From Squalus acanthias (lineage: Eukaryota), in contig CM059431.1 in NCBI GenBank assembly GCA_030390025.1, positions 113,524,001 to 113,588,000 on the forward strand: DNA of 64,000 nucleotides, written 5' to 3'. Made by a program: the position numbers and the translations under genes. The notes under the pieces were generated by a model that was not told where the DNA came from, did no database searches, and saw only the letters and a program-made list of their open reading frames with translations. This document shows, one piece after another, positions 1 to 64,000 of this stretch. Within the stretch, counting starts at the first letter, position 1. Each line of letters opens with the position of its first letter.

Positions 1-290
1 GAATAAAGGGTCGCCCTTTTAAAACCGAGATGAGGAGGAACTTCTTCTCTCAGAGGGTCGTAAATTTGTGGAATTCTCTGCCCCAGAGAGCTGTGGAGGC
101 TGGTTCATTAAATACATTTAAAGTGGAGATAGATACATTTTTGCAAGATAAGGGAGTGAAGGGTTATGGGGAGTGGGCTGGGAAGTGGCTTTGAGCCCAA
201 GATCAGCCATGATCTTATTGAATGGCAGAGCAGGCTTGAGGGGCCAACTGGCCTATTCCTGCTCCTATTTCTTATGTCCTTATGTTCTTA
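1..290 (+). mobile_element. CR1 LINE 3' end (runs off window start)
   Basis: Encodes FKTEMRRNFFSQRVVNLWNSLP, followed by the 3' UTR hairpin (gagcagg...cctgctc) and a (cttatgtt)-type microsatellite tail; very similar to 5460-5750. Confidence 0.9.
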
Positions 291-599
291 GGTGGCCTGA
301 GGCCTGATGCCTGGAGTCTGAGGCCAGAGCAGGACAGTGGAGCATTGGGGTTGGGGTAGGTAAGCATCTAGAAGGTGCTCAGGTGGGAAAGGAAAAACCC
401 CAATGCTCGTAGAGGTGGTAGCAGGAAAGAAAATTGACATAAATTAAAATTAAAAAGAAGTGAAAATAAATAAAAATGTAAACACACCTGCAATACCACC
501 TAGAGGAATCGACCAGGCAGACTGAGCTTGAAGGAGCAGCAACATCATTTGCATTTTATGTTGTTTCCAGCAAGAGTTCACAGACCGAGAAATAAATGA

Positions 600-2410
600 G
601 AGCCTATGGAATTGGAGGCAACTTATTGACATGTTTAGGGAATTGATTAAGAGGCAGGAGACAGAGAGTAGGGATAATGGGGGGAATTTTAACTTTTTGG
701 CCCACTGGGAGCGGTGGGGGTGTGTGGGGGGGAGGGGAGGAGAGGGTGAGGGGGGTGGGGTGTGAGTGCAGGGGCGGTAACGCGTGGGAAGGAGTCCCCG
801 CACGCTGTGCAGTTCTAACTCCACAGCGTGTGTCTGACGTCACTGACAGGTTCCCCGCCCAGAAGTCAACCTGATTATCAGGCTTGGCTTCTAGTTGGGC
901 AGGGAATGCTGGTGAAGAGGCCACAGAACCTGGTAGGTCCGATCCCCGACCCGGGGGGTGTCCAATCCCTGACCACAGGGGATCCAATCCTGGCGGGTCC
1001 AATCCCTGACCCTAGGGGGGGGGGGTGGTTCTGATCCCAAGGGAGGTCCGATCCCGGGGGGGCGGAGGTCTGATGGGGGAGGAGCTTGGGGGGCTGAGAA
1101 GAGCAGGAGGAGTGCTCCCCAAGGCTGTCCTTGCCTCACTGTAGCTGCTGGGATTCCTGAGGCCCGGTAAACCCGGCCAACTGCAGTAAAACCTGCAAAG
1201 CAGGTTAAACCCGAGGCTTCCAGATTCATTATCATATTTAAAATGCCAACCGGCCTCTTGGAAGCTGGTTGGCTGCCCGCCCCTTGTCCTGCCTGAGTAA
1301 AAGCTGGAGGTCGGCGAGTTGGAGCCGGCTTCCAGACACGCTCCCAATTTTTCCCCATTTAACCCCCCACCCGCACCCACTCCCACCCGCCCACCTATGT
1401 TAAAATTCCCCCACTCCAATTGGTAGGATGTGACTAGTGGTGTCCCCCCGGGATCTGTACTGGGGCTTCAGTTTTTAGCTATATTTAGAAATGATTTAGA
1501 TGAAGGAATAGAGAGCTGTATATCCAAGTGTGCTGATGACACCAAGTTAGATGGCACAGTAAGTAGTGTAGATGGGGTCAGAAAGTTGCAAAGGGACATT
1601 GATAGATTCAGTGAGTGGGCTAAACTGTGGCAGATTGAACTCAGTGTGGGGAACCATGAGGTCAGCAACTTTGGACTTAAGAGAGATAGATCAGAGTATT
1701 TTCTAAATGGTGAGTAGATAGGAATTGTAGAGGAGCAGAGAGATTTAGGGGTCGAAGTACAGAAATCACTAAAAGCTAGTGGACAGGTACAAAATTAATT
1801 AAAAAGGTGAATGGAATGTTGGCCTTTATTTCAAGGGGGAAGGAATACAAAGGGGTGGAAGTTATGCTACAGTTAAATAAAGCTCTGATTTGACCCCATT
1901 TAGAGAACTGCGTTCAGTTCTGGGCCCCGCACCTCAGGAGGGGGTGCAGTACAGAGTTACCAGAATGCTATCAGTGCTGAAAGGGTTAAATTACGAGGGC
2001 AGATTGCATACACTAGTCTTGTATTCCCTTAAGTATAGAAGATTAAGGGGTGATCTCATTGAGGTGTTTAAGATGATTAAAGGAGTTGATAGGGTAGATA
2101 GAGAGGAACTATTTCCTCTGGTGGGGGGAGTCTAGAACAAGGGGGCATAACCTTAAAATTAGAGCTAGGCCGTTCAGGGGTGATGTCAGGAAGCACAAAG
2201 AGTGGTGGAAATCTGGAACTCTTTCCCCAAAAAGCTGTTGAAGCTAGTTCAATGAAAATTTCAAAAGTGAGATTGATAGATTTCTGTTAGGCAATGATAT
2301 TAAGGATTACAGAACCAAGGCGGGTAGATGGTGTTAAGATACAGATTAGCCATGATCTAATTGAATGTGGGAACAGGCTCAAGGGGCTGTTCCTATGTTG
2401 CTATGACTAA
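600..2410 (+). mobile_element. Decayed CR1 LINE RT/3' fragment, interrupted by a MITE at 679-1412
   Basis: TSGVPPGSVLG and CADDTKL RT motifs (ORF 1430-1717), RRLRGDLIEVFK (1890-2135) and a CR1 3' UTR; stops and frameshifts present. Confidence 0.85.
679..1412. mobile_element. Non-autonomous Harbinger-type MITE with G-rich repetitive interior
   Basis: Terminal inverted repeat gggggaattttaac / gttaaaattccccc; splits a CR1 RT region; no coding capacity. Confidence 0.75.
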
Positions 2411-2882
2411 CATGTGTTTGAAATGACACTCCACATTGTGTGTGTAAAATAATGGACATTGTTATAACTTGCCTCCTTCATTGCCCTCATCATCTTTCGT
2501 AAATAATTTCTCTAGTTCCACTCAGCTGACATTGACTACTGAAGAATGAAATGGGGTTTCTCACTTGTTAATTTAAAGAGAAAGGTGCCTCCAAATCAGG
2601 GTGAATACAGGTTTTTCTGAATAACTCTTAAGATGTACAATTTGGAGCAGTTTGGTTGTATGGTTTTGATCCAATTGTTAATCTGTAGCAGAGTTCAGTC
2701 CGAAGAGTATGGAACTGGTGTGGTTTATGGAGTGGTATTTGTGGGATATGGCTGATTATCATCATACATTACAGCTAAGAGTGCCTTGCAGTAGGACCAC
2801 TGGAAAACCGTCACAGCAAGATGTTATCTAACTGATGTTATATCACGGGCATGGTTTGAGTGAGGGCTTAACGTTAACCATA

Positions 2883-4410
2883 AGTGTCAGCCGTGGCTCA
2901 GTGGGTAGCACTCTTGTCTCTGCGTCAGAAGGTTGTGGGTTCAAGTCCAACTCCAGCGACTTGAGCACAAATATCAAGGCTGACACTCCAGGGCAGTACT
3001 GATGGGGTGCTGCACTGTCGGAGGTGCCAACTTTTGGATGAGGCGTTAAATCGAGGCGCCGTCTGCTCTCTCAGGTGGATGTAAAAGGTCCCATGGCACT
3101 ATTTCAAAGAAGAGCAGGGGAGTTACCCCTGGTGTCCTGGCCAATATTTATCTCTCAATCAACATCACTAAAAACAGATTATCTGGTCATTTAAAAAAAA
3201 AATTGTTTATGGGATGTGGGCGTCGCTGGCAAGGCCAGCATTTATTGCCCATCCCTAATTGCTCTTGAGAAGGTGGTGGTGAGCCGCCTTCTTGAACCAC
3301 TTCAGTCCGTGTGGTGAAGGTACTCCCACAGTGCTGTTGGGTAGGGAGTTCCAGGATTTTGACCCAGCGACGATGAAAGATCGGTGATATACTTCTAAGT
3401 CAGGATGGTGTGTGACTTGGAGGGGAACTTGGAGGTGGTGGTGTTCCCATGTGCCTGATGCCCTTGTCCTTCTAGGTGGAAGAGGTCGCGGGTTTGGGAG
3501 GTGCTGCCGAAGAAGCCTTGGCGAGTTACTGCAGTGCATCTTGTAGATGGTACACACAGCAGACACGGTACGCCGGTGGTGGAGGGAGTGAATGTTTAAG
3601 GTGGTGGATGGGGTGCCAATCAAGCGGGCTGCTTTGTCCTGGATGGTGTCAAGCTTCTTGAGTGTTGTTGGAGCTGCACTCATCCAGGCGAGTGTAGAGT
3701 ATTCTATCACACTCTATACTTGTGCCTTGTAGATGGTGGAAAGTCTTTGGGGAGTCAGGAGGTGAAACAATCGCCCCTGAATACCTAGCCTCTGACCTGC
3801 TCTTGTTGCCACAGTATTTATGTGGCTGGTCCAGTTAAATTTCTGGTCAATGGTGACTCCCAGGATGTTGATGGTGGAGGATTCGGCGATGGTAATGCCA
3901 TTGAATGTCAAGGGGCGGTGGTTAGACTCTCACTTGTTGGAGATAGTCATTGCCTAGCACTTCTGTGGCACGAATGTCAGGTCTTGTTGCATGCGGGCAT
4001 TGACTGCTTCATTATCTGAGGAGTTGTGAATGGCACTGAACACTGTGCAGCGATCAGTGAACATCCCCATTTCTGACCTTCTGTTGGAGGGTAGTTCATT
4101 AATGAAGCAGCTGAAGATGGTTGGGCCTAGGACACTGCCCTGAGGAACTCCTGCAGCGATGTCCTGGGGCTGTGATGATTGACCTTCAACCACCACAACC
4201 ATCTTCCTTTGTGCTAGGTATGACTCCAGCCAGTGGAGAGTTTTCTCCCCGATTCCCATTGACTTCAGTTCCATTATGACATTGCTGTTTGTGGGAGCTT
4301 GCCGTGTTTTCTAAATTACAGCAGTGACTACACTTCACAAAGTACTTCATTGGCTGTAAAGTGCTTTGGGACGTCCTGAGGTTGTGAAAGGTGCTATATA
4401 AATGCAAGTC
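2883..4410 (+). mobile_element. SacSINE1-like DeuSINE split in two (2883-3191 and 4272-4410) by a LINE
   Basis: tRNA-like head (gtggctcagtgggtagc A-box, ggttcaagtcc B-box), Deu-like core and L2-type tail aaaggtgctatataaatgcaagtc; the halves rejoin when compared with the copy at 42260-42705. Confidence 0.85.
3192..4271 (-). mobile_element. 5'-truncated non-LTR retrotransposon (CR1/L2/Jockey supergroup, a family distinct from the main CR1s)
   Basis: GVPQGSVLGPTIFSCFIN RT motif (3954-4274) and C-terminal SWNSLP...KKAAHHHLL (3255-3710); catt duplicated at 3188-3191 and 4272-4275. Confidence 0.85.
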
Positions 4411-4424
4411 AAGCATACAGTCAT

Positions 4425-5750
4425 ATAATACATCCAAGCAGAGTCAACATGGTTTTATGAAAGGGACATCATGTTTGACAAATTTGCTGGAGTTCTTTGA
4501 GGATGTAACGAGCAGGGTGGATAAAGGTGAGCCAGTGGATGTGGTGTATTTGGATTTCCAGAAGGCATTTGATAAGGTGCCACATAAAAGGTTACTGCAC
4601 AAGATAAGAGCTCAGGGTGTTGGGGGTAATATATTAGCATGGATAGAGGATTGGCTAACTAACAGAAAACAGAGAGTCGGGATAAATGGGTCATTTTCCG
4701 GTTGGCAAACTGTAACTAGTGGGGTGCCACAGGGATCAGTGCTGGGGCCTCAACTATTTGCAATCTATATTAATGACTTGGATGAAGGGATCGAGTGTAA
4801 TGTAGCCAAATTTGCTGATGATACAAAGATGGGTGGGAAAGCAAGTTGTGAGGAGGACACAAAGAATCTGCAAAGGGATATAGACAGGCTAGGTGAGTGG
4901 GCAAACATTTGGCAGATGGAGTATAATGTGGGAAAGTGTGAGGTTATCCACTTTGGTAAGAAAAATAAAAAAGCAAATTATTATTTAAATGGAGAGAGAT
5001 TACAAAATGCTACAGTTCAGAGGGACCTGGGGGTTCTTGAGCATGATACACAAAAAGTTAGCATGCAGGTACAGCAAGTAATCAGAAAGGCAAATGGAAT
5101 GTTGGCCTTTATTTCAAGGGGGTTGGAGTATAAAAGCAGGGAAGTCCTGCTACAACTGTACAGGGTATTGGTGAGACCACACCTTGTGTACTGCGTACAG
5201 TTTTGGTCTCCTTATTTAAGGAGGGATATACTTGCATTGGAGGCAGTTCAGAGAAGGCTCACGAGGTTGAATCCTGAGATGAAGGGGTTGACTTATGAAG
5301 AAAGGTTGAGCAGGCTGGGACTATACTCATTGGAGTTTAGAAGAATGAGAGGTGATCTTATTGAAACATATAAGATACTGAGGGGGTTCGACAAGGTAAA
5401 TGCAGAGAGGATGTTTTCCCTCATGGGGGAATCTAGAACTAGGGGGCATAGTTTCAGAATAAGGAGTCGCCCATTTAAAACTGAGATGAGGAGGAATTTC
5501 TTCTCTCAGAGGGTCGTAAATCTATGGAATTCTCTTCCCCAGAGAGCTGTGGAGGCTGGGTCATTAAATACATTTAAGGTGGAGATAGACAGATTTTTGA
5601 ACAATAAGGGAGTGATGGGTTATGGGGAGCGGGCAGGGAAATGGAGCTGAGCCCAAGATCAGATCAGCCATGATCTCATTAAATGGCGGAGCAGGCTCGA
5701 GGGGCCAAATTGTCTACTCCTGCTCCTATTTCTTATGTTCTTATGTTCTA
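4425..5750 (+). mobile_element. 5'-truncated CR1 LINE with open RT and C-terminal region
   Basis: ORF 4391-5650 contains QHGF, YLDFQKAFDKVPH, GVPQGSVLGP and FADD, followed by the 3' hairpin and microsatellite tail. Confidence 0.95.
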
Positions 5751-5751
5751 A

Positions 5752-6477
5752 GGCCTAAAACTTCGGTTGATTTGCGCCTCCCGTTAGCGTCCTAAGAGGG
5801 CACTAATGGGGCGCAAAGCAACTAGCGCCTGGGTGTGGCGCCGCCAATGCCTCCCGCGAAATTCAGCGAGAGGTTAGTGGCGGTGGTAACCGTTAGTGCC
5901 CTGCGGCGCTGACGTCATTGCCGTGCGCAGCGCCCTGCTCGCGCCCCGGCGCGATCTTCGGTAGCGCCCCCTGACTTACCGCCGGACGCTATGTCCGACG
6001 GGGTCAGGGGGGCCTACCTGCGGCCGGGGCGGCGCAAATTAAAGGGGAGGTGCCGGGCGGCCATTTTTGTTGCTGGCCGCCTGCCAGCACCTGCCCCCGT
6101 TGCCGTCCCCGGCCTCCTCTGCAGCCCCCCCGCGGAGTGCTGGCTGCGCTCCGTGAGCCCGGCACTTCTCTTGAGTGCCGAGCTCTTTTGTCGGCACTTC
6201 GATCCCTGGTTGCCCAGCTGGGCCCCGGGTCGTGCTGCGCTCGGCCCCTCCCCTTTAATAAGGGGAGGAAGGACTGCAGTACCACGGCACGTAACGCCGC
6301 GATATTCACTCGCAGTTCTCCAAGAGGGAGGCGGGTCGCTTCCAGTAGTGCCCTGCCTCCCTCTTGGAGCGCTACCGCTAAATTTCGGGCGCGGGGGCTC
6401 TAAATACTTCGGGGCGCTAAAAGTAGCGCCCCGGCGAAGTTAACGTCCCAAAGGGGGCACGACCCAATTTTTCCCCC
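5752..6477. mobile_element. GC-rich Harbinger-type MITE, family C (GGCGC-rich)
   Basis: Imperfect TIRs (ggcctaaaacttcgg / ccaatttttccccc); close homology to 32816-33166 and to the ends of 43768-44653. Confidence 0.75.
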
Positions 6478-6721
6478 GAAGTCTTTTTTTTAAGGACATA
6501 AGCCTCTGATTCCCCTTTATATTTTATTTTCTAGCCCAATATATGAAAACATTCTAAGAGATTGTGATGTAGTGAGATACATTCTTGTATGTACTTTGTG
6601 AAAGATAGTGATTAAGGCATGATGCATTCAGAGAATGTATGAGGTAGCAACACATGGCTGAATAAGATGGCTGTAATGAACAGCAAGCACAACATATGAG
6701 TTATTCAAACCAGCAGCATGT

Positions 6722-7137
6722 CGTAGAGTTTAGAAGAATGAGAGGTGATCTCATCGAAACATACAAAATTCTTACAGGGCTTGACAGGGTAGATGCAGGG
6801 AGGATGTTTCCCCTGGCTGGGGAGTCTAGAACCAGGGGTCACAGTCTCAGAATAAGGGGTCGGCCATTTAGGACTGAGATGAGGAGAAATTTCTTCACTC
6901 AGAGGGTGGTGAATCTTTGGAATTCTCTACCCCAGAGGGCTGTGGATGCTCAGTCGTTGAGAATATTCAAGACAGAGATCGATAGATTTTTCGATATTAA
7001 GGGAATCAAGGGATATGGGGATAGTGCGGGAAGGTGGAATTGAGGTAGAAGATCAGTCATGATCTTATTGAATGGCGGAGCAGGCTTGAGGGGCCAAATG
7101 GCCTACTCCTGCTCCAATTTTCTATGTTCTTATGTCC
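6722..7137 (+). mobile_element. CR1 LINE 3' fragment
   Basis: EFRRMRGDLIETYKIL...QRVVNLWNSLP plus 3' UTR. Confidence 0.9.
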
Positions 7138-7232
7138 TGTGCTTTTTAGTCATTATAGAGGTGACCTGCGCTCATACTTCCATGAAGATTGAAAATTTTG
7201 GTTTGGGTCATTTCTTCTATAACAATTATATT

Positions 7233-7322
7233 ATTGAGAAGTCGCACAACACCAGGTTATAGTCCAACAGTTTTATTTGAAATCACAAGCTTTCGGAGCT
7301 GCTGCTCCTTCGTCAGGTGAAA
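7233..7322 (-). mobile_element. ~90-bp Penelope-type terminal unit carrying a hammerhead motif
   Basis: Nearly identical to 12441-12525 and 29185-29270; flanked by aattatatt at 7224-7232 and 7327-7335 (probable TSD). Confidence 0.75.
7283..7320 (-). ncRNA. Minimal type I hammerhead ribozyme motif
   Basis: Minus strand reads UCAC-CUGACGA-A-GGAGC-agca-GCUCC-GAAA-GCUU-GUGA: both core boxes, helix I, helix II and a palindromic AAGCUU in place of helix III. Confidence 0.75.
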
Positions 7323-7335
7323 TAATAATTATATT

Positions 7336-8079
7336 GGCCCAAAAATTAGTGAGTGAGCCTTCGTGCGAGGGTAAGGCCTTCCCGCGATCTCTCACTGCGC
7401 GCTGGCTTTTTCAGTCCGAGCTCGCACGAACTTGATGTTCTGGACAGCAGCTATGCAGGGCTTTCGTATCCCGCAGGCGTAGTTAATTCGTGCGAGCTGT
7501 GGGATCACGTGACTCAGTTAGAGCCAATGGCAGCACACCATCTTTCATTCATAGCTTTCACAGCATGGCTGTGAAAGCTATGAATACTATACCCCCCCAA
7601 AAGAACAGCTAAACCTCAATTAAATTTTTTTTAAAAACCATCACATTAATAAAATAAGTATAGTTAAATAAATTAACCATTTTAAACAAAAAATTAAATT
7701 TTTGAAAAAATTTAAAATCTTTTAAAAAGTTATAAAAATAAACTTACCTGTCTTTAAAGTCTCTAAAAAAGATATACCTGTTAAAAAAAAATCAAAATAA
7801 TACTTAATTAAGTACTTACCTTGTTAAAAGAGGGTCTTACACCTCCTTTCTTTATGTCTAAAATCTTCCATGCTTACCTGCGCGTTCAAAGCACTAAGTG
7901 CACTGTGTGCGCGCAACCTGTAGCGCGCACGCGGTTCACCTAGGAACCGCCCCCTTTTGAATTCACCAAGTGCCGGTTTTCAGCGCATGCGCAGTGCATG
8001 CAGAAAACCGGCAATTGGAGACAGAATACGTGAGAGTACACAGTGCGTACTCTCGCGTAGCGGCACTAATTTTTGGGCC
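7336..8079. mobile_element. Harbinger-type MITE, family B (copy 1)
   Basis: Perfect 16-bp TIR ggcccaaaaattagtg, att TSD on both sides and an internal 18-bp palindrome at 7547-7585. Confidence 0.9.
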
Positions 8080-8287
8080 ATTATTTTTAGATGCAAATAA
8101 TCATTATCAACATTTTCTTTATGTATAATGCTGGACACTTTTAAGCAGGGACTATCTTCCATTCAGCATTGACAAACCTATGAAAGTACAATATAAAGTT
8201 TATTATAAAAAAAACACTAATTACTAAGTGTAAGTCTGTTGTCGATTTAAAGGCAGTTTAATTGGTCACAGCCGAATGGCTCTGATA

Positions 8288-8301
8288 CTGCCATCTAGAG
8301 T
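8288..8301 (-). promoter_or_regulatory. Candidate CTCF site
   Basis: Minus strand ACTCTAGATGGCAG matches the CCASYAGRKGGCRS core at 12 of 14 positions, in non-repetitive sequence; motif match only. Confidence 0.3.
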
Positions 8302-10172
8302 CACTGCACCAGTACTACATGCTGAGGAAAGTGGCAATTTACTGAGCGAGATGTAGAGATAGATTTCACGCTCCTGGGATGCATGTCGGAGTGTGAAGTG
8401 ACAAAATATGCCCTAATGTTAAAAAACACGTGTTTGTTATCAGATCTCTTGTGGCACTACCCACGATGAGCTGGAGGTTAGTCTGTTGGGTGGGGGAAGG
8501 TTGAGGGGTGTCCTGGGGTGTGGGATTGGGGGAAAGGTACAAATCTCCAGTGAAAGAATATGAAATTAAATTTCTTCAGACACAGTGAAGTAGTCGTTTT
8601 TGATTGTTTCCTGGAAATAAATTAATGAATTAATTAAATAAATTTGTTGCCCCTCACAACTGCACAAGTAAATAAAACTGTGCAAGTGTCATGGGGGTGG
8701 GGAAAAGGGACATCAAGCACTTTTCAATATAGAACCGGACTTCTGGCTTTCACATGTGTATTCTGTGTTTCTGTAGCTCTCTCATTAATAAACTGGCATG
8801 TCTCCCTGTATGTCAAACCAAGTACTTTTATTTAGCCACAATGGTGGCGTCGTCAAGGCCAAAGTTATCGTTGCTAGCGAGACTATCAAATCTGCAGACT
8901 GTTTTGGAAAATAGACATTTTCTTGGGAAACTATAGATATCATAATATATTGTTAAGATCTACGTTTAGCGGATCCGTATTGCAAACTAAAGCACACAAA
9001 CCAAGTTATGGCTCTCTGTTTTATCCAATAGTGTTCCTTTTAACTTTAAACGCAGCTTTAAACATTAATATTTTGCCTTACAGTTACTGCTATATTTCTT
9101 CTTGCATAGAAGTATAAAATACAAGAGCTTAGAAATTACTGTTTGCGATGTTACTTTGTTGAACCTTTTCGTTCAGCTGAGAGAGTGCAGCCCTGGGAGG
9201 CCCCATGTGCGCAAGTATTTTGCTTCTCAGAGAGGCACTGCCTTCAGCCAGCCGATGCTGGAGACATTTCCAACGCACATAAAGCATTTTTTTTGGAAAT
9301 ATTTTTTACTTTTATTATCTCGCAAACTTATTTCCACTGCTGAGTTCACCTTAGCGAAAAACAAAGGTGGTGGCCAGTAGCATTTTCAAAAAGCATTTGC
9401 AGCAATTTCATTAGTTTCCATTCCGCTCCTTGCATTGGGAGCTTTTTGTTGATGGGCCATTTCTGATTGCTAGTTTTAGTTCCCATTTGGCATCTTGCCA
9501 ACCTTCTCAATTGTGAGTTTTTTTTTGGGCTGATTCATGTGTGTCATGTTCTTTGCCTGGCAAATGTGTCACCTGAGGTAGAATCATTGAATGATACAGC
9601 ACAGAAGGAGGTCATTCGGCCCATCATGCCCGTGCCAGCTCTTTGAAAGAGCTAGCCAAATAGTCCCACTCCCTGCTCTTTCCCCATAGCCTAGCAAATT
9701 TTTCTCTTCAAGTATTTATCCAATTACCTTTTGAAAGTTATTACTGAATCTGCTTTCAAGCAGTGCATTCCAGACATAACAACATGCTGCGTAATTTTTT
9801 TTTGCTCCTGTCGCCTCTGGTTCTTCTGACAATCACCTTCAATCTGTGTCATCTGGTTACCAACCCTTCTGCCACTGGAAACAGTTTCTACTTATTTACT
9901 CTTTCAAAACCCTTCAAGATTTTGATCACCTCTATCAAATCTCCCCTTAACCTTCTCTGCTGTAAGGAGAACAACCCCAGTTTCTCTAGGCTCATCATGT
10001 AACTGAAGTCTTTCATCCCTGGTACCATTCTAGGAAATCTCCTCTACACACTCTCTGAGGCCTTGACATCCTTCCTAAAGTGTAGTGCCCAGAATTGGCC
10101 AGAATACTCTAGCTGGGGTGTAACTATTGTTTTATAAAGGTTTAGCATAACTTCCTTGCTTTTGTGCTCTAT

Positions 10173-12419
10173 GGGCTAAAAATTGGAGAGCGCTAAAAAC
10201 CTGCCGTGCCACCGTGGGCCGGAGTTAACGACTGCCAAGATTAATGGCACTGGCAGGACCGGGATATTGGTGCTGGTTGCTAATTAACATTAGCCTAGCG
10301 CTAAACATACCGTGCAAGGCCGTTTTCATGGCGGTAGTCTCAGCAGGAGGCCCAATGTAGCGTGGCCGTAGCATCATTGCAGCAAGAACAGCCTTCCCTT
10401 AAAGCAAGGCTGTCATTTTAGAAAGCAGTGCGGTCCCTTAAAGGGGAACTGCCTTCTAAAATGAAAAAAATAAAAATCATTTAAAAATAGGCAGTTTTCA
10501 GCCCTTACAGCTCAACTGCCTTCTGAAAAAAAAATTAACAGTAAAAAGAATTCTCAAATGGGAGCCTTCAGCTCTTAAAGCTGGATTTCTTTCTGCACCT
10601 CAAAAAATGGGAAAAGTGCTTCAGCACTGACACAAATGGCTCAGCAAGCCAGGGAAGGGGCACCCAAGGTCTCACACGCAGCACTCCAGCTTTGTGCAGG
10701 GAATCAACACTGCAAGAGAGGTCCTCTACCCACAGGAGCCAGGAGGCCCTCCAGAAAGAAGAATGTGGGACCTGATCACCGAGGCCGTCACTGCCAGCAG
10801 TGTAGCCTCCACGACCTGGCATCAGTGTCTAAAGATGCTTCGTGAGCTCAGATCAGTGGTCACGGTCAGTGAATGTATCTTCAAAAGCCGTTTCCTACCA
10901 ACTGCACCACTAGCATCACACACTTCTCAATGCACCTCCCCCCTCCCCCCTGCACCCCCCCACAATCACTCACCTACCAACAATCTGTACCAAACACAAG
11001 GCACACCTCCCATTCCTAGCTTCACCTCACCCCCTTGGAGGAGACGGTGCTGGCCATTCTTGGTAGGGGCATGGCTAAGCCCTTGACCAGCGGCAGGGCT
11101 GAAAGGATACAAGATGCTGGTATCCTCATACATTATCCTCTTTCATGCACCTCTTGCTTTCCCACCTTCACCTCATCACAACTCCACCCTTGTGTCTTCC
11201 TCATTTCTGACACCCAAGAAATGCAGCCTGCCCAGCCAATGGTTGACCAGGAAGAGGGAGAGGAGAGTGAAGAAGAAGAATAAAAAGAAACACCATCACT
11301 TGATTTCACACTCCCAGCCACCAGCTCCTCAAGGTTGCCAAGCAAGGTAATTTGCAGTGTCCCCCACTGAAAGTCAGCAGCCTTCCACCAGCCATGCTGC
11401 AGTCACTGGGGTAGCACTGCGTGACATCACTAGGATAGGCAAAGGCACACACAAGACAGTCACTAAGGGAATGCATAAGGGTGATGAGTTTATTTCTTGA
11501 TGTCATATTGGATGGATTGATGTATAAATTTGGATTGGAAAGTTTGCTTTGTGGTGGCTTTTATTTCAGCATTGTGGCCAAGAGGACACTGTGATGGTCA
11601 GTAACAGAGGGAAGATAAGGTGTGGGACAAATGTTGAAAGGGGAATTGGGGTAGTGGTCACTGGTACCACAGGTGGATCATTTCATCCTGAATATCCTGG
11701 CCAGAAATAGGCTGTCTGGGTTGCATCCTTCCTTCTGCTTCCTCCACTTCTGCGTCTTCCTCTTCTGCGTCTTCCTCTTCCCTCTGTGAGTGGATGCTGG
11801 AAATCTGAAATAAAAGCAGGAAATGCTGGGAATACTCAGCAGTCAGGCAGCAGCTCGACCTGAGACACGAACTCTGTTTCTTTCTCCACGGATGCTGCCT
11901 GACCTGCTGAGTATTTCCAACATTTTCTGTCTTCTCAGAGGCCTTCCTTTACCAGCTGAGGCCTTGCAAGAGTCCAGTAGCACGCCCTGCACACTTTGAA
12001 AACTTTTAACATGAATTGTACCAAGCCACTACTTCAATAAAATCAAAAAAAAATCCAGTCCAAAAGCTTAAATGCAAAGTTACCTGAAAGATGTGTGTGT
12101 CCCTTTAATAATTGCTGACAGTGTCTCTGTCAGTCTGCTGCACGCTTGCTTTTCAGAGCGCGATTAGGACTCAGCGCAAAACTCAGCGCAAAGGTCCAAG
12201 TTTGCAGAGCGTAACGTTAAGTCAGCGTTGCATGCCGACTGATCTCGCATGCCGACTGATCTCATGCTCTCCATATTTGCATGTCCAGCGCCAGCGCTGC
12301 TACCAAATTGGTGGCCGCCATGCCCCGTGCCAGAGGCGGGCGTTAGAGCAGCGGCCGCCATTTTTCTCCAGGATTTCGGCACACCAACGGGTGGCGGTAA
12401 GTAGCCCAACTTCTGGGCC
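10173..12419 (+). mobile_element. Non-autonomous Harbinger derivative with a decayed Myb/SANT-like gene
   Basis: TIRs gggctaaaaattgg / ccaacttctgggcc with tat TSD. MAQQAREGAPK...WDLITEAVTASSVASTTWHQCLK (10636-10870) is homologous to the Myb/SANT ORF starting at 37581; an acidic transposase tail remnant lies on the minus strand near 11700-11790. Confidence 0.8.
11790..11935. mobile_element. Penelope-like terminal sequences arranged as an inverted pair
   Basis: Both arms match the 3' end of the Penelope element at 62090-62190, one in each orientation. Confidence 0.7.
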
Positions 12420-12437
12420 TATGCCTCTATTTATAAA

Positions 12438-12682
12438 AGTGAGAAGTCGCACAACACCAGGTTATAGTCCAACAGCTTTATTTGAAATCACAAGCTTTCG
12501 GAGCGCTGCTCCTTCGTCAGGTGAAGTGAAGAAATGCATATGGGCACAGCATAAATAGTCAGAGAACAATGCCAGACGACAACAGTTAATCTTTCTAACT
12601 GCCCTTTATCACACCTCGGCAGAGAGACAATCACGGCAATCAAAGGTGTGGATGGTGTCCAACCAGGTCAGTCAGGAAGACA
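12438..12682 (-). mobile_element. Penelope-type terminal unit with hammerhead motif (~245 bp)
   Basis: tataaa TSD at 12432-12437 and 12683-12688 inside CR1; homologous to the 7233 and 29185 units. Confidence 0.75.
12488..12524 (-). ncRNA. Minimal type I hammerhead ribozyme motif
   Basis: UCAC-CUGACGA-A-GGAGC-agc-GCUCC-GAAA-GCUU-GUGA. Confidence 0.75.
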
Positions 12683-13247
12683 TATAAAGCCAAGGATCCC
12701 AAGTATGCCTTTTTAGAGCCTTCTCAAATTGTCCTGCCACTTTCAAAGACTTGTGTATGTACACCCCCAGGTCTCTCTGTTCTTGCACCTCCTTTAAAAT
12801 CGTACCATTTAGTTTGTATTGCCTCTCCTCATTCTTCCTACCAAAATGAATCACTTCACACATCTCATGTGTTTAAATTTCATCTGCTATCTGCCCATTT
12901 CACCAGTTTGTCTTTGTCCTCTTGAAGTCTGTAACTATCCTCCTCATGGTTTACTACATTTCCGATTTTTGTATCATCTGCAAACTTTGAAATTATGCCC
13001 TGTATACCCAAGTTCAGGTCATTAATATATATCAAAAAGAGCACTGGTTCCAACACTGACCCCTGGGGGACACCACTGCATACTTCCCTCCAGTCTGAAA
13101 AATTGTTCACCATTACTCTCTGCTTGTAATAAGGTTGCATCTAATCTTTCTTTCTACACTTTGGTCCTCCCTACATTTTCCTCGCTTTTAGTGCCCCATA
13201 ACACAGAACAGAAAAAGTTACCCAGGCAGCTACCTGGTGGTAATAAT

Positions 13248-14171
13248 GGCCTGAATTTTAATACTTTGGCGGATTGGGAGCAGGGGGGTGCTCGGAAGCT
13301 GTCGGGAAACCTGGGAGAAGGGGTTTCCCGCAGGCTCTGCCGAATTTATCGGCAGGCCCTGATTTGCATTTGAAGCCTCTGTTTCCCACCCGCAACAAGC
13401 CAGATGGAGAGGCTGGGTGGCTGCGGGCGAGAGAAGGGAGGGATTGCGTGAGGGCTGGGGGCTGATCGGGAGGCCGGGGGCTCATTGCGTGGGAGCCGGA
13501 GGAGCAGCGGGGGCCGGGGGCTGATCGAGTGGGGGCCGGGTCTGATCGAGGGGGCGGAGAAGCATCGGGGAGCCGATCGAGTGGGGCCTGGGGGCTCATC
13601 GGGGGGTGGGAAGGCGGACGACATCGAGGGCTGGAGTAGCATTGGTGGGGGGGTGGGGGGGGGAGGCAGATGACATCAGGGGGCTGGAGGAGCATCGTGG
13701 GGGTTGGGGTGGGGTGGGGGAGGGGGGAGAAGGCCGGGAAGGCGATCGGAGTCCTGGGGTGGAGGGGTGGAGGGGGGAATCACATGCCTCGTGGTGGGGG
13801 GGGGGGGGGTGCTCTCCAATTGCGGGGATGGATTAGGTAGGGACGCTGGATTCAGGATTTTACCTCCTGGATCCAGCAGTCCTCACCTTACTTTAGCTGG
13901 CGGGTTTCACGAGGCCTGCAAAAACTGACCAGCCACTGTTAAATTTAAAATGGTGGTTAAATCTGAGGCATGTCAGCCTCATTATAATATTTAAATGGAC
14001 GACCTGCCTCCTGGGAGGGGTTGGCTACCCGCCCCCGCACCCCCCCTTCCCGCCTCTGTTAAAACTGGAAGTGTGCGGGTTGGAGGCAGGTTCTGGTCGG
14101 GATTCAGATTTTTAACACTAACTTCCCACCCGACCCCAACCCACCCTTTTTTTGCAGTTAAAATTCCCTCC
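13248..14171. mobile_element. Harbinger-type MITE with G-rich tandem interior
   Basis: Ends ggcctgaattttaa / ttaaaattccctcc with aat TSD; the right half resembles 679-1412. Confidence 0.75.
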
Positions 14172-14659
14172 AATGTCTCTACCTAAAAGGATAAACTTTC
14201 AAAACTACTCAGAGGTAAAATACTTCATCACGAGGAGGAGAGCAACTGAAGGCTACATGTATGTATATGTGCATGTTAAAATGCCCATGGTGTGGCAATA
14301 TGAAAATTTAACGTACTCACCATTACACTTTGGCAGGGTTCTGGTGATAACTCTGCGAGTATTCCAATTAAATCTAATAGATGTAGTGGAATATAATAGA
14401 ATCTATTGAATTGAATGGGAAGGCTTGCAATGTTATCGCTGGGATTTCAGTAAATCATAGTGGTGAAATTATCGTGGAGCACGAACTGTGGACACTTTAA
14501 CATCGAACAGAACATTTAAAGGGGTATCTCTTCCTCGTGCGTAAAGTCAATGAAAAATTATTTTATTATATATATGATATAATGTACTGTCCACTCTCCT
14601 AATTTGAGTGGGGCGTGCAACAAAACCGGCTTCCCACAATACTCTCAGATATTCTTCAA

Positions 14660-17600
14660 TTGTTGGACAATGATCATAATATCATAAGGTTTAGATTAGC
14701 TATGGAAAAGGACAAGGAGCAATCTAGAGTAAAAATACTTAATTGGAGGAAGGCCAATTTCAGTGGGTTGAGAACGGATCTGGCCTGGGTAAATTGGAAT
14801 CAAAGATTGGCAGGCAAAACTGGAATGGAACAATGGGCTGCCTTTAAAGAGAAGATTGTTCGGGTACAGTCGAGGTACATTCCCACGAGGGGGAACGGTA
14901 GGGCAACCAAAGCCAGAGCTCCCTGGATGATGAAAGAGATAGAGAGTAAGATGAAGCAGAAAAAGGGCATGTATGACAGATGACAGGTTGAGAATACAAG
15001 TGAGAACCAGACTGAATATAGAAAGTTCAGAGGGGAAGTGAAAAAGGAAATAAGAGGGGCAAAGAGAGAGTATGCGAATAGACTGGCAGCTAACATAACA
15101 GGGAATTCAAAAGTCTTCTATAGGCATATAAATAATAAACTGGTAGTAAGAGGAGGGGTGGGGCTGATTAGGGACCAAAAAGGAGACCTACGCATGGAGG
15201 CAGAGGGCATGGCTGAGGTATTAATCATAGAATCACAGAAATTTACAGCACGGAAGGAGGCCATTTCGGCACATTGTGTCCGGGCCGGCCGACAAAGAGC
15301 TATCCAGCCTAATCCCACTTTCCAGCTCTTGGTCCATAGCCCTGTAGGCACTTCAAGTGCACATCCAAGCACTTTTTAAATGTGGTGAGAGTTTCTGACT
15401 TTACCACCCTTTCAGGCAGTGAGTTCCAGACCCCCACCACCCTCTGGGTGAAGAAATTTCCCCTCAAATCCCCTCTAAACCTCCTACCAATTACTTTAAA
15501 TCTATGCCCCTTGGTTGTTGACCCCTCTGCTAAGGGAAATAGGTCCTTCCTATCCACTCCATCTAGGCCCCTCATAATTTTATACACCTCAATAAGGTCT
15601 CCCCTCAGCCTCCTCTGTTCCAAAGAAAACAAAGCCAGCCTATCCAATCTTTCCTCATAGCTAAAATTCTCCAGTCCAGGCAACACCCTCGTAAATCTCC
15701 TCTGCACCCTCTCTAGTGCAATCACATCTTTCCTGTAATATGGTGACCAGAACTGCATGCAGTACTCCAGCTGTGGCCTAACTAGTGTTTTATACAGTTC
15801 AAGCATAACCTCCCTGCTCTTGTATTCTATGCTTTGGCTAATAAAGGCAAGTATTCCGTATGCCTTCTTAACCACCTTATCTACTTGGCCTGCTACCTTC
15901 AGAGATCTGTGGACCTGCACTCCAAGGTCCCTTTGTTCCTCTACACTTCTCAGTGTCCTACCATTTAATGTGTATTCCCTTGCCTTGTTAGCCCTCCCCA
16001 AATGCATTACCTCACACTTCTCCAGATTGAATACCATTTGCCACTGTTCTGCCCACCTGACCAGTTCATTGATATCTTCCTGCAGTCTACAGCTTTCTTC
16101 TTCATTGTCAACCACACAGCTGATTTTAGTATGATCTACAAACTTCTTAATCATACCCCCTACATTCAAGTCTCAATCATTGATATATACCACAAAAAGC
16201 AAGGGACCTAGTACTGAGCCCTGCGGAATCCCACTGGAAACAGCCTTCCAGTCACAAAAACACCCATCAACCATTACCCAACCATATTAAATGAGTACTT
16301 TGCATCTGTCTTCACCAAGGAAGAAGATGCTGCCGAAGTCATAGTGAAAGAGGAGGTAGTGGAGACACTGGATGGGATAAAAATTGATAAAGAGGAGGTA
16401 CTAGAAAGGCTGGCTGTACTTAAAGTAGGTAAGTCACCAGGACCGGATGGGATGCATCCTAAGATGCTGAGGGAAGTAAAGGTGGAAATTGTGGAGGTAC
16501 TGGCCATAATCTTCCAATCCTCCTTAGATATGGGGGTGGTGCCAGAGGGCTGGAGAATTGCAAATGTTACACCCTTGTTCAAAAAAGGGTAAAAGGATAA
16601 ACCCAGCAACTACAAACCAGTCAGTTTAATCTCGGTAGTGGGGAAGCTTTTAGAAACGATAATCCGGGACAAAATTAACAGTCACTTGGACAAGTATGGA
16701 TTAATTAAGGAAAGCCAGCATGGATTTGTTAAAGGCAAATCATGTTTAACTAACTTGATTGAGTTTTTTGATGAGGTAACAGAGAGGGTTGATGAGGGCA
16801 ATGCGGTTGATAATACATGGACTTCCAAAAGGCGTTTGATAAAGTGCAACATAATAGACTTGCCAGCAAAGTTGAAGCCCATGGAATAAAAGGGACAGTG
16901 GCAGCATGGATACAAAATTGGCTAAGTGACAGGAAACAGAGAGTAGTGGTGAACGGTTGTTTTTCCAGACTGGAGGAAGGTATACAGTGGTGTTCCCCAG
17001 GGGTCGGTATACTAGGACCATTGCTTTTCTTGATATATATTAAGGACTTGGACAGGGCACAATTTCAAAATTTGCAGATGACACAAAACTTGGAAGTATA
17101 GTGAACAGTGAGGAGGATAGTGATAGACTTCAAGGGAACATAGACAGGCTGGTGGAATGGACGGACACGTGGCAAATGAAATTTAACGCAGAAAAGTGCG
17201 AAGTGATACATTTTGATAGGAAGAACAAGGAGAGGCAATATAAACTAAAGGGTACAATTCTAAAAGGGGTGCATGAACAGAGACCTGGGGTATATGTGCA
17301 CAAATCGTTGAAGGTGGCAGGGCAGGTTGAGAAAACGGTTAAAAAAGCATATGGGATCCTGGACTATTTATAGAGGCATAGAGTACAAAAGCAAGGAAGT
17401 TATGATGAATCTGGAGTATTGTGTCCAGTTCTGGGCACTGCACTTTAGGAAGGATGTGAAGGCCTTAGAGAGGGTGCAGAAAAGATTTACGAGAATGGTT
17501 CCAGGGATGAGGGACTTCAGTTACGTGGATAGACTGGAGAAGCTGGGATTGTTCTCCTTAGAGCAGAGAAGGTTGAGAGGAGATTTGATAGAGGCATTCA

Positions 17601-17955
17601 AAATCATGAGGGGTCTAGATAGAGAGAAACTGTTCCCATTGGCGGAAGGGTCGAGAACCAGAGGACACAGATTTAAGGTGATTGGCAGAAGAACCAAAGG
17701 TGACATGAGGAAAAACTTTTTTATGCAGAGAGTGGTTATGATCTGGAATGCACTGCCTGAAAGGATGGTGGAGGCAGATTCAATTGTGGCTTTCAAAAGG
17801 GAATTGGATAAGTACCTGAAGGAAAAAAAATTGCAGGGCTACGGGGAAAGTGCGGGGGGAGTGGGACTAGCTGAAGTGCCCTTGCAGAGAGCCGGCACAA
17901 GTTCGACGGGCCGAATGGCCTCCTTCTGTGCTGTAACCATTCTATGATTCTATAT
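14660..17955 (+). mobile_element. Long decayed CR1 LINE ORF2, interrupted by an antisense CR1
   Basis: DHNIIRF (end of endonuclease domain), KSPGPDGMHP, QHGF, MDFQKAFDKV and a 3' UTR; frameshifted. Confidence 0.9.
15225..16284 (-). mobile_element. CR1 LINE nested antisense inside another CR1
   Basis: ORF 15309-16169 (RT C-terminus); tattaa duplicated at 15219-15224 and 16285-16290. Confidence 0.9.
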
Positions 17956-18942
17956 AGTGAGCTAAAACCTGGCAAAAGAATACAATTACTAAAAACCTAA
18001 ATAGTGAGGTTAAAATATGACCTCTTTAAGAGTCATTTGGCAAAAACAAATCCACTAACACAAGCTTAACCCTGCTGTCACATACTGGGCTCATTAAAAC
18101 ACTTACTTCATTTGATGTTACCTCAGCTTCTTAATAACAACCATATCAACTGGCAACCAGAAACCCATTACAAATACATAGGAAAAAAAGTCCCGTTGGC
18201 ATCCACAAATGCAGCAAAAACTCAAATCACAAAAATACAGTCTATCTAAATAGTACTACATGCACAACGGGGTAAAAAAAACAAGATAAATATGAACAGC
18301 AGGATTCTTGAGTTTAAAGGTAATTAGAAGGAAGAAATGAAAACAGAAAAATACAGCCAAAAAGACGAGACATTCGATCAAAGAAAATGATCCTTAATGA
18401 CGCAAAACAACCAAAAACTGGATCGGAACCAAAAATGAGACAAAATAGCATTCAAGATTCTTTATACAGATACCTACACCCCCCGCCCCCGCCCCCCCAC
18501 CAAACGCCCCACAATTTGAATGAAGGACACTATGAAATGATTTACTGTATCTTCGGAGTAAAGCCATACATTAAAAAATAAACTGGAATACCCACACTTG
18601 CTTAAGCAACAGTGCAAATTTCACAGAAAGCTGAGAACACACAAAGGTAGGAGAAAATGCGCTGAAGCGTTTGGACAAAGTATATTAGGCTGCAGACAAA
18701 TTTGCAGATCTCGAAGCAGCCATTGTAGCATTGTTTTCAAACCCTAATTAACTTCAGATGGTTTACATATAACTGAAAAATATGTCCACGAACATAATCT
18801 TGAAATACATCAGATAAAGAGAAACATTAACTGGATTGAATATCCTGGACATAAGAAAAATATAATTTACTAATTAAATATCCCTGGTAGTAATAATCGA
18901 GGCACCATTGCCTGGGAACATCTGCCCCTGGAACCACATATT

Positions 18943-19696
18943 GGCCCGGATTTTGCGGTGGGTATGATGGTGTACTCAGAGTACGCTGTAATACCGCCTT
19001 TGAAATCCACCACAAGTTTGGGATTTCCACGTGCGCTTGCACTAAATCCCGAACTTGCGGTCTGTCAACGTACGCCTTGACAGGCCATCCGCTCCGCCAT
19101 CGAAAACCTATCTGCCGGCGTAGAGTTGGGCTAATTGGCCACCAACTGCCCAGCAATTACATACCAAAATTTTATGGCTGGTGCAAACAGGCGCAGGGCC
19201 TATTTGCACAGCGTAAGGGGATACCGAAATGAAAAAAAATGCTTTTTCAAAAAAATTAAATGACAGCCAGGAACATTAACAGCTTTAATGAGAAGCAATC
19301 CTAGTGTATGGTAAAGCTGCAGATTTAAAAAAAAAATAACATTTACATTTCATAACGTTCTGCACAGTATTTGTTTAGAAGTGGGAATTATGAATAATGA
19401 ATTGGATTCCCATGTTAAAAGTTATGTATTTTAAAGACTGTTCTAATGAAGTAATGCAGTAATTTAAATGAATGAAAGACAATCTGTATTCTGATTGGAG
19501 GACCAGGCCCACGTGATCCCAGGTACGCTTCTGCACAGGCGGCGTTGCTGGGATCCGTGGGCCATTACGCTGCCTTCCTACTTGCAGTGTCAGAGCGCAA
19601 GTTTACACAGGAGGGCCCCCATCAGGTAGGTGCGTATTCTTTTCGCAGCTTAGCAACGTACTCCAGAGGTACGCCACCGACCGCAATTTTTGACCC
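18943..19696. mobile_element. Harbinger-type MITE related to family B
   Basis: Imperfect TIRs ggcccggattttgcgg / ccgcaatttttgaccc, AT-rich middle, and the gattgg...cccacgtgatcccagg module shared with family B. Confidence 0.65.
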
Positions 19697-20005
19697 ATAG
19701 CTTTTTTTTGGCCAACTCTAGGACTGATAATTTTATTCACCTATAGAATTCCAAATTGAGTTGAGGTTTTTAAAGTTCACAATTGAGGCATTTATGAAGC
19801 TGAAACTAACTACAATATCACAGAATGCAACTGAACGTGGTGGCAGATATTAGCTGCAATCTTTAGTGGAGATAAAACTGCTTTGTAACTACTACAAATT
19901 TTGATTCTACACTAGATCCCTCTCAGATTCAGCATCAGTAACCACTTCGGTAAGTAGACCCCACATCCCCTATGGCCAGGAGTATACCTTTACTGCCCAA
20001 TACTG

Positions 20006-20400
20006 AGAGGGAATTTTAACCCTACCCATCTGCCATAAATTGAGCAAGTGGGTAGTTAAAATGCCCTGGATTACTTACCTGCCAGAAAGTTGTCTGGAAC
20101 CTGCTGTTTCTAATTTTATTGAATGCTTCTGGACAGGCGGTTAAGCTGCTCACCCAAAGCCAGCGGGATGCTAATTCACATATGCTAATCGGGGTCAGAT
20201 AACATCATCAGGACCCGACAGCGATTTTAACTCCGGCCTGAGTGGGGAAGCTGCTGCAGCTTTTCTTCTATGTGAAGAAGATCAGAAACCTGAAGAGGCC
20301 CTTCAAGTAAATTTTTGACTTTCCTTTGTGGGGCCAGTTGGAGCAGAAGTGCTCCTCCGGATCCCACAAAGGTATGTTTAAGGCTCCCCTTCTCAGGCTC
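20006..20400. mobile_element. Partial MITE (octamer/hairpin family)
   Basis: Left end gagggaattttaac; homologous to 56957-57285 (gaagctgctgcag, atgctaat, ggggtc...gaccc). Confidence 0.6.
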
Positions 20401-21100
20401 CCCCCTTCCCTATTACGAGACCCTCCCTACCTGCAACAACTCCTTCCGTTATTACCTTCTGTCCTTTGAAATTCTATCACCTTGGCTCTCATACCCCAAT
20501 CTCTGTTTACTCTGGTCAACCACCATGATAATAATGATTCATCTGATTTTCTCCATAACTGTCTTGCTTCCTCCTTTGACACCCTTGTTGCCATTAGATC
20601 ATGCTCCACCGCTAATTCCTCCTGAACTAGCCCCCACCTCTCTGATTTCATAGTTATTCCCCATCTCCCCATCAGCCCTCTCTAATCTTATCTCATCCTT
20701 GAAGCCCATCATTCGTTCTCTCAAACCCCTGTTGCATCCCGCTTCCTCTCCTCAGCCCCATGCTTGCTGACATTATCAACAAGTCCCCGTCTTTACCTTA
20801 TCCAAAAACATCACCCCCTCTTCAAAAAAGTCTACCTTTGTCCCCTCCATTCTCTCTATCCATCACCCCATCTTCAACCTTCTCTTGACAACATCATTTT
20901 GGAAGCATTGGGTCAGCTTCTGCATGTACATCAAGGGCACTCAGCTCTACCTTTCCATCCCCTTCATCAAACCCAAAGCAGCTGCCACTGTCTATGCAAC
21001 ATTAAGAGATCAATGAGCCAAAACTTCTTCCAGTTAAATACTGGTATAAAAACAAAACTATTGCCAACCTCTTTGAATCCTGTAAACACATATGTAGCTC
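20400..21100 (+). mobile_element. Highly decayed L2-like LINE remnant
   Basis: Pyrimidine-rich, with traces such as cactcagctctacctt and atgagccaaaacttcttccagttaaa typical of L2 RT; no intact frame. Confidence 0.45.
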
Positions 21101-21794
21101 CACCCTTGAATCCATCCATTGAGTAGTAGAGAGTTGCGGAGAGCTTCGAGTCTGCAATCTTTATACAGTGCCAATATATAGTTAATACATTTTTAAAATA
21201 TATAAATTAAAATCTACAATGACCTGCTAACATTAACTCAATTGCAGGATATGGCCTACTCCAAGGTAATTAAGTATGAGTTGGATGCATTCTCAAGGGC
21301 ACGGACTGCAGCGTGAAACAAATTTTTCTAACCTCATAGATGTTTGGTGAGGCCAAATTTGAAATGCATCGTGCAGTTTTCGGTATCTACTTTCATAAAG
21401 GACTTTGATGCAACAAGGATGATTCCTGGCTGTGAAGCTCTAAGTTATAACAATAGTTGAACTTGCTGTTCATTACAAAAACAAAAGATTGAGGAGAAAT
21501 ATGACCCAGATCTTTAAAATCCTGAGAGGAATGGATGATATAGATGCAATCAGGTTATTTAAATTTGGGAACACTAAAACATTAACAATTGGCATTTATC
21601 TACAATGGCAAAATAAAGACTTAGTACCAACTCAAAAAAAGAAACGGCCATATGTTACGGAGGATTTAGACTCTGATTATACTATGGGCTATTATGTGTT
21701 ATTATGAATATTACATAGTAATTTACTTCTGTTATATGTAGCTGCAGATTAAATTGTACTCTTTAGTTTGATAGTATTACTGTGGCTCACTTAC

Positions 21795-22015
21795 TGGCCA
21801 TTGGCGGCCATGCCTTCAGCTGTCTAGGCCCTAATTTCTGGAATTCCCTCCCTAAACCTCTCCGCCTCTCTACCTCTCTCTCCTCCTTTAAGACACTCCT
21901 TAAAACCGACCTCGTTGACCAAGCTTTTGGCCACCTGTCCTAAGATGTGGCTCCTATTTTGTCTGATAACACTCCTGTGAAGCATCATGGGACATTTTAC
22001 TACATTAAAGGCTCT
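21795..22015 (+). mobile_element. L2 LINE 3' end
   Basis: Matches 43400-43640 (gccttcagc...ctggaattccctccctaaacctctccgcc...ttgaccaagcttttgg). Confidence 0.8.
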
Positions 22016-24344
22016 GTTCTACACTGCAACATAAAACTAAACAAAAAAAAAATGTTGAAAGAGAAGAAAACAACAAGCTTAGCATAATCTATTGTAATGA
22101 AAATAGACTGAAGGCTGTGCGGATTTTATATATCAAATTTGAAAATCCTGATGCTCTTAAGATAGGGTTTAAGCAATCCCCAGGGAGATGATAATTGTTG
22201 CTTGGAGATGATTTGTCTATTCCACAGTTCAATTTAGCTTTGATCCAGAAGTATCTAAATTATAGGTTCTTTAAAGGGGAAGGGATATTTTCATGAACAG
22301 CCAGACAGTCAAAGGTATTATTTGCAACTGGAATGTCAGATAATGGCAGTAATGGAACCTGGTATTTGCATCGCCTCCGGATCATTTGAACAAACAAAAA
22401 TGTAACTTTTTTATTGGGAGTCAAAACAAGTACAACTGGGAGAAGAAAAGACTCTTACTGAATCAGTGATGCATTGTGATGTGCATCTGTTAAGGGTAAA
22501 TCTTCAAAGGGCCTGCTTTCACATCAAAGAAATCATTCTTTATAACCCAGAGTCCGTATCAGGGCCTTTAAGCTGCTATCTCACCCAACCCTTACGAGGA
22601 GTGCAGAATAGGAACTCCAGGAGACCGACCGTCTTACATAAAAGTGACACCAACATTTCCGCACTCCACATTCCCAGCAGGGAGCCACGCTCGAACGGAA
22701 TGTGGGTTGGAGATAGAGTAACAACACTGCAGCCCCAATTCTCTGATTCACACTTCCTTGAATCACAACTCCCTGTGGAATTAGGGAATTTTCCTCTCTG
22801 TTGTAAGGATTTTGCTAAAAACAAAATCCACACGGATTTCAAGTTTCAACTCTGGGCAAATTTAGGGCGGGTGAGCAGTGGTGTGAGCACCCGATGTTCC
22901 AAAATGAGGCCCAGAGTATTTTAATTCCCGGACCTTATGTAACTTTCACTCCACACCCATGAGAAAATCAGTCCCTCTGAAATGTTCCTTGCGGAATTTT
23001 GATGGAAACGGGTTCTGCCTCATTGTCCAGCCCGTGATCCAGAGATCCATCAGGATTTTGCATCCTCCATTTTTATCAAAGGGTTCAAGCGAAGATCATA
23101 TTATGTAACTGCAGAACAGCTAGTTTAAATACATTTGCTTAGCTGTGTTGTTCCCCGCACCCCCCACCCACCCCGCCACCAACTTCATTTTTCTATATGT
23201 AGATTTGTACGAGGTGCTCCAGATTCTAAAAGCATTCCTCTGGCCTTTGTTAGTCAACATTATATTGTGTGACGGATCTCAGTCATGACAAAACTCAGAA
23301 GACAATTGCTACGAGCCCTGCATATATATGCTGAACTAACGCTGGTAACAAACTCTGAATTCCAAAACCAGATTAGGATTCAATCTAAAAACAGGTATTA
23401 GACAATTCTTTTTAGATTCCTCAATGTTGAATTCAACAGGGTAAACTTTTGTGAAGCTCTGCTTCACTCTGCAGAGCCTCACTGGCTGGAGTCATGGAAT
23501 GGATGTGGAAGTCTATATGACCAATGTGCAGTGTGTCACTCGTTGCGGCAAAGAAACGTCTCCATTTTTTGTGGTTTATATCTTTAAAAATCCCATTGCA
23601 GATGCGCTTTGGCTGGCTCGGCCTGTGCAAATCGATTTCTTTAAATTGTTCACAAAGCTCTTTCTTTTAAACTTACTAGAAGAAGAAGAGCTTGCATTTA
23701 TATATTGCTTTTCACATCCTCGGAGCACCCCAAAGCACTTCTCAGCCAATGAATTTGTTTAAGGTGTAGTCATTGTTGTTATGTTAGCCCTGAGATCTGG
23801 GTCCCTAGGCTCCTTCGGCAAGGGCAATTACTCACCACCCTCTGTGGAGGAACGGTACTTTCTCTCTCATCCATTCCCAGATCCTAATTCTCACTCTTGC
23901 CCAACAGTCTTGCCTTCTTGGCCTTCAGTTCTGCCAAAAGGACCTCCATGGATGTGTCCAAGAATCGGGGCAACCTTTCACCTGCTGACACCCCCGACCG
24001 AGGCTGCTGCACCTTCAGACGGTTTAGCCACTGCTGCTCTGCAGAAACACCTGCGGCCTTTCGAATTGCTGCAGTTCAAAAAAAAAAATGCTGCGGCTTT
24101 GAATTTTCCGTGATCCCAGCGGTGGCAAGGCTATCAGGAGCAGTATTACTGCCATTACTGCCCAGCGTACCAAATTAACACCTGGGAGGAAATTACAGCA
24201 GGGAGATAATCCACCACATAATTTGATACTGTTGCTTGGCAAGGCCTTGTGCCATAAAAAGCAATTAGCTTGACAGCCCCTGATAAAGCAATCCCTGTCC
24301 TGGAAATGGATTTTTGGGCAGGTTGTAGACGACTGCACAATTCT

Positions 24345-24515
24345 AAGCATTTAAGGGGAAGCTAGATAAACACATGAGGAAGAGAGGAGTAGAAGGATAT
24401 GCTGATAGGGTTAGATGAAGTAAGGCGGGAGGAGGCTCATGAGGAGCATAAACACCGGCATGGACTAATTGGGCCGAATGGCCTGTTTCTGTGCTGTAGA
24501 TTCTATGTAATTCTA
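24345..24515 (+). mobile_element. CR1-type 3' end fragment
   Basis: gcatttaaggggaagctagataa ... ttgggccgaatggcctgtttctgtgctgta 3' UTR. Confidence 0.7.
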
Positions 24516-25119
24516 GCACGGGCCCCTTGGAGAGTTATGGGGCAGATTTTTTGATAGGATCAGTGTGAGACCCAAATCATTTTTATGGCCGGGCCTCATT
24601 TGTATAGTTACGATGAGCTGCAAGCGCTGAAACAGCACCCAGAGACAGCTCGCAATCGGGGGCGGGGGGTGGGGAGAATCCAGGGGCTCCTCTACAGAGC
24701 CGAGCCGGATGTTAAAGGGAGAGGAAGGCGGGGCGGGGGGGGGGGGGGGGGGTAATCATGGGGGTAATACGCCTTCCCTCAGGGAATTCTCAAGAAATCA
24801 CTGAGCAACATATTCAGCTGAACCTGTGGTCTTAACAACTTATGTCTTTTGCTTGCTTGATGCTGTTCTCTGCCAACGTGATAGAAAACTATGCTATAGT
24901 CTAGAATTTACTGTCAGTGATGTTATTTTCTGAACGTTTAATGTTCTCATATCAAATTCCTCCCTCTGCTATTTTAATGGAAGCATTAACCTGTTTAATA
25001 GAGGGAGGAATATAATTTGAGGTGTTCAGCATCACTTAGCAATAATTTTTAGCCTGACATGATTATTTCTATACAGCCCACACATCACTGTGGAAATAAA
25101 GACTGTGTTAAAATGCCAG

Positions 25120-25420
25120 TGTGTGGCTGAGCCAGACACCACGAAGATGCTCGGTTCAATCCCCAGTCTCTTTTGATCTTTGCAGGGGCGTAGATAGGCG
25201 CACTATAAATGGTCAGGGTTCGCACTTTTGATCATTAATGGCTCCCAGTAAAATGTGTATCCATGTGTGACTATTTGATGAGGCCAGATTGCGACTCAGT
25301 TATGAGGCCTCTACGGTTTAGTAGCTTACCATCAATCAATGTCTAGGCTCACAATGAAGAATGCCATTCTGATGAGGTAGAGAACTGATGCCTTTGGGAG
25401 ATGAAGAGAGAAAGGAATTA
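25120..25420 (+). mobile_element. Old SINE-like repeat (unnamed)
   Basis: B-box-like ggttcaatccc; shares aggctcaca..tgaagaatg with 25500-25530 and 54570-54930. Confidence 0.45.
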
Positions 25421-26135
25421 ATTTTGCAGATAAAGGCGGAAAGAAAAAAGAAATGTTTTTGAAAAGTTACTGATGTTGATTAGCCAGCTAAAACTCACTG
25501 CCCAGGCCCACACATGTAGAATGGCAACTTGAGTAATACACCTTCGGAACAATACTAGCATCTGCTGATACACCAGCACAAGTCACCTTCATTGTTAAAT
25601 TTGCAATGCTACCTAAATACAACAATTTACAGATACAGTAAATTGCCTAACGCTGCTCTCAAGATGAAACTGAAAGGCCGACCTTCTGAGAGCCAATAAG
25701 AAGTAAAAGCTGCTTTTCTGATCACCATCTCGCACTCCAGTCAGGATTTACATCTCAGGGGAACTGAGTGATTCAATGAGCTAGCACAATGTTATTTCAC
25801 CTCTATCACCTCGATTAAAAGCCACCACAAACTCTTGTGATAAAAGTCTCATCTCTTTGTTGGCAAAGTGAAATAAATTAGAAGCGTCTTCAATCTCATT
25901 CCTGGATGGAAAACATGTTTCACTTCTCAACAATGGAAATCACTCACCTTGTAAACAGTCACCAATCTCCACGTGTGCATTCCACACCACAGTCACTCAT
26001 GTACTAGTGTCAATCCCACCAAGTGGCTACCCATCTTCAGGTCATTATCATTCATTGCCCAGGCTCACACATGAGCAGTCACTTGAGGGACTATCAGAGG
26101 GCAGCTATACCGATGGAACCATCTCCAAACATATT

Positions 26136-26999
26136 GGGCTGGATTTTACTTATTGAGACAAGTTGGGGCGGGACTGCTGTCTTCCGGGTTCTAGTCCCCC
26201 CCCCAGTGACGTCTGATGAACAGACGCTATTTTGCCCTGATTGGCCTTGTTAAGCCCGCCCTGCGGGCTTGCCGGCCAATTAAAGGAAAGTCGGTTTCAG
26301 ATGACGTCAGTTGATGACGCTTCATCTGCCGGTTTTCTTAAAGGCATATGCACCACACTTGTTTGACAGATGATTTGACAGTGTTTGACAGTATTGAGGT
26401 GCTGTCGAACACTGACAATCACTGTACACAGGTGAGCCCTTTCACCCAGACTCTCCAATTACTCTCTCCTTAGGATAAACCAGATGGCAGCTGCAGCTGA
26501 GATTGCAGAAGCCATCTGTCACTTCTCCCGATGAGATGAGGCTACACAAACACTTCACAGCTTGTCATCTGCAGAAACATCTAACCACATTAAAAATTAC
26601 TTTCACAACATTTTATTACCTCTGATACTAACCATTGTCCCATTGTATCCTTCACACCACTTCTGCAGCTGTCATCCAAACACCAACATAACAACAGACC
26701 CACAGCACGCCTCACTTACCCTGGCGGGGTTCCCGACGTCGGGAAGCCCGCAGCAGCAGTTGAAAAATTGGGAAAAGTCTCTTAACTGCCTGTTAACTAC
26801 CTGTTAACAAGCAGTTAAGTGTCTACAATCCTCTTCCCGCCGCCAGGAGTCGGGTCCCTGCGCAAATCGGGGACCCGACTCCGGGAAGATTGGTTGGAGG
26901 CAGGTTGGGAGCGGGTTCGGTACCCGCTCCCGTTCTTTTTGACTTTCCCAGCAGTCCCGCCTCCAAACCCACCTCCTTAGGGTTGGTAAAATCCAGCCC
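26136..26999. mobile_element. Harbinger-type MITE
   Basis: Perfect 14-bp TIR gggctggattttac / gtaaaatccagccc with att TSD on both sides. Confidence 0.85.
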
Positions 27000-27551
27000 A
27001 TTGTCACCGCCTTCAGGAGAAGAAAGGTCAGAAGTGTATATTGGGGGGATAGGATACAAAGGCCTTGAATTTCCTTGTTAGCTTCAACACTTACAACGAC
27101 ATTACTCCGTTATTGCGCTAAAAAGACGAAGAAAACTCATTGAGTACATTACGCAGCTTATGCACTGTTAATGTGCCAGACGTGAGTTTCCACAATCTTT
27201 TTGACAGCTATAATGATCTAAATGCCCAAGTCCTGCACAGCTCATTCGCACAGCAGCGCCACTCATTTGGTGGCACTGCGCCCAGGAATTTCCTACTTTT
27301 ACACCACTACTGCACTCTGGATAAGTTACAGTCATATAAAACAGCTACTCCGGCAAGATTGAAAGCTCTGAAGAGTCCACAAACTTTGCTTGTGGATTTA
27401 CAGAAACTTTTTCCAACCCATTATTTGTGGGTTGTGCTTACTGAGACTTTCATTTTACTCTCACCACTCCAGACACGACTACAGTCTCAACCCACGCCAA
27501 TGTTTTTGATCTCCTAACACACCCTCCCCGAGACCTCCACATTCTCAGAAT

Positions 27552-29140
27552 GAAACATAGAAACATAGAAAAATAGGAGCAGGAGTAGGCCATTCGGCCC
27601 TTCGAGCCTGTTCCGTCATTCAATATGATCATGGCTGATCCTCTATCTCAATACCATATTCCCGCTCTCTCCCCATACCCCTTGATGCCTTTTGTGTCTA
27701 GAAATATATCTATCTCCTTCTTAAATATATTCAGTGACTTGGCCTCCACAGCCTTCTGTGGTAGAGAATTCCACAGGTTCACCACCCTCTGAGTGAAGAA
27801 ATGTCTTCTCATCTCAGTCCTAAATGTCCTACCCCGTATCCTGAGACTGTGACCCCTCGTTCTAGACCCCCCAGCCAGGGGAAACATCCTTCCTGCATCC
27901 AGTCTGTCTAGCCCTGTCAGAATTTTATACGTTTCAATGAGATCCCCTCTCATTCTTCTAAACTCTAGTGAATACAGACCTAGTCGACCCAATCTCTCCT
28001 CATACGATGGTCCTGCCATCCCAGGAATCAGTCTGGTGAACCTTCGCTGCACTCCCTCTATGGCAAGTATACCCTTTCTTAGGTAAGGAGACCAAAACTG
28101 CACACAGTGCTCCAGGTATGGTCTCACCAAGGCCCTGTATAACTGTAATAAGACATCCTTGCTCCTGTACTCAAATTCTCTTGCAATGAAGGCCAACATA
28201 CCATTTGCCTTCCTAACTGCTTGCTGCACCTGCATGTTTGCTTTCAGTGACTGGTGTACAAGGACACCCAGGTCCCTCTGTACATCAACATTTCCCAATC
28301 TATCACCATTTAAATAATACTCTGCCTTTCTGTTTTTCCTACTGAATTGGATAACTTCACATTTATCCACGTTATACTGCATCTGCCATGTATTTGCCCA
28401 CTTACTCAACTTGTCTAAATCACCTTGAAGCCACTTTGCATCCTCCTCACAACTCACAATCCCACCTAGTTTCGCGTTATCAGCAAACTTGGAAATATTA
28501 CAATTGGTTCCCTCATCCAAATCATTGATGTATATTGTGAATAGCTGGGGCCCAAGCACTGATCCCTGCGGTACCCCACTAGTCACCGCCTGCCACCCCA
28601 AAAAAGACCCATTTATTCCTACTCTCTGTTTCCTGTCTGTTAACCAATTTTCAATCCATGCCAGTATATTACCCCCAATCCCATGTGCTTTAATTTTGCA
28701 CACTAACCTCTTATGTGGGACTTTATTAAAGGCCTTCTGAAAATTCAAATACACCACATCCACTGGTTCTCCCTTATCTATTCTACCAGTTACATCCTCA
28801 AAAAACTCCAGTAGGTTTGTCAATCACGATTTCCCTTTCATAAATCCATGTTGACTTTGTCTAATCCCGTTGATATTTTCTAAGTGTCCTGTTATCACAT
28901 CCTTTATAATAGACTCTAGCATTTTCCCTACTACTGATGTTAGGCTAACCTGTCTGTAGTTCCCTGTTTTCTCTCCCCCTCCTTTTTTAAATAGTGGGGT
29001 TACATTTGCCACCCTCCAATCTGCAGGAACTGTTCCATAATCTGTAGAATTTTGGAAGATGACAACCAATGCATCCACCATTCCCATGGCTACTTCTTTT
29101 AGTACTCTGGGATGCAGATTATCAAGCCCTGGGGATTTGA
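27552..29140 (-). mobile_element. 5'-truncated CR1 LINE
   Basis: ORFs 28824-29216 and 27648-28823 with RT motifs; (catagaaa)n tail at ~27555. Confidence 0.95.
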
Positions 29141-29184
29141 CTCTGGAGAAAGTATGCCATTCCCCATGGGCATACCTTTCTATT

Positions 29185-29420
29185 GAGAGGTTGCACAACA
29201 CCAGGTTATAGTCCAACAGTTTTATTTTAAATCACAAGCTTTCGGAGTTACAACTCCTTCGTCGGGTGAAGTGAGGAGATACAGAATCGTCAAAGCATAT
29301 ATAGATAGAGAACAATGCATGTGTAACTTACAATTGCAGACAACTGAATTCAATCATCCTGACTGTTTATCTGCCGAGGTGTGATAAAGTTAATCAGGTC
29401 AGCCAGGAAGGTACCACATC
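29185..29420 (-). mobile_element. Penelope-type terminal unit with a core-mutated hammerhead (29232-29269)
   Basis: Homologous to 12438-12682; the core reads CCGACGA and helix II is GGAGU/ACUCC. Confidence 0.7.
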
Positions 29421-30518
29421 AAAGACATAGCAAGATACAACTGAGACAATGAGGTGGAGTCGCATGGGGTCTAACGTGTCAAAAGCTGCCGTCTGTATGT
29501 AAAACGATTAACATACCTTTCTATGCCAGCTTTATGGAAAAGGAGGAGGAACAGCACCACATGGAGGTGAAGATAATAAAGCAACATGGCAGAAGACTGC
29601 AGCCCAACAGGTACTACCTTCCAAGTGAGTCTATAGGCAGCTCTGGATTTGAAGGGTGCAATTGTCCAAGGCTGCCATTGAACATCTGTGCGACGTTCTT
29701 TGCAAAGATCTTCAGCCTGGCTCCACTGCCAGAACGGCTCTGTCTGTCACTATGAAAATGACAATAGCCCTGAATTTTTTGTCATTGTATCCTTTCAAGA
29801 TGCCACAGTGGATCTGTGCAACATCAGCTGGGGAGCATCAGGGTGGTGCCCAGGGTGGGTAAGGAAGATAGGGACAGAGTGCTTTGGACCTTACCTCGCC
29901 TGCCCTGGCCAAGATGTTGAACATTGCTGTGCAGTCCTCGTTGTGAGGGAGTTGGTCGTGGCTATCAGGGCTACCTTCTTACAGATTGACACTCTTGGAT
30001 GACTTGCTACTTGGCACACCCAGGCGTCTATCCCTCACATGTCTTCCACTTCTTCCTGGAGGACTTGCTGGTCTTCCTGTGAAAGATTCACAGCCCTTTG
30101 GCAAGGTGCTGCCCAGTCATAGTGCTCCGTGGACATAGATAGTCTGTGGCTGCTCATGTTCTGGAAACAGGCCCTTCAGATGAGGCTGGGAGATGCCTTG
30201 AGTGGATACAATGTAAAGGGGCCGAGGAAGGAATGTCTGCAGCCACCTCTTGCTGTTCCCATGCTCTAATAAAGACTGCAGTCTTTACAAAGGTTGCACA
30301 GAGGTTGCACAGCTGCTGCACTGAAGTTTCCTTGGGTCTAAGCTGATCACTGCGCAATTATGCAAGAACTTAAATCACTTTGTATGCAAATTAACTTACC
30401 AGGAAACTTGTATGCAATTTCCTCTGTTGGTGAACGGTGTAACTCTCCAATGCAACAATTGCGCAACAGACATCGAGGAAATTCAAGGCTAAAATGTTGG
30501 TAACATCTCGAACTTTTT

Positions 30519-31125
30519 GGGGTAGAAATTGGCACGCATTGCACCAGTTTTTTGGCCGTAAAACGGGTGCAAAGCATACCAATTTAGCAGTGGGATGGCC
30601 TGCTCCCAATCTGCACAAGCATTGGTCCCGCTGCTAAATTTGTGGGGCCCTTATTTTAGACACCTGTCTCATCCTATAGAACCAGGAGGACTCGTCCGAC
30701 TCCATGGGAGTTGCAATCAGCTCCCAGGATTGACTTGAGGGCTGCTGCTGGCCCGACACTGATGTCTTCGCTCAGATGAACTGCCTATGGAGGTACGAAT
30801 GGTATCGGCAGCTCGCACAGAGTATGCTGAAGAGGCCCGAGGACCAATTTCTATCGATCCTCGGGCCTCTTGGTTCAGGCGCGTTAGATGTGCAGCACCG
30901 AGCCTGGGCCCTAAAACAAGTCCAGACCATAATTTGCCCCATTGAGTTGTGCCACCTCATGGAAACCTAGCTGGATGGGCAAGCCACTGTGTCTCTTAAA
31001 ATGGCCACTGCTCTGAATTTTTATAGTTCAGGTTCCTATTAAGCTGTCACAGAGAATTTAACAAGAGTCAGACATCCTATTTGGAGATAGATCCACAGTG
31101 TCACCAAAGCTTTGTTAAGACAGGA
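30519..31125 (+). mobile_element. Harbinger left end plus decayed transposase N-terminus
   Basis: ggggtagaaattgg end; ELCHLMET*...VSLKMATALNFYSSGSY* at 30944-31045. Confidence 0.6.
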
Positions 31126-32038
31126 ATCTTGCTACAGTTCAAAAGTACAGCATTGGCTGTGAAGCACTTTGGGATGTCCTGAGGTTATGAAAGGTGATCT
31201 GCTCCTTCATTCCTTCCTTTCTTTCTTACGGTGTAAATCACAGTATTCTGCTTTACTTGCCATCATACTACAATGATCAACTCATACACTCAAAAATTGA
31301 CAAACATTTGGAATTAAATTATTCATTTTAAAAAGCAATTTGAATTATATTTCCCCAAACCCAAACCAACTCCAGCGTCCCAGGCAGAGCGCTTTGTAAA
31401 TTCTTCATTTCACCATGTATAGGGTGAGCATTCATTTCCCAATTCCACAATACATCTTTTCAGGACCTCTTTGACAGCAGGGTAACGATAGTTCTAATAT
31501 TTCAGAGTTCTATCAATAATGCCCTGGATACCTTCAGCCCTCCCCTGATTTGCACTCGGCCACAATTTCATTTTCTATTCTAAGCCCTGACGTGCATTGA
31601 CCAGCTTCAGACTGATATACGCTGTGGATGTCCTGCTCGCTGGGGAGCAAATCATCCTGAGACTGCCAAAAAACTGATTTCATTTTTGACTCATGAGAAC
31701 TGCTGTGGTGATGTCTTTAGTAACTCTGCTTTGAACAGGATTCAATCCACATTCAGCGCTGGGTTATTTTATGCTCTGGAAACCACCCAAATAAGATGAA
31801 TGAAAAACCCAGTCACAACTTGTCAATCACGAAAAACAGCAGTGAAAGAAGAAACTAGCAACAATCCAGACAGGTCTCAGTAATCTCTCATAAATGCTGC
31901 AGGAAGGAATACATAAGAACATACCTTCCAGGCCACAAGCCAGTTATCTATGGAATAAAAAGATTGCTTTGCAAACTTGTCTTGTGACACATCATTGCCC
32001 TTGTGAGAGTGTTATCAGAAATGTGAAAGGTGCCAAGT

Positions 32039-32797
32039 GGGCCAGAAATTCGGCTCCCTGGCTTCCTGCGGGTGCAAGGATCGCGCGCGCACCTACCTAC
32101 CGCACCTGCTGTTGACCCCTGGGCCCACGGGGGATTCCGGTCCTGGGCCTCCTCCAACTGCCGGTGCGCAGTGCTTGCGTATCCCAGGGGCGTAGTTAGT
32201 GTGATGCGTCCCTTGGGATCACGTGGGCCATGGAGAGCCAATGGCAGCAGATCATCTTTCATTCATAGATTTGACAGGACCTGTCAAATCTATGAATACA
32301 GATCGGCCCCAAAACATCACTAAAACTACAAATATTTTTTTTTTTTAAAATCACATTTTTAAAATAACTATAAATTACATTAATTAACTATTTTAAACAA
32401 AAATTTAAATTTTTGAAAAAATTAATTACACTTTTTAACGGGGCTAAAACTAAACTTACCTTTCTTTAAAGTAATTAAAAAAGATAAATCTGAAAAAAAT
32501 GTTTAAATTTTAATAAAATCACCACTTACCTTGTTAAAAGAAGGCCTTGCGCCTCTTTTTCAATGTGCATCTTCTCCGTGTTTACCCTCACGGAGGAACC
32601 TGTAAAAAACCCGAGGTGCGAGGCGAACGCGCTGGCCCTCCGGCGTGTGCGTTCGACCTCTGAACCCCTTCCTTCAGGGGAACGGAAGTGCCGGTTTCCC
32701 ACGCATGCGCAGTGCATGCAAGAAACCGGCACTTTCGTTCTGTCCACGGGTGAGTACATAGTGCGTACTCAACCGTGGCGAGCCTAATTTCTGCCCC
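32039..32797. mobile_element. Harbinger-type MITE, family B (copy 2)
   Basis: TIR gggccagaaattcgg / cctaatttctgcccc; palindrome at 32261-32297; colinear with the reverse complement of 41361-42125. Confidence 0.9.
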
Positions 32798-32815
32798 AAT
32801 ATCTGTAAAAAATAT

Positions 32816-33166
32816 GGGGGAAAAATTCAGTTGCTTTGCGCCTCCTTGTTAGCGCCCTAAGATCCCTGGTGGCCCAGCTGGGCGCCAGGTCGCGCTGCGC
32901 CAGGCCCCTCCCCTTTAATAAGGGGAGGAAGGCCTGCAGTACCGCAGCACAATGTGCCGCAGAGCGTGGCGCTGCAGCACGTAGCGCTGCGATATTGCCT
33001 CGCAGCGCCCCAAGAGGGAGGCGGGGCGCTTCCAGTAGCGTCCCTCCTCCCTCTCGGGGTGCTACCTGGGAAAATCGGCCGCAGGAGTGCTAATTTTTTC
33101 GGGGCACTAAAAGTAGCGCCCCGGTGAGGTTAGCGCCCCAAAGGGGGCACGACTCAATTTTTCCCC
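32816..33166. mobile_element. Family C MITE, internal-deletion derivative
   Basis: Ends gggggaaaaatt / aatttttccccc; matches both ends of 5752-6477 and lacks about 400 bp of the interior. Confidence 0.8.
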
Positions 33167-34412
33167 CATGGGAGATTGGCTACATCTGCATTCCCTTCAT
33201 GAGAATACCTAAAAGTCACTCTCAAGGCTTCAGCCAAGCTTGATCAAAATAGATAAAAGGTCACTGCAAAATCAATCTGGAGCAAAGCTTCAACTCCCTC
33301 AACATCTATGTTAGTTTAATCAAAATCGTAGCTCTTGCACTTACACGCTTATCAATATTTGCAACCCCCGATTATGCGCGGGGAGGGGGGGAGAGGTGGC
33401 AATGACTGATGAAATAGCCCCGTAGTCCTTTGTGCATATCTCTTCTGCGCATGTACTCAAACATTACGCACGTTTAGAAGAGATAATGGATTATGGAGAA
33501 ACTTATGGGCGATTTAAATGTCAGTGGATCACTGAGCTTTTGGGGAACAGGGCGAGCAGCCAAAAATCCAGACAATTGGCAACTATGTGCTAAGGACCTG
33601 GTGTGAAACTTGAATAGATAATCTTCTAACTCAAAGGCAAGAGTGCTATCAAATGTGCCAAGCTAACACTTCCAAAATACACTGTGAAGCCTATTGTGAC
33701 AAACATGAAGCATTACTGTCTACAATGTATCATGACAGTGGCTTCTTTTTTCCTGCCCCAATACATATGGGTCTGTCCTATATTCCTATGTCTTGTTAAA
33801 ATTGAGGTGTCTGTGTGAAGCCATCAGCAAAAAATGTAAATTAGCCAGATAGAGACATTGTGGATGGTCAGCAACATGTAAAGGTTAGTATTCAGAGGCA
33901 GTGGGCGAGAAATTGGGCTTGTTGGCGCCCGTTTTTTGGGGTGCTACGAGTGCCCTTAGAGCTTAAAAATGTCATCCACGGCGCGCGTGCACACTTGTGG
34001 GGCAAATCGCGCCTGATGCCATATTGATGCAGGCGTGAGTGCGCGCAGTAAACATCCACCGAAAGTATGCAGAGTAGGCAGATCATAACATCAATCAGCG
34101 TGCAACACTGATTTGACGCTAGCGGTGCCATTTTGGAACTCAACACTTCAGCCAATGCCCTCTCTTAACCTCGCACAGCTGAACATGCGTTCAGCAGCAG
34201 AAAGAATTCCCAACCAGCACTACTTAAAGGATCATCAACTACTTACACATTAGTTGCTGATTGATCTCTATTGGCTGTTGGTATAATTCTACAAGTGTTT
34301 GGTGCTTTCTAAAGTTGTTTCAAGTTGCAAATGTCTACAGGGAGTGGTGTGGCAGGTGCTGAAGGACTTTTTGCTGACTTCAAGGCTTCGCAGAAACCAG
34401 TTGCTCCCAGAC

Positions 34413-35470
34413 ATGTGTGCACGAGTAAAAATTCCCCGTGGAATACAGCATGACTTGGAGAATGAACAGGGGCCACGTAGAGCAGGACAAGCTGCTGGAA
34501 GAGGGAGGAGGAGGAGGGGGTGAAGGGCTCTCAGCAGGCGGCCATATCCACCCAGGGTGTTCAGGGTGCAATTCTCCTACCTGAGCCTCAGTGAGGAACA
34601 GTACATGCGACGTCTGCGCTTCAGTAAGGATGGCCTTACTGAAATCTGCCGCCTGCTGCAGCCACAAATGCAACCACAGAGCAGGGCAAGGACCACATTA
34701 CCAGTGGCTGTGAAGGTGACCTGTGAGGCTCTCTATTCAAAGAGAGCTGACTACAATTCATTCTCTCTTGCCAGAGACAAGCAGGCAGAGTGAGCACGTG
34801 GATTCGCTAGGATTGCAGGCTTCCCCATGGTGCAAGGTGCCACTGACTGCGCGCACATTGCTTTGCGGGTGCCTCATGTCAACTCTGGCCTATATCGGAA
34901 CCAAAAGGGATTCCACTCCCTCAACATCCATCTGGTGTGTGACCATAGGCAGCGAATCATGCGGATTAATGCCCGTATCCTGGCAGCAGTCATGATGCCT
35001 TCATTCGGCGGCAGTCCGCTGTGCCAGCTGCATTTGAGCCACCATGGCAAACCAAAGGGTGGCTACTGGGTGACAAGGGCTATCCGCTGATGACATGGCT
35101 GATGACTCCAGCGCACAACCCATGCAGATGTGCACAGCATGCAGCCAATGAAAACCATGCTGCCACACGAAATGTGATAAAGCAGACCATTGGCGTGCTG
35201 AAACAACGCTTTCGCTGCCTCGACTGCTCTGGAGGAGCCCTGTAGTACTCGGCAGAGCGGGTGTCAAGATTCATGGTGGTCTGCTGCACAATGTTGTCAT
35301 CATGAGAGTACAGCCCTTGCCACCAACTACACGGCGAGCAGCTGAGGAGCAGGATCATGAGGAGGTGGTGGAAGAAGGGGAAGAGGAGGAGGAGGAAGGG
35401 AAGAGGCAACCTAGACAGCCCCTTTCTGCCCGGGCTGTCCATACAGAACTCATCCAAGTGTGATACCAGT
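34413..35470 (+). pseudogene. Harbinger DDE transposase (HARBI1-like family), disrupted
   Basis: RRLRFSK...LPVAVKVT, VQGATDCAHIAL, NQKGFHSLNIHLVCD, WLLGDKGYPL and HAATRNVIKQTIGVLKQRFRCL, then an acidic tail; frameshifts, stops and an internal deletion near 34722. Confidence 0.92.
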
Positions 35471-35559
35471 AACTGCAAATCCCAATTCACCATCAGTCCC
35501 ACACCTTACCTTCCCTCTGTCACTGACCATCACAGCATCTGCTTGGCCACAATGCAAAA

Positions 35560-37581
35560 CTAAAAGCCACCACAAAATTGTAGCTCAGCATAGCTGGTGG
35601 AAGGCTGCTGACTTTCAGTGGAGGAGACTGCAGATGGCCTTGGAGGATGACCTCGAGCAGCTCCAGACCTAGAAGGCCCAGCTGCGGACTGCATAACCTC
35701 GGCATGGGCGGCAGCAGTCTGGGCTGCCTGGCTGACAGGCAACAGCAAGGGCACTGGTGGAGTGGTAGTGGTGGGAGCAGGAATGCTGCCATCCTGAGAG
35801 GGGACAGCAGGTTCGTGCTCCACGGAGCCACTGCCAATTCCCCGGGGCGGCGCCTCAACAATCCTAGTAATCGGTTAGAGGACAGATTGGCGGACTGCTG
35901 TGACACCCTGCAAGCCCCTTTGAACACTGTAATCCACAGCCATGATGGCAGCAGTCTGAGCTTGCATGGCAGCACTCAGACGTTGGGTGGCTGCTGTTTT
36001 TGCTGCAATGGAAATGACGACATCGGCCACCAGGTGCTGCATCATGGTTTTGTCCACGAGTGTGCGAAAGGAGCTGGCTGCCACTTCCATGCTGGGAAGG
36101 ATGGGCTCCAAGCTCTGCGCTAAGCCCTGTGCCAAGTTGGTGCTGGACTCCTCCATGCTCCTTGACATTGAACACAGGCTTTCTGGCAGGCCACCCGTTG
36201 CACCAAGCATTTTGTTGTGGACACCCTTCAGCCTTCTTCTGTAGTGCTCATAGGAGTCCTCTGTAGCAGAACCCATGTGAGACCTCACCCTCCGGCGAGC
36301 TGGCACCTGCGCTATCCTTGCCCCCTGCCAAGGCTGCAGGCCACTCGTGCCCGGTGTCTCACCATGTGCAGATCTCGCCTCTATGCTATCCTCTAAAATT
36401 ACGTGCAGTGTCACTGACGTAATAAAGACTCACTACGCACTTGAACATAAAGCAAGGCTTTAATCAACTTGTAACGAAACATGGAGGTCTAGTTAGCAGT
36501 CACTAGCTTCCTGTTTCCAGATTGTCTCTGCCCAAGGTGGGCCCATGCCTGAGTATTTATACTCCCTGGACGGCGCCCCAGCTGGCCACCCAGTAGTACT
36601 TCCTGAGTTGTTACTTGCGACTTATGACAGTCACTATCTGAGCTGGTGGCTGCGAGAGTGAAATTGAATAACGGTGTTTCTTCATCGTCACTGTCTTCTT
36701 GATCTTCCTCCACTGCCTGGCCAGGTTGCACTTCTTGGGTATCTGAAAGGAGAAAGGCACAAGGGTAAGATTGTGGTGAGGGGGGAGGGGGGAAGCAAGA
36801 GGTGCATGCTTACACCATCTGCAGCTTGTAAGTCAGAAGAGATTGTGGGATGAGGAGAAAGTGAGATGTGAGAAGGAGGATTAGGTATGAGGATACGTCA
36901 TCTTCAATTGATTCAGCCCCGCCGCTGGCCATGGGCTCAGCAATGGACGTTCCAATAATGGCCAGCAGCGTCTCCTCCATGGGGTTAAGGACATGCGGCT
37001 GCGCCTGTCCCCCTGCAGGTATCCCGCGCTGCCTCCGGTTGTGTGCCACCTTGTCCCACAAGAGAGAGGAAAGTGTGTCAGTGAATGTGGTGCAATCTGT
37101 TTGGGTGATGTGGCTGTCATGGTTAAATAGCTGGCAGTGTTTGCAAGCTGTGAGATGTGGGTGTGAGGCTTGCAGCAGTGCTAAGTGTGTGAGGGTGAGG
37201 TGAAGCACATGAATGTTAGGTATGAGTCCTGACTGATAGAGATTGTTGGTAGATGAATGATGGGGTGTGGTGAATTGAGGACATTCTGAGGCTAGTGGTG
37301 CAGTTGGTGGGATATGGCATTTGAAGATGCATTCATTGACATTGACCACTCGTGTGAGGTCATTGGACTTCTTGCGGCACTGTATCCCAAGTCCTCGGGG
37401 CTAGACTCCTGGCATTGACCGCCACGGCTATCTACTCCCACTGCCTTTTGAGCATGTGTCTCGAGGGCCTCCTGGTCCCCTGCAGACACAGAACATCTCT
37501 CCTCCTTTCTACCTCCTCTACCAAGGCCTCCAGTGCTGCGTCCGAAAACTTTGGAGCCTGCTCTCTCCCCTGTTGTGTCAT
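35560..37581 (-). pseudogene. Harbinger Myb/SANT-like DNA-binding protein gene, about 3 exons, disrupted
   Basis: ATG at 37581 begins APKFSDAALEALVEEVERRRDVL...KRQWE*IAVAVNARSLAPRTW/QCRKKSNDLTR. A second coding block is at ~37055-36895 (KVAHNRR...LNPMEETLL). A ctttcag acceptor at ~36745 leads into acidic and coiled-coil-like regions. Confidence 0.85.
36415..36629 (-). mobile_element. Solo LTR (215 bp)
   Basis: TG...CA ends with short imperfect terminal IR and 5-bp TSD gtcac (36410-36414, 36630-36634); TATAAA and downstream ATTAAA on the minus strand. Confidence 0.8.
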
Positions 37582-37959
37582 TCTTCTCTGTTTACCAGGT
37601 CACATTCATTTCCTGCCGACTCCCAACACCTGCTCCAGTCACAATGCACCTCCCCTTTAAGAGGTGCAGGCTAGCTTTAACTGGTGCAAGCAAGTTACAA
37701 TATTGGCCCCCCTGCTGATGTGTCCAGCCAATGAACAGCATGGTTAGCGATGGCTAGATGCAGAGATCATTCAAATGAGCAGGCAGCACGAAGTTGGTGG
37801 GCTGTATGCATTGCAATCAACGGGCGCAGGTTAATTGCGCTTCACGATCCCCACGCCCGTTTTGGGGGTCTATCCAATTTAGTCCCCCTTGTGTCCAGTC
37901 TAGTTCACAACTGTTCATTATTTTTCTATTTAATCTAAGGAAGATTAGCTAAGGCTGTA

Positions 37960-38960
37960 ACTACTGAAGGCGATGGTAACTTTGATTGCCACTAGCAGTA
38001 TTGTCCCTATGGTGCAGTTTGGCTCCAGATATCCTTGCAGCAGATGGTAGAGCTTTGCAACTGGCTATGTGGTGGCCAGGAGCTTGCAGTGGTAGTTGCT
38101 GCAGGTCATTGGCAGCTAAGGTATACCAGAGCCTATAGATACGGTTGGCACCACAATGGCAGGAGCAGTCAGTCCGACTGTAGTGCCTGCTGATGATGTC
38201 CTTGATGTGTCTTTTTTCCAAGTTGTACCGCTTGAACTGTTAAATATTGGAGTCAAAGTTGCTTCAACTCAGCTCCCATTATTCATTTTAACTTGATTTG
38301 CCAACCAGACTCTGTAATTTGCAATTAGATGCCTTATCAGTCTTTAAGCCACAGTGAAAATTTGTATTGGAGTAGCCCCTTTTCATGTCCCCTCTTTGTT
38401 AATGCTCTTCCTGTTTCGCTGAACTCTTCTATCCCCTAAAATTACGTGGGGAGCATTTCTGTCTTTGATTCCTTAGAGTTGGAGGTTCTGCTGCTAGAGG
38501 TGCCTCAAAGGACAGTGGCTCTATTTGGGGCTGATGATCACTGTATTCATGCACAGGTTTCACCCACAATGGAGTCATCCTAACGCCTGCTCTCATGCTG
38601 ATGTGACATCCAGGTGGGAGACCCAGTGCTGAGTGCAGCCAAGAGAAGGGACCACAGAAGCTGTCTCCTCTGAAGGAGATGGCAATAGTTTGTACTCCAG
38701 CCGGACTCCTCAAAGGAATGAGAGGAAATGCCGGAGAATGGGTAAGTGTTGGCAACCACAGCATTGTCAGGTGCGGCTCCAGCTGTTGCAAGGACTTTTA
38801 TGACCTGAACCCCAGAGGTTTGAGGAAAAGGGGCTGATGCATCCCACACCAGTCTGTCACCACAAGAAGCCTGCCACCAGAGTTGCTGCATACTCTTGGG
38901 TGGGGGACAGAATTTGCTGAAGTCCAAGCTTGAGGAGCAGGACAATCATGCCATATAGGA
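37960..38960. mobile_element. Ancient Harbinger relic with divergently oriented transposase (-) and Myb/SANT (+) traces
   Basis: Minus strand LYHLLQGYLEPNCTIGTILLVAIKVTIAF (~37965-38055); plus strand WVSVGNHSIVRCGSSCCKDFYDL (~38739-38807). Confidence 0.55.
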
Positions 38961-40079
38961 CCACTCAGGGCAAGCATTGAGTCACACTTCTGGATTTAAA
39001 AAAAAAACATTTTTTCACAAAAGGATTTGGAAAAAGAATGACGACGAATGCCATTTTTTAAAAAAGTAATGTTTATTCTCACACATTTAGCAAAAGGGGA
39101 GCTTAGAGGAAAGATGGTAAATACACTAAAATGGAAGTTGTTTGTCCCAGAGGCTAAACAATAAGTTATTCATTAAGTTACCCAGGTAATTAGAAAAGAC
39201 CTCTCTCCCATTGTGTAGGAAAACCCTCTGATCTCGGTCTATCTGGGAGAGGGGAAGTAGAAGACAGATAGGATTTTTGATTCAATGAAGGGTCTGGCTT
39301 TTGAAAACAGGATGCTGCACAGGCAGTTAGACAGCAAAGGAATGCAAAAGACAGGAGACTTTCGGACAGAAGGCAGAGGGGTTATTCTGTTCAAGTTAAG
39401 TAAATCAATTCACGGAACTGGGATAGTTTAGCATATTCATTATTTTCATGTAAACACGTGAAGATAAGTTGTATCAATTCAACTAACTGTATCTGCTCTG
39501 TATGTTCACCGTACAGTGGAATAAGGTGACTCAATAATTCAAACCAAGCCTGGTCTCATCCATTGCCAACTTGGTCTGACCTCGGGCAAATTGAAGAAAT
39601 ACACATGTGAAAGTGAGGAGTATCTGACCCAGTGCACCAGAGGAAACTATTTTTCTGTCCCTGAGTTATGCTAAAGCGTGTGTAAATACAGGGCAGTGTA
39701 AGCCAACTTACATAAATGTAAGACCGCTTAAGGGAACATCTGTCAACACTGAACCCAAGAAAGTATCTACAACAGACCCAGGTTTGTAACACAAATGTAT
39801 AAGGATTAGAGCACAATTTTAATAGCATAAAGTAAATTAAGATCTGTTTATTTCTATTTTTTCTGGCCGGTTTGTTGGTTGCAATCATGGCAAGGTTGTA
39901 AGTACGTTAACATGGTTTCCGCTGAAGTTACCGTGTCGCAAGAATGAATTCACCCCTTAAATTGTATACTCATTTTCAGTTTTTACTGAGACATCCACCC
40001 GTTCTGGTGAAACCATGTGAAAACACCTTTTCTACACCATTGATCACCTAATCAGGACAAGCCAGACCATTAGGATCAC

Positions 40080-40655
40080 CAACAACAACAACTTGTATTT
40101 ATATAGCGCCTTTAACGTAGTAAAACGTTAGGAGTATTATAAGACAAAAAATTTGACACCGAGCCACTTAAGGAGAAATTAGGGCAGGTGACTAAAAGCT
40201 TGGTCAAAGAGGTAGGTTTTGAGGAGCATCTTAAAGGAGGAAAGAGAGGTAGAGGGGTGGAGAGGTTTAGGCAGGGAATTCCAGAGCTTAGGGCCTAGAC
40301 AGCTGAAGGCATGGCCACCAATGGTTGAGCGATTATAATCAGGGATGCTCAAGAGGACAGAATTAGAGGAGCGCAGATATCTCGGGGGGTTGTGGGGCTG
40401 GAGGAGGTTATAAAGATAGGGAGGGGCGAGGCCATGAAGGATTTAAAAACAAGGATGAGAATTTTGAAATCGAGGCATTGCTTAACCGGGAGCCAATGTA
40501 GGTCAGCGAGCACAGGGGTGATGGGTGAACGGGACTTGGTGCGAGTTAGGACACGGGCAGCCGAGTTTTGGATGACCTCAAGTTTATGTAGGGTAGAACG
40601 TGGGAGGCCAGCCAGGAGTGTGTTGGAATAGTCAAGTCTAGAGGTACCAAAGGAG
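40080..40655 (-). mobile_element. L2 LINE 3' fragment
   Basis: Reverse complement of 43075-43665; (aac)n tail. Confidence 0.9.
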
Positions 40656-41360
40656 GTGTTCGTTCACAGCTAGAGGATATGGGGTATACCAGCAAATACT
40701 GGCTGCTTTATGACATCAGCTAAAATGCAATTACTACATAACTCCTTCAAGACTTCTAGAAATCGCTAATCTCTTTCATTTCTCACTATGTAATTTTTGT
40801 CTAACCTCTCTCTTCCTTGTTCTTAAGCATCTTCTGATTGTTCCCAGCCAAGCTAATTGACTTGACTGTCTCTTCCTTCAACTGTGTGCTCTTTCATTCC
40901 TCCCTAGTCTGCTTCTCTAGCTTGCCTTTTCACATGGCTTTGCACCAGATGCATGAACTAATTAGATTGATTCTAATCAGTGCTGGTCTTTGTGGTTCTT
41001 GAAACCCACTCTCAAAAGCAGGGTTTTCATAATCAGTAGGGGACAGGCCATGTTGTTGTAAACTAAGAAGACAGGAATCTCAGCAAGAATGGAAAGTAAC
41101 CAGAAGATAACCCACACAACGTAATTTTAATAGGCTAGCTACACTCAACCTAAAATGATGCAAAATTGGTTAAAATACAGGCATTTGCAAAGACCTCAAA
41201 ATTACATTCGGGTCGCTTTAAATCTCATCCCTATAATCAAAGAATGAGAAATGTAAAATTAAAACATTTAACGTACATGAGAGGGAAATTTCCTGTAGCT
41301 GGAAGATTTAGTCCTGGCAGGGACCTTACAGGGAGGGAAAGTCAACATAGAAATGAAATT

Positions 41361-42125
41361 GGGCCAGAAATTCGGGTCTCCACGGGTGAGTACACGCTGT
41401 GTACTCACCCGTAGACCCAACGAAAGTGCCGGTTTCGCGCATGCACTGTGCATGCGCTGGAAACCAGAACTTCCGTTCCCCTGAAGGAAGGGGTTCAGAG
41501 GTCGAATGCGTGCGCCGGAGAGGCAGCACGTAGACCTCGAACTTCGTTTTTTTTTTCAGGTTTCTCCGTGAGGGTAAGTACGGAGAAGCTGCGTGGGGAA
41601 AAAGGAGGCGCAAGGTCTGCTTTTAACAAGGTAAGTGGTGAATTAAGTACAATTTAAACATTTTTTCAACAGGTTTATCTTTTTTACATACTTTAAAGAA
41701 AGGTAAGTTTATTTTTAGCACCGTTAAAAAGTGTAATTAATTTTTTCAAAAATTTAAATTTTTGTTTAAAGTAGTTAATTTATGTAATTTATAGTTATTT
41801 TAAAAATGTGATTTAAAAAAAACATGTATTTGAAGTTTTAGTGAGGTTTTGGGGCCGATCTCTATTCATAGATTTGACAGGTCTTCCTGTCAAATCTATG
41901 AATGAAGATTCCCTGCTCCGATTGGCTCTCCATGACCCACGTGATCCCAGGGGACACTTCGAACTAACTGCGCCCCTGGGATACGCAAGCACTGCGCGCC
42001 GGCAGCTGCAGGAGGCCCAGGAGCCGAATTCCACGCGGGCCCTGAAGCACAACGGCAGGCGCGGTAGGCAAGTACGCGCGCGATCCTTGCACCCGCGGGA
42101 AGCCGGAGAGCCGAATTTCTGGCCC
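41361..42125. mobile_element. Harbinger-type MITE, family B (copy 3, opposite orientation)
   Basis: Perfect 15-bp TIR gggccagaaattcgg; palindromes at 41382-41412 and 41864-41903. Confidence 0.9.
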
Positions 42126-42235
42126 AATACTGCAGATGCTGGAAATCTGAAATAAAAACAGAAAATGCTGGAGGAACGCAGCAGGTCAGGCAGCATCTGT
42201 GAAGAGAGAAACAGAATAGAAATGAAACAGTTAGT
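42126..42235 (-). mobile_element. Penelope-like 3' terminal fragment
   Basis: Reverse complement of 62110-62200. Confidence 0.75.
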
Positions 42236-42259
42236 CTCATTGTCCCAGCAATGACTTAA

Positions 42260-42705
42260 AAAGAAAGAAAGACTTACATTTATATTGCGTCTTTCACATC
42301 TCAAAGCACTTTGGAGTGGAGTCACTGTTGTAATGTGGGAAACGCGGCAGCCAATTTGCACACAGCAAGCTCCCACAAACAGCAATATGATAATGACCAG
42401 ATCATCTGGGTTTTTTTTGTTATGTTGATTGAGGGATAAATATTGGCCAGGACACCGGGGATAACTCCCCTGCTCTTCTTCGAAATAGTGCCTAGGATGT
42501 TTTACATCCACCTGAGAGAGCAGACGGGACCTCGGTTTAACATCTCATCTGAAAGACGGCACCTCCGACAGTGCAGCACTCCCTCAGCACTGCACTGGGG
42601 TGTCAGCCTAGATTTTTGTGCTCAAGTCTCTGGAGTAGGACCTGAATCCACAACCATTCTGACATCAGAGGTGAGTGCGCCACCCACTGAGCCACAGCTG
42701 ACACT
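42260..42705 (-). mobile_element. SacSINE1-like DeuSINE, near full length
   Basis: tRNA-like head, Deu-like core, L2-type tail and (tctt)n end; homologous to 2883-4410. Confidence 0.88.
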
Positions 42706-42904
42706 TAGAGCAGCATTCGGTGTTCTTCCCTTCTTATGTTTCTTTATTCCTTCCTTCCACATTTTTCCTCTATAGAAAACCACATTCTTCAGTTAAATGA
42801 ACGACGGATTTAAAAAAAAAACTGAACACATATCTAGAAACCTATACCAGTGATATTGTGAGGTAACATGATTCTTTGATGTGTTACCACAGACAGAGTG
42901 ATGT

Positions 42905-43665
42905 ACTGAGGCTGAACCACACTGTTCGCAACCATGGTGTCATATTTGACCCTGAAATGAGCTTCCGACCACATATCCGCAGCATAACAAAGACCGGCTA
43001 CTTCCACCTCCGTAACATCGCCCGTCTCCGCCCTTGCCTCAGCTCATCCGCTACTGAAACCCTCATCCATGCCTTTGTTACCTCTAGACTCGACTATTCC
43101 AACGCACTCCTGGCTGGCCTCCCACATTCCATCCGACGTAAACTTGAGGTCATCCAAAACTCGGCTGCCCGTGTCCTAACTCGCACCAAGTCCCGTTCAC
43201 CCATCACCCCTGTGCTCGCTGACCTACATTGGCTCCCGGTTAAGCAGCGCCTCGATTTCAAAATTCTCATCCTTGTTTCAAATCCCTCTATGGCCTCGCC
43301 CCTCCCTATCTCTGTAATCTCCTTCAGCCCCACAACCCTCCGAGATATCTGCACTCCTCTAATTCTGCCCTTTTGAGCATCCCTGATTATAATTGTTCAA
43401 CCATTGGTGGCCGTGCCTTCTGTTGCCTCGGCCCTAAGCTCTGGAATTCTCTGCCTAAACCTCTCCGCCTCGCTACCTCTCTTTCCTCCTTTAAAACGCT
43501 CCTTAAAACCTACCTCTTTGACCAAGCTTTTGGTCACCTGCCCTAATTTCTCCTTATGTGGATCAGTGTAATTTTTTTTTGTCTTAAAATACTCCTGGGC
43601 AGCGCCTTGGGATGGTTTCCTACGTTAAAGGCGCTATATAAATACAAGTTGTTGTTGTTGTTGTA
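42905..43665 (+). mobile_element. L2 LINE 3' fragment
   Basis: YFHLRNIARLRP...[20 protein letters not shown]...QNSAARVL...LHWLPVKQR, then a (gtt)n tail. Confidence 0.92.
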
Positions 43666-43767
43666 ATAATACAATACATTGTGAAACCTATCTCTGACAC
43701 GTTGGCTTCACAATGTGCTTTACTATTATTTGATGTGTAGAGGCAGGCTTCAGCAATTAAACATATT

Positions 43768-44653
43768 GGGGGACATATTGGTTTGCGCCTCCTGTTAGCG
43801 CCGTAAGAGGGCGCTAATGGGGCGCAAAGCAACTAGCGCCCGGGCGCGGCGATGTTTGCACCGCTCGTGAAATTGACCAGATATTTTGTGGCAGCGCTAA
43901 ATACTACCGCCACGATCACCTGCGCCCGCATGTCGTGACATCAGTCGAGCATGCAACGCCTCAGTAGCGCCCCGGACCGGATATTGAGTGGCGCTCCCTG
44001 CCTTACCGCCTGTCGCTAGCAACGACAGGTTGAGGAGAACATTTTGCAGTCAGGAAGGGACTGAGGGATGCTATTTAAAGGCGACCGCTTCCTGCCTTTT
44101 TTTGGTCGGCGACGTTTTTGCACCACGCATTCTGAGTGAGAGAGAGAGACTTCTGGAGATATTCAACGCTGTGTTGAGGAGTTTTGGGTACTGAGCAACA
44201 CTTTGCAGGTTCATTTTGATTTGATCTTCCTTGCATCGATTTAGAAGAGACTTGGGGGCTGCACTCTGAACTCTTTCCCATGGCCTCTCCATTGTTCTTT
44301 CCAGCAGATTTGATGTACAGGTCTCTCCAGGCCGAGATTCAAGGCTGCAATGAGCAGGGTGTGGATGTAAAGCAAGATCGACCCTTCCCTTTAAGAACTG
44401 GCCGGCGCCAGTGTGTCTGTGTTCCATTGCTGACTGACATCACATGAGCTTCGCCAGCGCTCTGAGGTAGCGCCTCGCTCCTCAGCGTTAGCACCTTAAA
44501 AGAGGTGTGTAGCGCCTGATTTAGCTCTCCAATCACCTCCAGGGGCGATAGAAGCCAAGTTTGCAGTCGGAGGCGATAATTAGCGCCAGGCGCTAAACTT
44601 TGCGCCCGGCCGATAATTGCGCCCCAAACGGGGCGATACCGAATTTCTCCCCC
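43768..44653. mobile_element. Family C-related Harbinger-type MITE
   Basis: Ends gggggacatattgg / ccgaatttctccccc with att TSD; first ~80 bp match 5752-5840. Confidence 0.8.
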
Positions 44654-44929
44654 ATTAAGCCCACGAGGTAATCATGGTATTGTTAAAGGGCCACTGGCCA
44701 ATTTGGGCTCAGATTGCAACCAGCTGAGTTTTCTAATTTATAGTGAACTGTAAATATTTATTGAAGATAAAGACTGTGTACTTGTAAGAAATCTCAGGTT
44801 TACAGAACATGCAAACCAGAATGCAATGATCGCTCAGAAAATGAATACATTTCCATAGAGTAAGTTAGTTTTCTCTGCTTTTGCGCTGTCAGTTTATTGT
44901 TCTATACCTTATGAGCTCGAAAGAAGAAT

Positions 44930-45080
44930 GGGGTGAGACTGGCCAACACCAGTAGTGCAAAAAAAATTGATAGTGAATCAGCAGCCCGTTTTACACAGGT
45001 GACCAATTTTCTTTTCCATGGTATGGTGTAAAGCGGGCTGCCGATTCACTATCAGCCTAGTTGTTGACCAATTTCACCCC
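44930..45080. mobile_element. Small fold-back MITE
   Basis: Ends ggggtgagactgg / ccaatttcacccc; internal IR tgatagtgaatcagcagcccgttttacac / gtgtaaagcgggctgccgattcactatca. Confidence 0.7.
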
Positions 45081-46789
45081 AAAATGTAACAAGCATAATT
45101 ATTATATTATCTCTGTCAGTAATAAAAACTAATTGGGGTAGATTTTCATCTTCACTGCCTGGTCAGTAATCTGGCAGGGCAGATCAGCCACCTGTTATAG
45201 AATCCACTTGATTTTCATTTCCTGCCTTCCTGTCTCCTATCCTAGTGCTATGTCTAAGTGTTTTCTGAGGGACCTGCAGGGCAAGAGGTGGTTGGCACCT
45301 CACGCTACACAAAAGGTTCATGGGACTGAACGGTCTTCGACTCACGGAAGATGGCTCTTGAGAGAGAGCCGCCACTGGCTGCATCTCTGGAGGCTGCTCC
45401 TGGGCAGCCTAGGCTCGCCTCCAACACCATACACTGACATACGCTGAGCATGCTGGAGTACTGGCATGTGCTGCTCTCTTGAGAGATGGCGGTTACAAGT
45501 ACAAGGACTTCAGTCACCATCATTTTACTGGACCCTGGATCTGCAACCCCAATGATCAGTTGGATATCTGGTCTAATGGCAGCTATCAGATCTACCCAGC
45601 CCAGAGACATGGCAGTAATCACCATCTGGAAGCTGCAATCAATGTTGCCTCCAGAGCTACAGTCTGTGCTTCCATGAAGGTGGAAGCACAACTGATCCCT
45701 GGCTGCCTCTCATCTGGGGCTCCGCTGCAGATGTCAACACAGCTGCCACTTGCTGCATTGTTGCCTGCAAGGAAGAGAAACCTTCCAAGATGTTACCGCA
45801 AAGGAGAGCTGTAGACTCGACAGACACACCTGCAATTGTTGCACATCCTGGGAGGTTTTCCTCAGAGGCTGTACATAGGATTGATGTTCCTCCAACATCC
45901 TTCATGGGCGAGTGTCCATGAGTTCTGGGTTTCACAACTCTGAAGTCATCAGCAGCCTTCTTCACCAGAGGGAAGGTAGAACATCGTCTCCCATGCTCAG
46001 AACTGACCTGGTGGTAATTCCTCAATATCATTATCTAAATCTCACCCCCAGGTGAAAGTCCTTTGGGGTGGTGCCTAGGAGAGAGGAAGTCAGTTATGCA
46101 GGTGGTCATCTGTGGGAGATGTTTGGCCCAGAGGTGGGTTGGTCGGGTTGGCTTGGCTCTCCCTATTGCCAAGGCTTCTTGTAGTCCTCTTCCCTCTCAT
46201 AGGTCACTAGGCTGAAGGATGGGCCCAGGCACTGTTCCTTCTCCTCTTCCAGTGGCTCCTGTGGCTGTGGTGGATCTACAGGAAAGCAGATTTGGAGAAG
46301 GAGTGAGTTTGACTCCCTTGGGATGAAGGAGACAAGAGGATGGAAGGTTGTATATATATATATTCAGATAGGGCTGGTAGGGCGGCATTGTAGGTGCTGA
46401 GTTACTCACCTAGTCCTGACCTAATGACTCTGGCACAGAAGAAACTATTTGAGGATCTAACAAGCTGTTAGTATAAACTAGTGTAAAAATAATAATATAC
46501 TAATTTGAAAATTATTCTATTATCCTGCATGGAGATTCTCTCTCTATTGGCTGCAGCATCACGAACAGCAAAAGAAATGATGAACAAAAAAAGTAAAAAA
46601 TAAAATAAAAATGTAAATTGAAAACAGGATGCATAAACTATGTCTGTACTTATGTATGCAGGTGCCATAGTTCTGCATGTGCAATGTTTTCTTTGAGTCT
46701 TTTTCTTATTTATTCACAATTTCTTGTGTTGGTCCTCCATTCTTCCTGTGGCTCCTGTGGAGCTATAGAAAAGCAGATGTTGTTGCTCT

Positions 46790-47370
46790 TTTGCTGCTGA
46801 AACCCTCATCCATGCCCTTGTTACCTCTAGACTTGACTATTCCAACGCACTCCTGGCCAGACTCCCATCTTCCACTCTCCATAAACTCTGCTGCCCGTGT
46901 CCTAACTCGCACGAAGTCCCATTCACCCATCACCCCTGTTCTCACTGATCTACATTGGCTCCTGGTTGAGCAATGCCTCAATTTTAAAATTCACATCCTT
47001 GTTTTCAAATGCCTCCATGGCCTCGCCCCTCCCTATCTTTGTAACCTCCTCCAGCCCTACAACAGTCTGAGATCTCTGCGCTCTTCAAATTCTGGCCTCT
47101 TGCGTATCCCCGATTTTAATCACTCCACCTTTGACGGCCGTGCCTTCAGCTGCCGAGGCCCTGAGCTCTGGAATTCCCTCCCTAAACCTCTCTGCCTCTC
47201 TTTCCTCCTTTAAGACGCTCCTTAAAACCTTTGACCAAGCTTTTGGTCATCTGCCCTAATATCTCCTTATGTGGCTTGTTATCAAGTTTTGTTTGATAAT
47301 GCTCCTGTGACGTGCCTTGGGACATTTTACTACGTTAAAGGCGTTCTATAAATGCAAGTCGTTGTTATGG
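46790..47370 (+). mobile_element. L2 LINE 3' fragment
   Basis: [26 protein letters not shown]...GLAPPYL...LWNSLP, then an L2 tail. Confidence 0.9.
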
Positions 47371-47514
47371 GTATGAGAAAAAATCTGCAGAATTATGAGC
47401 CAGCTGCAGTGGAGCATGAGGAGGCCTCATGAAACTGCTACTGGTTTGAATTGGATGGCTTCAACGGCTGCCAGGAACACAGACAGCGGATGGGGTTGTA
47501 AAATGAGTTAACTC

Positions 47515-47815
47515 TCATAGGAACAGAAGTAGGCCATTCAGCCCCGAGAGCCTGTTCCATCATTTAATTAGGTCATGGCTGATCTGTACCTGAACTCCAT
47601 TTATTCAACTTTGATCCATATTCTTTGATACCTTTACCTAATAAAATCTGTCGCTGTTGAATTGAACCAGCATCCACAGCCTTTTGGGGAGAGAATTCAT
47701 CATTGCCGTTATTCTTTGTGTGAAAAAGTGTTTCATTATTTCACTTCTGAATGGCCTAGCTCTAATTATAAGATTGTGCCTGCTTTATTCCCTCACCAGA
47801 GGAAATGGCATCTAT
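47515..47815 (-). mobile_element. Decayed CR1 3' end
   Basis: cataggaacagaagtaggccattcagccc 3' UTR in reverse orientation. Confidence 0.7.
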
Positions 47816-47870
47816 ATCCAAAGATGTAATACCTCAAATGCGTCACACATGGAAACTGTCATAACACATC

Positions 47871-48466
47871 GGCCTAGAAATTCGATTCGGAGGCTTGCCG
47901 CGGGGGTAAGGATCGCGCGCGATATCACCCACCGCGCCAGCCGTTGTGTTTTGGGCCCACAGGAACTTCGGGTCCTGGGCCTCTCCCAAGAGCCGGCGCG
48001 CAGTGCTTGCATGTTCCAGGGGCGCAGTTAGTGTGATGCGACCCCTGGGATCACGTGGGCCATGGAGAGCCAATGGCAGCAGACCATCTTTCATTCATAG
48101 ATTTGACAGGAGACCTGTCAAATCTATGAATTGAAATCGGCCCCAAAAGAACAGCTAAACCTCAAATAATTTTTTTTAAAAAACCATCACATTAATAAAA
48201 TAACTATAGTTAAATAAATTAACCACTTTAAACAAAAATTTTAATTTTTGAAAAAATTAAAATACTTTTTAAAAGTTATAAAAATAAACTTACCTTTCTT
48301 TAAAGTCTCTAAAAAAGATAAACCTGTTGAAATTTTTTTTAAATTATACTTAATTAACTACTTACCTTGTTCAAAAGGGGTCTTACGCCTCCTTTTTACT
48401 TGCGTAGAATCTTCCATACTTACCCTCGCGTTGAAACCTGAAAAAAAACCTAAGTGTGCTGCGTGC
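47871..48466. mobile_element. Family B MITE (copy 4), right end missing at the HE1 SINE junction
   Basis: Left end ggcctagaaattcg and palindrome at 48093-48131; colinear with the 32039 copy. Confidence 0.85.
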
Positions 48467-48903
48467 AACACGGTGGCATAGTGGTTAGCACTGGTGCCTC
48501 ACAGCGCCAGAGACCCGGGTTCGAATCTGACCTCGGGTGACTGTCTGTGTGGAGTTTGCACATTCTCCCCGTGTCTGCGTGGGTTTCCTCCGGGTGCTCC
48601 GGTTTCCTCCCACAGTCCAAAAATGTGTGGGTTAGGTTGATTTGGCTATGATAAATTGACCCTTAGTGTTAGGGGGGATTAAATATGTGGGGTTATGGGG
48701 ATAGGATGGGATATGTTAGGGGGAATTAAATACGTGGGGTTACGGGGGTAGGGTGGGATATGTGTACTGTGGGGATTAAAGCAGGGACAGGGTACTGGAT
48801 TTGGATGATCAGCCATGATCGTATTGAATGGCGGAGCAGGCTCGACGGGCCGAATGGCCTACTCCTGCTCCTAGATTCTATGTTTCTATGTATGTTTCTA
48901 TGT
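48467..48903 (+). mobile_element. HE1-type V-SINE
   Basis: tRNA head (ggtggcatagtggttagc, gggttcgaatc), V-domain (gtggagtttgcacattctccccgtgtctgcgtgggtttcctccggg), CR1-derived 3' tail with (tatgtttc)n, and a ~45-bp internal duplication at ~48667-48760. Confidence 0.9.
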
Positions 48904-48904
48904 T

Positions 48905-49770
48905 AGGACGATATAGACGGGTTGGTTAGATGGGCAGAACAGTGGCAAATGGAATTTAACCCTGAAAAGTGTGAGGTGATGCATTTTGGGAGGACTAACA
49001 AGGCAAGGTAATACACAATGAATGGTAGGACCCTAGGAAGGACAGAGGATCAGAGGGATCTTGGTGTGCATGTACATAGATCCCTGAAGGCAACAGGACA
49101 GGTAGATAAGGTGGTTAAAAAGGCATATGGGATACTTGCCTTCATTAGCCGAGGCATAGAATATAAGAGCAGGGAGGTTATGATGGAGCTGTACAAAACG
49201 CTAGTTAGGCCACAGCTGGAATACTGTGTGCAGTTCTGGTCGCCACACTATAGGAAGGATGTGATTGCATTGGAGAGGGTGCAGAGGAGATTCGCCAGGA
49301 TGTTACCTGGGCTGGAGCGCTTCAGCTATGAAGAGAGACTGGACAGGCTGGGGTTGTTTTCCTTGGAGCAGAGAAGGCTGAGGGGGGACCTGATTGAGGT
49401 GTACAAAATTATGAGGGGCATAGATAGGGTAGATAGAAAGGAACTTTTCACCTTAGTAGAGGGGTCAATAACCAGAGGGCACAGTTTCAAGGTAAGGGGC
49501 AGGAGGTTTAGAGGGGATTTGAGGAAAAACTTTTTCACCCAGAGGGTGGTTGGAATCTGGAACTCACTGCCTGAAAGGGTGGTAGAGGCAGGAACCCTCA
49601 CAACATTCAAGAAGCATTTAGATGAGCACTTGAAATGCCATAGCATACAAGGCTATGGACCAAGTGCTGGAAAATGGGATTAAAATAGAGAGGGCTTGAT
49701 GGCCGGCGTGGACACGATGCGCCGAAGGGCCTCTTTCTGTGCTGTATAACTCTATGACTCGATAACTCTT
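48905..49770 (+). mobile_element. CR1 LINE 3' fragment
   Basis: ORF 49018-49683 (LVRPQLEYCVQFWSP, LEQRRLRGDLIE) plus 3' UTR. Confidence 0.92.
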
Positions 49771-49794
49771 CATGAATCAGCAACTTCCACAAAT

Positions 49795-52590
49795 CTTGGG
49801 ATTACAGAAACATGGCTCCAGGGTGGCCAAGGCTGGGAACTCAACATCCAGGGGTATTCAATATTTAGGAAAGATAGGCAAAAAAGAAAGGGAGGTGGGG
49901 TAGCATTGCTGGTTAGAGAGGGGATTAACACAATTGAAAGGAAGGATATTAGCTCTGATGATGCGGAATTTGTATGGGTAGAACTGAGAAATAACAAGGG
50001 GCAGAAAACGTTAGTGGGAGTGGTATATAGACCTCCAAACAGTAATACGGAGGTTGGGGACGGCATTAAAAGGGAAATTAGAGAAGCATGCAGTAAGGGC
50101 ACAGCAGTCATCATGGCTGACTTTAATTTACATATAGATTGGGCTAACCAAATTAGTAAAAATACTGTGGAGGAGGAATTCCTAGAATGTTTACAGAATG
50201 GTTTTCTGGAACAATATGTCGAGGAACCAACCAGAGATCAGGCCATCTTAGACTGGGTATTATGTAACGAGAAAGGATTAATTAGCAATCTTGTTGTACG
50301 AGGCCCCTTGGGTCAGAGTGATCATAATATGATAGAATTCTTCATTAGGATGGAGAGTGAAGTAGTTGAATCAGATACTAGGGTCCTGAATTTAAATAAA
50401 GGAAACTACGATGGTATGAGGTGCGAATTGGGTAGGATTGATTGGGGAATGTCACTCAAAGGGTTGACGGTGGATAGGCAATGGCAAACATTCAAAGACT
50501 GCATGGATGAACTACAGAATTTGTTCATCCCAGCGTGGAATAAGAATAAAATAAAAAGGGTGACTCAACCGTGGCTAACAAGGGAAATTAGGGATAGCAT
50601 AAGATTCAAGGAGAGGGCATATAAATTGGCCAGAAAAAACAGTAACCCTGAGGATTGGGAGCAGTTTAGGATTCAACAAAGGAGGACAAAGGGATTAATT
50701 AAGAAGGGGAAAATAGAATATGAAAATAAGCTTGCTGGGAACATAAAAACTGACTGTAAGAGCTTTTATAGATATGTGAAGAGAAAAAGATTAGTGAAAT
50801 CAAGTGTAGGTCCCTTGCAGTCAGAAGCGGGGGAAGTTATAATGGGGAACAAAGAAATGGCGGACCAATTAAATGCATATTTTGGTTCTGTCTTCACAAA
50901 GGAGGACACAAATAACCTCCCAGAGATGCTGGAGAACATACGGTCTGATGAAAGGGAGGAACTGAAAGAAATCAGTATTTGCAGGGAAATGGTGTTAGGG
51001 AAATTGACGGGATTGAAGGCCGATCAATCCCCAGGGCCTGATAATCTACATCCTAGGGTACTTAAGGAAGTGGCCCTAGAAATAGTAGATGCATTGCTGA
51101 TCATCTTCCAACATTCGATGGAATCTGAAACTGTACCCACGGATTGGAGGGTAGCTAATGTTACCCCACTATTCAAAAAGGGTGATAGAGAGAAAGTGGG
51201 GAATTACAGACCGGTAAGCCTGACATCGGTAGTGGGGAAAATGCTAGAGTCCATTATAAAGGATGTAATAGCTGAGCACTTGAAAAACAGTGACAGGATC
51301 GGACAAAGTCAACATGGATTTACAAAAGGTAAATCGTGCTTGACTAATCTACTGGAATTTTTTGAGGATGTAACTGGGAAAATAGATAAGGGAGAACCAG
51401 TAGATGTGGTGTATTTGGACTTTCAAAAGGCTTTCGATAAGGTCCCGCATAAGAGATTAGCGTGTAAAGTTAAGGCACATGGGATTGGGGGCAAGGTATT
51501 GACTTGGATAGAGAACTGGTTGGCGGACAGAAAGCAGAGAATAGGAATTAATGGGTCTTTTTCCGAGTGGCAAGCAGTGACTAGTGGGATCGGTCCTTGG
51601 ACCCCAGCTATTCACAATATACATTAATGATCTAGATAAGGGAACTAAATGTAATATCTCCAAGTTTGCAGATGACACAAAGCTGGGTGGGAGTGTGTGC
51701 TCCGAGGAGGATACCGAGAAACTCCAGGATGATTTGGACAGGTTGAGTGAGTGGGCAGAAGCGTGGCAGATGCAATATAACATGGATAAATGCGAGGTTA
51801 TCCACTTTGGTGTCAAAAACAGAAAGGCAGACTATTATCTGAATGGCAATAGATTGGGAGAAGGAGAAGTGCAACGAGACCTGGGTGTCCTTGTGCACCA
51901 GTCGCTGAAGGTAAGCATGCAGGTGCAGCAGGCGGTGAAGAAGGCAAATGGTATGTTGGCCTTCATAGCGAAAGGGTTTGAGTATAGGAACAGGGATGTC
52001 CTGCTGCAGTTGTACAGGGCCTTGGTGAGACCACACCTTGAGTACTGTGTGCAGTTTTGGTCGCCTTATCTGAGGAAGGATGTTCTTGCCATGGAAGGAG
52101 TTCAGCGAAGATTCACAAGGGGTACCTGGGATGGCAGGAATGACATATGAGGAGAGATTGGGTCGATTGGGCTTATACTCGCTGGAGTATAGAAGAATGA
52201 GAGGGGATCTCATCGAAACATATAAAATTCTGACAGGTCTGGACAGACTGGATGCAGGAAGAATGTTCCCGATGGTCAGAGAGTCCAGAACCAGGGGTCA
52301 TAATCTAAGGATAAGGGGTAAGCCATTTAGGACAGAAATGAGGAAGAATTTCTTCACCCAGAGAGTGGTGAACCTGTGGAATTCTCTACCACAGAAGGTA
52401 GTTGAGGCCAAGTCATTAAATATATTCAAGAATGAGTTAGATATATTTCTTAAAGCTAAAGGTATCAAGGGATATGGGGAGAGGGCAGGGACAGGGTACT
52501 GAGTTTGGATGATCAGCCAAAATCTTATTGAATGGCGGAGCAGGCTCGAAGGGCCCAATGGCCTACTCCTGCTCCTATTTCTTATGTTCT
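49795..52590 (+). mobile_element. Nearly complete CR1 ORF2 (AP endonuclease plus RT), frameshifted
   Basis: ITETWL, GVVYRPP, ADFN and SDHN endonuclease motifs followed by RT motifs; small deletions near 51585 and 52120. Confidence 0.95.
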
Positions 52591-54569
52591 TTAGTTTTAA
52601 TGCTTCAGGACCCTCCCCTAGTGCTGTCAGCTCCAAGTCCCCATCCTTTAATGTAATGAAGCAGGTAACTTTAACCCACCTAGCCAGGCTGGAAATTGAC
52701 GGAGTCAGATCGAGTGCCACTTTACTTTGCATTCAAGTAAATGGAAGTGCAGGCTCCTGCCAGAGATACAGCAGGAGTGTGCCAGAACGTCTATATTTTT
52801 GGCCCCAATGAGACAGAATGGAAGACAAACAAAAATAAAGGGAGACAGAGAGATTGGGAGATAAGTAGAGCGACAGTTACAGGAAGAGAGAGGCACATCC
52901 AAATCATTTTGTTCATGTGCAATGCCTCAGGATATGCATTGGAATCTAGTAATGATGCTAATTATAAACAAGATTCCATTCATGCACTTGTGGGATAGCT
53001 CTATAGTCAGAATCTTAAGTGCTGGTTGATACTTCAAGGATGTATGTAAACTGCATCAGTGATAACTAGCTAGAATTGGGTAGGAATAGTTTGGTTTTGG
53101 ACATGTCTCACTCGGGAGGCTGCAGTTGCTGAAATCAATCACTTTTCCCTGGGTTGAGAACGCCCAAGGGAGATATATCATCCTTGTACTGCCTAAGAAC
53201 GATATGGTCCACTGAGAATCAATTACATAACCACAGTACATATCTGGTTCTAATGTGGCCTGAAAAGTATGACTAAGTATATTTAGGCAGTAAAATCCAA
53301 CAGGACAAGAAAATAGCAATAAAAAGTGACACAATGACATCAAGCACTGAGGCACCATCACCCGGTACCACGGACTGGAAGGCTGCAGGTTCAATCCCAC
53401 AGTCCACTTCTTGCTCTCAGGGAGAGAGATGGCAGGCAACGACTGCCATGTCAGTTCACAGGAAGTGAAGAGAAGGGAAGGGGAGGGGGGTTGGTGGGGG
53501 GGCGGTGAGGAGACAGAAAAATCACACGGTGATGTCCTGACTGATTTGTAGCTTATGCCTATTGCCAGCTGACCAAAGGAGGCATTGGTTATCCCTCCTG
53601 GCAGCAGAAACGAAAGACCAGATGGTCATTAGTTTAAATATACATGGGATAATTTATAGTTAGGAAAAAAAATAAAAAAGCAGTGACAATAAGAATGAGA
53701 AATTCACTCCATATTGTTTTCTGCAAGTAGTTGTTGCGAAATCTAACCATTTCAAAACTATGCCATAGCCTGAACAACACAAGAGCTCTTCTTACTCAAA
53801 CAATTGTTACTGGAGATAACTAATGACCACTTCAAAGCTATTTCTGTTGCAAGTCTTGTCTGCATTAAGTAAGTCATTGGCCCATGGGATACAGCCCATT
53901 GTTAGACACAGTACATAGCAAGAAGCTGCAGCCGAAACACATGGAAGCACTTTTACTTCTTTTAATTTTTATAAATAAATCTTTAACTGACATTTCATCG
54001 ACATCTTATCAGAATACATTGTATATTTCATTGTAAAGGAAGCACACTTGAAACAAAAATTGTCAGGAACAGGATATAATGACATTCATCGTCTCTCTGC
54101 ATACGTCATCAAATGAACTTTTTCCAGACACCACCCTGGGAATATGTTGAAAGATCCAATTTAGGGTTAAGAAAAGATTACAGATGATTACTAATTTCCC
54201 ACATGGTATTTCAAATCTGTGCTTAATAGGAGAGTCTAAAACCTTTCGAAATGCTAAATATCAAAAGGTACATTTCATGAGGCTCTGCTCCCAGCCCAGA
54301 ACCTCAGTCAAAAGGACCCATGCAGACCTCCATACCTGATGCTCTCCCAGCAAGTGAGACTTGTGAATAGGACTGAAGCCTCACAAAACTGGTCTAAAAT
54401 GCCACTGTAGATCAATAATTTTTATTCAACAAGAGAGTTTAACTAACAACGAGAACAAATTTTCCATTGTAGTTCCAGCTAATTGTTTGCAGTGGCTAAG
54501 AGTAGTACTGTATTTCTCTTTAGAAGTTTATGATTAGCTGCACTGTTATAGTGGGTACAGCCATTGTTC

Positions 54570-54930
54570 AATGTAACACTAATTGGAAGGTCTCAAGATC
54601 AATTTATGATCTGTGGTGAGTTGGCTGATCTCAGCCAGGACCAGCAGTTGAGGTGCTGCAGTTGGCTTTGGTGTTCGGTGTCCCTGAGCTAAGGAGGAGA
54701 AAAAATCAGCCAGAGTTCCCATTCCATGGATGCTTACTGAGAAGGTGCTCATGTTTGGTTGTGGGGTGAAGAAAGAAACAGATTGTCCAGTGTCTCCAAG
54801 GTCAAACATCTGCTGAAACTCGCTATCAAGGCTCACACATGAATAGCCACTTGAAGGTTCCGGAGGACAGCAGGCACCCGTAGAGCTATGCCCCTGTACG
54901 ATTTAGAACGTTTTGGAGAAGATGTGCGAA
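54570..54930 (+). mobile_element. Old SINE-like repeat (unnamed)
   Basis: gagttggctgatctcagccagg...aaaaatcagccag...aggctcacacatgaa; partial similarity to 25120-25420. Confidence 0.5.
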
Positions 54931-56339
54931 AGTTGGAAAAATTGTATTAATAAATAGAAGTTTCAGTTTGAAGGAATATAAGGGTAATTCTAGTGAGGGT
55001 CCATTCCAGGCGCGGAACCTTGCTAGATTGGAAGGCAGTTCGCAGAATCAGCTCTATAGTGTTAAGTGCTCTATTTGTAACCTGCACTCGCATTAAGCAA
55101 GGCTCTGCACACTGTAGAATGTACCCTAAAGTATCAACCATCATATTTCACAGAGCCATGTTCATTTAGTTAATTTCTACATGCCAGACCAAAAATGTAG
55201 AATTGCATCTTCTTAAAAATGCCCAGTTAGACATTAACGTGGTTCATTGTACTGTGGAGAATATGGTTAGTAGCAACAACAGCTATTCTGCAGGATTTAG
55301 TTGCTATGTTGGTGATGGTTCATTAAAAATTTAATCATTATTCCCTTCTGAATCAATGGTTCCGTGCTAGTATGGACTTTGAAGAAATGCTATAACATAT
55401 TAAAATGATGTTAAGAAAATGTGATTTGTCTATAATGCTGTGGGAAATGATCACTTGCATTTCAGTCTTACTATGCTCTGGCATGCATACATTGTGAGCT
55501 CATAGAGAGCTACTGAATTAAAACTGCTCTAAAAACTGAAGTGTGAATGGTGACATTGGCAAGATATATTAATGATTTAATACCAGCATGCCTTACTTCA
55601 TACAGTCAATGAATCATACACTTCCTTTACATAATTTTTAAGTTTAGTGCTACTTTTCCCACAACAGAAAATACAGTGGATGATTAGGAAATAGTGCCTC
55701 GCTCAACAGAATTCATTATGGGTCTCTAAGTTACTTCTGGTTAAGCCTGATGAATATATCCTGGATCTGGATCAGAGATCTTATTTTTTCAGGAACTGCA
55801 ATAGCTTGGCATAGGCCAAACTCCTCGAACTCCAGGCCATGGCCAAGGTTTCATTTCTTCCACTAGCCTTCCCCCCTAAGATTAAGCTGGTTCGCACCTC
55901 AGCCAGTTTTTTTTTGCCCAGCTGGCTATGTTGTACCTTGTAGATTCACCTCCTATTTGTTCTAAATGTATTATTCCTCTGAAATTCTTGCCTTCATTCT
56001 TGGACTATTGTTATTTCTGTACCAATTTCCTTGATGATCATCCTTTCCCACTAGGGAAGGACATTCTCTGGTACTATCAGTTAGTAATTCTATCTTGAAG
56101 ACTATTGTTCCCTTCTACTGTACTCTCAGACTCTCCTGCGATACTTGCTGACAGTGCCATTTGAGCAGAAAAAGCCCTTTAAGAAATAGCTGTTCTAATT
56201 GTGGTAATTAAATACTTGAAGGGGAAAAAGAGCAGGGGTGTGGGTCTAATCTAATAAGGAGGAGGGATATTGGTCCCTGTTGCTGTTCTGAAGATCGTAC
56301 AACTTCAAGTTTAGGATGATGAAAGGATGCATGAAGCAT

Positions 56340-56950
56340 CCTTGAGTACAAAAGTAGAGAAGTTATGCTGAATCTTTATAAAGCGCTGGTTAGGCCACAA
56401 CTGGAGTATTGTGTCCAGTTCTGGTCACCACACTTTAGGAAGGATGTGAAGGCACTTGAGAGGGTGCAGAGGAGATTTACCAGAATGGTTCCGGGGATGG
56501 GGGATCTTAGTTACAAGGACAGGTTGGAGAAGCTGGATTTGCTTTCATTAGAGCAAAGGAAGTTAAGGGGTGATTTGATAGAGATGGACAAGATTATGAC
56601 GGGTTTGGATAGGCTAGACGGGGAAAGGCTGTTCCCACTAGTTAATGGTACAAGGACTAGGGGACGCAGAATTAAGGTTTTGGGCAAGAGATACAGGGGG
56701 AAAGTGAGGAAAATCTTTTTTACGCAGCGAGTGGTGATGACCTGGAACTCGCTGCCGACGGAAGTGGTGGAAGTGGAGACACTCAATGCTTTCAAGGGGA
56801 GATTGGATAGGCACTTGAGGGAAATAAACTTACAGGGCTACGGGGATAGAGCGGGGAAATTGGACTGACTGGATTGCTCCACAGAGAGCGGCACGGACTC
56901 GATGGGCTGAATGGCCTCCTTCTGTGCCGTTATGACTTTATGACTCTATG
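56340..56950 (+). mobile_element. CR1 LINE 3' fragment
   Basis: ORF 56365-56868 plus 3' UTR and (tatgactc)-type tail. Confidence 0.9.
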
Positions 56951-56956
56951 AAGCAT

Positions 56957-57285
56957 TGAGAGTGATTTTACTCCTACACGCCCGGATGGGTGGGCAATTA
57001 AAATGCCCTGGATTACTTATCGGCCAGGAAGCCGCCTGGATCATGACGTGTCTGATTTTAACCTGTTCTTCTGAGTGGGCAGCAAAGGCACCCACCTGGA
57101 GCCGGCAGGGTCCTTCTTTAAATATGCTAATTGGGGTCCGATGATGTCAATCGGACCCCGAAGGCTTTTTAACTCAGGCCTGAGCGGGGAAGCTGCTGCA
57201 GTTTTCCTTCCAGGCTGATGCAGGTCAGAAGAGGAGCGGGATGTGAAGGGGCCTTGAAAAGTAAGTTTTTAACATTTTTCTTGGG
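56957..57285. mobile_element. Partial MITE (octamer/hairpin family)
   Basis: Homologous to 20006-20400; hairpin at 57133-57159. Confidence 0.6.
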
Positions 57286-57892
57286 GAGAAATGGGGAAGG
57301 GTTAATATGTCTTGTTGATGGATACGAAATATTGTCAATGACAGGTGGGAAACATGTTTATTGGGAAAAAATCACTAAACTGAGGTTTCAAATGACAAAA
57401 AAGCCAAAGAATTTCAGTGAAACAGTTACATTCATCACTGCAAAGAATTACTGATTGAGCATTTCCCACGGTCAGCTAATATAACTGGGTAGCAAATTCA
57501 TAAAGTACTTCAAGATGTTTAGTAGAAATCACTATATAAGGCAGTTTAACGCAAGAATTATTACTTACCAACACACACAATGGTGCAGCGTGAATAACAT
57601 AATTATTATTTTACCTTACAGAAGAATTTTTTTTTATATATTGTACCAGATGTGTGAAATTTGGACCAGTGGTTCACAGGTCTCGCATACCACTATTGGA
57701 GCTATTCCAGAATGCTAATGTGCGTGCCCCAGTTCCTTCACCCAAATTGATTATGACCCACTTTCTTCCCAGCTGCTCTTTCTCTTTTAAGTCAGTTAAT
57801 TCCTCGTCTGCATACATCTGTCCTCCTTCTGGTCTGTTGCTCTCTCCTTCTCAGGACTCTGTTCCTCTTTATTGGTGCTCCTTTCTCCATTC

Positions 57893-58358
57893 TGGTTCAC
57901 CAGACTGATTCCTGGGATGGGGGGATTGTCCTATGAGGAGACTCGGCCTATATTCCCTAGAATTTAGAAGAATGAGAGAGGATCTCATTGAAACATATAA
58001 AATTCTTTACAGGGCTTGACAGGATAGATGCTGGGAGGATGTTTCCCTTGGCTGGGGAGTCTAGAACTAAGGGTCATAGTCTCAGAATAAGGGGTCGGCC
58101 ATTTAGGACTGAGATGAGGAGAAATTTCTTCACTCAAAGGGTTGTGAATCTTTGGAAATCTCTACCCCATAGGGCTGTGGCTGCTTAGTCGTTGAGTATA
58201 TTCAAGATAGGGATCGATAGATTTTTGAATATTAAGGGTATCAAGGGATATGGGGATAGTGCGGGAAGGTGGAGTTGAGGTAGAAGATCAGCCATGATCT
58301 TATTGAAGGCCCAAAGGGCCAAATGGCCTACTCCTGCTCCAATTTCTTATGTTCTTAT
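57893..58358 (+). mobile_element. CR1 LINE 3' fragment
   Basis: Same subfamily as 6722-7137. Confidence 0.9.
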
Positions 58359-58688
58359 GATATCTACTCTGCTTTTCTTCATGGAGTTCCTCTGTATAAA
58401 TGAAGGGATCTAGATTCATAGATTGAATCGCTAACAATATTTGACATCATACAACCTGTGGCCGATTTTCACCCCCACCTCCCCATCGAGTGGGAACAGA
58501 GCAGTAATGGGATGAAACCAGTGGCATGTACCACTCTGTTCCCACCAAGTCCGGGTCACCAAACTTTTGGTTGGGGGCCTTGAAATGGGCAGTTCAGGTG
58601 CCCGCTGGAAACAGTTGTCGGCCTCATTAGTCCATGAATATTAGGGTGCTATGACAACATAGGAACATAGGAGCAGGAGTAAGCCATT

Positions 58689-59980
58689 AACATAGAAACA
58701 TAGAAACATAGAAGATAGGAGCAGGAGTAGGCCATTCGGCCCCTCGAGCCTATTCCGCCATTTAATGAGATCATGGCTGATCATCCAAATTCAGTACCCT
58801 GTCCCTGCTTTCTCCCCATATCCCTTGATCCCTTTAGCCTTAAGAAATATATCTAACTCCTTCTTGAATATATTTAATGAATTGGCCTCAACTGCCTTCT
58901 GTGGTAGAGAATTCCACAGGTTCACCACTCTCTGGGTGAAGAAATTTCTCCTCATCTCAGTCCTAAATGGCTTACCCCTTATCCTTAGACTGTGACCCCT
59001 GGTTCTGGACTCCCCCGCCATCGGGAACATCCTTCCTGCATCTAGTCTGTCTAGTCCTGTTAGAATTTTATAAGTTTCAATGAGATCCCCTCTCATTCTT
59101 CTAAACTCTAGCGAATATAAGCCTAATCGACCCAATCTCTCCTCATACGTCATTCCTGCCATCCCAGGTATCAGTCTGGTGAATCTTCGCTGCTCTCTCT
59201 CCATGGCAAGAACATCCTTCCTCAGATAAGGTGACCAAAACTGCACACAATACTCAAGGTGTGGTTTCACCAAGGCCCTGTACAACTGCAGCAAGACATC
59301 CTTGCTCCTGTACTCGAATTCTCTCGCTATGAAGGCCAACATACCATTTGCCTTCTTAACCGCCTGCTGCACTTGCATGCTTACCTTCAGCGACTGGTGC
59401 ACAAGAACACCCAGGTCTCGTTGCACTTCCCTTTTCCCAATCTATTGCCGTTCAGATAATAATCTGTCTTCCTGTTTTTGCCACCGAAGTGGATAACGTC
59501 GCATTTATCCACATTATACTGCATTTGCCATGCATCTGCCCAATCACCCAACCTGTCCAAATCATACTGGAGTTTCTCTGCATCCTCCTCACAGCACACA
59601 CGCCCACCCAGCTTTGTGTCGTCTGCAAACTTGGAGATATTACATCTAGTTCCCTCGTCTAGATCATTAATATATTTTGTGAATAGCTGGGGTCCTAGCA
59701 CCGATCCCTGCGGTACCCCACTAGTCACTGCCTGCCACTCAGAAAAAGACCCGTTTATTCCAACTCTTTGCTTCCTGTCTGCCAACCAGTTCTCTATCCA
59801 AGACAGTACCTTACCCCCAATCCCATGTGCTTTTACTTTGCACGCTAATCTCTTATGCAGGACCTTATCGAAAGCCTTCTGAAAGTCCAAATACACCACA
59901 TCCACTGGTTCTCCCTTATCTATTCTACCAGTTACATCCTCAAAAAATTCCAGTAGATTAGTCAGGCATGATTTACCTTT
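58689..59980 (-). mobile_element. 5'-truncated CR1 LINE
   Basis: ORFs 59387-59905 and 58791-59426; same subfamily as 49795-52590; (catagaaa)n tail. Confidence 0.93.
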
Positions 59981-60522
59981 TCAACGATTTGTGTACGTAC
60001 ACCCCCAGGTCTCTCTGTTCCTGCACCCCCTTTAAAATTGTACCATTTAGTTCATATTGCCTCTCCTCGTTCTTCCGACCAAAATGTATCACTTCACACT
60101 TCTCTGCGTTAAATTTTATCTGCCACATGTCTGCTCATTTCACCAGTTTATGTTCTCCTGAAGTCTGTCACTATTCACTACTTTTCCAAGCTTTGTGTCA
60201 TCTGCAAACTTTGAAATGATGCCCTGTATACCCAAGTCCCGGTCATTAATATATATCAAAAAGAGCAGTGGTCCCAACACTGACCCCTGGGGAACATCAC
60301 TGCACACTTCACTCCAGTCTGAAAAACAGCCCGTCACTGCTACTCACTGCTTTCTGTCCCTTTGCCAATTTCGTATCCACGCAGCCGCTGCCTCTTTTGT
60401 TCACAAGCCTATTATGTGGTACTTTGTGAAACGCCTTTTGAAAATCCATATACACAACATCAACCGCACTACCCTCATCCTCTGTTACTTCATCAAAGAA
60501 CTCGATCAAGTTAGTCAAACAC

Positions 60523-62209
60523 CACCACCCTCCTCCGCCTGGCTGAACTTGTTCTCACATTGAACAACTTCTCCTTTGACTCCACTCACTTCCTCCAAAT
60601 CAAAGGTGTTGCTATGGGTACCCGCATGGGTCCTAGCTATGCCTGCCTTTTCGTGGGATATGTGGAACACTCTTTGTTCCAGTCCTACTCAGGTCCCCTC
60701 CCTCGCCTCTTTTTCTGGTACATTGATGACTGTATCGGTGCCATTTCCTGCTCTCGCCCTGAACTAGAAAATTTCATTCACTTTGCTTCCAATTTCCACC
60801 CTTCCCTCACCTTCACATGGTCCATCTCCGACTCTTCCTTTCCCTTCCTCGACTTCTCCGTCGCCATCTCTGGGGATAGGTTATTGACTAACATTCACTA
60901 CAAGCCCACTGACTCCCACAGCTACCTGGACTACACTTCCTCCCACCCCACCTCCTGCAAGGACTCTATTCCATTCTCCCAGTTTCTCCGTCTCCGCCGC
61001 ATCTGCTCTGACGATGCCACCTTCCATACCAGTGCTTCCGACATGTCTTCCTTTTTCCTCAACCGAGGATTCCCCTCTACTGTGGTTGACACGGCCCTTG
61101 ACCGTGTCCGTTCTATCTCCCGCACTTCTGCCCTGCCCCTCCCTCCCGGAACCACGATAGAGTTCCCCTTGTCCTCACCTTTCACCCCAGCCAGCCTCCG
61201 CATTCAACGGATCATCCTCCGCCATTTCCGCCACCTCCAGCATGATCCCACCACCAAATGCATCTTCCCCTCACCTCCCCTTTCAGCATTCCGTAGGGAC
61301 CACTCCCTCCGCGATACCCTAGTCCACTCCTCTACCACCCCCAGCACTCCTTCCCCTTCGCCCGGCACCTTCCCGTGCAAGCGCAGGAGATGCAACACAT
61401 GCCCTTATACCTCCCCCCTTCCCACTGTCCAGGGCCCCAAACACCCCTTCCAGGTGAAACAGCGATTTACTTGTACTTCTTGCAATTTGGTATACTGTAT
61501 TCGCTGCTCCTCTAGATTGGGGAGACCAAACGCAGATTGGGTGATCGCTTGCGGAACACCTCCGTTCAGTCCGTAAGGGGGATCCCGAGCTTCCGGTTGC
61601 GTGTCACTTTAATTCACCGCTCCATTCCCACTCAGACCTCACCGTCCTCGGCCTCTTGCATTGTTCCACGGAAGCTCGGCATAAGCTCGAGGAACAGCAC
61701 CTCATCTTTCGATTAGGCACTCTACAGCCCTCTGGACTCGACATAGAGTTCAACAATTTCAGATCATAACCTCGGCCCCTATCACATATATATATTTTTT
61801 ATCCACACTTTTTGTTTGTGTCTTTTTTTATTCCCTCCCACATGGCAGCTGTCCTTCGTTCTGCCAGCACAATTCACACTTCATCTAGAGCCATCCTTTG
61901 TTCCTTAACCTGTTCCATTACCACCTCCTCTTGCCTTGAATATCTCTTAATACCTCTTTACTTCTCCTGCCTTCCATCCTATCACTGACCTTCCCTTTTG
62001 TTCTTTCATCCCCTCCCCCATTTCCCAGCCCCTAAACTTGCTTTAAAATCTGTTCCCTTTCCTGCTTTTTTCCAGTTCTGACGAAAGGTCTTCGACCTGA
62101 AACGTTAACTCTGTTTCTCTCTCACAGATGCTGCCTGGCCTGCTGAGTTTTTCCAGCGTTTTCTGTTGTTATTTCAGATTTCCAGCATCCGCAGTATTTT
62201 GCTATTGTA
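60523..62209 (+). mobile_element. 5'-truncated Penelope-like element (RT plus GIY-YIG endonuclease)
   Basis: GVAMGTRMGPSYA, WYIDD, YKPTD, CKRRRCNTC linker, NLVYCIRC, GETKRRL and frameshifted EHL...VACHFN...EQHLIFRLGTLQPSGL to a stop at 61767-61769; 12-bp TSD ttagtcaaacac (60511-60522, 62210-62221). Confidence 0.93.
62074..62110 (+). ncRNA. Minimal type I hammerhead ribozyme motif in the Penelope 3' terminus
   Basis: AGUU-CUGACGA-A-AGGUC-uuc-GACCU-GAAA-CGUU-AACU, with palindromic AACGUU. Confidence 0.8.
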
Positions 62210-62437
62210 TTAGTCAAACACGATTTGCCTTTAACAAATCTGTGCTGGCTTTCATTAATTAACCCCATACTTTTCCAAGTGCTAGTTAATTTTGTCCCAG
62301 ATTAATGTCTCGAACAGTTTCCCCACTTATGCTGCCCGGCCTGCAGTTGCCGGGTTTAACCCTCTGCCTGTAGAAAGCCTTGGCATTGAGCTTTAGGCAC
62401 TGTCCGTGCCTGGCTCCCAGCCCAGCCCGTCCTTTAC

Positions 62438-62781
62438 CTGGATCCGCTCATTGTGGTCCACCAGGAGGAAGCTGCTGCCAGCCTGGGGCTGGAACAGTGC
62501 CTGGGGCTGGGCCCGCTCCCCCTGCCCCTCCGCTGGCCCGGGCCCGGGCCCGGGTGGGTAGTTCTCCAGCCGGTGTTTGCGCCGGTTGCTGTGGGCGCGG
62601 CGCTGGCAGTCGTTGCGGACGTTGAGTTTGCAGGAGTGACAGCGGGCGGCGGCGGGGAGCGGGCCCGGTCCCAGGCCCGGCCCCCGGGCACTGGTCGCAG
62701 CGCGGGCTGTAGCCGGGGCCCAGGCGACTCCGCTGGTGCTGCTGGAGCCGCGTCTGTCGGTGCAGCTCCCGCCCCTCGAAC
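62438..62781 (-). pseudogene. ZFYVE1: Orphan fragment of a ZFYVE1 (DFCP1)-like N-terminal coding exon
   Basis: ELHRQTRLQQHQRSRLGPGYSPRCDQC, then after a 1-nt frameshift ARCHSCKLNVRNDCQRRAHSNRRKH...SFLLVDHNERIQ followed by CAG|GTAAAG. This parallels human ZFYVE1 as I recall it (ELHRQERLRNHERIRLKPGHVPYCDLC...VRCQTCKINLCLECQKRTHS...SFLLVDENEEIQ). No start codon and no other exons found. Confidence 0.82.
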
Positions 62782-62784
62782 CTT

Positions 62785-63050
62785 TCACAACCCTTAACAC
62801 CCTTGCCTAACAAAAATCTATCAATCTCAGTTTTGACATTTTCAATTGACCTAGTTGAAGATTTTTGGGGAGAGTTCCAGATTTTCACTACCCCTTATGT
62901 GAAGAAGTGCTTCCTGACATCACCCCTGAACAGCCTAGTTCTAAATTTAAAGTTATGCCCCCTTGTTTTGGGCTCCCCCCACCAGAGGAAATTGTTTCTC
63001 TCTCTCTACTCTATCAACTCCTTTAATCATCTTAAACACCTCACTGAGAT
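62785..63050 (-). mobile_element. CR1 C-terminal fragment abutting the ZFYVE1-like piece
   Basis: KIWNSPQK...KTEIDRFLLGKGVKG; the 3' UTR is missing. Confidence 0.8.
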
Positions 63051-64000
63051 CATCAATAATAATAACAAAAATTGGGTAGCATATGCCATGCACGCTCGGC
63101 CCATCAGTACGTGGCATAGGGCAGCCTCACCAATGGTCCTTAAAGGGACTGCTGCAGACCACTCAGAAAAAAGTAGAAAGTAAAAAGCAGAAAAAAAGAT
63201 TTTAAATGATTTTCTTGGGAATACATGACCATTAATGCAAATATCAACCTAACCCCCCACTTCCGCTCCAGAGCCCTCCCCTGGGATCACCTCGTTCCAC
63301 GCGCCCCACCCCCCAACTTACCCACACTCTGTGGTGGAGCTGTCAGATTTCCCGTCCCCTTGTTCCGCTTGCCTTCAGCAGGAAGGACGCAGTCAGTTGC
63401 AAAATCGACCCCGCTGTCTCACCAATGGCACCAACTCAACCACCCTTTCGCTTCTCAGCACGTTGCCTTAACGATTATAATGGAAAATTACTACTGTCAT
63501 TTTAATTGATCAATAATTATTAAAGTAGTTGCACAAAGCTATTCGGTATGAACAAACTTCATGTAGGAACAGCAATAAGTGGTAGAAAATGGAAGTGTCA
63601 CGCCATGGTCAAAATAATCCATTCACATCTGTCTCATGAGTTTGAGTTCTGTAGCATTACTCCAAATAATAATTTATTTTCCACATCATACGCGTTCACT
63701 GCCAAGTATCCGTTGGTTAACATCTGTGTAGTTTGGAATTTTCTGGATAATGTCACCATTTCTGGTAGATTGGGATACAGCACCTTATTGCATGATCTAG
63801 CAATCCACAAAAAACTTGGTGGGTTAAGCCATTAGAGACATATACTGAGATTTAATTGCTGTGTTACGAATTCTGTATTTAGTTACAGTAATTGAAATGA
63901 AATCTTTTAACTTGCGGAACTATTATGAAGTGATAGTGATCACCAGTAACAGTGCAGTCCTTGGCCCAGCTGGCTGAACTCTAATTTTATTTTTCTAGCG

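Follow-up and report, generated by a model that had tools for sequence, protein, structure and literature searches.

The window, as we call the whole 64-kb stretch of DNA analysed here, contains four copies of an element that we designate family B. Copy 1 (7336–8079, plus strand), which represents a divergent subfamily, is of full length at 744 bp, as are copy 2 (32039–32797, plus strand; 759 bp) and copy 3 (41361–42125, minus strand; 765 bp). Copy 4 (47871–48465, plus strand) is without its right end, and the repeat next to it is presumably SINE-like. These boundaries, of three full copies and one truncated copy, were drawn from the alignment and from TIR pairing. Pairwise identity among the copies ranges from 69 to 88%.

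The TIRs of family B are 14 bp in length and start with GG, as expected of PHIS elements (PIF/Harbinger-ISL2EU-Spy), whose TIRs are under 60 bp and start with A or G. All 14 positions pair in copies 1 and 3, and 12 of 14 pair in copy 2. The 3-bp flanks are ATT/ATT in copy 1, AGT/AAT in copy 2, and ATT/AAT in copy 3; they are identical on both sides in one of the three full copies and differ in the middle base in two. According to the accessible text of one survey, a TWA target duplication marks PIF/Harbinger proper, ANT marks the Pangu group of PHIS, and Pangu is without a Myb-like frame (PMC4482050). Flanks of ATT, AGT, and AAT do not conform to TWA, and placement in PIF/Harbinger proper was rejected. 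All six flanks fit A-N-T, but with only one identical pair this is a loose fit to the Pangu pattern, and the Harbinger remnants near family B carry a Myb-like frame, unlike Pangu as described.

No open reading frame of at least 120 amino acids is common to the copies (such frames overlap copies 3 and 4 only), and four copies occur in 64 kb, in keeping with the high copy number and absent coding capacity of a MITE. Many further elements with like ends are present in the window, including a decayed two-gene Harbinger with a like TIR (33903–37888, plus strand). This remnant encodes a DDE transposase on the plus strand (DDE_Tnp_4 match, E 1.7e-16) and Myb/SANT on the minus strand, where the Myb_DNA-bind_5 match is weak and below the cut-off (E 0.008). 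Of the 14 closest database relatives of this piece, 13 carry the names of sharks and one that of a ray. The remnant was rejected as the parent of family B since, despite the like TIR, it has no blastn similarity to family B; an autonomous parent was not found within the 64-kb window. Because of the like ends and the nearby two-gene remnant with shark relatives, we conclude that family B is a non-coding, non-autonomous Harbinger-type element of about 750 bp, in a genome of shark type. The original prediction of a Harbinger-type element is supported.

Family B shares with non-autonomous PHIS and Tourist-like MITEs such as mPing short TIRs that start with GG, 3-bp flanks, the lack of a shared coding frame, many copies, and two-gene remnants with like TIRs nearby (as far as these are described in PMC4482050). 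It differs in its A-N-T rather than TWA flanks, in its size, which is large for a MITE, and in keeping promoter-like and splice-like motifs. In mPing, internal sequence can matter for mobility; a sequence-specific internal element was not found in that study, whose available text reports no covarying internal palindromes (PMC9921582). This precedent for internal cis-sequences in Harbinger-type MITEs weakens the earlier contention that standard MITE biology does not explain an internal feature of this kind.

The 18-bp inverted repeat and its surroundings

Each copy of family B carries a perfect 18-bp inverted repeat, at 7547–7585 in copy 1 (a variant form, with a 3-nt spacer), 32261–32297 in copy 2 (1 nt), 41864–41903 in copy 3 (4 nt), and 48093–48131 in copy 4 (3 nt). 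Letters and spacers are as originally predicted. About 1e-5 perfect 18-bp repeats of this kind are expected by chance in the window, where the next longest perfect inverted repeats have 14-bp arms. The 1-nt spacer of copy 2 is correct as to letters; as a structure, this repeat forms a stem of 17 bp closed by a 3-nt loop. Loops of 3–4 nt result when any of the four repeats is folded, whether as DNA or RNA. The variable spacer therefore does not exclude a stem-loop, contrary to the proposal that it argues against an RNA loop, but it would argue against one rigid dimer spanning both arms. Folding yields a core stem of 17–18 bp and at most 27 pairs with bulged extensions, and a search of the window against Rfam returned 0 matches. 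The stem of a miRNA precursor exceeds 30 bp, and a miRNA precursor or known structured RNA was rejected.

The arms of copies 2–4 are identical to one another (0 of 34 aligned positions differ), whereas flanks diverge by 13–33% between copies, as the original prediction held. Compensatory substitutions had been claimed for all four copies. Mirrored changes do exist, but they constitute a single contrast between copy 1 and three identical arm pairs, and only two of the three mirrored changes reported for copy 1 are unambiguous; the third pair adjoins a wholly replaced spacer. The chance of two clear mirrored pairs is 3e-4 to 8e-4, which supports the conclusion that they did not arise by chance. 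The further claim that symmetry rather than sequence is maintained does not hold, inasmuch as 15 of 17 arm positions are identical in all four copies. Among copies 2–4, 0 of 17 arm positions vary compared with 117 of 461 (25%) other non-CpG columns (P about 0.007); between copy 1 and copies 2 and 3, 2 of 17 vary against about 30% elsewhere (P 0.07–0.08). The arms contain no CpG. Blocks as invariant as the arms exist elsewhere among copies 2–4, with 14 runs of at least 10 positions, the longest of which (22 bp) lies outside the arms. These blocks include AT-rich stretches, an E-box, and a CCAAT box.

The E-box (CACGTG) and CCAAT box are separated by 12 bp and together form a module, located at 7506–7528 on the plus strand in copy 1 and present in all four copies. 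It ends 17–18 bp before the 18-bp repeat, and both motifs fall in blocks that are invariant in the four copies. A sister element of the same size as family B (18943–19696, minus strand) keeps the module and the outer ATTCAT, but it contains no perfect repeat and does not fold at the corresponding place (z -0.8). E-box and CCAAT box stand 12 bp apart in each of the four family B copies; in the sister element, the distance is 11 bp. Both values fall within the 10–12 bp reported for composite promoters of NF-Y with USF in the part of the source available (PMC4889920). Outside this context, the inner arm motif TTTGACAG/TGACAG recurs at 228–279 bp from a TIR in two families that cannot be aligned. 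Three direct copies lie at 26364–26386, one of which agrees with the arm for 10 bases. An inverted pair of the motif, separated by 5 bp, lies at 12116–12132 in a decayed autonomous element, at its end on the transposase side. The motif is common in the window, however, with 50 occurrences, 28 of them outside the elements drawn by hand. The E-box/CCAAT context and the recurring inner motif indicate that the 18-bp repeat is probably part of a promoter remnant.

A TALE DECA/CCAAT composite was also considered for the TGACAG-like motif and was rejected. The motif lies 29 bp from the CCAAT box and is lost in copy 1, whereas a DECA-to-CCAAT spacing of 11 bp is given for TALE/NF-Y composites in the accessible part of 10.64898/2026.02.16.706105. 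A pattern anchored on the E-box/CCAAT flank had 0 matches in viral contigs and 0 in metagenome contigs. Splice-donor-like motifs conserved in family B point to the opposite strand.

Mirrored change across the element and in other organisms

The 18-bp repeat is not unique in this regard. We find like mirrored change in three other internal helices and in the TIRs. With coordinates from copy 3, Helix A (41944–41982) has 10-bp arms and a 19-bp spacer, overlaps the start of the E-box block, and changes on both sides at 2 of 10 pairs. Helix D (41419–41477) lies near the other end of the element, and its 18-bp arms enclose a 10-bp palindrome (5 of 18 pairs). Helix E (41382–41412) is a subterminal 14-bp palindrome (3 of 14 pairs). 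Helix spacers range from about 3 to 23 bp. Across the four internal helices and three full copies, 12 of 59 pairs change on both sides, 2 in the 18-bp repeat and 10 outside it, a count to be read in light of related rows, weak shuffle controls, and a structure derived from the same sequences. A second test took the Watson-Crick pairs of copy 3 as its sole definition of the helices and examined how these pairs have changed in copy 1. The three conserved helices other than the 18-bp repeat have 39 such pairs, of which 7 are compensated, 4 are one-sided, and 2 are non-complementary (permutation P 5e-6). Two non-conserved GC-rich repeats of copy 3 were left out of this test; among their 18 pairs, 0 are compensated, 8 are one-sided, and 1 is non-complementary.

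Perfect inverted repeats of at least 10 bp are confined to Harbinger-type elements, which contain 15 of 15 in 16.3 kb of the 64 kb; none occur in the remaining 47.7 kb. The boundaries of these elements were drawn by hand with the repeat positions known beforehand. At a threshold of at least 9 bp, 22 of 25 lie inside such elements. Seven of the repeats of at least 10 bp lie outside family B, compared with a shuffle mean of 0.04. An AT-rich quasi-palindrome (48238–48263 in copy 4) is imperfect in copies 2 and 3. It has become perfect in the other two from opposite sides, copy 4 having changed in its left arm and copy 1 in its right. A profile search for the transposase retrieved 75 loci from metagenome contigs and none from viral contigs. 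The metagenome loci are unannotated and redundant; they contain 23 perfect repeats of at least 11 bp compared with 0–2 in five shuffles. No locus matches family B and a TGACAG pair is present in a single one, so that this excess is no guide to family B.

A search of sequencing runs listed 20 matching runs, which represent seven organism codes, one unlabelled run, and one metagenome, several of them with small shares. None is listed as an RNA run, which has no bearing on expression. Contigs from four of these runs, from four organisms, were placed on 301 bp centred on the repeat of copy 4, and 40 of 56 variants are considered here. The contigs numbered 5144, 1737, 252, and 67 per run, figures that do not represent copy number. 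In run X19, from another organism, one contig spans both arms and contains the mirrored change that distinguishes copy 1 (48105/48119), and both halves of the change also occur in runs X6 and X1. The change is therefore a subfamily trait, inherited at that level, and predates the insertion of copy 1. On the same X19 contig, which has a depth of 31 compared with 3–5 for the shallowest contigs listed, 48101 is changed without a matching change at 48123 and the unpaired centre comprises 7 nt. This centre is present in X6 as well. The repeat is thus not always perfect.

Further departures from symmetry appear in these contigs. An A>G variant at 48126 accounts for 19–42% of depth in all four runs, and no mirror was counted at 48098. 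Because clustered differences get clipped (the 48015 change of copies 1–3 went uncounted), this variant is only probably unmirrored; the same grade applies to 48101 A>T in X1. A one-base insertion in the spacer reaches 1–27% of depth, and the copy-1 subfamily represents 18–19% of left-arm depth in two of the four runs. The AT-rich quasi-palindrome is imperfect in 88–92% of contig depth in three of the four runs and in 15% in the fourth. Among the variant places listed for X1, 2 fall in 34 arm positions and 24 in 262 flank positions (P 0.75), with 8 further places unlisted.

Origin of the symmetry

Mirrored change is thus observed across several helices and at the level of a subfamily, together with imperfect variants. 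Of the three options offered by the original prediction, arm-to-arm copying provides the best explanation. We propose, as a reading with an even chance of being right, that arm-to-arm template switching took place in a mobile lineage and acted on a repeat of promoter-remnant origin for which exact symmetry is not required. This proposal draws on four copies, three of them of full length. The 18-bp repeat would be a promoter-adjacent inverted repeat carried by the non-autonomous element. In the few copies that still transpose, DNA polymerase would occasionally template one arm on the other (quasi-palindrome template switching), and a single event would fix or erase a change in both arms together. 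The likeliest occasion would be gap repair of the excision site, the means by which cut-and-paste elements increase in number. Arms would be perfect when passed to daughter copies and would thereafter decay as flanks do, so that exact symmetry would be a mutational outcome and no requirement. A lineage that passes often through gap repair would gather and symmetrise repeats everywhere, and the observed pattern agrees with this expectation.

As far as the available text of these sources goes, template switching makes near-perfect inverted repeats perfect and generates compensatory changes without selection (PMC5453318), and the same process is described in PMC8794818 and PMC8604942. In yeast, an 18-bp inverted repeat is reported to be perfected by template switching in gene-conversion break repair, during which mutation rises 1000-fold above that of replication (10.1101/2023.08.09.552703, accessible part). 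In those reports, as in family B, multi-base mirrored changes keep short arms identical. They concern host genes, rRNA, and reporters, however, and family B is a DNA transposon lineage without spacer inversion; we infer that the process operates in Harbinger-type elements and does so during gap repair. If one arm can be copied from the other, symmetry alone does not show function. The variable centre of the repeat is in line with a partly available report that spacers of short inverted repeats in human cells are more mutable than their surroundings (PMC5737083).

Family B shows the pattern by which template switching is recognised, namely an inverted repeat with a short spacer whose two arms carry mirrored changes. 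The process is further favoured by mirrored change throughout the element (10 of 12 pairs outside the 18-bp repeat), by the location of all 15 perfect repeats inside Harbinger-type elements, by the subfamily-level change at 48105/48119 together with the imperfect arms in X19, and by a sister element in which the promoter module is present but the repeat is not. The AT-rich quasi-palindrome, to whose perfection copies 1 and 4 came from opposite sides, also fits, although slippage in A/T runs could equally have perfected it. The clearest mark of template switching, inversion of the spacer, is absent, as inspection of the four spacers revealed no reverse-complement pair. Copy 4 departs from a near-universal allele at two places in 301 bp (among the variants listed), which corresponds to decay of ~0.7%; non-CpG singleton columns of copies 2–4 set an upper bound of 2.7–3.6%. 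With decay of 0.7% per copy, four perfect copies have a probability of 0.36; with 2%, the value is 0.055. Both count for template switching, whereas the 0.012 obtained with 3%, the upper estimate, counts against it.

Neutral copying also predicts that arms drift at the rate of flanks, yet 0 of 17 positions vary among copies 2–4. Since the arms are slower to change than this prediction, some selection on their sequence is favoured. An alternative that we consider possible but unlikely is that a DNA-binding protein, either the Myb/SANT protein of the element or a host factor, recognises the arms as a pair of inverted half-sites, whose sequence is kept by selection in the mobile lineage. Symmetry would then follow from the tracking of one protein by both half-sites, with help from template switching. 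The conserved arm sequence, the recurrence of TTTGACAG/TGACAG at a similar distance from the TIR in non-alignable families, and the position of the repeat directly after an E-box/CCAAT pair at NF-Y/USF spacing (PMC4889920, in part) point in this direction, as do the tuning of mPing by internal sequences (PMC9921582) and the regulation of piggyBat by internal palindromic transposase sites (PMC11707139), both as far as the accessible text describes them. Palindromes inside piggyBac and piggyBat, away from the tip, could similarly bind a dimer encoded by the element. The piggyBat sites, however, occur as repeats no more than about 120 bp from the end of an element of another superfamily (PMC11707139, available part), whereas the palindrome of family B is single, lies about 220 bp in, and has a variable centre. 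Moreover, the copy-1 subfamily alters the middle of the motif in both arms and yet contributes its 18–19% of left-arm depth in two runs, and a spacer of 1–7 bp would rotate the half-sites relative to each other. The sister element is without the motif at this place, the 29 bp to the CCAAT box differ from the 11 bp that separate the motifs in TALE/NF-Y composites (10.64898/2026.02.16.706105, in part), and more than half of the 50 occurrences of the motif in the window (28) fall outside drawn elements.

The G.T lean of unpaired positions (11 G.T vs 3 A.C on the top strand; P 0.057) is likewise unexpected from template switching, which is strand-neutral. It contrasts with background transitions of 36:36 and hints at selection for a single-strand fold, either RNA or single-stranded or cruciform DNA that forms a row of hairpins at some step of transposition; we regard this as improbable. 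In its favour, each of the four conserved helices shows covariation, folding of the last 200 nt gives z values of -5.5 to -9.1 in all three full copies, the common 48126 variant would give a top-strand T.G pair if unmirrored, and a short loop of variable length suits a stem-loop. Against it, the skew falls short of significance, one of the 11 G.T positions is produced artefactually by the 1-nt spacer, and another eleven mismatches belong to neither class. The two strands are about equal in how well they fold, the window has no Rfam match, the stem is too short for a miRNA precursor by the usual standard, and the splice-donor-like motifs point to the opposite strand. We know of no single-stranded step for Harbinger. 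More doubtful again is an extended form in which the whole element is selected to fold as a single top strand, a hairpin row closed by the TIRs in which the 18-bp repeat would be the stem of greatest stability; such a fold is compatible with the 11:3 skew and with covariation throughout the element but is proven by neither. Least probable is that nothing maintains a repeat of single origin, CpG-free and slow to change, in which the mirrored changes represent one old inherited event: the single contrast in the window, the CpG-free arms, the other blocks of equal invariance (14 runs of at least 10), and the even spread of X1 variant places (P 0.75) fit this account for the 18-bp repeat alone but not for the other helices, as mirrored changes in four separate helices and the TIRs need repeated events.

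The element type and the mutation process invoked by template switching are both known already. Among the accessible papers searched, none was found to concern internal palindromes that evolve in mirror fashion across a whole Harbinger MITE, or to describe template switching as a feature of entire elements in a DNA transposon lineage, and the words palindrome and hairpin do not occur in the accessible text of a survey of teleost Harbinger elements (PMC9179366). If a rival explanation is true, the repeat would point to an internal site of control that has yet to be mapped, or to a step of Harbinger transposition that is single-stranded; a fold of the whole element would imply a structured single-stranded step or an RNA partner in vertebrate Harbinger transposition. 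If template switching is true, compensatory changes in repeats would be no proof of functional RNA or DNA structure, and cut-and-paste transposons would gather and perfect palindromes as a by-product of their multiplication. These abundant shark elements would then represent a natural experiment on template switching in the vertebrate germ line.

Right end and strand-biased motifs of family B

The final 200 nucleotides of family B, a non-autonomous Harbinger-type element of ~750 bp, gave fold z-scores of −5.5 to −9.1 on both strands (positions 41361–41575 in copy 3 and, in copies 1 and 2, the equivalent right end). Covariation within this terminal region exceeds that of the perfect 18-bp internal inverted repeat carried by each copy.

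The element's own minus strand contains two to four splice-donor-like motifs per copy, against one on the plus strand (copies 1–4). These minus-strand motifs lie at positions 41573, 41630, and 41702 in copy 3 and at equivalent places in copies 1, 2, and 4; two of them fall within blocks that do not vary among the four copies. Poly(A)-signal hexamers in family B lean in the opposite direction, with 12 on the plus strand versus 2 on the minus strand.

The 3-bp flanks mismatch at the middle base in two of the three full copies: copy 2 (32036–32038 and 32798–32800) and copy 3 (41358–41360 and 42126–42128). The two flanks of copy 3 are reverse complements of each other.

Other Harbinger-type elements in the window

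A sister MITE (18943–19696) matches family B in length and layout. What the two elements share is limited to the E-box/CCAAT block and a GTACTC/GAGTAC palindrome in subterminal position. Three other Harbinger-type families contain clusters of TGACAG-type motifs, inverted or direct, close to the element ends (12116–12132, 26364–26393, and 19062–19083).

Two decayed Harbinger elements (10173–12395 and 33903–37888), each with two converging genes, align with each other piecewise at 68–77%; of the two, only the element at 33903–37888 yielded Pfam matches.

An inverted repeat in metagenome loci

Outside the window, metagenome locus L028 contains a perfect 21-bp inverted repeat (3838–3891), which precedes the matching segment of a Harbinger-like transposase by approximately 110 bp. 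The same repeat is present in L029, L030, and L033, and the four loci appear to constitute one family.

Follow-up and report, generated by a model that had tools for sequence, protein, structure and literature searches.

A 4,080-bp insert of unspliced ZFYVE1 exon–intron sequence and a CR1-like LINE in Squalus acanthias: a probable template-switch retrocopy

INTRODUCTION

Close to one end of the window analysed here (the whole 64,000-nucleotide stretch of contig CM059431.1 from Squalus acanthias), the minus strand of a very GC-rich island encodes Cys/His-rich motifs that run into a splice donor, with LINE sequence on both sides. Does this island belong to a working gene, and if not, how did a coding exon with its donor come to lie between retroelements? 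An initial annotation, made from the letters alone, had recognised an exon of ZFYVE1, described it as a fragment of ∼345 bp held between two CR1 junctions, and proposed either template switching of a CR1 reverse transcriptase onto unspliced pre-mRNA or a capture of DNA during break repair. We followed these proposals by searching the assembly, aligning the locus with its parent gene and with the LINE families concerned, and comparing it with sequencing reads.

RESULTS

Anatomy of the locus

Read along the minus strand, the locus is made up of the parts below, given in window positions with the basis of each assignment in brackets.

62771..63054, minus strand: X-left, a 5'-truncated piece from the 3' region of an old CR1-like LINE (X), the insertion target (family alignment)
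62438..62770, minus strand: B, exon part, codon 57 (position 2) through the final base of ZFYVE1 exon 1 (alignment to parent)
62657..62658, minus strand: site of an 8-bp deletion relative to the parent, with frame shift (alignments to parent)
62615..62617, minus strand: CGC (Arg) against parental TGC (Cys111), a zinc-binding B-box cysteine (alignment)
62432..62437, minus strand: retained splice donor GTAAAG (donor identical in the parent on contig C381 and in a further copy on contig C9)
59980..62437, minus strand: B, intron part, the 5' stretch of ZFYVE1 intron 1 (colinearity with C381)
58691..59981, minus strand: Y, a young 5'-truncated CR1-like LINE, the LINE half of the putative chimera (39 genome copies)
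58656..58690, minus strand: X-right, the missing 3' tail of X (alignment to the family tail)

A truncated and decaying ZFYVE1 exon

GC content is 0.72–0.78 across 62400–62799, and the minus strand of this island reads ...ELHRQTRLQQHQRSRLGPGYSPRCDQCPG in one frame and ...RCHSCKLNVRNDCQRRAHSNRRKH...SSFLLVDHNERIQ in another, up to CAG/GTAAAG; the last exon base is 62438 and the donor GT occupies 62437–62436, as had been seen at the outset. The encoded peptide is rich in Cys and His and lies in two frame-shifted pieces. Its likeness to ZFYVE1, noted at the outset, is borne out by the paralogous exon on contig C381, the peptide of which matches 25 proteins, 20 named ZFYVE1 or close variants and five unnamed or generically named, with the best match to a 792-aa protein of Pristiophorus japonicus (P0003; 74% identity, E 7e-67). 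Residues 81–126 of the C381 exon match the Pfam ANCHR-like B-box (E 4.9e-10), whereas no Pfam domain is found on the exon pieces of the window.

A DNA search of the 3.7-Gb assembly places the island at three positions: the window contig (C7), an 89% copy on C381 and a 53-bp trace on C9. When the genome was searched with P0003, an intact ZFYVE1 was found on C381, an unplaced contig of 91.8 kb, in the form of 11 exon matches on the minus strand (56667 to 799) that together span residues 1–792; the window contig matches residues 62–180 only. Since all other exons lie on C381 and residues 62–180 stand alone on the window contig, the functional gene is that of C381, and what the window contains is a fragment. 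The first coding exon of C381 is complete, with 164 codons, an ATG, the same donor, the cysteine in question and 8 bp more than the window. Within the window plus 10 kb, residues 62–180 are likewise the sole match of P0003 in tblastn, and no other ZFYVE1 exon is found within 72 kb, which agrees with the earlier impression that further exons are lacking here. The window copy is not a functional ZFYVE1/DFCP1 gene, a complete frame with all exons being absent. For annotation this means that the window should be labelled a pseudogene fragment and the real ZFYVE1 sought on the unplaced contig.

Compared with its parent, the exon part carries 13 substitutions in 314 positions (4.1%; eight synonymous and five non-synonymous) and indels of –8, +6 and +12 bp, of which the +6 and +12 keep the frame. 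The frame shift is the 8-bp deletion relative to C381, between 62658 and 62657; it does not arise, as had been proposed, from a slip of 1 nt in the run of C at 62681–62685, where window and parent agree. The Arg observed where Cys was expected is genuine: TGC to CGC removes Cys111, so that the window reads NVRNDC against NVCTDC in C381 and NVCADC in P0003, and the zinc-binding Cys is present at this site in C381, in P0003 and in the C9 copy. The missing start codon is also confirmed, as the copy begins at codon 57 position 2, 170 nt past the ATG. Judged by its sequence, the window fragment is a dead gene fragment that is predicted to have no function of its own: without promoter, without ATG, frame-shifted and with Cys replaced by Arg.

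Two further pieces of ZFYVE1-like sequence were seen elsewhere in the assembly. An older third copy of the whole of exon 1 lies at C9:30789401-30789940 on the minus strand (L015 1501-2040) and reads from ATG (MSGQS...) through ...EEIQ/GTAAAG, with 63% nucleotide identity to C381 and three in-frame stops; homology of this copy past the exon is not recognisable, and it may be an old pseudogene or a paralogue remnant. On a short unplaced contig, a frame of 131 aa stands open in L019 (C2916:1081-1278, plus strand), 61% identical to ZFYVE1 residues 555–620; it could be a further stray fragment or an exon of a paralogue.

The copy continues through 2.4 kb of intron 1

Window positions 59980–62772 are colinear with C381 51956–56500, and B runs from codon 57 of exon 1 via the donor through 2.4 kb of intron 1. 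The fragment is, in fact, a copy of 2.8 kb of exon 1 plus intron 1 and not a piece of ∼345 bp between two CR1 junctions. That intron sequence is retained after the donor proves right, the region 62367–62437 matching the start of the C381 intron, and an ordinary processed pseudogene was justly excluded in view of the donor and the 2.4 kb of intron. A CR1-type reverse transcriptase reading (…PGNCRPGSISGETVRDIN…) does begin ∼70 nt past the donor, at about 62367, where it had been located. The same reverse transcriptase sequence, however, also follows the donor in C381; being present in the parent, it belongs to the parental intron and marks no fusion, so that its supposed role as a same-orientation fusion partner falls away. 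The last parental CR1 reverse transcriptase fragment in B ends ...DLGVYVHKSLK at 59980.

Substitution divergence of B from the parent is 3.0% (21/701) in the distal intron and 4.5% in the proximal intron, and 3.0–4.9% overall on a substitution-only count; BLAST identity, at 88–93%, would by itself have made B look older than Y. Within intron 1 of the parent, C381:52670-55969 holds two units of 1.45 kb with 86% identity to each other; an inverted piece of 320 bp separates them and is 96% identical to a direct copy nearby. B carries a single 1.45-kb unit, which is a mosaic (informative sites 116, 54 and 40, mixed in pattern); this pattern has no bearing on the mechanism. Stretches in which the C381 units are 97–98% alike suggest gene conversion. 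As the two units are more diverged from each other (86%) than the window is from the parent, an extra step is needed to account for the single unit, be it a jump over one unit while copying, a collapse at a later time or gene conversion in the parent.

It was also observed that window 60800–61700, inside the copied intron, has a GC content of 0.55–0.60 and a strong strand skew, being G-rich on the minus strand. A 353-codon plus-strand open frame lies at 60515–61573 in the copied intron; it has no Pfam match and is probably open by composition only.

Two LINEs of different age

On its upstream side B is bordered by X-left, which is 86–89% identical to 39 scored genome copies of 5264 candidates. 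Between the two CGGAAC repeats of X-left, 62 nt are missing, a deletion private to this copy; past it X-left reads AGGTTCGAGGGGC and breaks off, its last letters at 62771 being ...CGAGGGGC. The family sequence continues from there for ∼100 bp to ...GGCTCGAGGGGCTGAATGGCC...CCTATGTTCCTA in 25 of the 29 family copies fetched (the alignment used the first 14 of the 25; L048, L061, L062 and L063 were dropped for interrupted or truncated tails), and at the split it reads GGGGC/TGAATGGCC...CCTATGTTCCTA. On the other side of the insert, the 35 nt after Y (58690 to 58656) read T(T)AATGGCTTACTCCTGCTCCTATGTTCCTATGTT, which is the rest of the family tail, starting TGAATGGC, with one mismatch and from the exact base where X-left stops. 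Among the 39 other Y copies listed, none runs into the X-right sequence. The upstream CR1 piece, which had been taken for a fusion partner, is actually the target, split in two by the insert.

Y extends from the reverse transcriptase at ...KGKSCLTNL to a natural 3' tail that bears the 8-nt repeat (TGTTTCTA)n. Its reverse transcriptase domain matches RVT_1 (E 1.4e-20), and it is 94–98% identical to the 39 genome copies listed, the 3' ends of which fall at 58700–58689, inside the (TGTTTCTA)n run. The three other Y copies that were fetched all extend 5' beyond the junction, so that Y is truly 5'-truncated at this point. The LINE partner is not right beside the donor, as the initial annotation had it, but 2.4 kb further downstream. 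We call X and Y 'CR1-like', a putative label that follows that annotation, the type of tail and motifs; the traits that we checked for it are the reverse transcriptase domain, the 8-nt repeat at the end of Y and the absence of poly(A).

At the border of B and Y the window reads CGTTGAA/AAGGTAAATC, with a 2-nt AA overlap and no filler letters, where the parent reads GATGAAGGTGG and the Y family reads ACAAAAGGTAAATC. In C381 the old CR1 simply continues at the junction site, without Y. No second B/Y junction was found among the 39 other Y copies listed.

B and Y entered as a single unit

B and Y form a single 4,080-bp insert, running on the minus strand from window position 62770 to 58691, within the 3' tail of the older CR1-like LINE X. 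The two halves of X flank B and Y in exact register, and hence B and Y entered together; X, at 86–89% identity to its relatives, is older than the insert. Alignment to the family tail of X shows 0–2 bp lost and none duplicated at the flanks. Between X and B there is an overlap of 1–2 nt (GC). Neither a target-site duplication or direct repeat at the insert borders nor a poly(A) at the insert was found; target-site duplications are often missing from CR1-type insertions. The 3' end of the insert is a natural LINE terminus, a signature of target-primed reverse transcription. It is the nested structure, with X split in two, that allows what would otherwise be an ambiguous gene fragment among repeats to be dated and recognised as the insertion of a single event, and the anatomy of the locus, its parent gene, its entry as one unit and its decay can all be read from the alignments directly.

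Could several independent events have built the same arrangement, with a segmental duplication of the 5' region of ZFYVE1 followed by an unrelated Y insertion and by deletions? Partial gene duplicates are common, and the older exon-1 copy on C9 may be set beside this one. Such a history is nevertheless quite improbable, as it has to contend with X halves in exact register around B and Y with 0–2 bp lost, with B sequence that does not continue past Y, and with the fact that X and Y, which belong to different subfamilies and overlap in LINE coordinates, are not halves of one element.

Simpler rearrangements were tried and rejected one after another. Insertion of Y into a longer B is contradicted by the end of B homology at Y. 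A later landing of B at an X/Y border does not fit, as X lost nothing there, and X and Y as halves of one element split by B fail on their overlapping coordinates and different subfamilies. Unequal homologous recombination between CR1 copies is not in keeping with a B that ends ...VHKSLK and a Y that starts ∼600 bp earlier in the reverse transcriptase, the two not being colinear.

Read support

The read comparison took in four of 24 runs. The window-specific stretch 62398–62530 is matched exactly (133/133) by unitigs from run X1 and from X5, an independent sample of the same organism, while the parent on C381 differs from it by two indels; the copy is therefore real in two samples. A contig of run X1 covering 62501–62718 also lacks the parental 8 bp. 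From a second organism, one contig (X6, 62275–62440) shows six differences and fits the copy or the parent. Run X19, guessed to be RNA, gives zero cover on the unique part of the copy. The junctions at 62770 and 59980 are bridged by none of the contigs listed, and repeats swamp the remainder.

Contigs of run X1 further contain a +6-bp (CCCAGG) allele at 62669 with two T>C differences close by, and at 62719 they lack 10 bp. It seems that the GC-rich dead exon is indel-polymorphic, or that the individual differs from the assembly.

These reads bear on the question whether what we see is simply a genuine first exon of ZFYVE1, or the C381 locus wrongly assembled into the window. The parent does lie on an unplaced contig and the read contigs listed stop short of bridging the junctions. 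Even so, we regard both versions as very unlikely. A real exon would have its nearest companion >72 kb away, with all 11 exon matches on C381, and would be without ATG, frame-shifted and deprived of its Cys; an artefact would hardly leave window-specific unitigs in two samples, and a misjoin would not set the X halves in register.

Neighbouring sequence

Some features around the locus may be recorded here. A repeat of ∼409 bp at window 56342–56750 is 95–96% identical to the best 39 of 3930 candidates and has the look of a SINE-like family that is very young and of high copy number. The 94% match between C381 39261–39611 and window 56342–56691 was considered as a further colinear piece and rejected, for it belongs to this young high-copy repeat (3930 candidates). 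Upstream of X, a GC-richer patch (0.53) on the minus strand at 63280–63460 ends ...CAGAGTGTGG/GTAAGT, which looks like an exon–donor boundary; it has no Rfam match, and ORFs overlapping it have no Pfam match. Rfam gives zero matches over 56000–64000 at E ≤ 0.1, and Pfam gives zero matches for five other ORFs around the locus.

DISCUSSION

How the insert may have formed

Our best reading, to which we assign a probability of roughly 0.55, is that a LINE reverse transcriptase switched from Y RNA to unspliced ZFYVE1 pre-mRNA. Target-primed reverse transcription would have begun on Y RNA at a nick in the tail of X; after 1.3 kb the enzyme would have switched, by way of the AA overlap, to ZFYVE1 pre-mRNA within the old CR1 fragment of intron 1, then copied 2.8 kb upstream and halted in the 77%-GC exon 1, and the end of the cDNA would have been joined to X through the 1–2 nt GC overlap. 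The frame shift would have been gained, and the zinc-binding Cys lost, afterwards. The insert would then be a two-part chimeric retrocopy with 1.3 kb of Y at its 3' side and 2.8 kb of B at its 5' side, and the odds lean slightly towards its being one. Of the two origins proposed at the start, copying of unspliced ZFYVE1 pre-mRNA by a LINE reverse transcriptase is thus the better supported, except that the partner is Y.

Several observations argue for this reading. B and Y share the same sense, and B lies entirely within the ZFYVE1 transcription unit. Chimeras made by template switching are recognised by a 3' part that is a 5'-truncated LINE ending at its natural 3' terminus, by a 5' part that is a host transcript region in the same sense joined without filler, by flanks that become contiguous once the unit is removed, and by a target-site duplication. 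The first three are what we see for Y, B and X, and the last is absent. That the insert ends at the terminus of Y is what target-primed reverse transcription predicts; a DNA duplication would end there only by chance. This evidence is indirect, and it tilts modestly in favour of an RNA template for B and of a switch between templates.

A different RNA-based route would start from a transcript initiated at the ZFYVE1 promoter that read through exon 1, the intron and a sense Y lying in it; the copy would have been truncated in exon 1 and the source allele lost (5' transduction, or promoter read-through). It would yield the same final structure as a template switch, and the 2-nt overlap at the 5' junction of the LINE also suits an ordinary insertion of Y into the intron. 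Promoter co-option by intronic LINEs is, moreover, documented for L1, for example RAP1GDS1/L1PA2 (bioRxiv 10.1101/2025.02.02.635956, in the accessible part of the preprint). We consider this route improbable, however, because it requires an unseen insertion plus a loss, together with an RNA 3' end at the tail of Y inside the intron. C381 carries no Y at the site, so that the source locus is not found, and the region occupies three genome places in all, without any other copy.

With respect to DNA, a free 3' end could have invaded ZFYVE1 DNA at a short homology, been extended by 2.8 kb and rejoined to X, either during Y integration or in the repair of a break in X, by synthesis-dependent or microhomology-mediated means. 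Short overlaps at both junctions (AA between B and Y, GC between X and B) speak for such a patch, and so does the colinearity of B with genomic DNA, intron included; taken by itself, the sequence of B would fit an RNA and a DNA template alike. A patch of this kind leaves unexplained, however, why B has the transcript sense relative to Y and lies within the transcription unit, and it still requires Y integration as a trigger, with an insert that ends at the natural terminus of Y. The original suggestion of DNA-level capture in break repair is consequently weakened by the 3' border of the insert, but it keeps its place as a rival, of low probability.

Age does not help to choose between RNA and DNA models, since the divergence of B is compatible with the 94–98% identity of Y. 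On these figures B (3.0–4.9% diverged) may be as old as Y, both lying within the older X, which suits the proposed course.

Comparison with known chimeras and pseudogenes

Template-switch chimeras of LINEs, arising by one or two jumps and including tripartite ones, are known for L1 and a fungal LINE, according to the accessible text of PMC2104539. The chimeras described there and in the accessible text of PMC4476161 resemble the present insert in that a LINE, truncated 5' but complete to its natural 3' end, has a same-sense copy of a cellular transcript fused directly to its 5' side, the whole being integrated as one unit. Here, by contrast, the LINE is CR1-like, poly(A) and target-site duplication are absent, and the copied RNA would be 2.8 kb of unspliced pre-mRNA with coding exon, donor and intron, whereas the chimeras in those texts contain small RNA or spliced mRNA. 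For CR1, the literature in its accessible part offers one uncharacterised U6/CR1-like candidate from turkey (PMC4476161); subscription papers may hold more.

Closer in their cellular part are the primate mRNA/L1 5' chimeras (n=17, 15 of them in sense, mostly with first exons), as given in the accessible part of bioRxiv 10.1101/2025.02.02.635956. They share with our locus a host first exon in sense upstream of a LINE, and in some of them, too, the parent gene is without the source LINE. Their junctions are often at splice sites, with spliced exons and near-full-length L1, as far as that part of the preprint describes them, in contrast to the unspliced exon, the junction deep in the intron and the short LINE part found here.

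Among pseudogenes, a duplicated partial pseudogene is similar in keeping intron and donor and in being a truncated, decaying piece of a multi-exon gene. The present copy differs from a pseudogene born by segmental duplication in its border, which coincides exactly with the 3' terminus of a LINE, and in its position, as a single unit between the two halves of an older LINE; both point to retrotransposition over DNA duplication. A classical processed pseudogene is likewise a dead, promoterless copy made via RNA (on our best reading, in the present case), but this copy is unspliced and has neither poly(A) nor target-site duplication.

Implications

The insert is less usual in its CR1-like partner, in the unspliced state of the putative template, from which exon, donor and intron were taken, and in its lack of a target-site duplication. 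Whether a CR1-type ('stringent') LINE reverse transcriptase switched in vivo from its own RNA to an unspliced host pre-mRNA is, in our estimate, an even chance. If true, a coding exon with an intact donor would have been carried in this way to another chromosomal position in the genome of a cartilaginous fish. LINE-driven exon shuffling by such switching is documented mainly for L1.

According to a review, CR1 recognises its own RNA and its enzymes depend on the 3' end of that RNA, which limits retrocopies and copying in trans, and the small number of retrocopies in CR1-ruled genomes is usually explained by this requirement (both after the accessible text of PMC5470649). A switch that takes place after priming on Y respects the own-3'-end rule. 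A chimera primed on CR1-like RNA and continued on host pre-mRNA would show a way in which these elements mobilise host sequence even so, and a moved exon with a donor predicted to be usable would be raw material for exon shuffling.
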